DNA from: Candidatus Poribacteria bacterium
GTDB lineage: Bacteria > Poribacteria > WGA-4E > WGA-3G
DNA: 64,000 nucleotides
Direction of reading: 5' to 3'
Assembly: GCA_965215265.1 (NCBI GenBank)
Contig: OZ244048.1
Coordinates: 1,824,001 to 1,888,000 of the forward strand
Part shown: piece by piece, positions 1-64,000 of the stretch
How the letters are laid out: the number at the start of each line of letters is the position of its first letter
Numbering within the stretch: position 1 is the stretch's first letter
Program-made: the position numbers and the translations under genes
Notes under the pieces: model-generated
What the model was told of the DNA's origin: nothing
What the model saw: the letters and a program-made list of their open reading frames with translations, nothing else
The model's database searches: none

Positions 1-2265
1 GCCAATGGGTTTGATGCAGAACCACTCTCTATGAATCAAAGCATAAACGGCTCTGACGAGATATACACAGGAATTCACAACGCATCAGCCTTTAACGGGC
101 TCCAGTCTACGAAAAAACAGAACACGAGTCTGCACCTCGCAAACGTCACAGCCGATTTTGACGGCGATGGCTTGCCTGAAATTGTCGGCAAACCTATACA
201 CGATGCACCACACCCACTACTTTCCCTCTATGAGCGGCTCCCCACCGGAACCTATCAACTCGTGCAGCACCTGTCAATTGTAGATAGCACCACACACCTC
301 AATCAACTTGACGCAGCCACGTTTACACCATGGGATGTATCCGACACAGATAACGACGGTTTGTTAGAGATACTTGCTAGCGACGACAACCGTACGTTTC
401 TGCTGGAACAAATTAAAGAACTAGAAACGTTCAAGATGCAAGAAATCTGGGAAACGCCGTTTCTTTCTGGGGGTATCATCACGGATTTAGATGGTGACGG
501 GTTGGCTGAAATTGTCGGGGCAGATAACAATAATGACCGGCTCCTCATATTTGAGAATCGAGGCAATAACCAGTACGAACAGACGGTTTCTCTCCACAAC
601 GAAACAGAGGGCTCCAATGTGTTTGGGCACCACTTTGCAATTGACGACTTTAATGCTGATGGAAAACTTGAGCTCGTTGCTGGGGATAGTGAAGGTGAAC
701 TTTTCATCTATACGGCATCTGCAAACGACAACGTCCACCTGCAGTGGCAGACACGACTCAAAATCACGGAGCTTACGCAGTTTGCAGCAGGCGACTTAAC
801 CGGCAACGGCAAACCAGAATTTGTCGTGGGCGGCACCCTCGTGCCAGAGTCTCTGCCAGCTGCCTTTCCCCTCTGGAAATTCATCGTATGGACGCATACA
901 GCTCACGGCTACGTGCCGCTCTGGGAGCACGCCATCGCACCCTATCGCCGCTCAGCAAACAGCGTCCGCATCGCAGATGTAGATGGCGACACACAAACAG
1001 AACTCATCCTCCTCGCGCACCCCAACCTTTATGTCATGAAATGGAACGGCACAACCTTTCAGCCACTCTGGCACCGGGAGGTATCAGAAACACCTGCCCT
1101 CTTCACAGCAGACCTGAATCAGAATGGCTTTGACGAGCTGTACCTCAATATTAATGATGCCTTACATCGCATTGAATCGACCTTCGCGCGCGATAAAGAC
1201 TCTCCCGCCCCCCTCACACCGTGGAACGTTTCTGCCACACCCTTAACAGCCAAAGCCGTACAAGTCACCTGGACAGTACCACCCTTAGAAAATGCCTCGG
1301 ATTGGCGTGTATATCGCGCACATGGGCAAAAAAGCACAGCGCCTCCAGACACCGAGTTTGAAACAGTTGCTCAGAACCTGACCGTTAACCGATTTTTGGA
1401 TAGGAGCGTCGCCACAGACACAACGTACTGGTATGCCATCACCGCAATCGATAGCACCGGTAGGGAAACCGCACGAACCGAGCCCGTTTATGCAACACCC
1501 CGCAAACCACCAAAACTCATCCGCGCCGTCTATGACACCCAGACTCTTAACCCCGAAATATACAAAAACATAAACGGCTCCCATCGCATTTATACAGGTA
1601 TAAACAAAACATCAGGCGTTAATGGTACTGAAATATACAAAAATATGAAAATCTGGGTAATTGTCACCTTTAACCGGCAGATGGGCGACTCAATTAGCGA
1701 CAGCAGCAAATACCTCCTCCGTCTACCGCAGCGGATTGAAGGCACGCGCCCGCTCTCTGTTATCCGAGACAGAATGGGAACACGCGCACGCCTAGCCTTT
1801 GATGCTGCCAACCTTTTCCGACTTCATTCTCAACCTAATATCGAAAATGCAATCACCGACCGGCACATAACCCATTCGATTTACGAAATCACAGTATCCA
1901 ACGTCCGCGATATTGACAACAACCTACTGCGAGCAGCCGCACAAACGCTACAGATCCCGTTCAACATCGCGAACCCAACCTTAACCGATTTCACACACGT
2001 TCGCGTTTATCCCAACCCCGTTTATCCAAACCTCTCTGACAGAGGTACCATTACATTTGATGGTGTACCCGTCGGAACACGCATTCAAATCTTCAACGTT
2101 AACGCGCACCTCTTAGAAGAAATGAACGTCACCGAAAGCGATAATCATCGCAAGCAGTGGCACCTCACCAGCAACCGTACTGCAGACATCGCAACCGGTA
2201 TCTATATCTATGTGCTTGAATTCAAGAATGAAAAAAAAATCGGAAAAATTGCCATTATAAAATAA
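1..2265 (+). CDS. Secreted FG-GAP/VCBS-repeat protein with FN3 domain and C-terminal FlgD/T9SS-like Ig domain (5' end outside window)
   Basis: Frame is open from base 1. Repeated DxDGDGxxEI motifs, FN3-like 'PWNVSA..VTW..YWYAITAID', C-terminal 'VYPNP...GIYIY...GKIAIIK'. Contains two in-frame repeat-derived segments. Confidence 0.8.
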   Translation, partial: ANGFDAEPLSMNQSINGSDEIYTGIHNASAFNGLQSTKKQNTSLHLANVTADFDGDGLPEIVGKPIHDAPHPLLSLYERLPTGTYQLVQHLSIVDSTTHLNQLDAATFTPWDVSDTDNDGLLEILASDDNRTFLLEQIKELETFKMQEIWETPFLSGGIITDLDGDGLAEIVGADNNNDRLLIFENRGNNQYEQTVSLHNETEGSNVFGHHFAIDDFNADGKLELVAGDSEGELFIYTASANDNVHLQWQTRLKITELTQFAAGDLTGNGKPEFVVGGTLVPESLPAAFPLWKFIVWTHTAHGYVPLWEHAIAPYRRSANSVRIADVDGDTQTELILLAHPNLYVMKWNGTTFQPLWHREVSETPALFTADLNQNGFDELYLNINDALHRIESTFARDKDSPAPLTPWNVSATPLTAKAVQVTWTVPPLENASDWRVYRAHGQKSTAPPDTEFETVAQNLTVNRFLDRSVATDTTYWYAITAIDSTGRETARTEPVYATPRKPPKLIRAVYDTQTLNPEIYKNINGSHRIYTGINKTSGVNGTEIYKNMKIWVIVTFNRQMGDSISDSSKYLLRLPQRIEGTRPLSVIRDRMGTRARLAFDAANLFRLHSQPNIENAITDRHITHSIYEITVSNVRDIDNNLLRAAAQTLQIPFNIANPTLTDFTHVRVYPNPVYPNLSDRGTITFDGVPVGTRIQIFNVNAHLLEEMNVTESDNHRKQWHLTSNRTADIATGIYIYVLEFKNEKKIGKIAIIK
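40..118 (+). repeat. Modular AAATCTCG-family repeat fragment read in frame inside the CDS
   Basis: cataaacggctctgacgagatatacac...gggctccagtctacgaaaaa matches intergenic copies such as 12261-12335 and 4030-4098. Confidence 0.75.
1555..1645 (+). repeat. Second in-frame modular repeat fragment (EIYKNINGSHRIYTGINKTSGVNGTEIYKN)
   Basis: gaaatatacaaaaacataaacggctc...ggtactgaaatatacaaaaa matches the arm termini of intergenic copies. Confidence 0.75.
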
Positions 2266-2266
2266 T

Positions 2267-2660
2267 ATTTTCGTCTATAGGAGCCTGTAACAAGGCTGCT
2301 GCAATGTTAAAACCTGTGAAAATCTCGCCAGAGCCGTCCGGTATTATGAATCTATACATCAGAAAACTCCGAGCTATAGATGGCAAGGATAAGGTTATCT
2401 TGTCTCAGTGGGTGGAAGCCTTTTACGGACTGCAGTATACAAAAAAAAGACTATACCTAAGCAGTCTCCGACGAGATTTTTAGTATACGGTAGCACAACA
2501 AAGACTGATTTTATGAACAACCTCGCACAAACCTCGTTCTTTCGTCTACAGGAGCCCGATGCCAGTTGCTGCAATGTTAACCCATTTACAAATCTCGCCA
2601 GAGATTTTCACAGTCATTGACACAACCTAAGGCGTTACAGGGCTGAAATATATGAAAAAT
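2267..2660. repeat. Modular repeat cluster (arms, core, hairpin-element fragment)
   Basis: Several ttcgtctacaggagccc...aaatctcg and cgagattt...tatac units. Confidence 0.9.
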
Positions 2661-3536
2661 GAATTTATTCTGATAGTAAACCCGATTTCTGGTGCCGGTA
2701 AAGCGAAAGCCGTAGCAGAACAAGCTTACGCGACACTCACCGCAGCAGGTCAGCACGGAAGTTTACACTTAACAACAGGACGCGGCCACGCAAAACACAT
2801 CGCAGAGGATGCAGTCCGAGCCGGCATAAAAACCGTAATCGCCTGCGGCGGAGATGGCACACTCCACGAAGTCGTTAACGGAATCGTCAACGTGCCCGAA
2901 ACCATATTAGGCATACTACCATGCGGACGCGGCAACGACTTCGCCGCCGCCATCGGTGTGCAACGCCAACCACAAGCCGCCATTCAAACACTCTTAACAG
3001 GCAAAACAATACGCGTAGATTACGGTAGAAGCCGCGCACACTGTTTCATCACCATTGCCACATGCGGTTATGATTCTGAAGTGAGCCGACGCGGCGCACA
3101 ACGCAAACCGCCATTTAAAGGAACTGCAGCCTATCTTACCGCCGCTATTGCCACACTCTTTGATTACGAGCACCCATACGCAAAAATTGAAGGCGATTTT
3201 GGATGCTATGAAGGCCATCTGCTCCTCGCAGCCACCGGAATTACAACCCGATATGGCGGCGGATTTCGCATCCTTCCTCAGGCATCTTACAATGACGGCG
3301 TTTTCGATGTCTGCATCATACGGCCCGTCCCAAAAATCACCATCCTTCGACTTTTGGTAACACTCTTCTGGGGAGGGCATATCTCACATCCAGCCGTAGA
3401 AATGCACCAGACCCGGACATTAAAAATTGAAACCGAACCTACCATGCACCTTTACGCCGACGGCGAACCATTGTCTACCACCCCCGCCATACTTGAAATC
3501 GTCCCACAAGGCCTCACCGTCCTCGCACCCCCCTAA
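2652..3536 (+). CDS. Diacylglycerol/lipid kinase family protein (YegS/BmrU-like)
   Basis: Motifs NPISG, GGDGTLHEVVNG, LPCGRGNDFA, YGGG, ADGE. Confidence 0.92.
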   Translation: MKNEFILIVNPISGAGKAKAVAEQAYATLTAAGQHGSLHLTTGRGHAKHIAEDAVRAGIKTVIACGGDGTLHEVVNGIVNVPETILGILPCGRGNDFAAAIGVQRQPQAAIQTLLTGKTIRVDYGRSRAHCFITIATCGYDSEVSRRGAQRKPPFKGTAAYLTAAIATLFDYEHPYAKIEGDFGCYEGHLLLAATGITTRYGGGFRILPQASYNDGVFDVCIIRPVPKITILRLLVTLFWGGHISHPAVEMHQTRTLKIETEPTMHLYADGEPLSTTPAILEIVPQGLTVLAPP

Positions 3537-3537
3537 C

Positions 3538-4110
3538 TTTTTTGTATATTTAAGCCCGATAACGCCTTATGTATTGTCAATGACTGTGTAAATCTCGTCG
3601 GAGATTCCTTAGGTTTTGATTTTAAAGACAATACCTAAGTCGGCTCAGACGAGTTTTATGTTTTTGTATATTTCAGCCCTATAATGCTCTATGTTATGTT
3701 AATTACCGTGTAAATCTCGTCGCCCGCCCACCCAAATCCTTTGATGTTATGAATGTATACATCGAACGGCTCTGGTTGGCAGGTTCGGTTGACGGGTCAG
3801 GTATTGCCTCAGGTCAATACCCAATGGGTGGCAGGTAAAAGATAGAGACATCGTATCCTTTAGGATACGATGTCTCTATCTATCCCTCAACCTATCTCTC
3901 AACCTTATCCTGCCAATCTATAGACGAGATTTATGCTAAGGTTAACATTGCAGCAGGCTCTATTGGGCTCCTGTAGACGAAAAACCTAAGGCGTTACGGG
4001 GGATCCAGTATACAAAAAATGAATCTAAACATAAACGGCTCTGGCGAGATGTACATCGGATTTAACAAAACAAACGCCTTGTTGCGGGCTGCACTATACT
4101 AAAAAACGGC
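3538..4110. repeat. Modular repeat cluster with nested hairpin elements and a near-perfect 40-bp palindrome (3841-3880)
   Basis: Arm/core units plus gatagagacatcgtatcct-tt-aggatacgatgtctctatc. Confidence 0.9.
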
Positions 4111-5821
4111 CGTAGCGTTCTATAATCACATTTCGTTTTAGTTTCAGCGTCGGAGTCACCTCATTCTTTTCCGGCGTGAACGCTTGTTCGAGGAGTGCGA
4201 ACCTTCGGACCTGTTCAAAATCCGCAAAATCTCTTAAGCGCCCCCGGAGCTCACCCTGAAAGAGCTGCTGCACCTCCCGCCCCGACATATCAGAGAGTTC
4301 AACCTCGTTTTCGGCACCCCATACCTTCAACGCATCAAAATTCGGGACAATCAACGCAGCCAAACTCTTCTCTTCACTCCCCATTACCATGACCTGGTCG
4401 ATATACGGACTTCGCGCCAGCTCGTTCTCTATCGGCTGCGGTGCCACATTCTTCCCATTGGAAAGCACAATAATATTCTTTTTCCGATCCGTAATTTTAA
4501 GAAACCCATCCGAGTCAATCATACCGATGTCCCCTGTATGAAACCAACCCTCCGCATCGATCACCTCCGCCGTTGCATCCGGATTGTTAAAATATCCCTT
4601 CATAACATGCGGACCGCGCGTCAGAATCTCGCCATCCTCAGCGATATGCACCTCGATACCAGGCACAGGCTGTCCAACAGTCCCGAATTTCCAATGCCCC
4701 GGATGGTTCAGGCTAATCACCGGTGATGTCTCTGTCAATCCGTATCCTTCGAGAATCAGAATCCCCGCAGCATGGAAAAATTCAGCAGTGGCTTGGGGTA
4801 ATGCCGCACCCCCAGAGATGAAAAATCGCAGCCTCCCTCCTGTCGCAGCCTTCAACTTTCCGAAAACGAGTTTGTCAGCAATCCCTCCTTTCAATCGCAA
4901 TAACGGAGAAGGATTCTTGCCATGTTGTATCGCGGTACTCACCGCCGTGCCGACACCAACGCCCCAATGAAAGATTTTCTGTTTGAGAGGTGAACCTGCC
5001 CGCACAGTCCGTAAAATTCGGTCGTGCATCGTTTCATAAAGACGCGGCACCGCCAACATCACCGTCGGCGAAACCTCCTTCATATTATTTGCCACAGTCG
5101 CGATACTTTCCGCATACGCCACCTTCGCACCGGAGAATAACGGCACATAATGCCCACCCAACCGCTCAAACACGTGTGATAGCGGGAGAAACGATAACAA
5201 TACATCCGATTCACGCACATCGACAAGCGATTTACATGCCTCCAAGTTTGAAATAAAATTGGCGTGTGTGAGCATCACGCCCTTCGGTTCGCCTGTTGTT
5301 CCGGACGTATAGATAATTGTTGCAGTGTCATCTTCATCCACCGTAGGACACGGTAGCTCTGCCTCCAATTCACAGACTGCTTCAAAACCTATAACGTTAG
5401 GCGGCAGCTCAACTTCCGCCGGATGGAAGCGGATTATCTTCTCAAGAACATCCGATTGAATCTCCAACGCCTTCTGCATCTGTCGCTCTGTAGAGACGCA
5501 GAGAATCTTTGAACCTGAATCTTTTAGAATATAACCGACTTGTGCCGCCGTCAACGTGGAAAATAGTGGGACGGTGATAGCACCTGCTGCAAGAATGCCA
5601 AAGTCGGCGATAGCCCATTCAGGACGATTCTCCGACAAAATCGCCACCCGATCGCCTTTCTGAATACCTAACGCGAGGAGCCCATTACGAAATGCAGTGA
5701 TGGATGTACCGAGTGCCGTGTACGAGATATCCTGATAGTTTTCCCCTTTAGGTTTGTATGCCAACGCAGCTTTTTCGCCGTATTGCTGAATTGAATGCTC
5801 TAATAGAGAGGTTAATGTCAT
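4094..5821 (-). CDS. Long-chain fatty acid--CoA ligase (AMP-binding, FadD15-like)
   Basis: Motifs YTSGTTGEPKG, EGYGLTE, GWFHTGDIG, TPTLKLKR. Confidence 0.93.
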   Translation of the reverse strand: MTLTSLLEHSIQQYGEKAALAYKPKGENYQDISYTALGTSITAFRNGLLALGIQKGDRVAILSENRPEWAIADFGILAAGAITVPLFSTLTAAQVGYILKDSGSKILCVSTERQMQKALEIQSDVLEKIIRFHPAEVELPPNVIGFEAVCELEAELPCPTVDEDDTATIIYTSGTTGEPKGVMLTHANFISNLEACKSLVDVRESDVLLSFLPLSHVFERLGGHYVPLFSGAKVAYAESIATVANNMKEVSPTVMLAVPRLYETMHDRILRTVRAGSPLKQKIFHWGVGVGTAVSTAIQHGKNPSPLLRLKGGIADKLVFGKLKAATGGRLRFFISGGAALPQATAEFFHAAGILILEGYGLTETSPVISLNHPGHWKFGTVGQPVPGIEVHIAEDGEILTRGPHVMKGYFNNPDATAEVIDAEGWFHTGDIGMIDSDGFLKITDRKKNIIVLSNGKNVAPQPIENELARSPYIDQVMVMGSEEKSLAALIVPNFDALKVWGAENEVELSDMSGREVQQLFQGELRGRLRDFADFEQVRRFALLEQAFTPEKNEVTPTLKLKRNVIIERYGRFLV

Positions 5822-5850
5822 AGCGTATTTCTCCTGCTTGATTTGTTTCT

Positions 5851-5879
5851 ATAGTAGCATATTGTCCAATGTAAGTCAA
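5851..5879 (-). promoter_or_regulatory. Sigma70-type promoter of the acyl-CoA ligase
   Basis: TTGACT-17 bp-TACTAT with extended TG, 30 bp upstream of ATG. Confidence 0.65.
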
Positions 5880-5884
5880 ATCTC

Positions 5885-6319
5885 GTGAATTTTGTTTCCC
5901 ACCGTCACTCCGGCCTGATAAGGGGCGGGCGGTTACCTCCGAAATAGAAGAAAGCTTAGGATTTTATCTCCTGTGGGTCTGTACCTTCGTCCCGACACGC
6001 CATCTCGCATCCCTCGCCTATCGGAGTGGATACGGCTTCGCAGAACATCTCTTTGCTTTTATGCTCATGCCACCGGTGATACTAGTGGGCACCCATGCCT
6101 CAGGGACCTACTCATCACAAAAACACCTTTGGCAGGCAAACTTCGTCCACACACCCGCACCATATCCCTTCGATGAACGCAGGCAAGTCTTGCAGACAAT
6201 AAGGATCTTTTTCTGGTTTCATATTAATAGGCTCTCTGGCAAAAGTCTCCGAAGGCTTCCAGTGTCAATCCAACAGCATGTTCTACAAAAGAGTCAAAGG
6301 GATTCCTGATTTCTTCATT
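5885..6319 (-). ncRNA. Possible structured non-coding RNA (unassigned)
   Basis: No credible ORF. TATAAT on - strand at 6326-6331. Several stems with G-U pairs on the - strand and an internal degenerate duplication. Confidence 0.3.
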
Positions 6320-6360
6320 TACGAAATTATAGAGAGAATCGGAAAATCACCGTTTTTTTA

Positions 6361-6390
6361 TTGCATCTGTCTTATATCCTGTGTTAAACT
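6361..6390 (+). promoter_or_regulatory. Sigma70-type promoter upstream of candidate large ncRNA
   Basis: TTGCAT-18 bp-TAAACT with extended TG, same architecture as the arc promoter. Confidence 0.6.
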
Positions 6391-6395
6391 AACGT

Positions 6396-6890
6396 GAGTT
6401 GTATCAAAGATAAGCGTGTTTGGTATAATCGGGTTAGAAAACTGAACCCAAAGGAGTTGTCCCTGAACATTATATCTCTTTTCTGAGTCCAAAACTCACT
6501 GAAGCGTGATTCGGCAAACGGTTTGCCGACAAAGCGGAAACTCTCTCAAGAGGGGTTTGATCCGTTATTGAAGGACGAGTTGCTGTGAGTGACATAGATT
6601 CGCAAGCACCTGAAAAACGCGTTCAGGTACGTTACTGAGAAACGCAGCCTAAAAAAATCGTGTAACTTGAGCATGTGAAAATGCCTTTAAAGAGTCTCTG
6701 TCTGTTGGAACGCAGGCGGCATCGGAATATAACAAACTTTTTGATGAACATCGCGGCTGCGTGGAGTGCGTCACCGTATCAAGAGAAGAAACCTTCTCTG
6801 AATATACGCCTCTCTCAGAAAATCCGAAATATGCCAGGGGACGCTTTCTAAATTTTTAAACCGAACTCATGTCAAACTAATACAAGTTGC
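6396..6890 (+). ncRNA. Candidate large structured ncRNA (~500 nt, possibly extending to ~7045)
   Basis: Nested long-range helices 6399/6885, 6418/6877, 6429/6864, 6459/6842, 6479/6822 enclose at least 8 hairpins and a probable pseudoknot. No ORF of 60 aa or more. Confidence 0.65.
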
Positions 6891-7055
6891 GACAAGCGCC
6901 CTAGTTTTCGTATTTTTGTAAACGCATTGCAATCTGTGCCGTATAAGTTTTTTAAATTGCAGAGTGGCGTTGATGTCAATTGCCTTACATCAAGGCTATT
7001 GTGTTGCAAATCGGGTGCTGTTGTGCTCTAGAAAAACCCGAAATAAAATAATCAT

Positions 7056-7085
7056 TTGCAAAAATTGTCTAAACTGTGGTAAACT
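7056..7085 (+). promoter_or_regulatory. Sigma70-type promoter of the proteasome operon
   Basis: TTGCAA-18 bp-TAAACT with extended TG. GAGGAG RBS at 7113-7118. Confidence 0.6.
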
Positions 7086-7127
7086 CTATGTTAAAGTCAT
7101 TCCGTTCTGCCTGAGGAGACGTTCCTA

Positions 7128-8969
7128 ATGTACGGGAAAAAAAATCCAAAAGCTTCTGGCGTGAATCGCCAGAAGCCGGACCTGATTTTAGATGATGACG
7201 AAGAGCTGGAAGAATTGGATGAGGAGCTTTTTGAGCCCGCGGGAGACGCTCCGAGTTCTGGATATTCGTTGCAATTAATTCACCATATCCTGACAGAGAC
7301 ACCGGACGCAGACCGTCGTCACCGTTGGCTTCTTGAGCTCCGTCGTTCCATTCTCAGAGATGAAGGCGAATTTCAGGAGCGGGTGCACGCCATCCAGGAG
7401 GAGGCACTCCGCATACACGCGGAGATGGAAGAGCAGATAGAACAACTGACCGCCCCTGCGAACCGCATCGGCACGCTGCTCGGTTTGCCCAAAGAAGATA
7501 TCGCACGCGTGATTGTCGGAGGCTCCGAATACTACGCAAACGTTGCACCTGAACTCAGCAAGAATGTACTGAAAAAAGGCATCAGCGTGCTGTTGAACGA
7601 TGCATTTGTTGTTGTCGGTGAATTGGGATATAACGATTCGGGACCGATTGCGAAAATTGTAGAGGTGATGGGGGATGGCCGCCTTCGCGTTGGCCAAGAA
7701 CCGAACGTTCAAGGTATTCTCTTGGAACGTTCCGCCGACTTAGTTGATGTACCGCTGAAGGCAGGGGATGAAGTTCGTATAGACGCACACTACCGTGTTG
7801 CACTGGAACATATCGCTGCGAAGGAATCAGATGCCTATGCACTGGAAGCGGTGCCGGACATACCGTGGTCAAAGGTTGGTGGTCTTGATGAAACGATTCA
7901 GTTGATTAAAGATACGATTGAACTCCCCATCCTACATCCAGAGTTATTCGAAAAGTTTCAGTATAGCGCACCGAAAGGGTTCCTTCTACACGGTCCGCCA
8001 GGGTGTGGCAAGACGCTCATTGGTAAAGCCACGGCACATAATTTGACAGCACGGCTCCGGGCGGAAACGGGTAGCGATGTTGAGGGATGCTTTCTTCACA
8101 TCAAGGGCCCTGAGATTCTCAACATGTGGTTGGGTGAATCGGAGCGAAAAGTACGCGAAATCTTTCAGATTGCGCGCGAAAAGCGCCAAGATGGCAAGTT
8201 GGCGTTTGTGTTTATTGATGAGGCCGAATCCATCTTAGGTACCCGGCGTGCATTGCGTTCGCACAGCATCTCAAATACGCTCGTTCCGATGTTCTGCGCC
8301 GAGATGGACGGTATTGAATCATTACAAGATGTTGTCCTTATCCTTGCAACGAACCGGCCAGACTTGATAGATCCGGCGATACTACGCCCAGGCCGGATCG
8401 ACAGGAAAATTAAGGTGACGCGTCCGAACGAGGTTGCCGCAAAAGAGATCTTCCGGATTTATCTGACACCGGAACTACCGCTTGCGCCTGAATTGCTACA
8501 CGCTGAAGAAGAGGATGCTGCAGAGAGCAGCTCCGACGAAGGTGACCAGTCCCAAAGGAAGCGGATAGAAGCATGTATAACTGAGTTAATTACACACGTC
8601 GTTGAAGAGATGTTCCATGAAGATGAGAATAACCGGTTTTTGGAAGTCTCGCTCCGTAGTGGCCGGCGCGATATCCTATACCGGGGCCATCTTTGCAGCG
8701 GCGCAATCATCGAGTCTATTGTGCAGCGCGCCAAAGAATATGCACTGAAGCGCGCAATCCGCGAGCCGGAGCGTGAGACAGGCATCTCACGGGCAGATTT
8801 GCTTGAGGCACTCAGTGCCGAATATAGTGAAAGTGAGATTTTTCCACCGACTGAGGCAACTGAAGACTGGCTTAAGTTGCTGGATTATGACCCGGCCAAC
8901 GTCGTTAAGGTAACACCGATTAAACCTGAAAAGCAGGAACGGCGCAAAGTCTCTACACGCGTAATTTAA
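7128..8969 (+). CDS. arc: Proteasome-associated AAA+ ATPase (ARC/Mpa)
   Basis: N-terminal coiled coil and OB region, GPPGCGKT, KGPEILNMW, FIDE, DPAILRPGRIDRKI. First gene of the Pup-like operon. Confidence 0.95.
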   Translation: MYGKKNPKASGVNRQKPDLILDDDEELEELDEELFEPAGDAPSSGYSLQLIHHILTETPDADRRHRWLLELRRSILRDEGEFQERVHAIQEEALRIHAEMEEQIEQLTAPANRIGTLLGLPKEDIARVIVGGSEYYANVAPELSKNVLKKGISVLLNDAFVVVGELGYNDSGPIAKIVEVMGDGRLRVGQEPNVQGILLERSADLVDVPLKAGDEVRIDAHYRVALEHIAAKESDAYALEAVPDIPWSKVGGLDETIQLIKDTIELPILHPELFEKFQYSAPKGFLLHGPPGCGKTLIGKATAHNLTARLRAETGSDVEGCFLHIKGPEILNMWLGESERKVREIFQIAREKRQDGKLAFVFIDEAESILGTRRALRSHSISNTLVPMFCAEMDGIESLQDVVLILATNRPDLIDPAILRPGRIDRKIKVTRPNEVAAKEIFRIYLTPELPLAPELLHAEEEDAAESSSDEGDQSQRKRIEACITELITHVVEEMFHEDENNRFLEVSLRSGRRDILYRGHLCSGAIIESIVQRAKEYALKRAIREPERETGISRADLLEALSAEYSESEIFPPTEATEDWLKLLDYDPANVVKVTPIKPEKQERRKVSTRVI

Positions 8970-8971
8970 AA

Positions 8972-9335
8972 AATTTGTCTACTGCAGCACAATACCAATT
9001 GCTGCAATGTAAACCTTAGCACAAATCTCGTTCTTTTGTATAGTGCAGCACCACAACACCGATGGCTGTAATGAATACCCTCGCACAAATCTCGCTTTTT
9101 CGTCTACAGGCACCCGTAACAAGGCTGCTGCTTTTGATAAGTCCTTTACAAATCTCGTCTGAGCCTCCTGATGTTATGATTTTAAAGGCTATACCTAGAG
9201 CGGCTCCGACGAGATTTACACACGAGCCATCAAAAGCATAAGCGGTGATGGTACGGAGATATACGAAAAAACGAGATTTACACACGACTCATCAAAAGCA
9301 TAAGCGTTGATGGTACCAAGATATACAAAAACAAG
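8972..9335. repeat. Most complete modular repeat: arm-D, arm-A, core, arm-C, arm-C'
   Basis: AAATCTCG at ~62-bp spacing pointing inward from both sides of the core (9150-9217). Confidence 0.92.
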
Positions 9336-9344
9336 AAAACAAAA

Positions 9345-10880
9345 ATGCAAAGGCTTTTTGGCATTGAAACTGAATACGGCATTACCGTCGAAAATGAGAA
9401 GCACATCGATGCCGTCAATCAATCGATTGAACTGATTAAAAGTTACCGGCGAGAGTGGGAATCTGTTCCGGCTCGTGATGCTGTCAAACCCATCTGGGAC
9501 TATGGGGGCGAAGACCCATTTCGCGACGAACGCGGGTTTCGGGCGGAAACGTTGTCTAACCATCCAGATGAAAAGATGGAAGAAGCACGCGATCGTCAGA
9601 AAAACCTCTCTTTCGTTGAGATTAAGAGCGACCGGATTTTGGTGAATGGGGCACGACTTTATAATGACCACGCGCATCCTGAATATTCGACACCAGAATG
9701 CACGCGCCTGTTTGACTTAGTCGCGCATGATAAAGCCGGTGAGCAGATTCTACAGCGGTGTGCAACAGCACGCAGTGAGAACCTTGGAAAACGCGTGCTC
9801 TTATACAAAAATAATACCGATTTCCATGGGCATAGTTACGGCTGCCATGACAATTACCTCATGGCACGAGAAGTACCTTTCGAATACCTTAAACAGAGCA
9901 TTCTGCCATTCTTTGTAACCCGTCAGATCTTCGCAGGGGCTGGCAAACTGGGCGTTGAAACTGAAGCAGGACTCGCAACACCCGGCCTATATCAGCTGTC
10001 ACAACGTTCCGATTTCTTTCACGTTGAAGCGAGCGTAGATACGATGCACAAACGTCCAATCGTCAATACGCGGGACGAACCGCACGCAGATGCCACGAAA
10101 TACCGGCGGTTACATGGCATTGTTGGAGACGCGAATATGTCAGAGTATGCAACGGCACTGAAAGTTGGTACCACAGCGCTCGTCATCTCTCTGATAGAAC
10201 AGCAGCGCATCCCGGAAAGACTTGGGCTCGCGAATCCGATTGATACTCTTAAAACGGTGTCCCATGACCAGACGTACCGGTGGAACGTTATGACTGTGGA
10301 CGGAAAAACGATGTCTGCCGTTGAGCATCAACGTGAATACCTGGCCCTGGCACAAAAATATTCAACAGACATGGACTCGGATACACTTGAGTCAGACTGG
10401 GTTCTTGCCGAATGGGAAGCAACACTAGATGCACTGGAGAGAGAGCCGATGAGGTTGACCGACCGGCTTGACTGGGTGGCGAAGAAGTGGTTACTAGAAA
10501 CTTTCGCAGCAGAAGAACGACTTGATTGGGAAGATCCGTGGTTGCAAAGCCTTGATTTAGAATATCATAACATTCATCCAGATGAAGGTTTGTTCTATGG
10601 ACTACCTATGCGCCGTGTTGTGACCGAGGAGCAGATTGATAACGCAACCCGCACACCACCCATGGGCACACGTGCCTATTTCCGTGGGACTGCTGTGCAG
10701 CGGTTTTCGGAAGCGATAACGGCTATTCAGTGGGATAGCATGACTTTCACTGTAAACGGCCGCTCAATCCCTGTAAATCTCAATGGGCTTGCTGCACCTG
10801 AAGTTGCAGCCCGCTATAACCAAACACTTGACGAATCACCGAATGTTGAAACGCTAATAAAAAAGTTAGGTCTTTTGTAA
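9345..10880 (+). CDS. dop: Pup/UBact deamidase/depupylase Dop
   Basis: Motifs FGIETEYG, NGARLYNDHAHPEYSTPEC, HKRPIVNTRDEPHAD, DLEYH. Confidence 0.92.
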   Translation: MQRLFGIETEYGITVENEKHIDAVNQSIELIKSYRREWESVPARDAVKPIWDYGGEDPFRDERGFRAETLSNHPDEKMEEARDRQKNLSFVEIKSDRILVNGARLYNDHAHPEYSTPECTRLFDLVAHDKAGEQILQRCATARSENLGKRVLLYKNNTDFHGHSYGCHDNYLMAREVPFEYLKQSILPFFVTRQIFAGAGKLGVETEAGLATPGLYQLSQRSDFFHVEASVDTMHKRPIVNTRDEPHADATKYRRLHGIVGDANMSEYATALKVGTTALVISLIEQQRIPERLGLANPIDTLKTVSHDQTYRWNVMTVDGKTMSAVEHQREYLALAQKYSTDMDSDTLESDWVLAEWEATLDALEREPMRLTDRLDWVAKKWLLETFAAEERLDWEDPWLQSLDLEYHNIHPDEGLFYGLPMRRVVTEEQIDNATRTPPMGTRAYFRGTAVQRFSEAITAIQWDSMTFTVNGRSIPVNLNGLAAPEVAARYNQTLDESPNVETLIKKLGLL

Positions 10881-10922
10881 ATGAGCGTCACCACAAGGTG
10901 GTGCCAATCAAAGGAGAGAGAC

Positions 10923-11120
10923 ATGGCACGCATGATAATCGCTGAACTTGAACGCAAGCAGAGAGATGTCAAACCCATCGGCCCCGATGGTGGCGATGGT
11001 AACGACGACGGTCCAAAACGCCAAGATGTGAAGCGACCGGATACGCAAGAACTCCTGAAACGGATGCGCCGGGTTGACAAAGACCAGTCGCGTCGCTATC
11101 GGCAAAGAACCGGACAGTAA
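10923..11120 (+). CDS. ubact: Ubiquitin-like protein UBact (Pup analogue)
   Basis: 65-aa disordered protein ending YRQRTGQ (R[T/S]G[E/Q] signature). AAGGAG RBS. Lies between dop and prcB. Confidence 0.92.
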   Translation: MARMIIAELERKQRDVKPIGPDGGDGNDDGPKRQDVKRPDTQELLKRMRRVDKDQSRRYRQRTGQ

Positions 11121-11128
11121 GGCATCTG

Positions 11129-11303
11129 TCATCGGTTGGCGGGGTTCTGTTTTCTTGCCATGAGACAAAGAAAACCTATCCTGCCACTCGTCTGAGCCAT
11201 TTTAGGTTTTGATTTTAAAAGACTATACCTAAGGAGCCTCCGACGAGATTTACACACGATTAAACAATACATAAGCGGTGATGGTACGGAGATATACGAA
11301 AAA
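11129..11303. repeat. Hairpin element fused to core and arm-C
   Basis: tggcgggg...cctgccac followed by tcgtctgagcc...cgagattt...atatacgaaaaa. Confidence 0.85.
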
Positions 11304-11305
11304 AC

Positions 11306-12151
11306 ATGAACCACGTTGACTGGCTGGAATTGGGCAGCAGAGAGGAGCGTTCCGTAACGAACCACAACGGAGACTTTCTGAGGCTCCTCAAACACGTCAA
11401 AGCACCCCTGCAGCTCGGGATGCCTACGTCCACGACTCAACATAGCACCGTTGCTGAAGTCGCAGAAGCACATAGCACGACTGTTATCGCGGTGCATTAC
11501 CGGGACGGTGTGATGGTTGCAGGGGACCGGCGCGCAACTGCTGGTACTTCGGTTATCTACGATAGAGCAGATAAAGTGCTGCAGGTTGATAACACTTCTG
11601 TACTCGCTATTTCCGGTTCACCTGCTATCGCGTACGAGATAGCTAGAATTTTGGAGCATTCGTTCCAATACTTTCGTCGGAGCCAACTCCAAGAACTGAG
11701 CCTGGAAGGTAAACTCCGGATGTTATCTCGATTGATACGGGAGAATCTGACGATGGCACTTCAGGGCATCGGAGCGGTTATCCCTATCTTTGCCGTATAC
11801 GATACTACTACGGAAGAGGCGCAGAAGGCGAAGATTTTCTTCTACGACGCACTAGGTGCGCACTTTGAGAATGTAGATTTCGCAACCACCGGTTCCGGCT
11901 CTATCTGGATTCGGGGCGTCCTCCGTTATCTAAACCGATGGGGCGAAACGTCCCTGCAATCCATGGATGAACGTCAGGCAACCTGCACCGTTTTGAGACT
12001 TTTGGACACCGCGAGTGAGTACGATGCCGCCACAAGTGGGTACAACGCCGCCGCACAGATTTTCCCGACTATAAAAACCGTCACAGCTGCCGGGGTTCAA
12101 ACGCTTACCGACGGATTCTTGGCTGCATGCTACGCTGAAGCGGTTTCATAG
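11306..12151 (+). CDS. prcB: 20S proteasome beta subunit
   Basis: Propeptide then HS|TTVIA, AGDRRAT, TGSGS. Confidence 0.93.
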   Translation: MNHVDWLELGSREERSVTNHNGDFLRLLKHVKAPLQLGMPTSTTQHSTVAEVAEAHSTTVIAVHYRDGVMVAGDRRATAGTSVIYDRADKVLQVDNTSVLAISGSPAIAYEIARILEHSFQYFRRSQLQELSLEGKLRMLSRLIRENLTMALQGIGAVIPIFAVYDTTTEEAQKAKIFFYDALGAHFENVDFATTGSGSIWIRGVLRYLNRWGETSLQSMDERQATCTVLRLLDTASEYDAATSGYNAAAQIFPTIKTVTAAGVQTLTDGFLAACYAEAVS

Positions 12152-12154
12152 ATG

Positions 12155-12340
12155 TATTAAATCATAGCATCAAAGGATTTGGGCCCTAATCCAAAGACGA
12201 GATGTATCTATAGATAAATCTCGTCGGAGGTTAACTAGGTAATGTCTTTAAAATCGTAGACATAAACGGCTCAGACGAGATTTTCACAGGTTTTTACATT
12301 ACAGCCGCCTTGTTACGGGCTCCTGTAGACGAAAGAACGA
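12155..12340. repeat. Modular repeat cluster between prcB and prcA
   Basis: Core plus arm ending gggctcctgtagacgaaag. Confidence 0.88.
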
Positions 12341-12344
12341 AAAT

Positions 12345-13139
12345 ATGCGAGATGAACCGTACCGCTGGATTGAAGCGATTCAAGACCGGCGAGATTATAT
12401 TGAAGATCAGTTAAGGCTTGGCAGTCCTGTTGTTGGGCTCGGCTATAACGACGGCATGGTGCTTGTGACACTCAGCCGCGGACAGCGTAAAATCTTTGAG
12501 GTGCATGACAGAATAGCTCTCTCCGCTATTGGGCACCCAGCGGATATTGAACAGCTCCGGATGCTGGTAACGGATACGGCGAGTGTGCAAGGTTTTCAAA
12601 ACGCAACCGCTGATGTGAATCTCCATCGCTTAACCCACTTTGTCTTAGCACACACCTTTAAACAAGCATTTGAATCGATTGTTGGTGAGGCATATATTAT
12701 CAAGATGTTGCTGGCAGAACTCGGTAGCACCGCCTCAGAGAATCGGTGGACGCTCATTAACTACGACGGCAACGTTCAAACAGATGTCACTGCTTCAGTT
12801 ATGGGCGGCACTGATGCAATTGAAGCACGGATGAAAACGTATCTCATGGAAACTGCAAATTTAGAGACGTTGTCCTCACCGCATCAGGATAGGCCGTTAG
12901 CAGCCGCTTTGCAAGTTTGCCTCAAGACCTGGGCTGTCGGAAGGGACTTAAGTCTTCGGGAAGGAGATACCGAAATAGATGCAGACACGGTTTCCGATGC
13001 GCAGCTGCGTGATGTAATTAACGAGGCACTTGACACAGGCGAGATTGAGGCAGGGGTTTTGGAAAAAACGCAATCCGGCCCGAGCAAATTTCGACGGCTG
13101 GGCACCAATGAAATTGAGCCGGCATTAGACGAATGGTAG
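12345..13139 (+). CDS. prcA: 20S proteasome alpha subunit
   Basis: DRRDY..GSPVV..KIFEVHDRIALSAIG, KFRRL; operon context. Confidence 0.9.
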   Translation: MRDEPYRWIEAIQDRRDYIEDQLRLGSPVVGLGYNDGMVLVTLSRGQRKIFEVHDRIALSAIGHPADIEQLRMLVTDTASVQGFQNATADVNLHRLTHFVLAHTFKQAFESIVGEAYIIKMLLAELGSTASENRWTLINYDGNVQTDVTASVMGGTDAIEARMKTYLMETANLETLSSPHQDRPLAAALQVCLKTWAVGRDLSLREGDTEIDADTVSDAQLRDVINEALDTGEIEAGVLEKTQSGPSKFRRLGTNEIEPALDEW

Positions 13140-13145
13140 CCGAAA

Positions 13146-14594
13146 ATGAAGCACCGCATTTTTGGAATTGAAACAGAATTTGGCTGCATGTCACAGAACG
13201 AGCAGCGGCGCGGTTCCGCGGAAGGCATCGCTGCACGCGTCCGTGACTACGTCTTCAACTACCTGGAACTCGGGATACGCGATATCCACTATCGCGATTG
13301 GGGTGAACCACCAGGCAACGGGGGGTTCTTGTTTAACGGCGGGCGCCTCTACATTGATATGGGGCACCTTGAGTATGCAACAGCAGAGTGCTGCTCACTG
13401 TTTGAACTCGTCGCACACGATAAAGCGATCGAACGCGTCATTTGCCAGATATTAGATGAGACCGGATTGCCCACCGCCTTTTTCAAAAATAATATAGATC
13501 ATTTCACAGGTGCCACTTTCGGATGCCATGAAAACTTTCAGATTCGCAGGCACGTGCCTTTTTGGCGAATCGTTATTCCGACACTCCTTCCGTTTTTTGT
13601 GACAAGACAGATTTATGCCGGCGCAGGGCGCGTCGGGGCATACAATGAAATGAGCGAATTCCCTGATTTTCAGGAGAAGCAGGAGACGCTCCCAGACTAC
13701 CAAATCTCGCAGCGTGCAGACCATATTGTCACCGAGATATACGAATGGATCCAGTTTAGCCGCGCCATTATTAACACGCGAGATGAACCCCTGAGCGACT
13801 ACACCAAATACCGGCGGCTCCATCTCCTAGTCGGGGATTCCAATATGTCAGAATTCGCTACCGCCCTTAAAGTCGGTAGCACCGCGTTGCTACTCTCTGC
13901 AGTAGAGCGATTTTACGATGGACACGGTGAACAACTGCCGCTTCCCGGCTTTGCCCTAGCCGATCCGGTGGCTGCCATTCAAAGAATCTCGCGAGATCAA
14001 ACTTTTGTCTGGCCCGTTGAATTGAAGTCTGGGAAAACGGTCACCGCTGTGGATATCCAGCGCGCTTATCTCCACTTCACTCGGCTTTACACAACTGAAG
14101 AAGACCAAGAGAGTGAGTGGGTGTTTACGGAATGGGAAACTGTTCTCAACGACCTCGAAGCGGATTGGCAGCGCGTTACTACCCGCGTCGACTGGGCAGC
14201 AAAAAAAATGTTGCTGGAGGCTTTTGCTGCCGAAGAAGGGCTCCCCTGGAATGACCCCTGGATGAAAAGCCAAGATCTGGAGTACCACAATATTCATCCA
14301 GACAGCGGACTTTACTATGCCCTGGAAGCACAAGGACACATGACGCGCGTTGTAACTGATGCACAGATTGAAGATGCAATTTATAACGCACCTCAACAGA
14401 CGCGCGCAAAAATTCGAGCATTCCTCATGCATAACCTTTCCGAAAGCCGGATGCCTTGTATCGTAGATTGGCATCACGTTTACGCCGGACAGACCGAGTG
14501 CTTTGAGTTAAACGAACCGTTTGAGACAGACCTGGTGGAAGCACGGAGATGGCTTCGAAGACTCCGAACTAAACGTAATAAAGACTATACCTAA
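13146..14594 (+). CDS. pafA: Pup/UBact--protein ligase PafA
   Basis: Motifs IFGIETEFG, FLFNGGRLYID.GH.EYATAEC, SRAIINTRDEP, RRLHLLVGDSNMSE. Confidence 0.92.
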   Translation: MKHRIFGIETEFGCMSQNEQRRGSAEGIAARVRDYVFNYLELGIRDIHYRDWGEPPGNGGFLFNGGRLYIDMGHLEYATAECCSLFELVAHDKAIERVICQILDETGLPTAFFKNNIDHFTGATFGCHENFQIRRHVPFWRIVIPTLLPFFVTRQIYAGAGRVGAYNEMSEFPDFQEKQETLPDYQISQRADHIVTEIYEWIQFSRAIINTRDEPLSDYTKYRRLHLLVGDSNMSEFATALKVGSTALLLSAVERFYDGHGEQLPLPGFALADPVAAIQRISRDQTFVWPVELKSGKTVTAVDIQRAYLHFTRLYTTEEDQESEWVFTEWETVLNDLEADWQRVTTRVDWAAKKMLLEAFAAEEGLPWNDPWMKSQDLEYHNIHPDSGLYYALEAQGHMTRVVTDAQIEDAIYNAPQQTRAKIRAFLMHNLSESRMPCIVDWHHVYAGQTECFELNEPFETDLVEARRWLRRLRTKRNKDYT

Positions 14595-14667
14595 GCAGGC
14601 TCCGCCGAGATTTACACGGTAACTAACAAAAACATAAATCTTTATAGTACGGAGATATACAAAAACC
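14580..14667. repeat. Half core plus arm overlapping the pafA 3' end
   Basis: aaagactatacctaagcaggctccgccgagattt...gagatatacaaaaa. Confidence 0.88.
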
Positions 14668-14761
14668 TGAAAACAATTTATACCACGTCTAGGCAGGAAC
14701 TCATCAAAGCACAGCCGCACATAACAAAAAGTGTATTCGAATATTTGGAGAAGACAGCACG

Positions 14762-15688
14762 ATGAATATCACTACCCAACGTCTCCTTAAAGACAACTTG
14801 CTGGAGATTAAGCAAATTACAGAGGAAACGCTTGGAGAAGGCACAATCATTGAAGGCGACACGCTCAACGTTCTTGGTCAGATCGATGATGATGTCGTCA
14901 AAGTGGGCATTACTTCACCACCCTATAACAAACAAGAAAAACAAAAAGGCTGGCTTGTAAAAAATGTGGTCTATGATGCCCACAAAGATGCTATGCCCGA
15001 ACTCGAGTATCAGCAGAACCAAGTCAATGTGCTGGATGAGATTTACCGTATAACCGCGCCAGGGGGTTCGTTTTTCTACAATCACAAAGTACGATGGGAT
15101 AGAGGTAACATGTACCATCCTATCGACTGGTTGCGTAAAACAAAGTGGACGGTAAAGCAGGAAATCATTTGGGACAGGGTTATCGCGGCAAATATACGAG
15201 GCTGGCGGTTTTGGCAAGTAGAGGAGCGCATTTATTGGTTATATAAGCCTATAGGCAATCACTTAATTGGCAAGGAATTGAAATCTTGCGATGCGAAGTT
15301 AACATCTATATGGCGCGGTGTGCCTGAAAATGGCAAAAAGAATCCGCATCCTGCACCGTTTCCGCTCTGGTTGCCAGCCCGCGTGATTATATCAATCCTG
15401 GGTCCAGAGACACAAGGTATTGTACTAGATCCCTACATTGGCAGCGGCACGACTGCTGTTGCCGCAAAACTTTTAGGGCATAAATATATAGGCATTGACA
15501 GAAGCGAGGCATATATAAAAATGACGCTCGACAGATTGGATAATGCTCCCAGTGAAATGACTAAAATCCGAGAGGAGCTCGCCTTGCATACTGTGCAGAC
15601 AACCTTTAAAAAACGGAAAGCAGAAGGGAAGAATGTAGGTAAATATCGAGGCGATAGGTTGTCAAGCCAATCCTCTATTAATGAATGA
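14762..15688 (+). CDS. Site-specific DNA methyltransferase, N4/N6 beta class (orphan)
   Basis: TSPPY before HPAPFP and DPYIGSGTT. No adjacent endonuclease ORF. Confidence 0.92.
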   Translation: MNITTQRLLKDNLLEIKQITEETLGEGTIIEGDTLNVLGQIDDDVVKVGITSPPYNKQEKQKGWLVKNVVYDAHKDAMPELEYQQNQVNVLDEIYRITAPGGSFFYNHKVRWDRGNMYHPIDWLRKTKWTVKQEIIWDRVIAANIRGWRFWQVEERIYWLYKPIGNHLIGKELKSCDAKLTSIWRGVPENGKKNPHPAPFPLWLPARVIISILGPETQGIVLDPYIGSGTTAVAAKLLGHKYIGIDRSEAYIKMTLDRLDNAPSEMTKIREELALHTVQTTFKKRKAEGKNVGKYRGDRLSSQSSINE

Positions 15689-15689
15689 T

Positions 15690-16115
15690 AGCATCAGAAC
15701 CCTCCGAGCTATAGATGGCAGGTATAAGGTTATCCCAATGGGTGGCGAGTGGCGGGGTTCGGTTTTCTTATCTCTCCTTTCAGAAGAGACAAAGAATTCC
15801 TTACCCTGCCATACCTAACCTGGCACGAGATTTACACGGTAATTAACATAACATAGAGCATTATAGGGCTGAAATATACAAAAACATAAAACTCGTCTGA
15901 GCCGACTTAGGTATTGTCTTTAAAGTCAAAACCTAAGGAATCTCCGACGAGATTTACACAGTCATTGACAATACATAGTTATCGGGCTGAAATATACAAA
16001 AATGATTCCGTGCTCGCGTCGCTCGACTGCATCATTTTTTTAGAATGCCTTAAGTATTTTATGGAAGTATATCTTGGTACCATCAACGTTTATGTTTTGT
16101 TTTCTTGTATATCTC
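15690..16115. repeat. Modular repeat cluster with nested hairpin elements
   Basis: 15826-16002 is a near-identical inverted copy of 3539-3719. Confidence 0.9.
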
Positions 16116-16200
16116 CGTTGCTGCAGTTTATAAAAAGCTGCAAAATAGCTTAGCAACTTTAGTTTTTTTGAAACTACGCTCGATAAAAAAAGGAGATTGA

Positions 16201-19200
16201 ATGTCAGGATATTACAGCGCGCCAACCATTTGTGGTGAGACGATTGTTTTTGTGTGTGAAGATGATTTATGGACAGTTCCTGTGAGTGGTGGCATTGCCC
16301 GGCGGCTGACCTCCAATCTCGCCGCGGCGAATTCTCCGTGTTTATCGCCAGATGGTGAATCCCTAGCATTTGCCGGACGCGAAGAGGGGCCGGCGGAAGT
16401 TTACGTCATGCCGGCACTGGGTGGCGAGACGAAACGGCTCACCTATCAGGGCAGCAGCGTAACTATCGCCGGCTGGTCAGCCGATGCGCGCCAAATCCAG
16501 TATGCAAGTCGCGCCGGTGTGGCGTTTGATGCTTGGATATGGCAGGTTCCAGCACTCGGGGGTGAACCGGAACGTCTCGCTTACGGGCCCGCGAACCACA
16601 TTGCTTTCAGCCCAAGGAAAGGAACCCTCCTTGGCCGTTTAACCCGTGATCCAGCACGTTGGAAACGTTACCGTGGCGGTACCGCCGGACAACTTTGGAT
16701 TGATACCGAAGACACGCGCGAGTTTCAACGTCTTCTGCCGGCTGATGGGAATTTCACAAGCCCGATGTGGATAGGTGAGCGCATCTATTTCATTTCTGAC
16801 CACGAAGGAGTTGGAAATATTTACTCCTGCCTCCCAACCGGCGAAGTCCTCCAACGCCACACCCATCACGAGGAATACTACTGCCGTGCGGCACGGACGG
16901 ATGAAAACGCATCGTCTATCACGCCGGGGCGGAGCTGTTCGTTTACGATGCTGAGGAAGCTGTCAGCACCCACGTCAACGTTGAATTCCGGAGCCCCCGT
17001 ATACAGCGACAACGGAAATTCGTTAATACCGGACGGTATCTGCAAGAGTATGCACCAACACCTGACGGCCACGCTCTTGCCCTGACGGTACGAGGCAAAC
17101 CGTTTACCATGGCGAATTGGGAAGGGGCCGTCCTCCAGCACGGTATCCGCGATGGAGTCCGCTATCGTTTTACGCAGTGGCTTAACGATGGGAAACGTAT
17201 CGTCACCCTCTCCGATGCAGGTGGCGAAGAAGCACTAGAAATCCATACCTGCAACGGTGGCGATGAAAGCACTGAACAGGTACGCCTCGAAAATCTGGAT
17301 ATTGGACATGTGAGAGCACTTTCCGTTTCCCCGAAGAAAGATCGTGTTTGTGTCGTTAACCACCGGCTTGAGTTGCTGCTGGTTGATTTGGAGACAGCAT
17401 CACTTCACGTGCTCGATAAAAGCATTTATGGGCGCATCAGTGGGGCTTCCTGGTCACCTGATGGCAATTGCATCGCCTATAGTTGCCCTACCACCGAGAC
17501 AACTCGCTCCATTAAACTCTGCCAGGTGGAAACCGGTGAGAACTGGCTTATCACACCTCCAGAATTTACTGATGTTGCCCCAGCGTGGGACCCGGATGGA
17601 AAGTATCTCTATTTTCTCTCGTTTCGGGAATTCAATCCGGTCTACGATCAGCTTCACTTTGACCTCGGCTTTCCACAAGCGATGCGCCCGATGCTTATCA
17701 CCTTACAGAAAGAAGGAATGAATCCGTTCATTCCACAACCACATCCCCTTGAAGAAGAGAACGAAAATAGCGAAAAGGATGCTAACGAGAAGGAAGATAG
17801 CCAAGAAGAAGAAAAGAAGGCAGCCGAAGAGAAAATAGTTGCCATTGATATTGACGGCATTGAACACCGGATTATCGCTTTTCCGTATCCTCAAGGGAAT
17901 TATCGCCAGATTGCGGGTATTGAACGGAAAGCAATTTTCACCTCATATCCGATGCAACCGACCCTGCGCACACCCGGTGCTGACGACAGTGGCGGGCCTA
18001 AAGGCATCCTCCACGTCTACGATTTCAAAGAACAGAAAAAGGATACCCTCGTTACAGGTATCAGTGACTTTGAACTCTCACGCGATAATAAGACCCTCGT
18101 GTATTCTACAGGCAATAGGTTGCGCGTGCTCAAAGCCGGCAAGAAGGCAGAAGATGACGCAAAATCTGATAACAGAGGTAGTACCAACCGGCAGAGCGGC
18201 TGGATTGACCTTAACCGTGTCAAAGCGTCTGTCGTCCCGTCAGCAGAATGGACACAGATGTATCGAGAAGCATGGCGACTCCAGCGCGATTACTTCTGGA
18301 CCGAGGATATGTCCGGTGTCGATTGGGAACAGGTCTACCTACGTTATCTGTCCTTACTAGAACGCGTTGCCACCCGTGCTGAATTTTCTGACCTGATGTG
18401 GGAGATGCAAGGTGAACTCGGTACATCACACGCCTACGAATTCGGAGGCGATTATCGCAGATCACCGAATTACGCACAGGGGTTCCTCGGCGCGGATTTC
18501 ACCTACGATGCCGAACACAACGGATACCGTGTTACGCATATCCCGCACGGCGATGCATGGGACTCTACTAAGGAATCGCCGCTCAATGCCCCGGGGATTA
18601 ATATCAACGAAGGGGATATCCTACTCTCAATTGGTGGAGAACGTCTCAGTCGCGATATCTCGCCCGGTCAACTCTTGGTCAATCTCGCCGGGCAAGAAGT
18701 TCAAGCCACATTCCAGAAGGCAGAAGCCGGCGAAAAACGGACGCTAGCGCTTAAAGTACTTCGGAGCGAAAACGAATTACGGTATAGAGAATGGGTCAGC
18801 CAAAATCGGCGGTACGTCCACGAAAAAACAGACGGCAAGGTCGGGTATGTACACATTCCTGACATGGGCGGACGCGGGTATGCAGAATTCCATCGCGGCT
18901 TCCTCGCAGAAGTCAGCCATCCTGCCCTCATCGTTGATGTACGTTATAATGGCGGCGGACATGTTTCCCAACTCATCTTAGAGAAGCTTTCACGTCGCCG
19001 GATCGGCTATGATTTGCCGCGCTGGGGGACACCGCACCCATATCCGGATGCGTCCGTACTGGGTCCGATGGTCGCCGTTACAAACGAGAATGCAGGTTCA
19101 GACGGCGATATTTTCTCACACTGCTTTAAATTGATGAAGCTCGGGACTCTGATAGGCAAGCGCACGTGGGGCGGTGTCATCGGGATTTCGCCGCATCAAG

Positions 19201-19463
19201 GATTTGTCGACGGTGGCGGCACCACACAGCCTGAATACTCGTTCTGGTTCGTGGATGTCGGATGGCGCGTGGAAAACTACGGCACCGATCCAGACATTGA
19301 AGTAGACTACCGTCCGCAAGATTATGCTACGGACAGCGATCCGCAGCTGGACCGGGCGATTTCGGAGCTCCTGCAGCAGATGGAAGAAAAACCACCACAA
19401 CTGCCCGATTTTGGGGAACGTCCGCGTTTGACGCTGCCGACGCTGCCCAAGGAGTCATCGTGA
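16201..19463 (+). pseudogene. Tricorn protease (S41, beta-propellers + PDZ), split by a 1-nt frameshift near 16904 (pseudogene or sequencing error)
   Basis: The N-half (WKRYRGG) continues in the frame of the 17109 ORF as KRIVYHAGAELF. The C-half has GELGTSH, AGSDGD, RTWGG. Confidence 0.85.
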
Positions 19464-19566
19464 TTGGGAGCTCATTCCCATAGTGGCACAACACACGAGC
19501 TATCATTACATAGACGTTGATGGTACGAAGATATACGAAAATCATGGAGACAGTAGGAACTTCCCT

Positions 19567-20769
19567 ATGCGCATCCTCTGTGCGAACGTAGGCAGCACCT
19601 CGTTCAAGTACCAGATTATAGATATGGAAACCGGTGCCTCCCTTGTGAAGGGCGGTATAGAACGGATCGGACATTCGCTGTCGGCTTACACGCACGCGGT
19701 ACCGGGAAAGCCATCTCGTGAAGGGGATATCCATGCGCCGACGCATACCGATGCGATTGCGCACGCGATGCGCCTCATTACCGATATAGAAGTGGGCTGC
19801 CTCGCAGAGCTCGGTGAGTTGGACGGTGTTGGGTTCAAAACCATTCTTGCCAAAGGGTATTGGCGTTCCGCACGGATTACGGAAGATGTCATCGCAGCAT
19901 TAGAAACGTCTACGCCACTGGCTCCGATGCACAATCCTGCATATATTGCAGCGATTCGCGCCTTTCAAGAGTTGCTTCCAGAGATGCCGCTGGTTGCTGT
20001 ATTTGAGACGTGGTTCCATCAAACCGTCCCTGATTATGCCGCTGAATTCGGTGTACCGCGTTTCTGGGTAGAAAAACACGATGTCCGTCGATATGGCTAC
20101 CACGGGGCTTCACACCGATATATCTCCGAACGGGTGCCTGCAATGCTGGGACGTGAGTCGGGCAAAGGGCTTCGGATTATCTCATGCCACCTCGGAGGCA
20201 GTTCTTCTCTCTGTGCAATCAGAGACGGGGAATCCATTGACACCTCAATGGGCATGTCGACGCAATACGGTATGATTCAATCGACACGTTGCGGGGAGTT
20301 GGACGCGTTTGCAGTACTCTATGTGATGGACAAAGCCGGGTTTTCTACGGATGAGATTCGTCGCCAGTTAATAGAAGACTCTGGGATGAAAGGCATCTCT
20401 GGGACGAGTGGAGACATGCGTGATGTGGAAGAGGCAATCAAAGCCGGAGATGACAACGCACGCTTGGCTTTAGAAACCTACATTTATGGTGTGAAAAAGT
20501 ACATCGGTGCGTACATCGCTGTGCTGAAGGGTATTGATGTCATTGCGTTCGCAGGGGGCATCGGTGAGAAGAGTGCATTGACACGCGCAAAAATCTGCGA
20601 AGGACTTGAGTGGTGTGGCATTCACATTGATGCCGCCAAAAATCAGCGGACACTGGGTGAGGCGCATATTTCTGCAAGAGATAGCCGCACCAAAATCCTT
20701 GTTGTCTCCACCAATGAAGAGATTATCGTTGCGCGTGAGACTGCACGAGTGATAATAGCAGATCTATAG
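19567..20769 (+). CDS. ackA: Acetate kinase
   Basis: NVGSTSFK, LAPMHNP, RRYGYHGASH, CHLGG, DTSMG, TNEE. The ORF-track extension from 19483 translates a repeat arm. Confidence 0.93.
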   Translation: MRILCANVGSTSFKYQIIDMETGASLVKGGIERIGHSLSAYTHAVPGKPSREGDIHAPTHTDAIAHAMRLITDIEVGCLAELGELDGVGFKTILAKGYWRSARITEDVIAALETSTPLAPMHNPAYIAAIRAFQELLPEMPLVAVFETWFHQTVPDYAAEFGVPRFWVEKHDVRRYGYHGASHRYISERVPAMLGRESGKGLRIISCHLGGSSSLCAIRDGESIDTSMGMSTQYGMIQSTRCGELDAFAVLYVMDKAGFSTDEIRRQLIEDSGMKGISGTSGDMRDVEEAIKAGDDNARLALETYIYGVKKYIGAYIAVLKGIDVIAFAGGIGEKSALTRAKICEGLEWCGIHIDAAKNQRTLGEAHISARDSRTKILVVSTNEEIIVARETARVIIADL

Positions 20770-20774
20770 ATTGG

Positions 20775-21070
20775 TTTTTCGGCTATAGGAGCCCGTAACA
20801 AGGTTTATGTAATGCTAAGTCCTTTACAAATCTCGTTCTTTCGTCTACAGGAGCCCAATGACGCTCTATGTTTTGTAAAATCTGTGAAAATCTCGTCTGA
20901 GCCGTCTGGGGTTTTGACTTTAAAGACATTACCTAGTGCGTCTCCGACGAGTTTTACACACGAGTACTCATGACATAAGCGTTGATGGTACCAAGATATA
21001 CAAAAAAACGAGATTTACATCGGATTAACCACAACCTAAACCTTTACGGTACGGATATATACAAAAAAAC
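20775..21070. repeat. Modular repeat: arm-A, arm-A', core, arm-C, arm-C'
   Basis: AAATCTCG/CGAG(A/T)TTT junction motifs at ~60-bp spacing. Confidence 0.92.
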
Positions 21071-21083
21071 GATAACTACATTA

Positions 21084-21878
21084 TTACATAAGATATTCGC
21101 GTTCCCGGAAAGTGCGAATGGCGAGCCATAGAAATCCAGCTGTCATCAGGCAGAGGACACCAAATGCTATCCACGCAGAGGGTGGTGCATCCCCGAGCAT
21201 CCCGTTGAGCATGTCCGGTTGTAATCTGTAAGTCGGAAATAAACTCAAAAGGTAATGCTTCACGGATAGCCGTTTGATGCTGGTTTGCAGAATCGGTGCT
21301 AGCGTAAGTTGTTCCCATCCTAAGACGAATAGGAGACCCCATAGTACTGGGTGTTTAAACCGTGCTGCTAAAACCGCTGCCAGTGTACCGTAGGTTAGCA
21401 GCGTCAATGCCAATGATGCACTGTAACGTAAACTCATCCCAAAATGAAACAAAACCCCTTTTTCCAACTTTGGATGTGTCACGACGATAGCAGTCAGAAT
21501 CAAGTGTGATACAGTAATCAGGACTACCGTTCCTACCAGATAAGCAGTGAATTTGCTGAGTAGAATGACGGATTTGCGGAGGGGCCGCATCTGGAGGTAC
21601 GTCAAACCTTTGCCATCTACCTCGTCGGATATAATTGCTGTACCGTAAAAAATCGCACAGAGGGACGTTAAAAGTCCATAGAGGCTCAACGTTATATACG
21701 GAATGAAACTGTTCACGTCCCCCATCCTTTCCGAGACAAACCGAAATACGATGGTGATAACAAGTGAGAACAAGCATCCGAGTAGGATGAGAACCGTCTT
21801 GCGGCTCCAAAACATCTGACGCAGTGTGACTTTGAAGAGAGCGGTATACGGAGAAAAGGAACCTGTGTTAGTAGCCAC
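21084..21878 (-). CDS. ABC-2 type transporter permease
   Basis: Six hydrophobic segments, 'IISDEVDGKGLTYLQMRPL..SKF'. Confidence 0.85.
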   Translation of the reverse strand: MATNTGSFSPYTALFKVTLRQMFWSRKTVLILLGCLFSLVITIVFRFVSERMGDVNSFIPYITLSLYGLLTSLCAIFYGTAIISDEVDGKGLTYLQMRPLRKSVILLSKFTAYLVGTVVLITVSHLILTAIVVTHPKLEKGVLFHFGMSLRYSASLALTLLTYGTLAAVLAARFKHPVLWGLLFVLGWEQLTLAPILQTSIKRLSVKHYLLSLFPTYRLQPDMLNGMLGDAPPSAWIAFGVLCLMTAGFLWLAIRTFREREYLM

Positions 21879-22289
21879 CTACAGTTTGCCTCTCATTGAA
21901 TTCGAATCTTTTCTGCAATATATAGTAGCATGAAGTTGTGGATTTAGCAAGTGTTTTTAGACCGGAACTACGGCGATTCTGTTTTTACGACAGTTGCAGC
22001 TTTCGTTGTAAGTCCATCGATATCTTTTCCAGACTTGCACAACTTGTGGATAATAGGAAATTGATGGGATGCATCCAGAAACTGGCACACCACATTTGCC
22101 TTATCCGTTCCGAGGATAAAAACAGGAAAATTTGCATCTTTATTTAAGTGTGTGCTATAATAATTTAGAACCAAAAATTACTATTTTTGCATGGCTGATG
22201 TGATGCTGCCATGCGTTTGGACTCCGTAATATAGGGCTTTGAGTTTGTCCCTATATTCTCGGGGGTTATTAACATAAGGAGGTTTACTT

Positions 22290-22991
22290 ATGCGCGTTAT
22301 GATGCTGATGGCAATTTTTAGTTTCACTGTTTTTCCAGCATTTGCTCAGAAATATGTCAGCTGGGAAGCAGAGGACTTTGATGCTATAAATGGCGACAAA
22401 TTTGAAGTCTTTGAAGTGCCTTCCGACCAGCCGGGAAACGCCGAAGAGGGTGTAGAGGATTACACCGTTGCTGAAGCATCCGGTGGGGCTTTTATCGGTT
22501 CCCCGAATGGTGTGAGCAATGATGGAGATGCCTGGGTCAAATATACATTCTCAGTGGAAGCAGACGATTGGCATTTCTGGGGCCGTGTCATCGCACCTTC
22601 AGTTGCTGATAATTCGATGTATTGGGCATTTGATATTGCCGATGGCGATGCTGTTTCTAATAACAATGATACGATAAATATCTGGGATTTCTTTGAGGCG
22701 GAGTCACTTCGGGTTAACTATACCACAGAGTGGGTCTGGTTTCGATTGAACACGCGTGATGGTCCCTTTGAAGGCACGGAGCTCGTCCAACACGGCGACG
22801 ACCCGGTACCGGTGAATTTGACAGATGGAGAGCATACGTTACATCTGGTGCATCGCGAAGACGGAACGTACGTTGACCAAATTTTCGCCACAACGGATGT
22901 TGCCTTTAATCCGAATGAGACGCATCCGCAAACTCCCGTTGAACCGCAAAACAAGTTGGCGATAACTTGGGGAACACTCAAACTGAGATAA
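22290..22991 (+). CDS. Secreted acidic protein, CBM-like fold, with Poribacteria-type C-terminal motif
   Basis: Signal peptide ending AFA, WEAED, 'HTLHLVHREDG', C-terminal PVEPQNKLAITWGTLK. TAAGGAGG RBS. Confidence 0.8.
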   Translation: MRVMMLMAIFSFTVFPAFAQKYVSWEAEDFDAINGDKFEVFEVPSDQPGNAEEGVEDYTVAEASGGAFIGSPNGVSNDGDAWVKYTFSVEADDWHFWGRVIAPSVADNSMYWAFDIADGDAVSNNNDTINIWDFFEAESLRVNYTTEWVWFRLNTRDGPFEGTELVQHGDDPVPVNLTDGEHTLHLVHREDGTYVDQIFATTDVAFNPNETHPQTPVEPQNKLAITWGTLKLR

Positions 22992-23113
22992 GTGAATGGA
23001 AATGGCCAAATCCATTCAGCCTTTGGGCGGGTGACTTTGAATAATGAAAAAGGCCTCGCTTTTTTCATTGTTTCGCCCAGGGGCTGGCGTAGTGAAAAAC
23101 TAACTGCAGTCAG

Positions 23114-24010
23114 ATGGACAATATATTTTTGCGATGGTGGGGATGTGGTGCTTTTGATGCCCGTTTCGGGGATGTGAACATTGCATTCGACCCGTATCTA
23201 TTCAACAAGAATCTGGCGGATGCCGAACCGATATACGATTACATCTTCATTTCGCATGAACACTTCGACCACTGTCACCCGGATTCATTGCGAAAATTAT
23301 GTCGCGGGCCTCGGTTTAAAAAGTTATTTGTGAACCCCGGCTGCATCACGCCTGCCGAACCGATATCGGAAAAATATGGGGATGCGGCTTTTGAACGCGA
23401 CTTACCGATTACGAAACACGTCCCCGCGGATAAGGTTGAGGTTCTCTATCCGCAACATTTGAATGAACATCATGGTCTTTCACGCGCCTTTCCGCCGGGG
23501 CGTACCTCGGCGACGCTCGGTCAACTTCAGGTTGAAACGATTGAGAGCGGCGAGAATCAAGGACCACTTCTGCCGACAAACGGTTATTTAATAACCCATA
23601 CCTCAAAAAATGTTTCCATTCTACACACCGGAGATTTGCACGAACCTTATCCAGCGTTGGCAAACCTTCGCGGTAGGGTAGATTTTCTCATTCACATGAA
23701 ACTTGGGCTCGGCGTGGGCCTTCACGAGCGGCTGATAGAATTGGTGGAGTCCATCCAACCACGTTTCATGATACCGACACACTACCGAACAGATCGGAAA
23801 TCAGATCCGGTGCCGGAGGGGCACTGGCCGCCAAATGTCACCGATGAGATGGCGTTTATAGAGGCAATACGCGCTATAGTAGACGATAGGACGCGAATCC
23901 TCCCTTTCACGGCCGGGATAGAATATGAGATACAGATGCCGATGAAGCAGGTTATTTGGAAATGGGAGTGGTTCAACACCTGGGATATCCCACCGTGGCG
24001 AGAAAGTTAA
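23114..24010 (+). CDS. MBL-fold metallo-hydrolase
   Basis: SHEHFDH, HTGD, IPTHY. Confidence 0.85.
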   Translation: MDNIFLRWWGCGAFDARFGDVNIAFDPYLFNKNLADAEPIYDYIFISHEHFDHCHPDSLRKLCRGPRFKKLFVNPGCITPAEPISEKYGDAAFERDLPITKHVPADKVEVLYPQHLNEHHGLSRAFPPGRTSATLGQLQVETIESGENQGPLLPTNGYLITHTSKNVSILHTGDLHEPYPALANLRGRVDFLIHMKLGLGVGLHERLIELVESIQPRFMIPTHYRTDRKSDPVPEGHWPPNVTDEMAFIEAIRAIVDDRTRILPFTAGIEYEIQMPMKQVIWKWEWFNTWDIPPWRES

Positions 24011-24038
24011 ACAGCAGCGGCGGCGTATTAGGAGAATT

Positions 24039-25067
24039 TTGACAGTGTCAACAACTTCACGTTTACGTGTTGCCATTTATGGATGCGGAAATTTTGCGAA
24101 CCGGACCCGGATACCGAATTTGCTGCAACTGGATTCAGTTGACATCGTCGCTATATCCGATAGCAACCTGCAAGTAGGACGGGAAACTGCGAAAAACTTT
24201 AACCTTCCACGTGTTTATCAGAATGCCCACGAAATGCTTGATACCGAATCAATTGACATCTTATATTCAATTGTACCTGCGTACGTGCGAACTGATGTTG
24301 AGGTCCGGGCAGCAGAGAGTGGAATCCATCTTTTCAGTGAAAAACCACAAGCTTTGACTATGCAGGTTGCCCGGCGAATTGACAGCGCGGTTCGCAAATC
24401 AGGTGTTATCAGCACTGTCGGTTTTCGTGAGCGGTATCGCCCACTCTTTCAAGAGGCACGCAAGTATTTAGCAGAGAAGGAGATTGTCCACGTTCGGTTT
24501 CAAAGTTTTGGCGGGCTACCCCCAAGTACGCAAACAGAAGAGGCGCAAACATGGTGGGCAGAGATGGACAAATCCGGCGGCCGCGCCTTGGATTGGGGTG
24601 TTCATGCAACTGACTATAGCCGGTTTATGACAGGTTTAAACGTTGTCCGTGCGCAGGCGTTTTATTGTGAACGTTCAATGTATGCAACGGCGTTATCGTC
24701 GAGTTTCAATTACTCCTTTGACAATGGCGCGACGATGACACTCAACTTTGTCTCAGCCGGACCGAGTCCGAACGAGGAACCGTGGTTTACCGTTTTCTAT
24801 GAAGGCGGATGCCTCACAATTTATAAGTATGAACGGATTGAAGTCAATAACCAGGCCGTCTATCGCGCAGACGAATTCGATCCGTGGCTAGAACAGGATA
24901 CAACGTTTATCCGCGCCGTTCAGAATGCCGAGCCAAGCCTGCTGCTTAACGATTACCACGATGGACTCTTCTCTTTAGCTCCCGTCTTAGCGGGGTGGGA
25001 GTCCAGCCATCGACATGGAGAATGTATCGATGTACAGGCTTTCATGGCTCCTGAAGCAGGAGAATAG
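24039..25067 (+). CDS. Gfo/Idh/MocA family oxidoreductase
   Basis: YGCGNFA, SEKP, GGRALDWGVH. Confidence 0.9.
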   Translation: MTVSTTSRLRVAIYGCGNFANRTRIPNLLQLDSVDIVAISDSNLQVGRETAKNFNLPRVYQNAHEMLDTESIDILYSIVPAYVRTDVEVRAAESGIHLFSEKPQALTMQVARRIDSAVRKSGVISTVGFRERYRPLFQEARKYLAEKEIVHVRFQSFGGLPPSTQTEEAQTWWAEMDKSGGRALDWGVHATDYSRFMTGLNVVRAQAFYCERSMYATALSSSFNYSFDNGATMTLNFVSAGPSPNEEPWFTVFYEGGCLTIYKYERIEVNNQAVYRADEFDPWLEQDTTFIRAVQNAEPSLLLNDYHDGLFSLAPVLAGWESSHRHGECIDVQAFMAPEAGE

Positions 25068-25096
25068 GAACGCTTAGCCTTTCCGTTCATGCATAT

Positions 25097-25343
25097 TGAT
25101 AGGTAGGGGTTTAACCTTTCGTATAGTGCAGCACAACACCGATGGATTTAATGAACCACCTAGCACAAATCTTGTTCTTTCGTCTACAGGAGCCCGTAAC
25201 AAGACTGCCCAGTGGGTGGCAGGTAAAAGGTAATCTTTTTTCATGGACAGAAAAAGAATACCTATCCTGCCACTGCAATGTTAAAACCTGTGAAACGGTA
25301 ATTAACATAACCAATAGCGTTATAGGGCTGACATAGACAAAAA
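25097..25343. repeat. Arm-D plus arm-A interrupted by a hairpin element (25209-25273)
   Basis: Removing 25209-25273 restores aagactgctgcaatgttaaaacctgtgaaa. Confidence 0.9.
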
Positions 25344-25376
25344 CGGAAATATACCAAAAAAGGAGAACGATAAAAA

Positions 25377-25592
25377 ATGGATGCGAAATTGAAAAAGATT
25401 CAGATTACCCCGATGAAATATGACAAAGATGGCGAAGTGCAGAAAGAAGAATTCGCGACGCTCACGATTGAAGTGCCGATGGATAGCGTCAGCCAACGCG
25501 CTGCAATTATGGAGCTCTGTGAACTGCTCAGCCAAGAATGGGTTGTCGTTGAGGTTGAGGGCAAAACAGTCGTGGCTGTAGGAACAGCTTGA
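25377..25592 (+). CDS. Hypothetical 71-aa protein
   Basis: AAGGAG RBS; protein-like composition; abuts the next gene. Confidence 0.7.
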   Translation: MDAKLKKIQITPMKYDKDGEVQKEEFATLTIEVPMDSVSQRAAIMELCELLSQEWVVVEVEGKTVVAVGTA

Positions 25593-25597
25593 TAATA

Positions 25598-26740
25598 ATG
25601 AAAAAAAGTTTTCTCTTTACGCCCGGTCCTACGCCAATCCCGCCTGAGGCGTTGTTGGCGATGGCACAGCCCATTGACTACCACCGGAGCGATGCTTCGA
25701 CACTCTTAATTAAAGACGTTTTGGCAAAACTCAAAATTGTCTTTCAAACCGAGAACGACGTTCTCTTTTTGACAACATCCGGTACGGGCGCAATGGAGGG
25801 TGCGGTTGCGAATCTGTTGTGTAGCGGGGACCGGGTGCTTGTGATTCGGAGTGGTAAATTTGGTGAACGGTGGGGGGAAATCTGTGAGGCGTACGGGGTT
25901 GAAATCATTCCGATTGATGTAACGTGGGGTGATTCTGTTGAACCGCAGGTCGTGGAATCGCATTTGGCTGCATCGCCTGATGTCAAAGCGGTTTTTGCGA
26001 CACTGTGTGAAACGTCGACAGGTGCCTTGCATGACATTGAGGCACTAGCAGGTTTGACGCAAACGGGCTCAGCCTTGTTGGTTGTTGATGCCGTGAGCGC
26101 ACTCAGTGCCGATGATTTACAAATGGACAATTGGGGGGTTGATGTCGTAGTCTCCTGTTCACAAAAAGGGTTGATGACACCACCGGGGCTTGCGTTCGCT
26201 GCGCTTAATGATCGAGCATGGGATGCAGTTGTGCGTTCTGATTTGCCGAAGTACTACCTAGACTTCCGCAAGGCACGGGACACCGGTTTGGACGGCTCTG
26301 CGCCCTATACGCCGGCAGTAACCCTCCTGAGTGCACTGCAAGCCGCGTTAAATCGTGTTTGTGCTGAGGGGGTTCGTACTGTCATCAGCCGCCATGCTCG
26401 GTTGGCACTTGCAGCACGACGTGCAGTCAAGGCAATTGGGTTAGAGCTCTTCGCGACGCATCCTGCTAATATGTTAACCTCCATTCGTTTGCCCGAGTCA
26501 GTTGATGGGAAGGCATTTATCAAGTTAATGCGAGACAGATACGGTATTACATACGCGGGCGGGCAGGCACAATTAAGTGGTAAAATTGCACGAATTGCAC
26601 ACCTCGGTTGGATGAATGAAAACGATGTCATCGTAGCAATAGCAGCCTTTGAGAGAGGCCTGGTGGAGCTCGGTTGCGATATTCCGCTCGGGGCTGGTGT
26701 CCATGCAGCGCAAGAGGTTTTTGCATCCATTGGAAACTGA
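25598..26740 (+). CDS. Class V aminotransferase (serine-pyruvate/alanine-glyoxylate family)
   Basis: TPGPT, SGTGAME, ETSTG, DAVS, SQKG. Confidence 0.93.
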   Translation: MKKSFLFTPGPTPIPPEALLAMAQPIDYHRSDASTLLIKDVLAKLKIVFQTENDVLFLTTSGTGAMEGAVANLLCSGDRVLVIRSGKFGERWGEICEAYGVEIIPIDVTWGDSVEPQVVESHLAASPDVKAVFATLCETSTGALHDIEALAGLTQTGSALLVVDAVSALSADDLQMDNWGVDVVVSCSQKGLMTPPGLAFAALNDRAWDAVVRSDLPKYYLDFRKARDTGLDGSAPYTPAVTLLSALQAALNRVCAEGVRTVISRHARLALAARRAVKAIGLELFATHPANMLTSIRLPESVDGKAFIKLMRDRYGITYAGGQAQLSGKIARIAHLGWMNENDVIVAIAAFERGLVELGCDIPLGAGVHAAQEVFASIGN

Positions 26741-28028
26741 TACGCAAAATACGCTTTTTGATGACTCTTATGAACGGCGCAAAAAACCGCTGCTGTTGCA
26801 GACATTGGAGCGACTCCGTCCCATCTATAGTCAGGCAGAACTGAATGTCTTACGTATAGATAGTACGAGTCGTGAGGTTTTGTCGCAACGTTCCGGCCGT
26901 GGGTTTGTCAATCGTGATATTCTTGAAACGGTGCTTGGCAATTTGTTAGAGTGTGTGGCACCGGGTTCGCATAACGCACCGCATCTGCATCACGAAAAGC
27001 AGGGATTTGCGGCAGCGATTGAAGAAGTAGCCGATCAGTTGTACGCCATGGTCGCGCAATCGTTTTTGGCAGTAGCAGATGAAACGCGACTTGATGAGGC
27101 ACTTGAGACAGCGTTTGCCTTACTGTGGGAATTGCCGCGTCTAAAGAACCGTGCACTTTGGAATCGTTTTGCCTCGCTCAAAGATCCGGCTGTTTGGGAT
27201 GCATATCTGCTCCATACGGGCATTTCTCGGGAAAAACTGGCTGCACTTGATTTTCGTTCACAAGTCGACCTGGCGATTCAGGAGCGGACATTTGAACCTT
27301 ATCAAGATTATCTTGCGACACTGAACCTTGCTTCGGTTTTGGACTATCAATTACAGCTGGTTATTAGTACCTACCCCGGTTGGCGCGTGCTGTTTTATCA
27401 CGATGTCGCACATGCTTTGACACGAAGCGGTCCGGCTACTGACAATGCCGACTCTTCTGGGGAAACTATCCAGCGTGTGCCTGTGCCACTACTACCGCGT
27501 GCCATTTCAGAACTCGGTGGACGTTACTATCAAGCAGACCTTCATCCTGAAACACAAATAGGCGATGCAAATCTGCTTGAACATCCGCACCGCGGTGTGA
27601 CAACCGGGCAAACCGGCATTATTGGTTCCGGATGTGTTATCTATCCTTGCACTCTAGGCGGATTGAGCGTCAAAGTTAAGCAGCGACATCCTGCCATCGG
27701 TGATTTCGTTGAAATTGGAACGGACACCAGCCTGCTCGGCCCAGTTCAGATCGGCGAACGCTGCACGGTCGGTACTAACACCGAGATCTATGGGTTTGTT
27801 GAAATTGAGCAGCACTGCCGGATTGGTTCGTCTGTTGTTATTGGTACTATTCGCGGTGCCGCAGAAACCCCCGGTAAAATTTATATCGGAGAAAGGGTTC
27901 GTATAGGTGATGGAACGATCATTGAGAATACCTCAGAAATGGATCTGATTATACCGAACCGGTCGCAGATCCCCGCACGGAGTCACGTGGCGAACGACGG
28001 TTTTGGGTTCCCTCAATATATTAGATAG
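26703..28028 (+). CDS. Hexapeptide-repeat acyltransferase, serine acetyltransferase-like, with long N-terminal region (start uncertain)
   Basis: 'DLHPETQIG', 'TLGG...RHPAIGDFVEIG' left-handed beta-helix repeats. Confidence 0.7.
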   Translation: MQRKRFLHPLETDTQNTLFDDSYERRKKPLLLQTLERLRPIYSQAELNVLRIDSTSREVLSQRSGRGFVNRDILETVLGNLLECVAPGSHNAPHLHHEKQGFAAAIEEVADQLYAMVAQSFLAVADETRLDEALETAFALLWELPRLKNRALWNRFASLKDPAVWDAYLLHTGISREKLAALDFRSQVDLAIQERTFEPYQDYLATLNLASVLDYQLQLVISTYPGWRVLFYHDVAHALTRSGPATDNADSSGETIQRVPVPLLPRAISELGGRYYQADLHPETQIGDANLLEHPHRGVTTGQTGIIGSGCVIYPCTLGGLSVKVKQRHPAIGDFVEIGTDTSLLGPVQIGERCTVGTNTEIYGFVEIEQHCRIGSSVVIGTIRGAAETPGKIYIGERVRIGDGTIIENTSEMDLIIPNRSQIPARSHVANDGFGFPQYIR

Positions 28029-28079
28029 TTCCACGGCAGCTTAAACAAAAACTTATGATGTAGAACCTTACAAAAAAAA

Positions 28080-29651
28080 ATGAAAAAGATTCAACGTGCT
28101 TTAATCAGTGTCTATGACAAGACCAGTCTCTTAGAAATAGCGAGGGCACTCGCACAACGTGGTGTTGAAATTCTTTCCACGGGCGGGACAGCTCAACATC
28201 TACGTGGTGGTGGGATTGATATCGTTGATGTCTCGGACTACACGGGTTTCCCGGAATTGTTGTCCGGTCGCGTCAAGACACTCCATCCGAAAATTCACGG
28301 TGGGCTCCTAGCGGAATGGGATAATCCGGAGCACCGCACGCAAACCGAGGCAAACGCCATACAACCGATTGAACTCGTGATATGCAATCTATACCCATTT
28401 GAAGAGACGGTTGCCAAACCGGATGTCACACGTGCAGAGGCGATTGAGAATATTGATATCGGTGGACCGACAATGATTCGCGCCGCTGCGAAGAACTACC
28501 GTCACATCGGGGTACTGACAGACGTAAGCGACTACCCCCGGATTATATCCGAACTTGCCGCCAATAACGGCTGCCTTTCAGAGCAGACCCGGTTTGAACT
28601 AGCAAAAACCGCGTTTGCGCAGACTGCGCGTTACGACAGCGCGATTGCAACTTATTTCGCTGGCCCAGCCTCGGATGCAGAAAGTGACGCATTTGGAGAT
28701 GTGCTGACGCTGCGTTTTAAAAAGGCGAGTTCACTCCGGTATGGGGAAAACCCGCATCAACACGCTGCGTTCTATCGGACTGAAAGTGCACCGGGGCCCT
28801 GTGCTGCATGGGCAAATCAACTGAGTGGTCAGCCGTTGTCGTTCAATAATCTGCTTGATTTAGAAGCCGCTCTGGAAATTGTGAGGGATTTTAGACAACC
28901 GGCCTGCGCCATCATCAAACATAATAACCCGTGTGGACTTGCGGTTGCTGAGACACCACGTGAGGCGTTCACCAATGCCCTGGAATGCGACAGGGTTTCC
29001 GCTTTCGGTTCGGTGGTAGGTTTCAACCGTAAGGTCACAATTCAGACTGCGAATACACTGCGCGATGCAGCGAAGAGTGGTGTTAAAATTGATGCAATTA
29101 TTGCCCCGAACTACACTGAAAAAGCGCTGCAGGCACTCTCTCGCGTCAAACGTCGTCCAATTTTAGAGACAGGTTCGCTACACGGGACGGAACCGGGCTT
29201 TCAAGTTCGGAACCTCAATGGCGGCGTGCTTCTTCAAGAACCTGATCTACACGAGATGCAGGCTGACGCACTGACAGTCGTCACCACACGCGAGCCTACG
29301 GACGTGGAAGTTGAATCACTGCTTTTTGCGTGGCAGGCATGTAAGCACGTCAAATCCAACTGCATCCTACTTGCACAAGGCACGCAAACCGTAGGTATCG
29401 GTGCAGGACAGATGAGTCGTGTTGATTCTGCTATCATTGCTGTCCGGAAGGCCGGTGAGAAGGTGAAGGGTGCTGTATTGGCATCGGATGCGTATTTCCC
29501 ATTTCCGGACGGCATCGCCATAGCCGGTGACGCAGGCATCCGTGCTATCATCCAACCCGGCGGTTCCGTGAACGATGAAACTGTGATTGAGACTGCGGAT
29601 GCTTACGGGATGGCCATGGTTTTCACCGGAGTCAGGCATTTCCGGCACTAA
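28080..29651 (+). CDS. purH: Bifunctional AICAR transformylase/IMP cyclohydrolase
   Basis: RALISVYDK, GRVKTLHP, IDIGGP, LRYGENPHQ, RHFRH. Confidence 0.98.
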   Translation: MKKIQRALISVYDKTSLLEIARALAQRGVEILSTGGTAQHLRGGGIDIVDVSDYTGFPELLSGRVKTLHPKIHGGLLAEWDNPEHRTQTEANAIQPIELVICNLYPFEETVAKPDVTRAEAIENIDIGGPTMIRAAAKNYRHIGVLTDVSDYPRIISELAANNGCLSEQTRFELAKTAFAQTARYDSAIATYFAGPASDAESDAFGDVLTLRFKKASSLRYGENPHQHAAFYRTESAPGPCAAWANQLSGQPLSFNNLLDLEAALEIVRDFRQPACAIIKHNNPCGLAVAETPREAFTNALECDRVSAFGSVVGFNRKVTIQTANTLRDAAKSGVKIDAIIAPNYTEKALQALSRVKRRPILETGSLHGTEPGFQVRNLNGGVLLQEPDLHEMQADALTVVTTREPTDVEVESLLFAWQACKHVKSNCILLAQGTQTVGIGAGQMSRVDSAIIAVRKAGEKVKGAVLASDAYFPFPDGIAIAGDAGIRAIIQPGGSVNDETVIETADAYGMAMVFTGVRHFRH

Positions 29652-29749
29652 GATTGGTGTTATACCAAATGAATTGAACGAGTCCCGGACCTCTCCGCTA
29701 GCGGAGAAGAGGGGAAACGTAGGCGCGTACTATAAACGGATTGCTCCGC

Positions 29750-29809
29750 CCAGTGGGTGACGAGTAAAAGGTAATCTTGCCATGAGACAAAGAATACCTA
29801 TCTCGCCGC
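29750..29809. repeat. Hairpin element copy with compensatory stem changes
   Basis: ccagtgggtgacgag...ctcgccgc inserted at C|TG. Confidence 0.85.
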
Positions 29810-29899
29810 TGGCGCGGCGAAGAATCACGAATTACAACATGGGCGGTTGCTTTCGCGGGCTGCCCGTATTTTGTTATGTATCTAAAGAGGTTCTCTAGA

Positions 29900-30328
29900 C
29901 CTAAGACGGCTCTGGCGAGATTTGTGCTAGGGTGTTAGCTACATACGGCGTTATTATGCTACTGTAGACGAATAATAGACAAAAAGAAATACTTGACAAT
30001 TCCGTGCAAATTCCTTAAAATTCCTGAAATTATACTAAATTAACCGGAGTAGCGTTGTTTTGAGGCGTGCTCAGGGGCTGATTTTTCGTATATCTCCGTA
30101 CCATCACCGCTTATGCTTTTGATGGTTCGTGTGTAAATCTCGTCGGAGATGACTTAGGGAATGTCTTTAAAAATCAAAACATCAAAAGGCTCCCAGTAGA
30201 TGGCAGGTAAAAGGTATTCTTTTTTTGTCCATGAGAAAAGATAACCTATCCTGCCACTGACGAGATTTGTAAAGTTATTAACCTAGCAGCAGCCTTGTAT
30301 CGGGCTCCTGTAGACGAAAGAACGAAAA
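29900..30328. repeat. Modular repeat clusters; core interrupted by a hairpin element (30193-30257)
   Basis: Arm-D at 29917-29972; arm-C, core, arm-A at 30082-30320. Confidence 0.9.
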
Positions 30329-30378
30329 ATGGACTCATTACCGTCATTTGGTGTGAGTTTTGTTGAAAGGAATCCACT

Positions 30379-31977
30379 ATGAATTGGACGCAAAGAGACT
30401 ACGGTACTGTCGTCGGACCGCATCCTCGGACTGCAAAGGCGGGGATGGAGATGCTGCTTGCCGGTGGAAACGCCGTGGATGCCGCCGTCGCTGCCGGATT
30501 TGCCGAAGGGGTTGTTGAGCCTTCACACAACGGTATCGCCGGGTATGGTGGGTGTATGCTCATCTACCGTAAGAAGACACAAGATGTCGTGGCGTTAGAC
30601 TACAATACAGCAGCCCCCGCGGCGGCTTCAGCAGACATGTTTCCGATTCAAGATGCCGACGTGCCTGCCGGATATCGAGTACCAGGCCGCATAAACGTCC
30701 ACGGACCTCTGTCCATCGGGGTCCCGGGGGTTGTTGCAGGGTTGTGTTTAGCATTGGAAAAGTTTGGAACGATGCCTCTGATGGATGTCATTCGTCCAGC
30801 TATTAATTCAGCACGTTATGGCTACGCGCCTAACAGTGCGAATCGCGGGGGCATGGCAGGAAATGCCGAACGGTGGAAGCGAGAATTCCTTTCCACCGCA
30901 CGCGTTTTTTTGAAAAATGGTAGAGCCCCGAAAAAAGGGGAAACCCTGACTAATCCTGAACTCGCGACAACTTTAGATGCTATTGCAGAAGGCGGAGCCC
31001 CTGCATTCTATGAAGGAGAAATCGCAGAAACGATTGCGAACTATATTCAGGAGATAGGCGGCTGCTTAACCGTCGCGGATCTGAAGGCTTATCGTCCATT
31101 TATTACGGAACCTTATCAAATCGCTTATCGGGGTTATACGGTGTATACTGCTCCGCTTGGGGCAGGTGGACTGACAACCTTACAGATGCTCCGTTTGGTC
31201 GAGCATTTTGATGTGGCACGGATGCCCCTATCGGAACGGTTCCACCTATTCGCCGAAGCGATGAAGGTTTGTTGGCCAGAACGACTTCGGCGATTCGGCG
31301 ATCCAGATTTTGTTGATATAGACATCACCGCGGCACTCTCGGATAGTTTCACTGCCGGGCTTCGCGAAAAGTTGAAGACTGGCCTTGCTTCGCCACAGCG
31401 CGGTGAGGTTGTCTACCATGAACCTATGAATTGCACCAGTCATATCTCTACAGCGGATGCAGAAGGAAATATGGTATCGTTGACGCAGACGCACGGTGGT
31501 GGATTCGGTTCAATGGTGACGGTGCCGGGTACAGGGTTGCTGTTTGGGCATGGTGTTGGCCGGTTTGAACCGCGCCCGGGCTACGCTAACTCAATCGCCG
31601 CCGGTAAACGTCCGCTTCACAATATGGGTCCGTGCCTCGCACTGAAAGATGGAGCACCTTTCGCTACCTATGGCATCCCCGGAGGACGCACGATTCCGAA
31701 TAACCAATTGAATCTTAGCGTTAGCCTAATTGACTTAGGGACAACGATTCAGGAGGCGTTAGCTGCGCCACGTCTGCATACCGATGGGGCAGAACCGATT
31801 CAGGTGGAATCTCGTGCCGGTGAACAGACACTCAATGCACTGCGTGGGCTCGGGCATGAAGTCACGGAAAGCGCGGGTATCGGAGGTCCAGGGCACGGCA
31901 TTGTTGTTTCGGAAGATGGAACATGCCACGCCGGCGGGACAGATCCGCGCGGTGAAGGCCGCGTGATGGCGCGTTAA
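30379..31977 (+). CDS. ggt: Gamma-glutamyltransferase family protein
   Basis: GGNAVDAAVA, VPG, autocatalytic T in CTSH, GKRPL, DPRGEG. Confidence 0.9.
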   Translation: MNWTQRDYGTVVGPHPRTAKAGMEMLLAGGNAVDAAVAAGFAEGVVEPSHNGIAGYGGCMLIYRKKTQDVVALDYNTAAPAAASADMFPIQDADVPAGYRVPGRINVHGPLSIGVPGVVAGLCLALEKFGTMPLMDVIRPAINSARYGYAPNSANRGGMAGNAERWKREFLSTARVFLKNGRAPKKGETLTNPELATTLDAIAEGGAPAFYEGEIAETIANYIQEIGGCLTVADLKAYRPFITEPYQIAYRGYTVYTAPLGAGGLTTLQMLRLVEHFDVARMPLSERFHLFAEAMKVCWPERLRRFGDPDFVDIDITAALSDSFTAGLREKLKTGLASPQRGEVVYHEPMNCTSHISTADAEGNMVSLTQTHGGGFGSMVTVPGTGLLFGHGVGRFEPRPGYANSIAAGKRPLHNMGPCLALKDGAPFATYGIPGGRTIPNNQLNLSVSLIDLGTTIQEALAAPRLHTDGAEPIQVESRAGEQTLNALRGLGHEVTESAGIGGPGHGIVVSEDGTCHAGGTDPRGEGRVMAR

Positions 31978-32041
31978 TTCATGAAGTTATATCAATGGCG
32001 ACTGCTGTAATTTTTCAAACAGAGAGAGCCAAATTACAATC

Positions 32042-32301
32042 TTTTGTATATCTCCGTACCATCAACGTCTAGGTAATCATAGCTCGTGTGTAAATCTCGT
32101 CTGAGCCTACTTAGGCATAGTCTTTTGAAATCAAAGCATCAGAGGGCTCCGACGAGATTTGTAAAGGATTTAACATTGCAGCAGCCTTGTATCGGGCTCC
32201 TGTAGACAAAAGACCTTTATGGGGCTCCTGTAGACGAAAGAACGAGATTTGTACTAGGGTGTTAGCTACATACGGCGTTATTGTGCTACTGTAGACGAAT
32301 A
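32042..32301. repeat. Modular repeat: arm-C, core, arm-A, partial A, arm-D (last copy seen in window)
   Basis: Same arm order as 9031-9331 in inverted orientation. Confidence 0.92.
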
Positions 32302-32317
32302 GAGGAAATTCACGACT

Positions 32318-32638
32318 ATGTCACAATTTGTAAAAGCTGCTACTACGGAGCAGGTCCAGCCCGGTAAATGTATCGGCGTGAAGGTAGAAGGCGTTTTTAT
32401 CGGTATTTATAATGTTAAAGGTGAGTATTATGCCATGAACAATATCTGTCCACACCTCGGTGGGGTTTTGAGTTATGGCTTCCTTGATGACAAATGTGTC
32501 ACGTGCCCCTTGCACATGTGGGAATTTGATGTAACGACTGGCGAATGCGTTTGGCCGGGCGAGGAACGCCTGCCGACGTATCCAGTTAAAGTTGAGGGTG
32601 AGGATATCCTCGTGAATGTGGATGCTCCGCAAAAGTAG
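32318..32638 (+). CDS. Rieske [2Fe-2S] ferredoxin
   Basis: CPH...CPLH. Confidence 0.95.
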   Translation: MSQFVKAATTEQVQPGKCIGVKVEGVFIGIYNVKGEYYAMNNICPHLGGVLSYGFLDDKCVTCPLHMWEFDVTTGECVWPGEERLPTYPVKVEGEDILVNVDAPQK

Positions 32639-32673
32639 GGCAGCGTTTGCATCCAATGAAAGGAGAAGAACTA

Positions 32674-33624
32674 ATGGCATATCTACTCACCGGTGGCATG
32701 GGCTGCATCGGGAGTTACGTAATTCGCGATTTGCTTGCCGCCGGTGAAAAAGTGGTGGTTTACGACTCTGCTTATGACTTAACCATTCCCAACATGGTCC
32801 TAACGCCTGACGAATTGGCTGGATTTACCTTTGTCCAGGGGGATATCACAGACCTGCCAAGCGTATTGCGCACCATCAAGGTACACGGGATTGAACACAT
32901 TATCCATCTCGCGTCTTGGCAGGTACCGGCGTGCAACGCGAATCCACCGCAGGCTTTAAAGGTAGTCTGTGAAGGCACCATCAACATGTTAGAAGCCGCC
33001 CGAATTTTCAATATCAGACGCATCGTGTGGGCGAGCAGCGTCGCTGTGTTCGGTGCACCAGAGGATTATAACCACCAACAGATTCTCAACGACGCACCGC
33101 ACTATCCCAAGTTTATTTACGGGGCATGTAAATCGTTGAACGAAAGGTACGCGTCTCACTATTTTGATACGTACGGAGTAGATTCAATTGGACTTCGGTT
33201 TACTGCTGTCTATGGTGTCGGCAGGACACGGGGGATGAGTTCGTTCACGACACAGTTGATTGAGGCAGTCGCACTCGGACAACCACACGTGTGTCCGTTC
33301 GGGGACGATGCAGTTGATTGGCAGTACGTGGAAGATGTATCCCGTTCAATAGTGCTTGCGTGCACGTGTCCAACCACCCGGACGCGCGTTTTCAATGTGA
33401 AGGGCGGCATTCGTCCGGTTAAAGACGGTGTCGCGTATCTCAAAACGTTGGTGCCGGATGCACAGATTACGTTGAAGCCAGGGGTGTTCGGGATTTCGTG
33501 GGATTATGATGCCACGCAGATTGCGGAGGAGATGAACTTTACGCCTATGTATACGATGGAGCAGGGGATTCTGAAAACCTTGAATCTGTTTCGGGAACGT
33601 GCGGGGTTAGGGCAGTTGAAATAA
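32674..33624 (+). CDS. NAD-dependent epimerase/dehydratase
   Basis: TGGMGCIG, ASS, YGACK. Confidence 0.92.
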   Translation: MAYLLTGGMGCIGSYVIRDLLAAGEKVVVYDSAYDLTIPNMVLTPDELAGFTFVQGDITDLPSVLRTIKVHGIEHIIHLASWQVPACNANPPQALKVVCEGTINMLEAARIFNIRRIVWASSVAVFGAPEDYNHQQILNDAPHYPKFIYGACKSLNERYASHYFDTYGVDSIGLRFTAVYGVGRTRGMSSFTTQLIEAVALGQPHVCPFGDDAVDWQYVEDVSRSIVLACTCPTTRTRVFNVKGGIRPVKDGVAYLKTLVPDAQITLKPGVFGISWDYDATQIAEEMNFTPMYTMEQGILKTLNLFRERAGLGQLK

Positions 33625-33713
33625 AAAAAGTTGAGAGTACCGCCCCGTTATAAAATTCACAGATATTTCATCTTTCCGCACTATCAAAAAAGATAACCTC
33701 TAAAATCAGTAGA

Positions 33714-33879
33714 ATGCCCATTGCCGTGCAGTCGCCATTTGGTAAAAACTAAATAGCACTGTTCAGCTTAGGAACGGAAAGAAAAGTGATGAGACTGTTC
33801 GCTCTCAAGCTAGGAGAGTTTTGTCTCAATAATGATATTGTAGGGCCAAGCGAGCTGAAAACCTTTTCCAACTGGGCAT
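33714..33879 (+). ncRNA. Possible structured RNA (unassigned)
   Basis: Closing stem atgccca/tgggcat with nested stems ttcagct/agctgaa, tgagac/gtctca, gctctc/gagagt, atttggt/actaaat. Confidence 0.4.
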
Positions 33880-34173
33880 CGTCACAATCTATCGTTTAAA
33901 TCATCGCACTCTGAGAAAAAATCAAGAAAAAAGCAAATTTATTTTTTTTCTTCAGAGGCATGCCGAGGAATCTCAGGAATTCGGCAAGACTCTACGCTAT
34001 TTTTCGCACCGATTCTCCGCATTGCTGCAGCAAGTGGTGAGCTTAGCCCGGGGATACGATTCGATTTGTGTTATCGGCACCTCTATCGCGAAGGTTTCGG
34101 CACCGGTCCATGACACGGCATTGCAATGAGAGACGCTGCCTTGGGTTAGCTCCTTGTGGAACAGCACGGGGAT

Positions 34174-35571
34174 TCAGATATCCGTTCGGAAGAACTTTAG
34201 GAACGCCAGGGTTGTAAACACGAGGGCGAAAAAACAGAGCAGCAGTAAATCTATCATGGAGAGATAGAGGGTTTCCGAGAACGATGCCGCTTTCAGGTCC
34301 GGTGGCAGAGCTATTTCCTTTGGTTTGCTCCTCATCATCATCGCAAAATCATCGTCTAAAATGCTCTGGAAATACGTTTCACTCAACTGATTATAGTAAC
34401 GCGTTGCGGTTTGAAAGTAAGTCTCCCGGGTCAACTTACCGGTTTGTGCGAGGTTCATCGTGGCATAAATCAAGCAAGATGTCGGGGTGATGCGGGAAAG
34501 GGTTTCTCCGAGCTGTTCTTGTCTGGCTTTTTCACGCTGATAGTCCCTATCAATGTCGCCGGCCCGTTCTTGGAATCGCTGCCAATACTCGGCATCAATT
34601 GGGGCCCTGAGTTCGCGGATTTTTGCCATCACCTCATCAGTGAAGCTGATCACGTTGCCGAAAGCTTCCTGCATTGTTCTCCCGAGTTGCCGTTTCTTAT
34701 CTTCATCGAGATTATTACGAATCACGGCTTTTTCCATATAGACGTTCTGTGCGGAACGCGTCGGCACGACGAGTTTGGCAGCCAGAAACCCCACCCGCGG
34801 CGCAATCAGCACCGCAAACACCCATACGGTAAAGGCAACGATGAGGGCCGTCTTGGCACTCTCTAAATAAGTGGAAATCACCAATCCCAATGTAAAAAAG
34901 ACGGCGATATAGAGCAGCGCTACCAGCGACACGCTAAGCACGCGGGGGAAAATGGCGGGCTCGCCGAGAGGAAATCCTTGCCAGACCAGCAAGAATAAGC
35001 CCACGAGAAATGAGAACAAGAACGGAACGACGAACACCAAGTATCCCCCAATCAACTTACTCCAGAGGAAAACGTCGCGAGGAATCGCGTTTGCCAAGGT
35101 GATCCGGAGGGTGCCTGCTTCCTTTTCGCCTGCAACGGCATCAAAGGTAAACAGCAGCGCTAGCAAACTGAAAACCGTGCTAATCAGGAACACAAAATCC
35201 AGCTGCCCTAAAGCCGAAGAGAGCGGGACATCGGAGAGCACTGCTGCCCCGTATTTTATGCCATTGCGTGCCATTCCGAGATAACTCGGAAGCGATTCTG
35301 CTAACCCCTTGGAGAACACGCTCAAAGGTGCCGGTTTGAGGGGCAGTTTAGAAACTTCAACGTCGGGTCCCGGGGCCTCTGGCGGGTCCTTCGAGGCAAA
35401 CGTGCGTGTCAGCTTGAGGGTTTCTTGATAATTCTCGCGGGTTTGGAGATAATCGTGATAACCAATAGAAAGGGTGAGTGGGACGAGCAAGAGGCACATC
35501 AATAAGAGTGCGACAAATCGGGCACTCAGAATATGATGCATCACCTCTTTTTGAATCAACGTTAGCAACAT
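34174..35571 (-). CDS. ABC-2 type permease with large extracytoplasmic domains
   Basis: 'FDAVAGEKEAGTLRITLAN', multiple TM segments. Confidence 0.88.
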   Translation of the reverse strand: MLLTLIQKEVMHHILSARFVALLLMCLLLVPLTLSIGYHDYLQTRENYQETLKLTRTFASKDPPEAPGPDVEVSKLPLKPAPLSVFSKGLAESLPSYLGMARNGIKYGAAVLSDVPLSSALGQLDFVFLISTVFSLLALLFTFDAVAGEKEAGTLRITLANAIPRDVFLWSKLIGGYLVFVVPFLFSFLVGLFLLVWQGFPLGEPAIFPRVLSVSLVALLYIAVFFTLGLVISTYLESAKTALIVAFTVWVFAVLIAPRVGFLAAKLVVPTRSAQNVYMEKAVIRNNLDEDKKRQLGRTMQEAFGNVISFTDEVMAKIRELRAPIDAEYWQRFQERAGDIDRDYQREKARQEQLGETLSRITPTSCLIYATMNLAQTGKLTRETYFQTATRYYNQLSETYFQSILDDDFAMMMRSKPKEIALPPDLKAASFSETLYLSMIDLLLLCFFALVFTTLAFLKFFRTDI

Positions 35572-35725
35572 GTCGCTTTCTCCTAGTGAAGTTATCCTTT
35601 AGAAAGGGATTCGTATTTCGCCACCTTAGACGTATCGAATTTGAGTACTTTTGAAAAAAGTACACAATAAGTCGTTTTGGGATGGTGAAAAAAATGTGAA
35701 AAAGTGCTTTGACCTTTGATAAATA

Positions 35726-36187
35726 ACGGCATCAGCGCCTAATCCTAAACCGGGGACGACTGCCATCTCACCAATGACAACCGAATCCAATTGACGTTCA
35801 CCAATCAATACCGCTCGGACTGAAGCGAGGGTGGACAAACAGCGAAGGTAAAACCATGAAAATCGCCCGCTGGAAACACACTGCTTGAAACATCGCGTGC
35901 GGAGGTAGACGTGAAGGCAGGCGACGAAAAATGCCGACATAACCTTTGTAAAATCATACTTAACATGTGTGAATGGGAAGGGGGGGGGGGATTAGGCTTA
36001 AAGAATAACCACCGGCGCACGAGTTCGAGAAGCGTGGCACCTCAGCTTCCGTGTGAATTCCACGGAGATATCTGCCTGTTTTAACGGCGACGTTAACAAT
36101 TCTTCGGCTATTCATCGGTTCTTGTTCCTATTCGCAAGATTTTTCAAAGCCTACGCACGGAAAATAGCACAACTCTACAAAATATCA
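35726..36187 (-). ncRNA. Candidate structured RNA or long 5' leader between the direct repeats
   Basis: Near-consensus promoter at 36193-36221. Many stems with G-U pairs on the - strand. 9-bp long-range pair 35737-35745/35989-35997. Confidence 0.45.
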
Positions 36188-36192
36188 GGTAT

Positions 36193-36221
36193 AGTTTAAC
36201 ACATTTTGCTGAAAATGTCAA
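36193..36221 (-). promoter_or_regulatory. Strong sigma70-type promoter
   Basis: TTGACA-17 bp-TAAACT with extended TG. Confidence 0.75.
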
Positions 36222-36477
36222 ATTAAATTAATTAATTTTCGCAATAAGTCGTTTTGGGATGGTGAAAAAAATGTGAAAAAGTGCTTTAACCCTTGATAAA
36301 TAGAGGGTTTCTCGCTTGTTTAAAAGTGTGAAATCTGCTATAATATCGGGAGTTAAAAAGGGAAGCTGGGGACCCCCCTTTTAGTAAAAAGCGGCGTTGC
36401 TTTTCACAGCCGACTGTTATTGTAGCAAAAATCGCAAAAATAAAGCAATTCCTTTTGAAAAACAAAGGCGTTTTTTG

Positions 36478-36639
36478 ATGAATCTCATAGAATTCATGGA
36501 GCGGTTTCCTGACCAAGAGAGTCGTCCTGACCACTTGGAACGCCTCAGATTGCGAGGAACGCCTGCCTGTCTAAAGTGTGGTAGTGTAAGTATCAAATGC
36601 AAAAAAGAGGAGGGTGTAGGGCGTGAAAGTATAACATAA
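36478..36639 (+). pseudogene. IS1595-family transposase N-terminal zinc-ribbon remnant
   Basis: MNLIEFMERFPDQES...LERLR..TPACLKCGS followed by a premature end. Confidence 0.75.
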
Positions 36640-36767
36640 GTCCAAAAAATGTCATGAAAAAAAATCAGTCTGTTGTCTCAAAATCTTTGTTAAACAGACG
36701 GGCAGTGGCCCAACTAAATCAACGATGCCAGTGCCACACGGTACCCGGCGATGGGCAGGTTATCCGC

Positions 36768-37340
36768 CTATATAATACTGCGCGCGAAAATCAATCCGCT
36801 TACGACGACGATTGCCGTTAGCGTGCGTTTTTCGCTCTTCAAGGCACGCCCCCAAGAAAAATCGTGAGCAGAGGGTTGTGTATAAGGATGCAAACGGGGC
36901 AGAAAGCGCGGCACTTTTGTTCGATAGGTTTGATAGGCAGAACCGCATGACGCTAATAGATACCTCTCTTCAACAGCGATGATCGGGACGTATTGCAAGC
37001 CGTAGCCCAAGATGAGAAGCGGGACGAGCCAATAGACATTCGCAAAGAGGCAGACACCGAAACTCAGAAGAAAATTCCCGAGATAGAGCGGGTTTCGGAC
37101 GTAGCTGTAAGGGCCACTAGTAACGAGGTCGCGTGCGGCACCGAGGGTTCGTGCGCGGGTGGTGGCTCCAGCATAGCCGACTGCCCATATCCGTAAAAAT
37201 TCACCGAGAGCCATAAAGGGGATGCCGATCGCAATTGTGTACAATCTTGGCTGCGCGAAATAGAGGAGCGCAAGGATGAATGGAATTGGTGTAAAACTCC
37301 GAATTTTGAAAAAGAAGTTGCCGATTGTTTGTGGAGCCAT
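36768..37340 (-). CDS. Isoprenylcysteine carboxyl methyltransferase/PEMT family membrane methyltransferase
   Basis: LVTSGPYSYVRNPLYLG, EERYL, VPRFLP. Confidence 0.9.
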   Translation of the reverse strand: MAPQTIGNFFFKIRSFTPIPFILALLYFAQPRLYTIAIGIPFMALGEFLRIWAVGYAGATTRARTLGAARDLVTSGPYSYVRNPLYLGNFLLSFGVCLFANVYWLVPLLILGYGLQYVPIIAVEERYLLASCGSAYQTYRTKVPRFLPRLHPYTQPSAHDFSWGRALKSEKRTLTAIVVVSGLIFARSII

Positions 37341-37352
37341 GCTTGGTTTTAT

Positions 37353-38414
37353 TTACTTCGGTGTTCGCCAAATCATGATGCTTCCAACACTCGCATAGAT
37401 GATATTCGCACCCCAGCATGCGACAAAAGGGTGAAGTTTGCCATTCTCACTAAGTCCTTCAAGTGTAGCGAAGGAGAGAGCCCAATAGATGAAGGCGAGG
37501 AAGAAAGCGATAACGAGTCCAGCGAAGAACCCGGCCCTACCGAAACGGATGGCGATGGGTGCGCCGAGCATCACGACGACAACAGCAGCGAACGGATACG
37601 CGGTTTTGTGGTACAACTTCACCTGTTCTAGGCGCGAGATCTGGCCCGCTTCCTGTTTGTATTCAATTTGTTGGCGGAGTTCTTTGATAGTCATTGCTCT
37701 CGGGTCTTTTGCACTGCCGATAAACTGGGCCGGGTCTTCGTGACGTTCAATCTGTCGTGTCGCAAAGGTTCCGTAAGCCACTTCTTTACCGTGTTCAAAG
37801 GTGCGGGTATATCCGTCAACCAATTTCCACTGCGTAGGTGTCCAAGTAGCAGAATTTGCAAAGATGACCCCGGCGAGCTGCCCTTGTTCGTCATATTCGT
37901 AAATAGTCAGTTGATTAATGCTTCGGTTTTCAAGGTCTATTCGCTGTGAGAAAAAGGTTCGGTTCTGCTTGCCTTTGAAAAGGATGTTTCTGCCGCGTCG
38001 GGGTTTGACGTTATTTTGCAATAGGTTTGCCTTATGGAAAGCCGGGGAGGCGACTCTGTTGTAAAAAATGGCGAAGATACAACAGATAAGGAGGGTGAAT
38101 GCAATAACAGGCACGAGGAGCCTGTAAACACTCACCCCGCCGGCTTTCATAGCCGTCAATTCGTTGCTTTGTACCATTCTGCCGAGGACAAAAAAGATTG
38201 CAATGAATCCTGACACGGGGACTACCTCCATAATCCGCCGTGGGGCTTGATAGAGAACGATTTTGACAGCGGTGATGTAGGTGATATCATCTTCAAATTT
38301 CTTGATGTCTTTGTCCAACAAGCGAACGATGACAACGAGTGCACTAAGGAAGAAGAGGGCTACAATGAAGGCTTTGATGTATTCTCGAAGCAGGTATCTG
38401 TCTAAAATATTCAA
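37353..38414 (-). CDS. lptG: LPS export ABC permease LptG family
   Basis: ILDRYLL, NELTAMKAGGVS; paired with lptF. Confidence 0.85.
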   Translation of the reverse strand: MNILDRYLLREYIKAFIVALFFLSALVVIVRLLDKDIKKFEDDITYITAVKIVLYQAPRRIMEVVPVSGFIAIFFVLGRMVQSNELTAMKAGGVSVYRLLVPVIAFTLLICCIFAIFYNRVASPAFHKANLLQNNVKPRRGRNILFKGKQNRTFFSQRIDLENRSINQLTIYEYDEQGQLAGVIFANSATWTPTQWKLVDGYTRTFEHGKEVAYGTFATRQIERHEDPAQFIGSAKDPRAMTIKELRQQIEYKQEAGQISRLEQVKLYHKTAYPFAAVVVVMLGAPIAIRFGRAGFFAGLVIAFFLAFIYWALSFATLEGLSENGKLHPFVACWGANIIYASVGSIMIWRTPK

Positions 38415-38486
38415 GAGCTGCGTCCTACAAAAAGTGTTGTTTCGGTTTCGCGTGCGCCTTTATTTCATTGAATCGCTGTGGTGAGC

Positions 38487-39698
38487 TTATGTTCTGCTGC
38501 TTCCATGCTTAAAGGTGGGTTCAAGCACAACGCCACGGTCTCTATTGCGCCAGGTTCGGATTTTACCTTCTCCGATAACTATTAGGTTGACTCCTATTCC
38601 GAGAATACCGATAAGAAGGTTAGGAAGCCACATGGCGAGGACCGGCGGTAACATACCGCTAGATCCTGTGCTCTGTCCAAGTTGTAGTAGTAGATAGTAG
38701 ACGAGGATAAGTACTAATCCGAGACCAAATCCGATCATTCTGCCGTTCTGTTTCACCATTAACCCGAGGGGAACCCCCATTAATCCGAAGGCGAGACATG
38801 CAAACGGGATGGCGAACTTTTTGTGATACTCCACTTCGGCATAGCGGAGCCGGTTAAGGGTGTACTCAGGGTTTTGCGTTGTTTCCTGAACTTTTCTCAA
38901 ATTACCGATAAACGTCTTAAGTTGTGAGATGCTCATCGTACGTGGTGTCTGGTTCTGAAATTGTTTGCGTTCCAGGTCTTCCTTCAACTGGAGGGCAATT
39001 TGTTGTTTCTGAAACTTGGTGACGCGGAAGCTATCTGAATTGTCGGTTGCGGGTTCATAAGTGAGTCCGTCGTAAAGTGTCAACATGGCTCTCCCACTTT
39101 GAAAGTCGAGGTTCGCTTCGCGTGCGTGACTAAACCGCGGCTTCCCATTCCAGATGCTGTCCCAGATTTTGACGTTCTGCATGCGGCCGTTTTCTGCATT
39201 CGTTGATTCGTACATCCAGAGTTTTCCTTCGCTTTCCAATTCCTTCATGATTATTCCGGCTTCCAAAACGATTGCCGGATTATGCCGTTGGATGTCCCTC
39301 TGAAGTGCCCTATAAGCCTGATTTGCTTGTGGCAAGGCGTAATTCATCAATCCCAAGTCTATAATGCTTAATCCCGCAGCGGTTATTAAAAGGGGTGTCA
39401 TAATCTGGTAAAAGGCGATACCGTGTGCCTTCATTGCAACGATTTCGTTGTCTGTGGATAGACGGCCCAAGGCGAGGAGAATTGCAACGAGGCTTGCCAT
39501 CGGAATAGCTACCACAACCGTTGCTGGTAGGACATAGATAACCAATTCGAGGAGGTAGAGCGGACTTACCCCTTTCTTCACGAAAAGTTTTGTCAACCGA
39601 AACAGGTCATCGAAGATGAGGATAAAGGTGAAGCAGAGGAGTGTTATGATAAAGGGTGGAAAAAACTCTTTGAGTAGATACCTTGCTAATATTTTCAT
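38487..39698 (-). CDS. lptF: LPS export ABC permease LptF family
   Basis: GRLSTDNEIVAMKAHG, EYHKKFAIPFAC, WLPN. Confidence 0.88.
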   Translation of the reverse strand: MKILARYLLKEFFPPFIITLLCFTFILIFDDLFRLTKLFVKKGVSPLYLLELVIYVLPATVVVAIPMASLVAILLALGRLSTDNEIVAMKAHGIAFYQIMTPLLITAAGLSIIDLGLMNYALPQANQAYRALQRDIQRHNPAIVLEAGIIMKELESEGKLWMYESTNAENGRMQNVKIWDSIWNGKPRFSHAREANLDFQSGRAMLTLYDGLTYEPATDNSDSFRVTKFQKQQIALQLKEDLERKQFQNQTPRTMSISQLKTFIGNLRKVQETTQNPEYTLNRLRYAEVEYHKKFAIPFACLAFGLMGVPLGLMVKQNGRMIGFGLGLVLILVYYLLLQLGQSTGSSGMLPPVLAMWLPNLLIGILGIGVNLIVIGEGKIRTWRNRDRGVVLEPTFKHGSSRT

Positions 39699-39914
39699 AT
39701 TTTGTGTCGCGATGCTGGGACATCGTAAAAGGCAGATGTCCTGGCAATCCGTATAACCGCCAATTCAATCGTGCCTTCCGCGTGCGTGTTATCGTGATAA
39801 GTACTGTCCAATGGCTTTTAGGGCAATGATATTTTATTTTTAGTTGTTTTATATAGCAGAAACCTTCATAAATTTAATTTGGATATTTGCTTCGCACTGT
39901 GTTATCATGTGAAC

Positions 39915-40388
39915 ATGAAACTGAGTCTTACATCTATTCAACTTACAGCGGACGATTTATCGGATGTCGCAGCCCGGCATGCCTCTGCGCAAGAGCTTTA
40001 TTCACCCACAGCTCCCCGTCCGCCAGTTGCTGAATTTGGCTGGCGCGATAGATGGTGGTTAAACCAGACAGCGTCCCAACAGGTTGCACTCCATTATTGG
40101 TTTTTCACGTCGCCTGAAGCGGCACGCACGGCTGCGGATGAAGGCAGACTTCGGCTTTCAGCTCAAACTGTGAATAAATTCGGTGAGCACGAATCTATCT
40201 ATCAACCTCCGCTGCATGATGAGCAGCAACTTGGCGATGCGATGTGGCAGGCGGGTTCAAATTTCCTATTTGTTCGGCACACCGTTGTTATATTAGTCGC
40301 AGAAGTTGGCGGCGAGGTTTCCGTAGAAACAACCCGCCGCATCGCTTGCAGAGTGTTGGAGAAGATTGAGTCGGCACTGTCCTTGTAG
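39915..40388 (+). CDS. Hypothetical protein (start uncertain)
   Basis: Protein-like ORF filling the gap, convergent with lacD. Confidence 0.6.
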   Translation: MKLSLTSIQLTADDLSDVAARHASAQELYSPTAPRPPVAEFGWRDRWWLNQTASQQVALHYWFFTSPEAARTAADEGRLRLSAQTVNKFGEHESIYQPPLHDEQQLGDAMWQAGSNFLFVRHTVVILVAEVGGEVSVETTRRIACRVLEKIESALSL

Positions 40389-40393
40389 AGAAC

Positions 40394-41458
40394 CTAATAG
40401 TCGCTGTACCACGTTGCAGACTGCTTTTCAATCTTCACGTTTGCTCCCCCACCAAATTGGCGATGGTTGAACCATGGCATAGCGTTCTCGGCTGCAGCGT
40501 TGGCGTTCCTAAAATTCGTCGTTGCTTCATTTTCCAAGAAGTTATTGACAGCTTCGGTGTCCGGGTAGTATTGGACAGCATCTTTCCAGATAGCTCTACC
40601 GCAGAGGAACCCGCTCGCGCCTGCCTCGGTGGCGAGATGGACGTTTTCAATAAATTCCTCAATATCTACGCCCGCGCTCAAAATCACCCAAGGTAGGGTT
40701 GATGCTGCGTTTAATTCTTCGCAGATATCCTTGACTTCTGCGAGTGTATATGCGGTATCGCCTGCATAAAAGTCCCTATTCTGATAATCAGCGGTGTATT
40801 TAAGGTCTGCCGGGAATTCTAACTTCAGAATATCAACCTTATAGCTCGCGGCTGTGAATTCCTTGACACTACGGATGACAAGGTCCGGTTTCTGCTTTGC
40901 GAATTCAACGCTCTTCGTCGTACCTTGGAGTGCGTAGCTAACTAATTCTAATAGAAACGGCAGATCGTGTTTTTCACACTCGTCTCCGACGTGTTGCACG
41001 AAGGCTTGTTGGTGCTTGAGCGTTTCAGGCGAAGCATCAGGATGATAGTAGGCGAGGAGTTTAATTGCGTCCGCACTGGCGTGTTGTGCTTTTTCAATGC
41101 TCCAATTCTGAATTGGCTTGGAGAGTCGTTCGTTCTCGCCGACTCCTTCGCTGACGTATCCTGATTCTTCATAAGCCAATAGAAGTGCGACATCACGCGG
41201 GATCTCGGCAATAGAGTACGGATAACCGTAAATTGGATCGGTGAGTACAGCGGTTGCATTAGGTGCGAGGGTTCGCGTTATCAATGTTTTGAGAGCGGCG
41301 ATATCTTCGTATTGAACTTCGGTTTTATCCTTGTTAAGCACATCCGCGAGTGCTTGTACCATGGAGCCGCGTTGATCGATCGCCATCATTTTAAACCGTC
41401 CATGGGCATCGGCGAGTTTGATGATGCCGCGCAATTTTCCGGAGGAAATATCGTTCAT
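40394..41458 (-). CDS. lacD: Tagatose-1,6-bisphosphate aldolase family (class I)
   Basis: AIDQRGS, LLAYEESGY, DILKLEFP, LSAGV, GFLCGRAIW. Confidence 0.88.
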   Translation of the reverse strand: MNDISSGKLRGIIKLADAHGRFKMMAIDQRGSMVQALADVLNKDKTEVQYEDIAALKTLITRTLAPNATAVLTDPIYGYPYSIAEIPRDVALLLAYEESGYVSEGVGENERLSKPIQNWSIEKAQHASADAIKLLAYYHPDASPETLKHQQAFVQHVGDECEKHDLPFLLELVSYALQGTTKSVEFAKQKPDLVIRSVKEFTAASYKVDILKLEFPADLKYTADYQNRDFYAGDTAYTLAEVKDICEELNAASTLPWVILSAGVDIEEFIENVHLATEAGASGFLCGRAIWKDAVQYYPDTEAVNNFLENEATTNFRNANAAAENAMPWFNHRQFGGGANVKIEKQSATWYSDY

Positions 41459-41551
41459 ACGTTTGAATATGGGCGGTGTGCGAGTTGCACTGTTGTAAGT
41501 CTCGCCCTACATCTCCTTTATTGGGCACGTTTCTAAGCGCCCCGTTTTGTG

Positions 41552-42631
41552 TTAATATTCGCGTTCAACGAAAAAGTTGATTAGGGATAAAAAGAGTTGC
41601 TTTGCCTTGCCTTCAGGAAGATTGGCAAAATTGTGTTTAAACTGTCCAGCGGCTTCTTGTAGGAGTGCTTTTGAACGTTGTTGTGCATACGCGATAGATT
41701 GATATTTCTTCATCAATTGGAGAACACTCTGCACTTCTGCTTCCGTTTTCTCCTCACGTGGGCGCGCCATGATGTCAATCACATGTTGTGAGTCTGCAGG
41801 CGTGCATGCATTAAAGAGGTGAATGAGCACGAGGGTTCGTTTGCCTTCGCTAATGTCGCCAGCGATTTCCTTGCCGTATCTGCCTACATCACCAATAAGG
41901 TTGAGAACATCATCCTGAATTTGGAATGCAACACCCAGGTCTTTTCCGAGGTCAACGAATGCTTCCACTTCAGACTCACTTGCTCCACCAATGATTGCGC
42001 CTACGCGACACGGGGTTATGCATGTATACCAGGCTGTTTTCTGGATGCACATCGTCAGGTAATCTTCTTCGTCAAGGTTCCACCGGTTATCGCTGACCCA
42101 GCTCAGTTCAATGTGTTGGCCTTCAACGACTTGGTTGCTCAGTTGGATGAATTCGGATAAAATACGGAAAGCGAGTTCGTGGCCGAGTATGTCCGTGTTT
42201 CGATGTAGCATCTCCCACATCTTACAGTGGAGCGCGTCGCCGACATTGATAGCCATCGGGATGCCGTGTTTTTGATGGAGGCACGGCTCCCCGCGGCGGA
42301 GTTCGGAACCGTCTTCAATATCGTCGTGAATGAGAAGCCAATTCTGTAGAAGTTCGAGGGCAGCAGCAGTATTGATGGCGCGTACCGGATCGCCTCCGAA
42401 GGCTTCACAGATGAGCAAACAGAGCGCGGGACGCAGTCCCTTCGCTGCACGCTGTGGATAGTCTAACATCATCTGGTAGAGCTGCCGCACGTCCGGGTGC
42501 TCATGCGTAGCAGGCAAAAAATCAAAAATACAGGTATCAACCTGGCTCTTGACATGACTGAGATATTCAGCGACGTGCTCTTTTGTGGTTACGGGTTTTT
42601 GTCCAGTTTTTTGGTATTGGTTCTCGAACAT
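41552..42631 (-). CDS. Polyprenyl diphosphate synthase
   Basis: HDDIED..RRG, FQIQDD. Confidence 0.93.
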   Translation of the reverse strand: MFENQYQKTGQKPVTTKEHVAEYLSHVKSQVDTCIFDFLPATHEHPDVRQLYQMMLDYPQRAAKGLRPALCLLICEAFGGDPVRAINTAAALELLQNWLLIHDDIEDGSELRRGEPCLHQKHGIPMAINVGDALHCKMWEMLHRNTDILGHELAFRILSEFIQLSNQVVEGQHIELSWVSDNRWNLDEEDYLTMCIQKTAWYTCITPCRVGAIIGGASESEVEAFVDLGKDLGVAFQIQDDVLNLIGDVGRYGKEIAGDISEGKRTLVLIHLFNACTPADSQHVIDIMARPREEKTEAEVQSVLQLMKKYQSIAYAQQRSKALLQEAAGQFKHNFANLPEGKAKQLFLSLINFFVEREY

Positions 42632-42867
42632 AGTTGTCTTGGCATGTCGTCTTGGATGTTTATCGGACTGTCAATTTTGGTGGAAGTTCCTTGGCCACGT
42701 TCTTACGCAAACAGTTCCGACGTTTAACGCCGGGGCACTTGCATGCCAAGCCATCCTACTTTAAAGTAACCAGACAGATTTCTTAAATTATACCATAATT
42801 TTGGGTCAAAATCAAATTTTAATCAAAATGTCGGCATTTCCGTCTGCTTGTGCTGTATGACTGGAAA

Positions 42868-43086
42868 TTACGGGTTAAACAAATCTATGGTGATGAAGCG
42901 ATATCCGAGCGGTTTTATTCGTTTGACTATGGTTTCTCGCAATGCGAGCGCACGTTCAAACTGCGTTTCTGGGACCTGTATTCTTAATACTGGTTCGTGG
43001 TAGAAAAGGGATGCTCCTTCAAGCTGCAATTCGTTCAACACTTGTTTGAGACGGTCAAAGGCTTCCTTATTTTCTCGGTTTTCCAT
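42868..43086 (-). CDS. Small protein resembling the C-terminal domain of LarE-family sulfur transferases
   Basis: RIQVP...RETIVKRIKPLGYRFITIDL. Confidence 0.55.
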   Translation of the reverse strand: MENRENKEAFDRLKQVLNELQLEGASLFYHEPVLRIQVPETQFERALALRETIVKRIKPLGYRFITIDLFNP

Positions 43087-43122
43087 GTTTTATGTTTGGC
43101 AGACATGTGCCTCGGACTCCTT

Positions 43123-43935
43123 CTATGAACGCCGTCTCCAGTCACTACCTGCCATAAACCCGCCATCAACGAAGACCATTTGGCCGGTAACAAAGTCGGA
43201 TGCATGAGAGGCAAAGAAGATTGTCAATCCGGCTAAATCTTCCGGTTCGCCCCATCGATAGGCCGGAGTCCGGTTGAGAATCCATTCGTTTCGTGCATCT
43301 TCGCGCGCAGGCGCTGTCATCTCCGTCCGGATGAAACCGGGGGCGATGCCGTTGACTTGAATGTTATGTTCTGCCCATTCCACAGCGAGGAGTTTGGTGA
43401 GCTGGAGGAGCCCGCCCTTCGCTGCGGTGTAAGCAACACTTGTCGGCAACCCGATCGCGGAGGTGAGGGAGAGGGTATTAATCACCTTACCGGCTTTCCG
43501 GTTTTGCATCACTCTGCCGCACGCTTGCGCGAGAAAGAACGCACCTTTCAGGTTCACATCGGTGACGAAATCCCAGTCGGCTTCAGAAAATTCCATGGCG
43601 GGGTTTCGGATATTGACACCGGCGTTGTTAACGAGCACGTCAATTTTACCCAGCGCGTCGACTGTCTGAGAAACCAACGCCTCAATCTCATTGAGAGCTC
43701 CAACGTCTGCTTGAATAGGCAGCACAGTCCGTCCGCTCTCGGCAGTAATCCGTTCAGCGACAGGTACAAGCGTCTCCATCTTCCTACCGACAATCACGAG
43801 CTCAGAGCCAGCACCGGCGAGCCCTTCTGCCATTGCGAGGCCAATACCCCGGCTTGCTCCGGTGACGAGGCTCACTTTGCCATCCAATCGAAATTGGTTA
43901 ATGATTCCAGTTGCAGATTTTTGATTCTTTTTCAT
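43123..43935 (-). CDS. SDR oxidoreductase (gluconate 5-dehydrogenase/KduD-like)
   Basis: TGASRGIG, NNAG, YTAAK, VNGIAPG. Confidence 0.92.
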   Translation of the reverse strand: MKKNQKSATGIINQFRLDGKVSLVTGASRGIGLAMAEGLAGAGSELVIVGRKMETLVPVAERITAESGRTVLPIQADVGALNEIEALVSQTVDALGKIDVLVNNAGVNIRNPAMEFSEADWDFVTDVNLKGAFFLAQACGRVMQNRKAGKVINTLSLTSAIGLPTSVAYTAAKGGLLQLTKLLAVEWAEHNIQVNGIAPGFIRTEMTAPAREDARNEWILNRTPAYRWGEPEDLAGLTIFFASHASDFVTGQMVFVDGGFMAGSDWRRRS

Positions 43936-44000
43936 AATTGGGATTCAATCCGGATCGGTTCCAGTAGTCTGTATACTTAAGGATGCAGCGGCACCGTTTC

Positions 44001-45218
44001 TCATTGGCCATATTCCAACAATTTATCATGATCAATTGCTTTCAGTTGTCCGTTGTGTTGTTCAGCAAGGGAGACAAGTAGGTGCGCCCCAGGCGAAAGT
44101 CTAATATCGAGCTCAAGCGCGACAACGTAGATACTGGCATTGTTAACATTTTTTTCTTGAACGGTTGCGAGAATTTTCTGGACATCTGTCTCAATCTCAA
44201 TCGAATCATCATTACCTGTTGTGGGAAGGCCATCCGTACCTGTTGTGGGAAGGCCATCCGTAATGAGAACAACGACAGAGGGTTCCATAATTAGTGCGGT
44301 TGCAAGTGCGGAGAGGATGTCGGTATTCGAGTTCCCTTGGATGCTCTCCGGTGTGAACAGGTCAAGATACTTCAAGGTTCGCTTTATGTTTTTAGCATCC
44401 GCTGGCAGCATCTCGTTGCTCATGGCTTCAGCACCAATAGAAAACGTCACAACGTTGAACGTATCCTCACTGCCTAAGCTGAAAATAGAATCCTGGATAG
44501 ATTTGAGAGCCAAGTCCAATTTTTTAAGCCCAGCGGCTTGCATACTTGCCGAAATATCAAGACAGTAGACGACATCTTTGGGTGCCTCAAATTCGTCAAG
44601 GAAATTAATGATGCCGAGCCTGTCTGCGGTTCCATCAGCACCGCCACCTTCGAGAAGTCCGTCTCCGCCGCCTTGTCCGTCGCCCCGGAATCTGCCCATT
44701 CCGTCCCCGCGTGCACGAACGCGTCCTGTAACGAGCCCCCGGCCATCCGTCCGTCCGGGTTGCGCGATAAGCCTGCTGAGATTTGAGGCTTCTGCCTCGC
44801 GCAGGCGTGCATCTGTCATCAAATCCGGAACGATATCGTTCAGGGGTGCGTTGTTAACTTCGACATCTTCAAGTACAACGCGCTGGCTGAGTTTAACGAC
44901 TTCGTCCTGTTTATTCCTTGCGGCTTCAATTTTCTTTTGCATCGCGTTTCTTGCGAGTTGTTGGTTCGGATCGTATAATTTTTTTGTGAGCGGCGGTTTG
45001 GGTCTGGTTTTGCGTTTTTTGGGTGCCTCCGCATCCTTAATTAAGTCAATTGCGAGCACATCCGCTTGCTCATCAACTAAGCGATTCATTGGGATAAAAA
45101 GGTAGGCGATAATGACAAGCATGTGTAAAATCAGAGATAGCAAGATGATAGACCTGGTCCGAATTTTACGCCGCTGTGCGTTGATGTACCGCTCCGGCAG
45201 TTGATTTCGCATTCGCAT
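44001..45218 (-). CDS. Membrane-anchored VWA-domain protein
   Basis: N-terminal TM, Gly-rich linker, MIDAS DISAS, LITDG. Internal 24-bp tandem duplication. Confidence 0.85.
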   Translation of the reverse strand: MRMRNQLPERYINAQRRKIRTRSIILLSLILHMLVIIAYLFIPMNRLVDEQADVLAIDLIKDAEAPKKRKTRPKPPLTKKLYDPNQQLARNAMQKKIEAARNKQDEVVKLSQRVVLEDVEVNNAPLNDIVPDLMTDARLREAEASNLSRLIAQPGRTDGRGLVTGRVRARGDGMGRFRGDGQGGGDGLLEGGGADGTADRLGIINFLDEFEAPKDVVYCLDISASMQAAGLKKLDLALKSIQDSIFSLGSEDTFNVVTFSIGAEAMSNEMLPADAKNIKRTLKYLDLFTPESIQGNSNTDILSALATALIMEPSVVVLITDGLPTTGTDGLPTTGNDDSIEIETDVQKILATVQEKNVNNASIYVVALELDIRLSPGAHLLVSLAEQHNGQLKAIDHDKLLEYGQ

Positions 45219-45313
45219 GGTTAGGTCCTTCCTGTTTGGTTATCGGTTTTTTATTAGGTTCAGCGTACAAGTTTTCCTGAGTGCATACTCGTCAGAAACG
45301 GCTCATGCTTCGT

Positions 45314-45808
45314 TTATGAATTTTCAAATGCTTCAAGCCACGTTCTGCCTTCGGGTGTAATTTCATAATAGGTATGGTTTCGGTGTTTAATCCACTTTCC
45401 TTTGACGATATTTTTTCGGTAATGGATGATTCGTGCTTCAACGCGCTTCAGTCCGCCGATTTCCCTTAGTTTTCGGTGCCGTTTGTACATCTCTTCTAAC
45501 GGGATGTTTAAGGTTTCGGCAACAACAATAGAATAGTCCATACCCATTTCTTGATGGTGTTTCAGTATAAAATAGTCGGTTTCGTCAAGTTCGTTGAATT
45601 CAGCGGCTATCGGGTTTTCCGGAATTTCAGCCGCCTGGATTTCTTGCCAAGTAACTTTGAGTAACCTTTCTGCCCGGAAACTTTGTACTGCACTGCATTC
45701 GGTTTGATGAACGGTGATAGTGCCGTTCTCTTTGAAATAGCCGACAAGCGGATCATTCTGTTGTGGGTTGCAGCATTTGGCAATTTTGTACGTCAGTTCC
45801 GGTACCAT
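45314..45808 (-). CDS. Fusion of a RelA/SpoT-type Cys-rich domain with a DUF2250-like winged helix
   Basis: AKCCNP..D..VGY....ITVH..EC followed by ...KHRNHTYYEIT.EG. Confidence 0.7.
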   Translation of the reverse strand: MVPELTYKIAKCCNPQQNDPLVGYFKENGTITVHQTECSAVQSFRAERLLKVTWQEIQAAEIPENPIAAEFNELDETDYFILKHHQEMGMDYSIVVAETLNIPLEEMYKRHRKLREIGGLKRVEARIIHYRKNIVKGKWIKHRNHTYYEITPEGRTWLEAFENS

Positions 45809-45834
45809 TTTGACGTTTTTCTCATAGAAAAAGA

Positions 45835-47115
45835 TTAGCTTCGCCTGAGTGCACGGTATCCGATGTCGCCTCTGAAATGTGCGTCTGCAAAATTGATGGC
45901 TGCGACACCGTTGTATGCTTGTTGAATCGCGATTTCCAAATCACTTGCGACAGCAGTGACACCGAGTACGCGTCCGCCGTCGGTAGTCACGTGTCCGTTA
46001 TTAAGTTTGGTTCCGGCGTGAAAAACGGTAACACCTTCAATAGCCGCTGCGTCAGCCAAGCCTATAATTGTTTTTCCTGTTTGATAAAGGTCGGGATAGC
46101 CCCCGGAAGCCATCACAACACAAGCAGCCGCTCCATTGTGCCATTCAATATGGGGGTGCGAATCAAGCGTTCCGTCAATGCATGCCATGAGCAGCGGGAC
46201 TAAATCACTTTTGAGGCGCGGTAAGAGGACCTGGGCCTCCGGATCGCCAAAGCGACAGTTGAATTCAAGCACTTTAGGTCCTGTTTCTGTCATCATCAAT
46301 CCGACGTATAATACGCCTTTGAAGGGGTGCCCGATATCTGCCATGCCGTTGATAGTCGGGTAAACGACGTGTTTCATGACGTAGTCGTGCAATGCTGGTG
46401 TGAGCACTGGTGCCGGAGAGTATGCGCCCATTCCGCCGGTGTTCTTTCCCGTGTCGCCATCGTGGGACATCTTGTGGTCTTGGGAACTGACAAAAGGGAT
46501 ACAGGTATGTCCATCGGTGAGTACAGTAAAGGAGGCCTCTTCTCCGATGAGTTCTTCTTCAATCACGACGCTGTCGCCTGCTGCTCCGAATGCCTTGTCC
46601 ACTAAAACGGTTTTGACTGCCTGTATGGCTTCTGTGGGAGTCCTCCCGGGAATAACCCCTTTGCCGGCGGCGAGTCCGTTTGCCTTTACAAAAACTGGGA
46701 TATTGTGAGCTTTGATGTAGTCTATCGCGGCATCTGCATCGACAAACGTTTGGTACGCCGCAGTGGGTATCCCGTTTTTCACCATCAATCGTTTGGCGAA
46801 ATCTTTACTGGCTTCAAGTTGTGCAGCTTGCCGGTCAGGTCCAAATGCTTTGAGGCCGTGCTCTTGAAACGCATCCACAATACCTTCTGCTAAGGGTGCC
46901 TCTGGACCGACAACGGTTAAGTCAATGCGTTCGGATTTCGCCCAGTTGAGCAGTTTGACAAAACCGTTTTGGAGTGGTAATTCAACGCATGCTGCAATTT
47001 GGGCGATTCCAGCGTTTCCGGGCGTACAATATATTTTTTCGACGTGTGGGCTTTGTGCGAGCTTCCAGACAAGGGTATGTTCGCGTCCACCTTGCCCGAT
47101 AACTAGAATTTTCAT
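45835..47115 (-). CDS. purD: Phosphoribosylamine--glycine ligase
   Basis: GGREH, VVGPE, GLAAGKGV, NTGGMGAY, EFNCRFGDPE. Confidence 0.98.
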   Translation of the reverse strand: MKILVIGQGGREHTLVWKLAQSPHVEKIYCTPGNAGIAQIAACVELPLQNGFVKLLNWAKSERIDLTVVGPEAPLAEGIVDAFQEHGLKAFGPDRQAAQLEASKDFAKRLMVKNGIPTAAYQTFVDADAAIDYIKAHNIPVFVKANGLAAGKGVIPGRTPTEAIQAVKTVLVDKAFGAAGDSVVIEEELIGEEASFTVLTDGHTCIPFVSSQDHKMSHDGDTGKNTGGMGAYSPAPVLTPALHDYVMKHVVYPTINGMADIGHPFKGVLYVGLMMTETGPKVLEFNCRFGDPEAQVLLPRLKSDLVPLLMACIDGTLDSHPHIEWHNGAAACVVMASGGYPDLYQTGKTIIGLADAAAIEGVTVFHAGTKLNNGHVTTDGGRVLGVTAVASDLEIAIQQAYNGVAAINFADAHFRGDIGYRALRRS

Positions 47116-47138
47116 GTTAGGGGGTCCTTTTTTACGGC

Positions 47139-47167
47139 ATTATAACATAATGTGTTCAAAAAATCAA
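47139..47167 (-). promoter_or_regulatory. Sigma70-type promoter of purD
   Basis: TTGATT-17 bp-TATAAT with extended TG. Confidence 0.65.
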
Positions 47168-47214
47168 GAATTTTGAATTAATTAAAAAAAACTATAGATG
47201 TGTTATACTTATGA

Positions 47215-47479
47215 GTAGAGAGATAAGCTGCCAGTGGAAGGAATTGCATTTGTCTCTAACAGAAGCTTGAACGATACGGAAGTAGGCATTCGCTGAGTTA
47301 TTGGAGAAATTCTCAAGATACTCGTGAGACTGAACGAAGGAGCAGGTGCTTTAAAAAAGTGGGAGAACATACAGGTTATGCTCATTCATCGCCGAACTAG
47401 TCAATTTGCTTCTGGATATGGCAACGAGTCTTAAGAAGATTGAGGCAAAATTGCCAACCGATTCAACGGATACGTCTAC
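47215..47479 (+). ncRNA. Candidate structured 5' leader or sRNA (~265 nt)
   Basis: TGtTATACT at 47201-47209. Terminal gtaga/tctac pair and several internal stems. Ends 34 nt before the ATG. Confidence 0.45.
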
Positions 47480-47513
47480 ATCCAATTTATAACGTTAAGG
47501 GAGGAAACTAATT

Positions 47514-49520
47514 ATGGCAGAACAACATCACGAACTCGGCAACGTTTTTATGGATGTTTCAAGACGTGTAAATGACGCGCGAGGTGGAACCCCCCGAGAT
47601 CTCAATACCCCTTATACGTTCCCTGGGTATACTCAAGCAGAATGGGAGGAAAAAGCATCCGCCTTACGTCAACAAATCCGGGTTGCGACAGGCTTAGTGC
47701 CACTGCTTGAACCGACACCGCTTAACGCCACTGTCTTCGGAAAGATTGAACATGACGATTATACCGTGGAAAAGGTACATTTTGAACCGTTTCCCGGCTT
47801 CTTCACAACCGGAAACCTCTACCGTCCCAACGGAAAACAGGGTCCGTTTCCGGGGATTGTGAGCCCTCATGGGCATTGGGGACGCGGGCGGCTTGAGGAT
47901 ATTGAACGCGGTTCGATTCCCGCTCGCTGTATCAACTTTGCAAAGCAGGGCTATGTTATCTTCGCCTACGATATGCTCGGGTACAACGATAGCGGTAAAC
48001 AGATAGAGCATCGCTATGGGGGCGCACGCGAGGCACTGTGGGGCTTGAGTGCCATGGGACTCCAACTCTTGAACGGCATCCGTGCTATCGATTTTTTGGA
48101 AAGCTTACCCGATGTGGATGCTGAACAGCTCGGATGCACGGGGGCATCCGGAGGAGGCACGCAGACGTTTATCTTGACAGCCGTTGATGAGCGCATCAAG
48201 GTATCCGCTCCGGTCAATATGATTTCCGCTACGATGCAGGGTGGCTGTCTCTGTGAAAACGCACCGAATCTGCGGCTGGACGTGAGTAACATTGAAATTG
48301 GGACGTTGATGGCACCGCGCCCCCTCCTGCTTGTTTCTGCAACTGGCGATTGGACTGTCAATACACCGACTGTTGAATACCCAGCAATCCGAAGTATCTA
48401 TGCCCACTTTGGGGCAGAAGATAAGGTACATCAGGTTCAGGTAGATGCGGAGCATAACTATAATCGCGAAAGCCGCGAGGCGGTGTATGCCTGGTTTGCG
48501 AAATGGTTGTTGGGGGTGGATAACCTGTCCGAATTCAAAGAACTCGATTATCAGGTTGAATCTGACGAGGCTCTGTTGGTTTTCTCAGAGTGCGAGCTGC
48601 CGGTACATGCACTGAAGCAGGAGGAATTCCTACCGGCATGGGTGCACAGCGCACATCAAGAAATAGAAAAAAGGCACCCGGCAAATGAGGTAGAATTGGA
48701 GCAGTTTCGCGAGGAAATGGGGAGTATGCTACAGCACGCACTAGGGCTGCACCTGCCAGACAGTGAAGAAGTAACGCTTGTCGAACCGGAAGGGGCGTTC
48801 CCGACAACTTATCGCGATAACTTTTCTATGCAACATCTTGTCATCGGCAGGAAGGAAATTGGAGATACGATTCCAGCACTCCTATTTAGCCCAGAACCAC
48901 AAGTCGGACACGATCCGATTGATGTTATCGTGCATCCTGATGGCAAGGCAAAACTGATTGATTCAACCACGGGCGAACCTTCTCCGCTCATCAAAACTCT
49001 ACTCGAAGCCGACCGGAAGGTGCTTCTGATTGATGTCTTTGGAATTGGCGAGCACAGCAAATATGAACGGCACGAGGATACAAACTATTTTACTACCTAC
49101 AACCGCACGACTGCTGCGTTACGCGTGCAGGATATTGTGACAGCGTTGCACTGTTTTACAAGCAGGGGTGATGTGTCAGAGGTGAACTTAGTTGGGATAG
49201 GCGAAGCTGGACTCTGGAGCCTGCTCGCGGCCGGATTTTCGGATATTTCCAACGTCGTGGCGGATGCAGCACAATTTGATAATGGAAGTGACGCGTCCTA
49301 TTTAGCAACTTTGCCGATTCCGTCGCTTCGCCGTGCTGGCGATTTCCAGACAGCAGGAGCGCTAATTGCTCCACGGCACCTAACTATCCACAACACGGCC
49401 GGTGTGTTTGACGCGTCGTCGATTAAAGGGACTTACCGTAATCTGAAGACAGGTGCTTCTATGAGCGTGGAAACCCGCGTGTTATCTGATAGTGAGATTG
49501 TGGCTCGGTTAATCGGATAA
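47514..49520 (+). CDS. Two-domain alpha/beta hydrolase (acetylxylan/glucuronoyl esterase-like)
   Basis: PHGHW, GASGGG nucleophile, APRP, HNY. Confidence 0.85.
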   Translation: MAEQHHELGNVFMDVSRRVNDARGGTPRDLNTPYTFPGYTQAEWEEKASALRQQIRVATGLVPLLEPTPLNATVFGKIEHDDYTVEKVHFEPFPGFFTTGNLYRPNGKQGPFPGIVSPHGHWGRGRLEDIERGSIPARCINFAKQGYVIFAYDMLGYNDSGKQIEHRYGGAREALWGLSAMGLQLLNGIRAIDFLESLPDVDAEQLGCTGASGGGTQTFILTAVDERIKVSAPVNMISATMQGGCLCENAPNLRLDVSNIEIGTLMAPRPLLLVSATGDWTVNTPTVEYPAIRSIYAHFGAEDKVHQVQVDAEHNYNRESREAVYAWFAKWLLGVDNLSEFKELDYQVESDEALLVFSECELPVHALKQEEFLPAWVHSAHQEIEKRHPANEVELEQFREEMGSMLQHALGLHLPDSEEVTLVEPEGAFPTTYRDNFSMQHLVIGRKEIGDTIPALLFSPEPQVGHDPIDVIVHPDGKAKLIDSTTGEPSPLIKTLLEADRKVLLIDVFGIGEHSKYERHEDTNYFTTYNRTTAALRVQDIVTALHCFTSRGDVSEVNLVGIGEAGLWSLLAAGFSDISNVVADAAQFDNGSDASYLATLPIPSLRRAGDFQTAGALIAPRHLTIHNTAGVFDASSIKGTYRNLKTGASMSVETRVLSDSEIVARLIG

Positions 49521-49578
49521 AAGCATAATGACCTGAGTATTTCTGATGAAACTGCGCCGTTTCACGCTAAGTTAGCGT

Positions 49579-49624
49579 AAAAAAAAACTGTGGGCGGATA
49601 TGGCAATCCGCCCACAGTTTTTTT
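49579..49624. terminator. Bidirectional intrinsic terminator
   Basis: A-run-ctgtgggcggat/atccgcccacag-T-run between convergent genes. Confidence 0.92.
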
Positions 49625-49637
49625 GCAGAGAGTGTGA

Positions 49638-51038
49638 CTATAGGTTATAGCCGCGTTCGTTATGCTGAGACAGGTCGAGCCCCATGCGTTCTTCGTCGGT
49701 GTCAACGCGTAAGCCGACGATGGCATCAACGATTTTAAGGATGATAAACGAAAGCACACCGCTCCATACGAGGGTTATGATGATGCTGATGAACTGCATC
49801 AGGACCTGTGTGCCGATGCTTCTTCCGTCCAACCCAACTCCACCCAAGGCCTCTGCGGCGAAAACGCCGGTCAGTAGTGCACCGACAATACCTCCGACAC
49901 CGTGAACGCCGAATGCGTCTAACGAATCGTCATAACCGAATTGTGCTTTGAGACTCGTGGCAGCCCAGAAACAGACAGCCCCGGAGACGAACCCGATAAC
50001 AAGTGCGCCGATTGGGCCAACGTACCCGGAAGCAGGCGTAATAGCGACGAGCCCTCCAACAGCACCTGTTACGATGCCTAAAGCACTCGGTTTTCCGTGT
50101 TTGCCCCATTCAATGAACATCCATATTATCGCAGCCGCGGCTGTTGAAATCTGTGTGACAAGCATTGCCATGCCAGCGGCACCGTCCGCTGCAACTGCGC
50201 TGCCGGCATTGAAGCCGAACCAACCTACCCAGAGCATTGATGCCCCGACAACGGTCAGGGTTAAACTATGCGGCGGCATCGCGGTATTCGGATAGCCGAG
50301 GCGTTTACCTACCAATATCGCTGCAACTAATGCCGCAATACCCGCATTGATATGCACGACGGTTCCGCCCGCAAAATCGAATGCACCCAGAATATCGCCA
50401 AATAAAGACCCGTCGCCTGCCCAGGCCATGTGGCAAAGCGGGGCGTATACGACGAGAGACCAGACCGCGGAGAAGATGAGCATCGCGGAGAACTTCATCC
50501 GTTCCGCGAATGCACCAGCAATCAGCGCAGGTGTTATAATGGCAAATGTAAGTTGGAAGCAGACAAAGACGGTTTCCGGGATAGTCCCATTTAAACTATC
50601 TACACCCACACCACGTAAAAACATGGTACCGAGTCCGCCCACAAAGGATCCGACGGTGAGCTTTCCTGCTTCCATGCCAGCGGTATTGAAGGCGAGACTA
50701 TAGCCACAAATAATCCATAAGATTGTGATGAGCCCCGTCAATGCGAAGCATTGCATGAGTACAGACAGAACGTTCTGGACGCGCACCAGCCCGCCATAGA
50801 AAAGGGCGAGCCCGGGGATAGTCATAAATAGGACGAGAGCGGTTGCAGTGAGAAGCCAGGCCGTGTCACCAGAATCAGGCGCAGCTGCCTCTTGTGCCAA
50901 GGCAAGACTTGGAACGCCCAAAATTAGGAACACGAATATTAATGTGCTAATTCCTTTTGTAGTACGCCGCTCGCTTGAAAGCTGAACTGTGAAGTCAAAT
51001 CGTTTCTTTGCAGCGTGTGATGAACATCGTTGTTGCAT
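49638..51038 (-). CDS. amtB: Ammonium transporter, AmtB type
   Basis: PGLALFYGGLVR, DFAGGTVVH, GWFGFNAGS, DDSLDAFGVH. GGAGG RBS before ATG at 51038. Confidence 0.95.
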   Translation of the reverse strand: MQQRCSSHAAKKRFDFTVQLSSERRTTKGISTLIFVFLILGVPSLALAQEAAAPDSGDTAWLLTATALVLFMTIPGLALFYGGLVRVQNVLSVLMQCFALTGLITILWIICGYSLAFNTAGMEAGKLTVGSFVGGLGTMFLRGVGVDSLNGTIPETVFVCFQLTFAIITPALIAGAFAERMKFSAMLIFSAVWSLVVYAPLCHMAWAGDGSLFGDILGAFDFAGGTVVHINAGIAALVAAILVGKRLGYPNTAMPPHSLTLTVVGASMLWVGWFGFNAGSAVAADGAAGMAMLVTQISTAAAAIIWMFIEWGKHGKPSALGIVTGAVGGLVAITPASGYVGPIGALVIGFVSGAVCFWAATSLKAQFGYDDSLDAFGVHGVGGIVGALLTGVFAAEALGGVGLDGRSIGTQVLMQFISIIITLVWSGVLSFIILKIVDAIVGLRVDTDEERMGLDLSQHNERGYNL

Positions 51039-51315
51039 CTGAATCCTCCATAAACGTTTTATATTCTGAAGGCAGCTTGAGCTCGCCTTAGAAACCGGGC
51101 GGTGCTGCAGGCCTCCAGAAAAATGATTTTGCTGAGTAGACTTTTTTGTCAACCCAGTCAATGTTTGTCCCAGGGAGCCCGCAAGGACTACCCCCGGATT
51201 AATTGCTTTGATAAGAGGTTATGCAAAGGCGGGCGCAAGCAGCACCCGCCGTACCGTTATTGTATTGTACAGTCTCGTAAAATCTAAAGCATGAGAAACC
51301 GTGTGATGATTTCCA

Positions 51316-52683
51316 TTAGCGAATTGCAGAGACATTAAAGTCAGGGTAGGCACTTGCACCATGCTCTCTGTAGTCAAGTCCTTCCTGTTCTTCCTCTTCA
51401 CTGACGCGTAATCCGGTAATCGCTTTAATACCGTAGAAGAGGATGAATCCAGTAACCAGGCACCATGCGAACACAGCTACGACTCCGACAAACTGGCTCC
51501 AGAGAAATCCCAGGCCGCTGCCATCGGTTGCGAAGAACACGCCCTTCTCAGCGTCGAAAAATCCGAGGAGGAGCGTACCCAACGCACCGCAGGTTCCATG
51601 TACGGAGATGGCACCAACCGGATCATCGATGCGGAGCCTCTCTAAAAACAGAACGCTAAGGACAACAACAATCCCACCAAGGAAACCGATGATAGCAGCA
51701 GAGGGTGGACTAACAGATGCACAACCTGCAGTGATTGCTACCAAGCCTGCGAGCGCACCGTTGAGTGCCATGCCAGCGTCCGGTTTGCCGAGAATCATCC
51801 AGGCAGTAATCATTGCTGCAATCGCACCTGCAGCAGCGGCAAGGTTCGTCGTTACGGCGATAGAAGAGATTGGACCTGCATCCGCACCCATCTGGCTACC
51901 CGGATTAAAGCCAAACCAACCGAGCCACAGAATGAACACACCCAGTGCAGCGAGCGGCAGGTTGTGCCCAGGAATCGGCCGTGGTTTGCCTTCGCCATCG
52001 TACTTGCCAATGCGCGGACCTAACACGATTGCACCTGTTAAGGCAAGCCAGCCCCCTGTTGAATGCACTACTGTTGAACCCGCAAAGTCTGACATGCCGA
52101 GGCTAGATAACCATCCGCCACCCCAAATCCAGTGCCCGACTATCGGATAGATGATACCCGTGATGAAAATGCTGTAAATAAGATAACTTTTGAACTGTGT
52201 ACGCTCTGCCATCGCACCGGAGACGATGGTCGCAGCGGTTGCAGCGAACACCAGCTGGAAAAGCCACGCCGCATGCGTCGGCACCGAACTCCATTCTAAT
52301 GAACTGAAAACACCAGAATCTGACGGGACGAACCATCCGCTTGTGCCCATGAACGCGTTTCCAGCTCCAAACATAATAGCAAACCCAATTGCCCAATAAG
52401 CAATCGAGCCCATTGAGAAGTCCAGCAGGTTCTTCATGAGAATATTCACTGCGTTTTTTGCACGGGTAAAGCCGGATTCAACCATGGCGAAGCCCGCTTG
52501 CATGAAGAAAACGAGAAATGCTGCGACGAGTACCCATAGCGTGTCTGCCATATATTTTGCGTCTGAAACCTTTTCGCCTTCAATAGACCCGTTGAGGGCA
52601 AAAGCATTCGTACTCAGCAGGCAGCTAGCGACTAACAGAACGATGATAATGCTTGTATAGTAACTTAGTGGAACTCTTGTCAT
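51316..52683 (-). CDS. amt: Ammonium transporter, Amt1 type
   Basis: FFMQAGFAMVESG..RAKNAVN, DFAGSTVVH, IDDPVGAISVH. Confidence 0.95.
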   Translation of the reverse strand: MTRVPLSYYTSIIIVLLVASCLLSTNAFALNGSIEGEKVSDAKYMADTLWVLVAAFLVFFMQAGFAMVESGFTRAKNAVNILMKNLLDFSMGSIAYWAIGFAIMFGAGNAFMGTSGWFVPSDSGVFSSLEWSSVPTHAAWLFQLVFAATAATIVSGAMAERTQFKSYLIYSIFITGIIYPIVGHWIWGGGWLSSLGMSDFAGSTVVHSTGGWLALTGAIVLGPRIGKYDGEGKPRPIPGHNLPLAALGVFILWLGWFGFNPGSQMGADAGPISSIAVTTNLAAAAGAIAAMITAWMILGKPDAGMALNGALAGLVAITAGCASVSPPSAAIIGFLGGIVVVLSVLFLERLRIDDPVGAISVHGTCGALGTLLLGFFDAEKGVFFATDGSGLGFLWSQFVGVVAVFAWCLVTGFILFYGIKAITGLRVSEEEEQEGLDYREHGASAYPDFNVSAIR

Positions 52684-52754
52684 ACTGTAATATCTCCTTT
52701 GATTTTTCTATCGCGGTATACCTACCTTACCACACGGAAAGCCTACTGAAGAGT

Positions 52755-53483
52755 TTACCAAGAACGGACGAACGTCATTCTTCCAGTAATGCCTGTGTCT
52801 TCATCTTCTTTTTGGGTTTCGTACCCGACAAAGACACCGAGTGTATTGTTTTCACCATACCCGACGTTCGCTCGTGCACCGGCTATCAGACTACTGAGCC
52901 CGCCCTCATCGCCTAAGCTGAGTGTGACTTCTACTTGCGGACCGATAGCGAGAGTGTCGTTGAGTGAGTACAAAATAAAATCGCGCGTATAAAAAGAATC
53001 CTCTGCTTCCTCATCGAAAGGTGAATTGAAGAATCCTTGTATCCACGATTCAAAATAGATGGACCCAGCGGTGAGATACGTGAACAACTGAGGGGCAATC
53101 AGGGAAGATGGACCATTTGGGGCAGCGTAGTCAAATCCGATGCCAACCATCGGTAATAAGCTGAGTTCAAGCTCTTCACTTTCAACAACCGGGATACCGA
53201 GCCCGACATCTAGCTCACCGAAGGTATCTACGATGTAAATATCAGTGTCAAGTGAGATATTGCCGAGGAAATCAGGCGAATGACTCGCACCAAACCAAAT
53301 TTGCGTACCTAAGCTATCCGTGTCCGTACGGAACCACCCTGAGATACTTGATTCCTCTTCCGCGCCGTCTTCATGCATTTCGTGTGCTTCATGTGCATCG
53401 GCAAAAACTGCCGGTGCTGCGGTAATTGTCATAAGACAAACGATTACCAGAATTTTAGTTAACCAAAACGTGTTGATTTTCAT
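52755..53483 (-). CDS. Putative outer-membrane beta-barrel protein
   Basis: Signal peptide, alternating amphipathic strands, C-terminal aromatic residue (TFVRSW). First gene of the amt operon. Confidence 0.65.
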   Translation of the reverse strand: MKINTFWLTKILVIVCLMTITAAPAVFADAHEAHEMHEDGAEEESSISGWFRTDTDSLGTQIWFGASHSPDFLGNISLDTDIYIVDTFGELDVGLGIPVVESEELELSLLPMVGIGFDYAAPNGPSSLIAPQLFTYLTAGSIYFESWIQGFFNSPFDEEAEDSFYTRDFILYSLNDTLAIGPQVEVTLSLGDEGGLSSLIAGARANVGYGENNTLGVFVGYETQKEDEDTGITGRMTFVRSW

Positions 53484-53688
53484 TAAAGTCTCCTTGTTAT
53501 ATAGTTAATGTAGGACGATGTTTGCAAGTCCAGCTTGATAAGCGCCTGGCATTGCACCCCTAAAATATGGGGGGCATCCGTGCTGTACGGTGGCACGTTG
53601 TATGCAAGTCTTCTGAACCTTTTCTTGCAACCCGCATCAATTTATGATAGAATGGGGACTGAACAGCGCACCTGCTACTATATTGTTG

Positions 53689-53704
53689 TGCAATTTGCAT
53701 GCCA
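53689..53704 (-). promoter_or_regulatory. Sigma54 (-24/-12) promoter of the barrel-amt-amt operon
   Basis: TGGCAT-GCAAA-TTGCA with canonical spacing, upstream of nitrogen-uptake genes. Confidence 0.8.
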
Positions 53705-53927
53705 ATTGTGTACGAGAACCGATCCTAATGCAGTGAAACATGACTGTATAGAGCCGTTTAATGGTATTGCTAAAGCGTATATAGATGGGTGAAAAGGCAT
53801 ACCTACTCAACGGTTGTCGGTTTTTATACAGAGAAGTGATAAGGCTCGCCCGGTGTAGCGCTTCGCTTGTTCCTCTCGTAAAAGACGTTTCGGCTATTCA
53901 TTTTAAGGAGACAGGCCTCTGATAACT

Positions 53928-55331
53928 ATGCTGAAATTTTCATCAAAAAATTGCCCAAAAAAGATGCAAATAGTGCTTTTAAGTACCGTTGTGCTTTTGG
54001 GCACGTGCCTCAGATTCTGGGATTTAGGGGCGTGGAGTTTTTGGAAAGACGAGGTTTTCATGGTGTTAGATGCGGAACAGTTCTCATTGGAGAACATTCG
54101 CATTAATCCCCTGCCGTACCTACTTGTGAAACTATCTATCGCGATTGCAGGTAATAGCGAATGGGGGAGCCGTTTGATTCCTTGTGTGGTCGGAATTTTC
54201 TCAATTCTTTTAATCTTTGGGTTGGCACGGACGCTATTCAATTGGCGGGTCGGGCTGTTGGCAGCAGTGTTCGTTGCATTTGCAAGCTGGCATCTGTTTT
54301 GGTCACAGAATGCACGTGCTTCCTATATTTTGTGCTTTTTTTTCGCAGCATTGACAGCCTGGCTCTTCTACCTATCCCTAGAAAAAAGTTCTACGTTGTT
54401 GACGATCGCTGCATTTTTCAGTTGTGTCTGTCTAATTTTATCGCACTTCCTGACGGTGTTCATCGTTCCAGCATTTGCGATATATGGGTTGCTATGTCTA
54501 CAGCCACCGTCTTCCAGAAAACGGTGGCTGAATTTGCTCCTCTTTTTCGTTCCGTTTGCGTTGCCGATATTAACGCTCTTACACCCTCAGGTGCGCGGAT
54601 ACCTCTTTTCGGGTTGGGGCCTCAACGAATGGCGGCGGAGTCCGCTCTATATCGGACTGACACTCGTGCATGGGATTAGCGTACCCATCGCTGTCACAGC
54701 ATTTTTCGGTGGGATTGCGACAGCATCTAGTCGGCAAACCCGTTTTCTCATCTGCTATGCCGGTGTCCCTTTGTGTCTCTTTCTAATTGCCTCGCAGTTC
54801 CAGAATGTAGCGGGTTATTATCTTTTTTGGACAACACCCGCGTATTTCATTCTCGCTGCTGTGATATGTGACAGGATGTGGCATTGGAGCCGCGCAGAAG
54901 GTGCATCGAAATTATTGGGCACGCTTCTGACCTGCCTCCTTGTGGTGAATCTGGCAGCGCAGGATTACCTCTACTTCAACCTCGAAAATGGCGGACGGCC
55001 CAGGTGGCGTGAGGCGTTTGAAACCGTTCGAACGCAGATGGAATCTACCGATAAAGTGGTACTCTCGGTAACGGCGATGGGAACATACTATCTGCCGCAA
55101 TTGGAGCTAATTTATATCGGAGGATTGCTAAACGATGCAGCAGCATTTGAGAAGCAGTGGATATCTGACGCACACCGGTTGTGGTTCTTAGTAGACGTAG
55201 CGAATTTTAACGTGTTTGATGCAAACGAGAAGGTTCGCAATTGGATCCGCCAGCGCGGACGCTTGGTAAAAACAGTCCCAGCATTTTCCCGGGCGAGAGA
55301 TCGGACAATTCACGTCTATTTATTGGAGTAG
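53928..55331 (+). CDS. GT-C fold membrane glycosyltransferase (PMT/ArnT, family 39-like)
   Basis: LRFWDLGAWSFWKDE, SEWGSRL, WSQNAR; many TM segments. Confidence 0.85.
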   Translation: MLKFSSKNCPKKMQIVLLSTVVLLGTCLRFWDLGAWSFWKDEVFMVLDAEQFSLENIRINPLPYLLVKLSIAIAGNSEWGSRLIPCVVGIFSILLIFGLARTLFNWRVGLLAAVFVAFASWHLFWSQNARASYILCFFFAALTAWLFYLSLEKSSTLLTIAAFFSCVCLILSHFLTVFIVPAFAIYGLLCLQPPSSRKRWLNLLLFFVPFALPILTLLHPQVRGYLFSGWGLNEWRRSPLYIGLTLVHGISVPIAVTAFFGGIATASSRQTRFLICYAGVPLCLFLIASQFQNVAGYYLFWTTPAYFILAAVICDRMWHWSRAEGASKLLGTLLTCLLVVNLAAQDYLYFNLENGGRPRWREAFETVRTQMESTDKVVLSVTAMGTYYLPQLELIYIGGLLNDAAAFEKQWISDAHRLWFLVDVANFNVFDANEKVRNWIRQRGRLVKTVPAFSRARDRTIHVYLLE

Positions 55332-55415
55332 CGATAATAGCAAAAAACAAGATACACACCGGTTGCTTTACGTAGGTAGAACGCATGTTATCCATAACTG
55401 TTCGGTGTCGTAGGG

Positions 55416-58400
55416 TTAACGTTTTTTGACGAATGCAGCACTGCAAATGACTTGAGGCTGCGCGCTGTTTTGCTGCTCGGGGTTAGCAGGACGGTTTACC
55501 ACCGCCGTTAGGTTATAGCGTTGATAGAGGTTTTTCAGTTCAGTGAGTAACGGACTGCTTGTGATTTTGTCGCGATAGATGCGGTTGATTTCTCGTTTGA
55601 GGGCTTCTGTCGGATGTGCACGGAAGGCTTGTTCAAGGTATCCTATTGCTTTATCTGTCTCGGTGTTAGCAAGAATTTTTAACTGGTTCAAGATGTACTT
55701 TTGTGCCCGGGTCAAGTGCTGTTTCGGGAAGAGCGTTTTCATAGCTCTGATTCGGGCAGCAAACTGTTTTTGGGTTTTTGTGACGAGCGCGTTGTGGGTT
55801 GGCGGAATAGGCTCCCCGGGCAATTCCGGGGCACACTCAAGGTAGCGAAGCATTTCTGAGATATCGGTGGTAAGTTCGATGCCGTTTTCATCAAACAGCA
55901 CAAGATGCTTGTTCTGTTGGGAGCGGCAGAAGACATAAGTACCTTCAATCTCCGCCGGGATACCTGTGCGGATGCCGTCTCTCAAATCTGCGATGCGCTG
56001 ATATTCGTCTGGGTTTTGTCGTTTTAATTGTCGCAACATCTCTTCTGCTTCGCTTAAACCGAAACTGGCTTCCTCTGTTTCTTCAAAGCTGCTGAGCTCT
56101 TCGCCGTTCTGTTCATATATAGCGTACATGGTGCTTTCGTTGAGCTGCTCGGTGTTATCAAGGATCGCCGCATCTTCGCCAATGGTATCGTGAATTTCTT
56201 GTATGCGATGGGTGAGTTTTTCACGGAGCCCGAGGTTGCGCTCAATGCCGAGCTCTGGAAGGAAGTTGAAGCCGTGAATTTCGTCAAACCGGCTGCCTAT
56301 TCTGTCAATGCGTCCAAAACGTTGGATTAATCTGACTGGGTTCCAGTGTAAATCGTAGTTGATGAGCATGCCGCAATCTTGCAAGTTCAACCCCTCAGCG
56401 AGCACATCTGTGGTAATCAACGTATTAATCTCATTTTCGCCCGGTTTGAGTTTGTATCCATTTGACTTAGGTGAGAACAAGCCGACGACATGCGGTTTCT
56501 TCGTCTTTTTGTTGCTATGAATGACCTCAGTATTGCTATCCGTTAGGTTCTCAGAAAGATAAAGCGCGGTATCAATATACTGCGTAAAGATTAAGCGTTT
56601 TTTGCCGTGCAACGGTGGGTTCTCAAGCTGCTTTTTGAGGGTTTGAAGCTTAGCATCCTGCGCCGGGGTGATAGAGCGCACGCTCTCTAAAATCTCCGCT
56701 AAGATTTCAATATCATGTTTTATCGCGGCACGTAGTCTAGTGACGTTAAAGTCCCGGATTTTGTATTGTTCTGAGGTTTCACGCAATTGATCCAGAACGG
56801 TGCTAATGTCTTGTTCTTCGGCGGTGAGGTCCGTTTCCTCGGCTGTAGCTGCTTCATAGAGAATTTTTTGCGCACCGTCACCAGCAGGCACAACCCCGTT
56901 TTCAAGGGCACTGAGGAACTCAACATGCACGTTGTGGAATCGGGAGATAGTGGTTTTAAAAGCATAGACGCTGGATTCAAACCGTTTGAAGAGAAGGATG
57001 CGCATCAGGCCGCGTAGGTTCCTTCCAGCACTCTGTAAATCCTGATAAGGCGATAGTCCCTGTTTTTCACGTTTGACGTAGTGCCAAAGCCCATAGCGCG
57101 CATAACTCAATTGGGGGACTGTGGTAGCCTCAGTTGTGCCGATATATTCTCTAATCCGTTGATAAAGCCCTTGGTAGGTCTCCTCAATGCTATATTCTAT
57201 CGTCTTGAGGCACCGCTTTGGAAAGAACTGTTTTGCACCACCAACTCGGACGTAGGCACGGCGTTGGCGGTGCAAATAATCCCCAAATTGCGTCGCATCC
57301 ACCGGTTCATCTGTCTCCGCATCATATCCATACCATCGCAGAATATGGTTTCGCGTACGACGGATGAGAATGTGCTGCAAGAGTTTAGTGAGGCAGGACT
57401 CCCCGGCCTCAATCATACGGAAATATTGCCGGAGATTAGATTCCTCTAACGGGAGCTGTGTCTCATCGGTAATATGAAAAAGCTTGAGCTGATGGTAGAT
57501 GTCCCACGCACTTTTATTCCGCGGCGTTGCCGTGAGCAAGCAGCACTTTTTCGCACCGCTGGCCAAAAATTCCTGCAAGATGCGGTAACGCTGTGTATTA
57601 GCGTTTCGGAAATGATGACTTTCATCAATGAGAACAAAATCGCACTGTCTATACCGAATGTCCTCAAACAGGCGCTGCCTCGCATCCTCTGCTCCACTAC
57701 TCAAAAGTCCTGTTGAGAGAATTTCAGCGTGGAGCCTATAGGTAGCGTTATACTCTCTCCACATCGGAATGAGACCGGGCGGACAGAGAATCAGCGGACG
57801 AGCCGCCTCAGATACCTCAAAATGCTTGATAATTGCAGAACCGATGTAACTCTTACCCAAACCCACAACATCCGAGATGAAGACACCACCGTACTCATTA
57901 ATCAACTTGATTGCTTGGGATACGGCGACTTGTTGAAAATCTGTCAACTGCTCAAGCAGTTCGTCCGAGGACGAGACATCAATTCCTTCATCCGCCTCAA
58001 TGCTCTCTTTCACCAATTCATAAATCGTTTTCATGTAGATATCGTACGGACGGACAAGGGCAAGTGCCCAAGAGGTTTTTAACTCCTCCATCAAAGCAGC
58101 TGCGAACTCCTCTGATTCATCCCATAATTCGTCAAACCAGTTTCGGAGTTGTTCCTGATTCGCTTTGCCATGGACGACGACGTTTAGTTCTGTGTTACTT
58201 GTTAACCCAGCGAGGGTAAGGTTCGATGAGCCGACAATAGAAATGCCTGATTCATATTTATTGTCTTTATAGTCAAAAATATACGCCTTGGCGTGAAGGC
58301 GTTCCTTAGTATAAACCTTGACTTTTAACTGCCCGCTGGCGATGAGATCCACGAGGGTTTTGATGAACCGCTCAGAGGTATCCAATTGCGGCATCGTTTC

Positions 58401-58724
58401 GATGCAGGCCCTGAGGTTTTGTGTTGTTTCTTGGGCACGCGCTTTGTGCTCCGTGCTTTTCAAATAACGATTTGATTGAATCGTTTCTTCAACAGACCTC
58501 AACTGTTGATATCCCTCAGCAAGTTGTTCAATGGTTTCGCGGGTGCTGGTGTTGCCAATCAGCAGGCGAAGCTCCGTGACGTTTTGGAGCGGCTCCGCAA
58601 TACCTTCAAAACCAGAGAGAAAAAAGTAGCCGACGGCGAAACGCGCACGCTCAGTTTCATCTAAAATGAGGTTGACGTGCTCTAGCAGTTTTTCGTGACG
58701 GTTGTCAATAATGTCGTGTGGCAT
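55416..58724 (-). CDS. PLD nuclease-SNF2 helicase fusion
   Basis: HAKAYIFD..GSSNLT (HKD), DVVGLGKS, DESH, LTATP, EGLNLQ, WNPVRLIQRFGRIDR. Confidence 0.92.
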   Translation of the reverse strand: MPHDIIDNRHEKLLEHVNLILDETERARFAVGYFFLSGFEGIAEPLQNVTELRLLIGNTSTRETIEQLAEGYQQLRSVEETIQSNRYLKSTEHKARAQETTQNLRACIETMPQLDTSERFIKTLVDLIASGQLKVKVYTKERLHAKAYIFDYKDNKYESGISIVGSSNLTLAGLTSNTELNVVVHGKANQEQLRNWFDELWDESEEFAAALMEELKTSWALALVRPYDIYMKTIYELVKESIEADEGIDVSSSDELLEQLTDFQQVAVSQAIKLINEYGGVFISDVVGLGKSYIGSAIIKHFEVSEAARPLILCPPGLIPMWREYNATYRLHAEILSTGLLSSGAEDARQRLFEDIRYRQCDFVLIDESHHFRNANTQRYRILQEFLASGAKKCCLLTATPRNKSAWDIYHQLKLFHITDETQLPLEESNLRQYFRMIEAGESCLTKLLQHILIRRTRNHILRWYGYDAETDEPVDATQFGDYLHRQRRAYVRVGGAKQFFPKRCLKTIEYSIEETYQGLYQRIREYIGTTEATTVPQLSYARYGLWHYVKREKQGLSPYQDLQSAGRNLRGLMRILLFKRFESSVYAFKTTISRFHNVHVEFLSALENGVVPAGDGAQKILYEAATAEETDLTAEEQDISTVLDQLRETSEQYKIRDFNVTRLRAAIKHDIEILAEILESVRSITPAQDAKLQTLKKQLENPPLHGKKRLIFTQYIDTALYLSENLTDSNTEVIHSNKKTKKPHVVGLFSPKSNGYKLKPGENEINTLITTDVLAEGLNLQDCGMLINYDLHWNPVRLIQRFGRIDRIGSRFDEIHGFNFLPELGIERNLGLREKLTHRIQEIHDTIGEDAAILDNTEQLNESTMYAIYEQNGEELSSFEETEEASFGLSEAEEMLRQLKRQNPDEYQRIADLRDGIRTGIPAEIEGTYVFCRSQQNKHLVLFDENGIELTTDISEMLRYLECAPELPGEPIPPTHNALVTKTQKQFAARIRAMKTLFPKQHLTRAQKYILNQLKILANTETDKAIGYLEQAFRAHPTEALKREINRIYRDKITSSPLLTELKNLYQRYNLTAVVNRPANPEQQNSAQPQVICSAAFVKKR

Positions 58725-58787
58725 TTTTATCTTCAGAAAAAAGTTTAGGATCGGCAAAATTGATCGCGGTTAGGCACATCCTGTTTT

Positions 58788-61700
58788 TTAAGTTTTTGCC
58801 TTTGCAAGGCGGGTTTCGACGAGCCGGTCCACTGCTTCGTAGACTCCGTCGCGTTCACCTTGGGTTAGTTGTAAGATGTCAAATATGAGATTGTCAAGGG
58901 CGAGACGTGCTGGGGAAGGTTGTAAAACATCCCAATTTTCTGATTCGAGGAGGGTTAAATTAAGATTTACCCCCCCCCATCAATGTTAAGTAAATTGGGA
59001 TTAACACATAGTAAATCCACCAAATCAGAAGTTTGAAGTTCTAAAACCCCATATCCGAGGCTGGAGCGGCCGCTCACGTTCACCATTAACTGAAACAGAG
59101 ACGAATTTAGCGAGAAACAGAGAGGCACTCTCAACTCAGCAGGAGCATTAACTTCTACAAATTTATCTAAGGCGTAACACCCTTCAGTGGAGTATAGGGT
59201 TCGCGCTGAGGAAGGAATCCGGCGCGGAAAAAAGAGATAGGGGAGCGGACGTTTTCCTACATCATACCACCTTGACCTGTTTCGGCAACTGGGCCTCTTA
59301 TGAAAGTTTTGCGATTCACCCCATTTGATATACTCTAGCGCAGATGTTCCGCTCAAAACGCTTTTTTCTTTCAGACACATAAATAATTGTTTCGGGAGTT
59401 GTTCCGGATTAACCCTAAGACTGTTCACGTTTTTCGGACTGGCGATAAAAGGCCGTAAAAATTCTGCTTCAATATTCCACGCTGAAATTGTTTCGGAGTC
59501 GAGAATGAAAAACCTGTTTGCACCAGTTTTTAATCCCATACGAACCTCAGCGATATCTCCTACCCGCACCAGTTTATCCTTTCCTTTTTCCAAGAGGGAC
59601 CAGTAGATGTCGGGGGCGCGGAGGTATTTTCCGCCCCATTTGTTGCCTGCATATTTCCCCTTTTCATCCATTCCGTTGTCTAAAAGTGTTCTCTGCGAAA
59701 CGGGGTGAATGCGGTGTTCCGGTGTGCTTGTGCGTTCGGTTGCGGTTTCAATTTCGTAGAAAACCACCGGATCCAGAATTGCCTCAAACGGTTCGGTGAA
59801 GTTAACGAACCGCGCCGTTTTTTGCAAGCCGGACCCTGGGTTTTTATCGGGCGCGGAAATCAGACAGATAACAGTGTTAATATTTACGCCTTTGAAGGAG
59901 CGACGTGCTTGGTTGTCTAAAACCATCTTACAGTGGCACTGCTTGAGCAAAAACTCCTTCAAATTTTTGCCAAAGTAGGCATCTAGCCATGAGTTGGAGG
60001 TGATGGTACAGAAGGTGCCCTTTAAGTTGAGCAGAGAGAGCCCATGAAAGTAGAAGTAGACGTAGAGATCGCTTTTCGCATCTAGCATCTGTTTGACAGC
60101 AGATGCAGGATTTTCTTTCATATCTTTTTCGGGTTGGTACCCAAAAAAATTAGGAAATGCTTGATAGACCGAACGCGCCAACTTTGCCTTATACGTTTTT
60201 TTGTTAGCGGCTCTCACTTCTGCGCTTGGCAGTGTTGGGTCGGCAATCTGTTCTTGACGGATGTACGGTGGATTTTCAACGACGATATCAAAACCGCCGC
60301 GTTGATTGAAGATTTCCACAAAGGCGATGTCCCAGACGAAAGGCGGCGTTGTGTTTGATGAGAGGGCCTCATGAACGCGGCGTACTTGCACGAGGTTTTC
60401 TTCGAGTTTCGCGAGTTCGTCCCGCTTCTCAAGCGTCTCAAAGTCTAATTGGTATTCAGCGATTTGCATCCCAGGGAGTGATATCTGTTCGCTGGGATCT
60501 TCTAGCCACGCTTTTCCAGCCCTGATATCTTTGGAAAGGCGGATGTCATAGCTCTGGAGGAGTTCTCGGAAGAGTCTATGTTCTGCATCTTGGAGCTCGT
60601 ATTTTTCGGTGTATTTCCTATCTTCCTTGCCGTTGTAAAACTTGAGTTTCTCTGTCTGGAGGTTGGTAATTTTGCGCTTGATGTCCCTCGGTACACCGCT
60701 ACCGAGTGCACGCGTCTGCGCGAGGTTCATCCCACCGATGTCCTGTACAATGCTATCGCCGTCTCGGATATTGAAGGAGAAATCAGGGAGTAGCGGTTCA
60801 TTTCTGACGTTCAATTCTCCAGGCGTGTATTCCGCATCGATAATTAGCGCGAGCCAGAGTCGAAGTTCTGTGACTTTGCATGCCCACTGTTTTACATCAA
60901 CGCCGTATAAATTTTTGCCGATGATCGCTTTTTTCCGTTCAAAGGGAGCGGTAGGTGTGGAACCGAGGTGACGTTCGGCTCGCATGTGCAGTTCATGAAG
61001 AATGTGAAGCATTCCGACAAGGAAGGAGCCGCTGCCACAGGCCGGGTCGAGGATCGTGATTGCGTTGAGGTGTTGCGATATTGCTTCCCACTGATCGGCG
61101 AGATGGGCATCGGCAAGCTCTTTGTCGGTTTCGTCAAGGCTGAAGAGTGCTTCGTATAAGGCGTGTTTGTGCTCGTCGCCTATATGATTCATCAGATTGT
61201 CAACGAGTGCAAGCCTGCACATCAGATCTATTTCGATACGAGGCGTGTAGAAGATACCTGCATCGCCGCGTTCATTGGTTTCGTCAGAAACGCTGACGAG
61301 GCTTTCGTAGACTTTGCCTATCATCTCTGGGTCAACAGCTACCTCTTGGTCCAGCGGTGTATCTTCAGCGATGGTGAAGTTGTATCTCTCAAAGAAAGTG
61401 AATATCTGCTGCCATAGTTCGTCGGAAATTTTGACAGTATAGGCGGTATCGAGTTCATTTTCTCGGAACAAGCCACCGTTGAGATAAGGTGCGAGTTGCA
61501 ATGTTTCGCGGATGCTTTCAGGGAAATATCGGTATCCGCCGTGAAACAGGTTGTTGAAAGCTTTGAAGAAGAGGATGTTTAGCCATTTTTCTACGAAGGT
61601 GTCTGCGGCTTGTGCTGTATTTTTATATTCTTCCCAGCAGGTTCGGAGGAATTCGGTATCGTCGCGGAGCCATCGCTTTCGCTGGATAAAATAGAGAAAG

Positions 61701-62392
61701 AGGCATCGGCTGAGGAATTGTTGTGCGTAATCGTGTGCCCATTTTGGGTTGTCTGTTTGGTTTTTCAATTCTGTTTGGAGTGTTTTGAAAACGCCCTTAT
61801 ATTCTTGAAAGAAAGCCTCAGTGACTGCTTCAACGTCAAAGGCATCGTCATGTAATTTGGCAATTTCAATCGGTGTGACAGTGTCATCAGCTGTGAATAG
61901 GTTTTCCGCATGGCTGTCGTGCAACATCTCGATATCGAGCATTGCAATGCGTTCCGCAGCGGTTCGGAGCCTTTCATGAGATGCGATGGTGATACGCCGG
62001 AAGAGGTATTTTGGCTTTAGTTCTTTACGTTTAGCAGAGACGGCCTTTACGTTGACGAAGTGCCAATGGTCTTGCGCCGGATTGCTAAAGATGTAGAGTG
62101 CGTGGGGGAAACGGGTCTGGCAGTGGGCGATAAACCTGCGTTCGTCTGTTTTTTGAGGTTTATCCGTGCGAAGTTGCGTGTATATAATATTAAAACCGTT
62201 ATTAATACCAGCCGCCGCAAAACAGCTCGGGGGTTCTTTAATCCGTTCGTTAATAGCTTCAGGCAGTTCGTGAATGGGGCTATCAATCTGATTGTAGTTG
62301 AGCTCTACCCAGAGAAGTTGTCTGAGCTTGTCAATGCCGCGAAACTTTTGTAAAAGTTGAAGGATGCGTTGTACCTTTTCCGGTGTTGGCAT
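58788..62392 (-). CDS. Eco57I-like (Type IIG-like) adenine DNA methyltransferase; stops at 58967 because of a G9 tract, with the plausible tail continuing in another frame to 58788
   Basis: GIFYTP, DPACGSGSF, ENPPY. G7 or G10 at 58970-58978 would add VNLNLTLL...LALDNLIFDILQLTQGERDGVYEAV..LVETRLAKAKT. Confidence 0.88.
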
Positions 62393-62432
62393 TTTTAGGG
62401 TTCTCTATTCGTTAAGGCCCGCGGACGTGGCT

Positions 62433-63125
62433 TTATAGATTCGTTTCCGCGCTTTCGACTTGTGACATCAGTTGTTCAAGTTTCTGTTTATCTTTGACCC
62501 CTTTCGTGGCTTCCACGCCTGAGCAGAGGTCGATGCCGTAGGGCCGGAGCGTCTCAATCGCTGCTTTGACGTTCTCCGGACGGATGCCACCTGCGAAGAA
62601 CACCGGGAGTGGGCTCCTCTCGATGAGCTCTGCCGCAACGTTCCAATCGCAGGTTTTGCCGGTACCGCCGTATCGCGGTTTTTTGAGGCTCACGTCGACG
62701 CTGTCAAATAGAAAGAAATCGGTGCCAGCATCGTGATACGCTCTCATATCTGTCTGAACTGCTGGCATATCTACGTTTTGTGGACTACCAGCGGGCAGAT
62801 AGATCGATTTCCAGAGTTGACAGCAGACGGTCCGTTTTAGAGTTTCCACTTGTTCCGGCGGTTCGTGTCCGAGGAGCTGAACCGCGAAAGGTTGTATCTG
62901 GGCAACTGCTGCTTGAATGTCTGCCGTGCTACGATTAAATAAGAGCAGGACGGTTGGAATGGGACTCGCCGCTGCGATTTCCACGGCTTGGACAGGGCTG
63001 CGTGAACGTTCTGAGACGGCAACATCAACGAGTACGCCAGAGTAATCTGCACCGGCTTCGGCGGCGAGATGAGCATCATGGATGGTAGTGGTGCCGCAAA
63101 TTTTGACTTTGCATCGGGTGTCCAT
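62433..63125 (-). CDS. trpF: Phosphoribosylanthranilate isomerase
   Basis: VKICG, VQLLGHE, GGTGKTCDW, AGGI.PENV, DLCSGVE. Confidence 0.93.
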   Translation of the reverse strand: MDTRCKVKICGTTTIHDAHLAAEAGADYSGVLVDVAVSERSRSPVQAVEIAAASPIPTVLLLFNRSTADIQAAVAQIQPFAVQLLGHEPPEQVETLKRTVCCQLWKSIYLPAGSPQNVDMPAVQTDMRAYHDAGTDFFLFDSVDVSLKKPRYGGTGKTCDWNVAAELIERSPLPVFFAGGIRPENVKAAIETLRPYGIDLCSGVEATKGVKDKQKLEQLMSQVESAETNL

Positions 63126-63137
63126 AGTACAAAACCC

Positions 63138-63497
63138 CTATTCACAGAAGACTGTCTGCCTGTCAGCATCCGAATAGCAGATAATCATGGTAACAGGTTG
63201 CCACCCGGTGTTGACGGCATTGTGTTTAACGTTGCGCGGGATACGCAGCATCATGCCGGGTTTCAACGGGATCACTTCCTCTCCCAACTTATGGTCGCAT
63301 TCACCGGAGAGGACATAGATGAGCTCTTCACAGTTCGGATGATAGTGCGTCGGATTGCGTTCGCCTGCATTAATGTACACAACCCCGAAGGTCATCTCTG
63401 CTTCCGCATCAATCTGGTCGTTGCAGAGCCATTTTATGGCACCCCATGAAAATTCAAGTGCACCGGCATCGTTGCTATTCGTTAGCGTTATTTCCAT
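63138..63497 (-). CDS. Cupin domain protein
   Basis: HYHPNCEE...PRNVKH. AAGGA RBS before ATG at 63497. Confidence 0.88.
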   Translation of the reverse strand: MEITLTNSNDAGALEFSWGAIKWLCNDQIDAEAEMTFGVVYINAGERNPTHYHPNCEELIYVLSGECDHKLGEEVIPLKPGMMLRIPRNVKHNAVNTGWQPVTMIICYSDADRQTVFCE

Positions 63498-63681
63498 GTT
63501 ATCTGGTTCCTTTAATCCTTTGAATTTATAAAGGTGTTGAATTGTAGCGTTCCTACCTACGGTAAAAAAATCTTCATTAATAAGGATACCATATCTGCAA
63601 AAAAATGTCACGTGGATAATTTGTCTGAATTAGAATTTTCAGAAGACATTAGACATTGATGGCGATGGGCGGGGTAAACGT

Positions 63682-63999
63682 TTATAAATCGTGCCTGCAA
63701 GGGGCATCGGCGATTGAGAAACAGGTTAATCGGTGTTCCGCGTAATCCTTCAATCCAGTGGGCGGTTCCTCGTGCAGGTAGCCGATCGGGGCACAGATCG
63801 CTCTAACATTGCCAACGTAACAGTTGAGCGGCTGATGTGTGTGCCCGAAAAGAACATGTGTGACGAGGGGTTCGCTCAGGCAGCATTCACCGAGACGTTT
63901 ACTCCCCATGAAAGCCCGAAAGAAATCCCACGGTAATTCACCGTGGTATTGAATGCACGTCCGAAAAGGGACATGGTGTGTGACGACAATGATCTGTGA
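63682..63999 (-). CDS. Metallophosphoesterase, C-terminal part (5' end outside window)
   Basis: Frame is open to the window edge: VVTHHVPF...FMGS..LFGHTH. Confidence 0.85.
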   Translation of the reverse strand, partial: SQIIVVTHHVPFRTCIQYHGELPWDFFRAFMGSKRLGECCLSEPLVTHVLFGHTHQPLNCYVGNVRAICAPIGYLHEEPPTGLKDYAEHRLTCFSIADAPCRHDL

Positions 64000-64000
64000 A

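Follow-up and report, generated by a model that had tools for sequence, protein, structure and literature searches.

A probably mobile family of modular intergenic repeats in a Candidatus Poribacteria chromosome, compared with BOX, NIME and BIME elements

Mosaic interspersed repeats in general have been known for decades. BIMEs, an enterobacterial sequence family, consist of palindromic units (PUs) that alternate in orientation with defined extra-PU motifs between them; in RAYT biology, the mobilising enzyme is encoded by a single-copy gene; and integrons are recognised by an intI integrase, attI and attC sites whose core sites read GTTRRRY. All that is known of Poribacteria, a candidate phylum, comes from metagenomes and single cells. 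The closest described counterparts of the repeats presented here are BOX, NIME and REP-type elements. BOX elements (boxA - boxB(n) - boxC) are described as composite, modular and non-coding, with modules of about 50-60 nt in variable tandem number and a length of tens to hundreds of nt, as having inverted terminal modules, as forming clusters into which other repeats are inserted and as including some copies open on both strands; the present repeats resemble them in all of this and differ from their reported plan of a single type of tandem module in the centre and two unlike ends, with terminal inverted repeats and target-site duplications (PMC3049150). NIMEs offer a second likeness, with a short conserved box between variable segments in families, dynamic length, mixed repeats and a proposed role as recombinase targets, their segments being reported to measure 19-214 bp and to fall into more than 100 families (PMC1797815). 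The dRS3 element, a 20-bp palindrome (ATTCCCN8GGGAAT) flanking RS elements (PMC1797815), belongs to the CGTC-tagged REPs (PMC3733652).

REPs are described as hairpins of 20-40 bp with a GTAG or CGTC tag, the CGTC families having 8-9-bp stems, 4-5-nt loops and a CCA tail (PMC3733652). Likenesses to REPs, REPINs and BIMEs include the extragenic position between co-directional or convergent genes and inside operons, inverted doublets forming a long hairpin (the core in our case), mosaics with accessory motifs, occasional intragenic copies and, as proposed below, a mobilising enzyme elsewhere in the genome (PMC3733652). RPE and similar in-frame MITEs recall one further trait, a copy that lies in frame, leaves the gene open and adds a peptide in a linker; in-frame repeat insertions are described in Rickettsia (PMC3049150), and RPE-4 and RPE-6 have been classed as CGTC REPs (PMC3733652). 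Unlike RPE, the present family is overwhelmingly intergenic, with in-frame copies in only one gene (two copies).

The window, i.e., the whole stretch analysed here, comprises 64,000 nt of a Candidatus Poribacteria bacterium (GCA_965215265.1, contig OZ244048.1, positions 1,824,001-1,888,000, forward). A reading of the sequence alone had proposed a family of arm and core modules at 14 named loci, and at least one significant arm or core match was recovered at each of the 14. The box AAATCTCG is present in 28 copies against 3.0 expected, a number reached by none of 100 shuffles, the last copy lying no later than 32250; TTTYGTMTA is present in 32 copies against 2.05 expected, and both ends at arm spacing (CGAGATTT N40-50 TAKACRAAA) give 19 matches against 0 expected. 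An arm profile of 58 nt, obtained by iterated nhmmer from 13 seed arms with a cut-off of E<0.01 and ending in TTTYGTMTA and AAATCTCG, yields 37 matches, 31 of them near full length and all within 57-32299. Since matches to successive arms are always 3 nt apart, the real arm period is 61-64 nt. All arms fit this one profile, with conserved ends and about five interior types, GTAG being present in types A and E only, and the interiors recur between loci at 75-100% identity. The pattern CTCGTCKGAG N30-50 CTCMGACGAG has 7 matches against 0 expected and marks the core, a ~68-nt imperfect palindrome in 7 intact copies, whose outer 13 bp (AAATCTCGTC.GAG / CTC.GACGAGATTT) are nearly invariant, with CGTC adjoining the stem and an interior of ~40 nt. 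Further split, half or interrupted cores were detected by the core HMM at 35-62, 2320/2446, 14579, 29864 and 30135.

Two minus-strand copies are located within an FG-GAP/S8-peptidase ORF (1-2265): a weak half-core (35-62, E 0.015) and one arm (57-114, E 6.5e-13) lie in frame at 35-114, and an arm tail, a half-core and an arm (1588-1642, E 1.7e-9) lie at 1556-1642. The following gap is filled by an array at 2269-2657 (364 of 386 nt covered) that consists of arm A, a core split by inserted material (2320-2372 / 2446-2479), D, A, a minimal core and B, the final arm including the DAGK start codon (2652). A B-core-B composite occupies 3540-3719 on the plus strand, and at 3820-4103 an F2-like hairpin (F2 being a second repeat family, treated below) with a nested perfect palindrome is followed by reverse arms (3925-3982 and 4045-4103) and a half-core, reaching the stop of the convergent AMP-binding gene. 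The fullest array, at 8974-9330 between mpa and dop (348 of 375 gap nt covered), carries arms D, D and A, a core (9150-9217) and two reverse arms C. A partial F2, a core (11186-11251) and a reverse arm C at 11150-11301 end 4 nt short of the prcB start codon; a core of inverted polarity with a reverse arm A lies between prcB and prcA at 12216-12334; and a half-core with a reverse arm at 14579-14664 includes the pafA stop codon (14592-14594). The stretch 15734-16101 holds an F2-like element, a second B-core-B composite (15826-16001) and a partial arm (16067-16101), and a solo truncated C-type arm (19492-19540, minus strand, E 1.4e-8) stands upstream of the acetate kinase gene. Between convergent genes at 20777-21066 (284 of 314 gap nt covered), arm A and an A/B-hybrid arm precede a core (20888-20955) and reverse arms C and C-like. 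Arm D, an arm A split by F2 and a truncated reverse arm B make up 25117-25342; an F2 copy (29747-29811), a weak core (29864-29923) and a reverse arm E make up 29747-29972; arm C, a core interrupted by F2 and a reverse arm A make up 30084-30319; and the last copy of the window, at 32042-32299, reads arm C, core (32092-32160), reverse arm A, partial arm A and arm E. The order D>A>core<C<C', which the sequence-only reading had ascribed to the fullest copies, is exact at 8974-9330 only and fails at 20777-21066 and 32042-32299. Arms face inward as a rule, as had been stated, except in the two B-core-B composites, where both point the same way; at array termini, only the 9-nt TTTYGTMTA ends are inverted.

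By description, the arrays share modularity and a variable number of modules with BOX, but the layout is reversed, with tandem flanks around a single palindromic centre; they also differ in having several arm types and in that no target-site duplication is seen. Membership in the NIMEs is rejected because a search for the dRS3 motif that allowed up to 1 mismatch finds none in the window; conserved boxes that separate variable segments are common to both as a general plan, and the core does recall dRS3 in the CGTC at its start beside the stem. Unlike dRS3, the recurring junction (AAATCTCG + TTYTTTYGTMTA) is not palindromic, and, unlike NIMEs, the arrays are symmetric about the core and their segments are uniform (~61 nt) and of common ancestry. 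A REP unit is rejected on the grounds that the arms lack a shared hairpin, that GTAG is restricted to A and E arms and that the core, 68 nt in length, has an outer stem of 13 bp around an interior that is large and varies; a BIME is rejected because the arms stand in direct tandem on each side and an array gave no blastn match in 5,426 E. coli genomes. The exclusion of classic REP/BIME thus held for sequence and detail, but the novelty claimed with it was overstated: arrays inside operons in which conserved boxes alternate with variable interiors of ~35-40 nt from a few families, and into which other repeats are nested, are of the same kind as NIME, BOX and BIME (PMC1797815, PMC3049150, PMC3733652). 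The sequence-only reading was right to set CRISPR and attC aside: would-be CRISPR spacers recur between loci at the identities given above, units invert around the core and no cas domain is found in the window, and the arm junctions read CG|TTCTTT (...CTCG|TTCTTTCG) with no GTTRRRY and no integrase in the window. What is new is a repeat family with an unusual layout; as mosaic interspersed repeats have long been known, it is a new family and not a new principle.

Several observations point to movement. The two B-core-B composites are copies, in opposite orientation, of one 181-nt arm-core-arm unit, with ~99% identity (2 mismatches and one 4-nt indel); the identity begins at TTTTTGTATA and breaks off at AAATCTCGT, sharply and precisely where the arms end, and the flanks are unrelated. 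Other pairs of arms from different loci are 96-100% identical (9210/30084, at 98%, 29916/32243 and 3662/15826). Gene conversion between pre-existing repeats, instead of transposition, could also produce such near-identical copies. The copy at 1556-1642 corresponds to a ~36-aa in-frame insert, LNPEIYKNINGSHRIYTGINKTSGVNGTEIYKNMK, that is absent from 17 of 23 aligned FG-GAP/S8 peptidase homologues, the named ones being annotated as Candidatus Poribacteria; the other 6 have different inserts at this site, which shows that the position is a loop that varies in any case. At 35-114, the other intragenic copy brings no length difference from the homologues, so no insertion is demonstrable there. Clean insertion is also seen for F2, a separate hairpin repeat family of ~65 nt interleaved with the arm/core family, which is nested inside one arm (25207-25275) and one core (30191-30259), as BOX, RUP and SPRITE are likewise described to nest in other repeats (PMC3049150). 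At 10 arrays, no consistent flanking direct repeat was found as a target-site duplication, the longest being A/T runs of 3-6 nt, and the best-preserved composite (3540-3719) has direct ends and no terminal inverted repeat; a classical DDE MITE is therefore rejected, and a mechanism without duplication is favoured over DDE cut-and-paste. As had been claimed, no cognate enzyme is encoded in the window, where Pfam reveals no transposase or recombinase domain among 45 ORFs of at least 100 aa. No empty DNA site was found either.

On balance, we consider it probable that these are lineage-specific, non-coding, modular interspersed repeats of the BOX/NIME/BIME kind, maintained as a non-autonomous selfish element in a Poribacteria-like chromosome. 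Among the options raised by the sequence-only reading, a non-autonomous mobile element is the best supported, through indirect evidence from the near-identical sharp-ended composites, the in-frame insertion and the exclusion from divergent promoter gaps. The master copies are likely composites of ~180-360 nt, made of one or more arms, a core and one or more inverted arms, with A-core-C and B-core-B as recurring forms; an enzyme whose gene lies elsewhere in the genome would copy them to new sites, and by inference only this enzyme may be a single-strand transposase of the HUH/RAYT or IS200/IS605 type, or else a site-specific recombinase. Copies would persist only where they are tolerated, in co-directional or convergent gaps or in frame in the variable linker of a secreted protein, and later trimming, duplication and recombination at the conserved boxes may have generated the truncated and hybrid arrays, which F2 would also have invaded.

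The distribution of the family is uneven. In the first half (1-32.3 kb), modules cover 2845 of 6133 intergenic nt (46%), with 42-94% coverage in each of the 12 occupied gaps. Among gaps of at least 150 nt there, all 11 co-directional or convergent gaps are occupied and neither of the two divergent ones is (Fisher p=0.013), the kind of location described for REPs with their same bias toward non-divergent gaps (PMC3733652). Arm and core profile searches of the whole window confine the family to 35-32299: no arm or core appears in 32320-64000 even at E<=50, the best match (E 0.44) lying in coding DNA, and five comparable non-divergent gaps there are empty (p=2.3e-4). The claim that the repeats saturate intergenic space thus applies to the non-divergent gaps of the first 32.3 kb and neither to divergent gaps nor to the second half. 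Such patchiness would not be expected of a freely transposing element, and it speaks for a reading in which the modules are cis elements selected by the host, either sites bound by a protein of nucleoid, partition or regulatory function that mark a ~32-kb domain or RNA elements for differential operon expression, kept uniform by recombination and not by transposition. The regular 61-64-nt spacing of the conserved boxes and the invariant core stem agree with it, as do the arrays that occupy all long gaps of the Pup-proteasome operon and extend as far as stop and start codons, with the pafA stop and the DAGK start inside modules. A change of sign in the GC skew at ~6.3 kb, beside a 1.3-kb non-coding gap, might likewise suit a chromosomal domain, but none of the window's 14 DnaA boxes falls within 5822-7127 at the switch. 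Promoter-like sites (20 against 22.8 expected) and terminator-like sites (16 against 21.8 expected) are not enriched, and copies that are truncated, split by another repeat or inserted in a coding region have an unusual look for functional sites.

Folding also speaks against host selection. The cores do fold as long hairpins (z -1.7 to -6.1; 5 of 7 beat all 200 shuffles), and five folded arms have no common hairpin (z +0.8 to -3.34); however, arm interiors and inner core halves vary freely, the inner helices are only 71-76% paired, and no covariation was detected in the core, where the 81.8% of cells that are paired is equalled by 429 of 500 shuffles. With no covariation and an invariant outer stem, a selected core fold is not demonstrated. 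At the gathering score, Rfam 15 has no match over the 64 kb, and at E<=1 over 1-32400 it has one, a C/D snoRNA model at chance level (E 0.14) in coding DNA; the family is no RNA gene of a known family. It is also non-coding: the commonest frame is open in only ~12 of 31 arms. Against mobility, no translated copies turned up elsewhere: 5.8 billion proteins gave 7 candidates and 0 hits, and the two weak matches among 1.84 billion representatives are both unrelated tandem-repeat proteins. Selection by the host appears unlikely. Under the favoured reading of selfish elements, a co-transcribed core, e.g., in the gaps of the Pup-proteasome operon, could still form its long hairpin and, as a side effect, may change how the mRNA is processed or how stable it is, an influence reported for REP/BIME, ERIC and Correia elements (PMC3049150).

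Another possibility is that the arrays are stacked products of site-specific recombination in the manner of NIMEs or integrons, with the AAATCTCG / TTTYGTMTA junction as the recombinase site and ~61-nt non-coding cassettes added singly beside the core on both sides, a mode of origin that has been proposed for NIME arrays (PMC1797815). This would account for inward-pointing arms that abut exactly, with no spacer, each restoring the AAATCTCG end from which the outer stem of the core is also built; neighbouring arms are of different types and hence no recent tandem duplications, and arms next to the core are slightly more identical to copies elsewhere than distal ones (best identity 0.89 vs 0.85), but the latter difference is not significant (p=0.11). 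It is improbable, as the same neighbours recur at several loci (D-A at 2479, 9034 and 25117; A-core-C at 9098, 30084 and 32042), which fits composites that may have been copied as units, as the 181-nt twin was moved or converted whole, while the junction is neither palindromic like dRS3 nor a GTTRRRY site and the window encodes no such recombinase. The sequence-only reading had also seen some arms as block chimeras, and in several (3925, 14606, 4045 and 20839) the nearest relatives of the 5' and 3' halves do differ, which is suggestive, but a strict test was passed by none of 31 arms, and the identities of the two halves are correlated (r=0.46). A bolder combination, in which a dedicated recombination system stacks the ~61-nt non-coding cassettes inward around the palindromic core and is confined to, and perhaps marks, a ~32-kb domain by the GC-skew switch, the boxes being sites of a putative recombinase or domain-organising protein and the arrays no decaying transposon copies, seems to us more doubtful still. 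An artefact, be it chance similarity, a chimeric assembly or collapsed reads, at which the sharp boundary at 32.3 kb could hint if two sequences had been joined, is scarcely credible in view of 37 diverged copies at 15 loci that lie among intact genes and operons and differ by substitutions and indels of their own, of tetranucleotide profiles of eight 8-kb chunks that correlate at 0.71-0.87 and show no discontinuity at 32 kb, and of shuffles that yield about 0-3 matches against the 19-32 seen.

If the repeats are indeed mobile elements of this kind, Poribacteria own a modular intergenic repeat family that, over 32 kb, takes up nearly half the intergenic DNA. Such families break assemblies and bins, create spurious ORFs, shift gene starts and stops and can lengthen proteins by extra peptides. 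They also point to a mobilising enzyme, and their hairpins can alter the fate of operon mRNAs. Of interest for a genome-wide survey are the layout with tandem arms placed symmetrically on either side of a palindrome, the missing target duplications and the confinement to a sharply bounded region. Two smaller points complete the inventory: F2 had not been told apart from the arm/core family in the sequence-only reading, and the partial arm at 16067-16101 is an addition to the loci listed there.

The arm/core repeats of this region most likely constitute a non-autonomous modular interspersed repeat family, one that is real, undescribed and unusual in layout, although its kind has long been known. 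The arm, a non-coding module of ~61 nt, ends in TTTYGTMTA on one side and in AAATCTCG on the other, and both motifs, proposed as arm ends in a sequence-only reading, are strongly over-represented in the window, AAATCTCG with 28 copies against 3.0 expected and TTTYGTMTA with 32 against 2.05; the two occur together at arm spacing 19 times, with 0 expected. An arm profile seeded with 13 clear arms and then iterated with nhmmer (cut-off E<0.01) gave 37 matches, 31 of them near full length and all lying within 57-32299, and all 14 loci named in that reading were confirmed. Since a single 58-column model aligns every arm, the interior types A, C and D distinguished there, together with B and E added here, are sub-types within one family. 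Coding repeats were ruled out for the arms, whose period is no multiple of 3 and most copies of which contain stops. The core, the module flanked by arms, is matched seven times in the window by its pattern (0 expected), and additional split, half or interrupted cores are detected by a core HMM.

In a full array, that is, arms and core at one locus, one or more forward arms are followed by the core and then by one or more reverse arms, with TTTYGTMTA turned toward the neighbouring genes and AAATCTCG toward the core. The core is an imperfect palindrome of 68 nt, whose outer stem (AAATCTCGTC-x-GAG / CTC-x-GACGAGATTT) is near invariant, 10 of the 15 modelled pairs being without any variation, and contains a constant T/C mismatch that confers polarity; the inner halves are variable and pair at only 71-76%. 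It may be asked whether the host maintains these repeats as selected protein-binding or RNA elements, and in this respect the single-stranded core folds well (z -1.7 to -6.1, with five of seven cores better than all 200 shuffles) and its covariation is not above that of shuffles. As the observed pairing was reached by 429 of 500 shuffles, the present data show a palindrome and do not demonstrate a selected fold. Folding of the arms gave no hairpin common to them, by which they were ruled out as REP-like hairpins, and neither promoters nor terminators were enriched when 1-20000 was scanned. Host selection of this type is conceivable and, in our judgment, unlikely. Nothing was found in Rfam for the arrays. 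A sigma-70-like site (TTAGCA, 17 nt, TATAGT; 9/12) at the junction of two D-type arms (9016-9044) may be due to chance, because no overall enrichment of promoter-like sites is seen.

From one arm match to the next there are always exactly 3 nt, and neighbouring arm and core matches have the 8-nt AAATCTCG in common, by which they overlap, so that the arrays are seamless strings of 61-64-nt units. Within them, some neighbourhoods recur: D precedes A at 2479, 9034 and 25117, A-core-C stands at 9098 and has inverted counterparts at 30084 and 32042, and B-core-B is found at 3540 and 15826. A tendency for the youngest arm to lie next to the core did not reach significance. The proposal that some arms are block chimeras is plausible for a few of them, but the strict test was passed by none of the 31 arms. 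Seamless strings bring to mind the stacking of cassettes by a recombinase, yet no transposase or recombinase domain was found among the 45 ORFs scanned in the window, and cassette stacking appears to us quite improbable.

A non-autonomous interspersed family, our preferred reading, has to be viewed in its genomic setting. The named homologues of the FG-GAP/S8 peptidase gene, the first ORF of the window (1-2265), are annotated as Candidatus Poribacteria, and as the best matches are only 52-55% identical, the host is a distant, uncultured relative; PafA was uninformative, its commonest taxa in the ESM Atlas being only Verrucomicrobiota or Armatimonadota. The neighbours of the arrays are housekeeping genes, and in a Pup-proteasome operon that is complete (mpa, dop, pup, prcB, prcA, pafA) an array fills each of the long gaps. 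Within 1-32.3 kb, modules make up 2845 of the 6133 intergenic nt, occupying all 11 co-directional or convergent gaps of at least 150 nt and neither of the two divergent, promoter-bearing gaps. Arrays extend from a few nt past the upstream stop to a few nt short of the downstream start, and they have remodelled gene ends, since the start codon of a diacylglycerol-kinase-like gene (2652) lies within the arm at 2601-2657 and the pafA stop codon (14592-14594) within the half-core at 14579-14613. In 32320-64000 the family has zero matches even at E<=50, and five comparable non-divergent gaps of 150-830 nt are all without it (p=2.3e-4). That the family is an artefact is vanishingly improbable; tetranucleotide composition is similar in both halves of the window, and a chimeric assembly of the window found no support. 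The occurrence of the full Pup-proteasome gene set (7128-14594) in a Poribacteria-like genome is an observation in its own right, pup encoding 66 aa with the end ...TGQ and tricorn protease genes following at 16201-19463; at 14762-15688 a gene for an N4/N6 DNA methyltransferase, seemingly an orphan, has arrays on either side.

As a non-autonomous family, the repeats would be mobilised in trans, now or until recently, copies would be tolerated only in non-promoter gaps and one protein linker, and deletion and recombination at the conserved boxes would reshape them later. A 181-nt arm-core-arm composite occurs at 3540-3719 and, inverted, at 15826-16001, with two mismatches and one 4-nt indel; the identity of the pair begins and ends precisely at the arm termini, with unrelated sequence on either side. 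Further arm pairs from distant loci are 96-100% identical. Counting against mobility are the lack of a TSD at the arrays inspected, the negative result for transposase and recombinase domains in the 45 ORFs scanned, and the fact that identical copies could also be produced by gene conversion. The FG-GAP/S8 peptidase gene contains two in-frame copies, alike in orientation and reading frame. The copy at 1556-1642 corresponds to a ~36-aa insertion missing in 17 of 23 aligned homologues, the remaining six having unrelated inserts at this site; the copy at 35-114 leaves the length unchanged relative to the homologues and is uninformative on insertion. No TSD was found at any of 10 arrays, and the 181-nt composite, the best preserved, has neither a target duplication nor a terminal inverted repeat, which points away from DDE cut-and-paste and favours, as the putative mobilising enzyme, either a single-strand transposase of the HUH type or a site-specific recombinase, given the generally known properties of these enzymes. 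The significance of the family would grow if, genome-wide, the copies proved to be truly confined to a domain or a new enzyme for their mobilisation came to light.

Several known systems share features with this family. BOX, as described in PMC3049150, is a modular composite with other repeats inserted within it, and the array layout is also a modular composite with nested repeat insertions. NIME, as described in PMC1797815, has conserved boxes, proposed as recombinase sites, between families of variable segments, and the arrays also consist of conserved boxes separating variable segment families. REP, REPIN and BIME elements, as described in PMC3733652, are extragenic, located within operons and arranged as inverted doublets, as is the present family. 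However, the arm/core family lacks the dRS3 of NIME, has neither a tagged hairpin of REP size nor the E. coli homology of REP/REPIN/BIME, and is without TSD, and therefore, by their defining features, it is not a member of BOX, NIME or REP/REPIN/BIME. Its distinction from these systems lies in symmetric tandem arms round one palindrome, with all arms descended from one 58-nt unit.

Searches for relatives elsewhere were negative. A core-pattern scan of a genome collection, whose chance estimate took no account of base composition, returned at least 93 loci, and the arm HMM recognised no arms among the matches listed, all of which were rejected as GC-rich palindromes arising by chance, the majority in Actinobacteria and Acidobacteria. 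Translated copies fared no better: a 90-aa array ORF compared with 5.8 billion proteins of 49-158 aa gave seven candidates and no hits, and a 30-position arm-peptide profile gave two matches among 1.84 billion representatives, at E 5e-4 and 8e-4, each to a tandem-repeat protein without relation to the arrays. The fullest array had no match in plasmids, phages or E. coli genomes (blastn, distant mode), no tRNA or tmRNA was found, and no published description of an intergenic, palindromic or MITE-like repeat family of Poribacteria was found among titles and abstract openings in the literature outside subscription journals.

A second family, F2, unrelated to the arm/core family but interleaved with it, is a ~65-nt hairpin repeat (CCAGTGGGTGGCAGGTAAAAGGTA ... 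TACCTATCCTGCCAC; folding z -3.7 and -4.6) with copies at 25207-25275, 29747-29811 and 30191-30259 and partial or weak copies at 2377-2407, 3820-3844, 11150-11188 and 15734-15811. It too has no copy in 32320-64000, so that neither repeat family is present in the second half. Clean F2 insertions, with no obvious target duplication, lie within the arm at 25178 and the core at 30135, and this nesting, which bears on the question of mobility, shows the neighbourhood of the arrays to be receptive to insertions. A perfect palindrome at 3838-3880, with a stem of ~17 bp (AGATAGAGACATCGTATCC / GGATACGATGTCTCTATCT), is nested in an F2-like element between convergent genes. A 61-nt direct repeat of 97% identity (35665-35725 and 36242-36302, 577 nt apart) is placed in and beside the 35941-36767 gap.

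The 1.3-kb stretch at 5822-7127, between divergent genes, has no ORF of at least 100 aa and no Rfam match, and contains a degenerate arm-like piece ending at 5885. GC skew changes sign within it, at ~6.3 kb, but a replication origin was rejected, none of the window's 14 DnaA-box-like sites (consensus from general knowledge) falling there. On the minus strand at 55416-62392, two large genes lie side by side, one for a PLD-nuclease/SNF2-helicase fusion of 1113 aa, the other for a methylase of 1141 aa resembling Eco57I/MmeI; together they look like a restriction or defence module.
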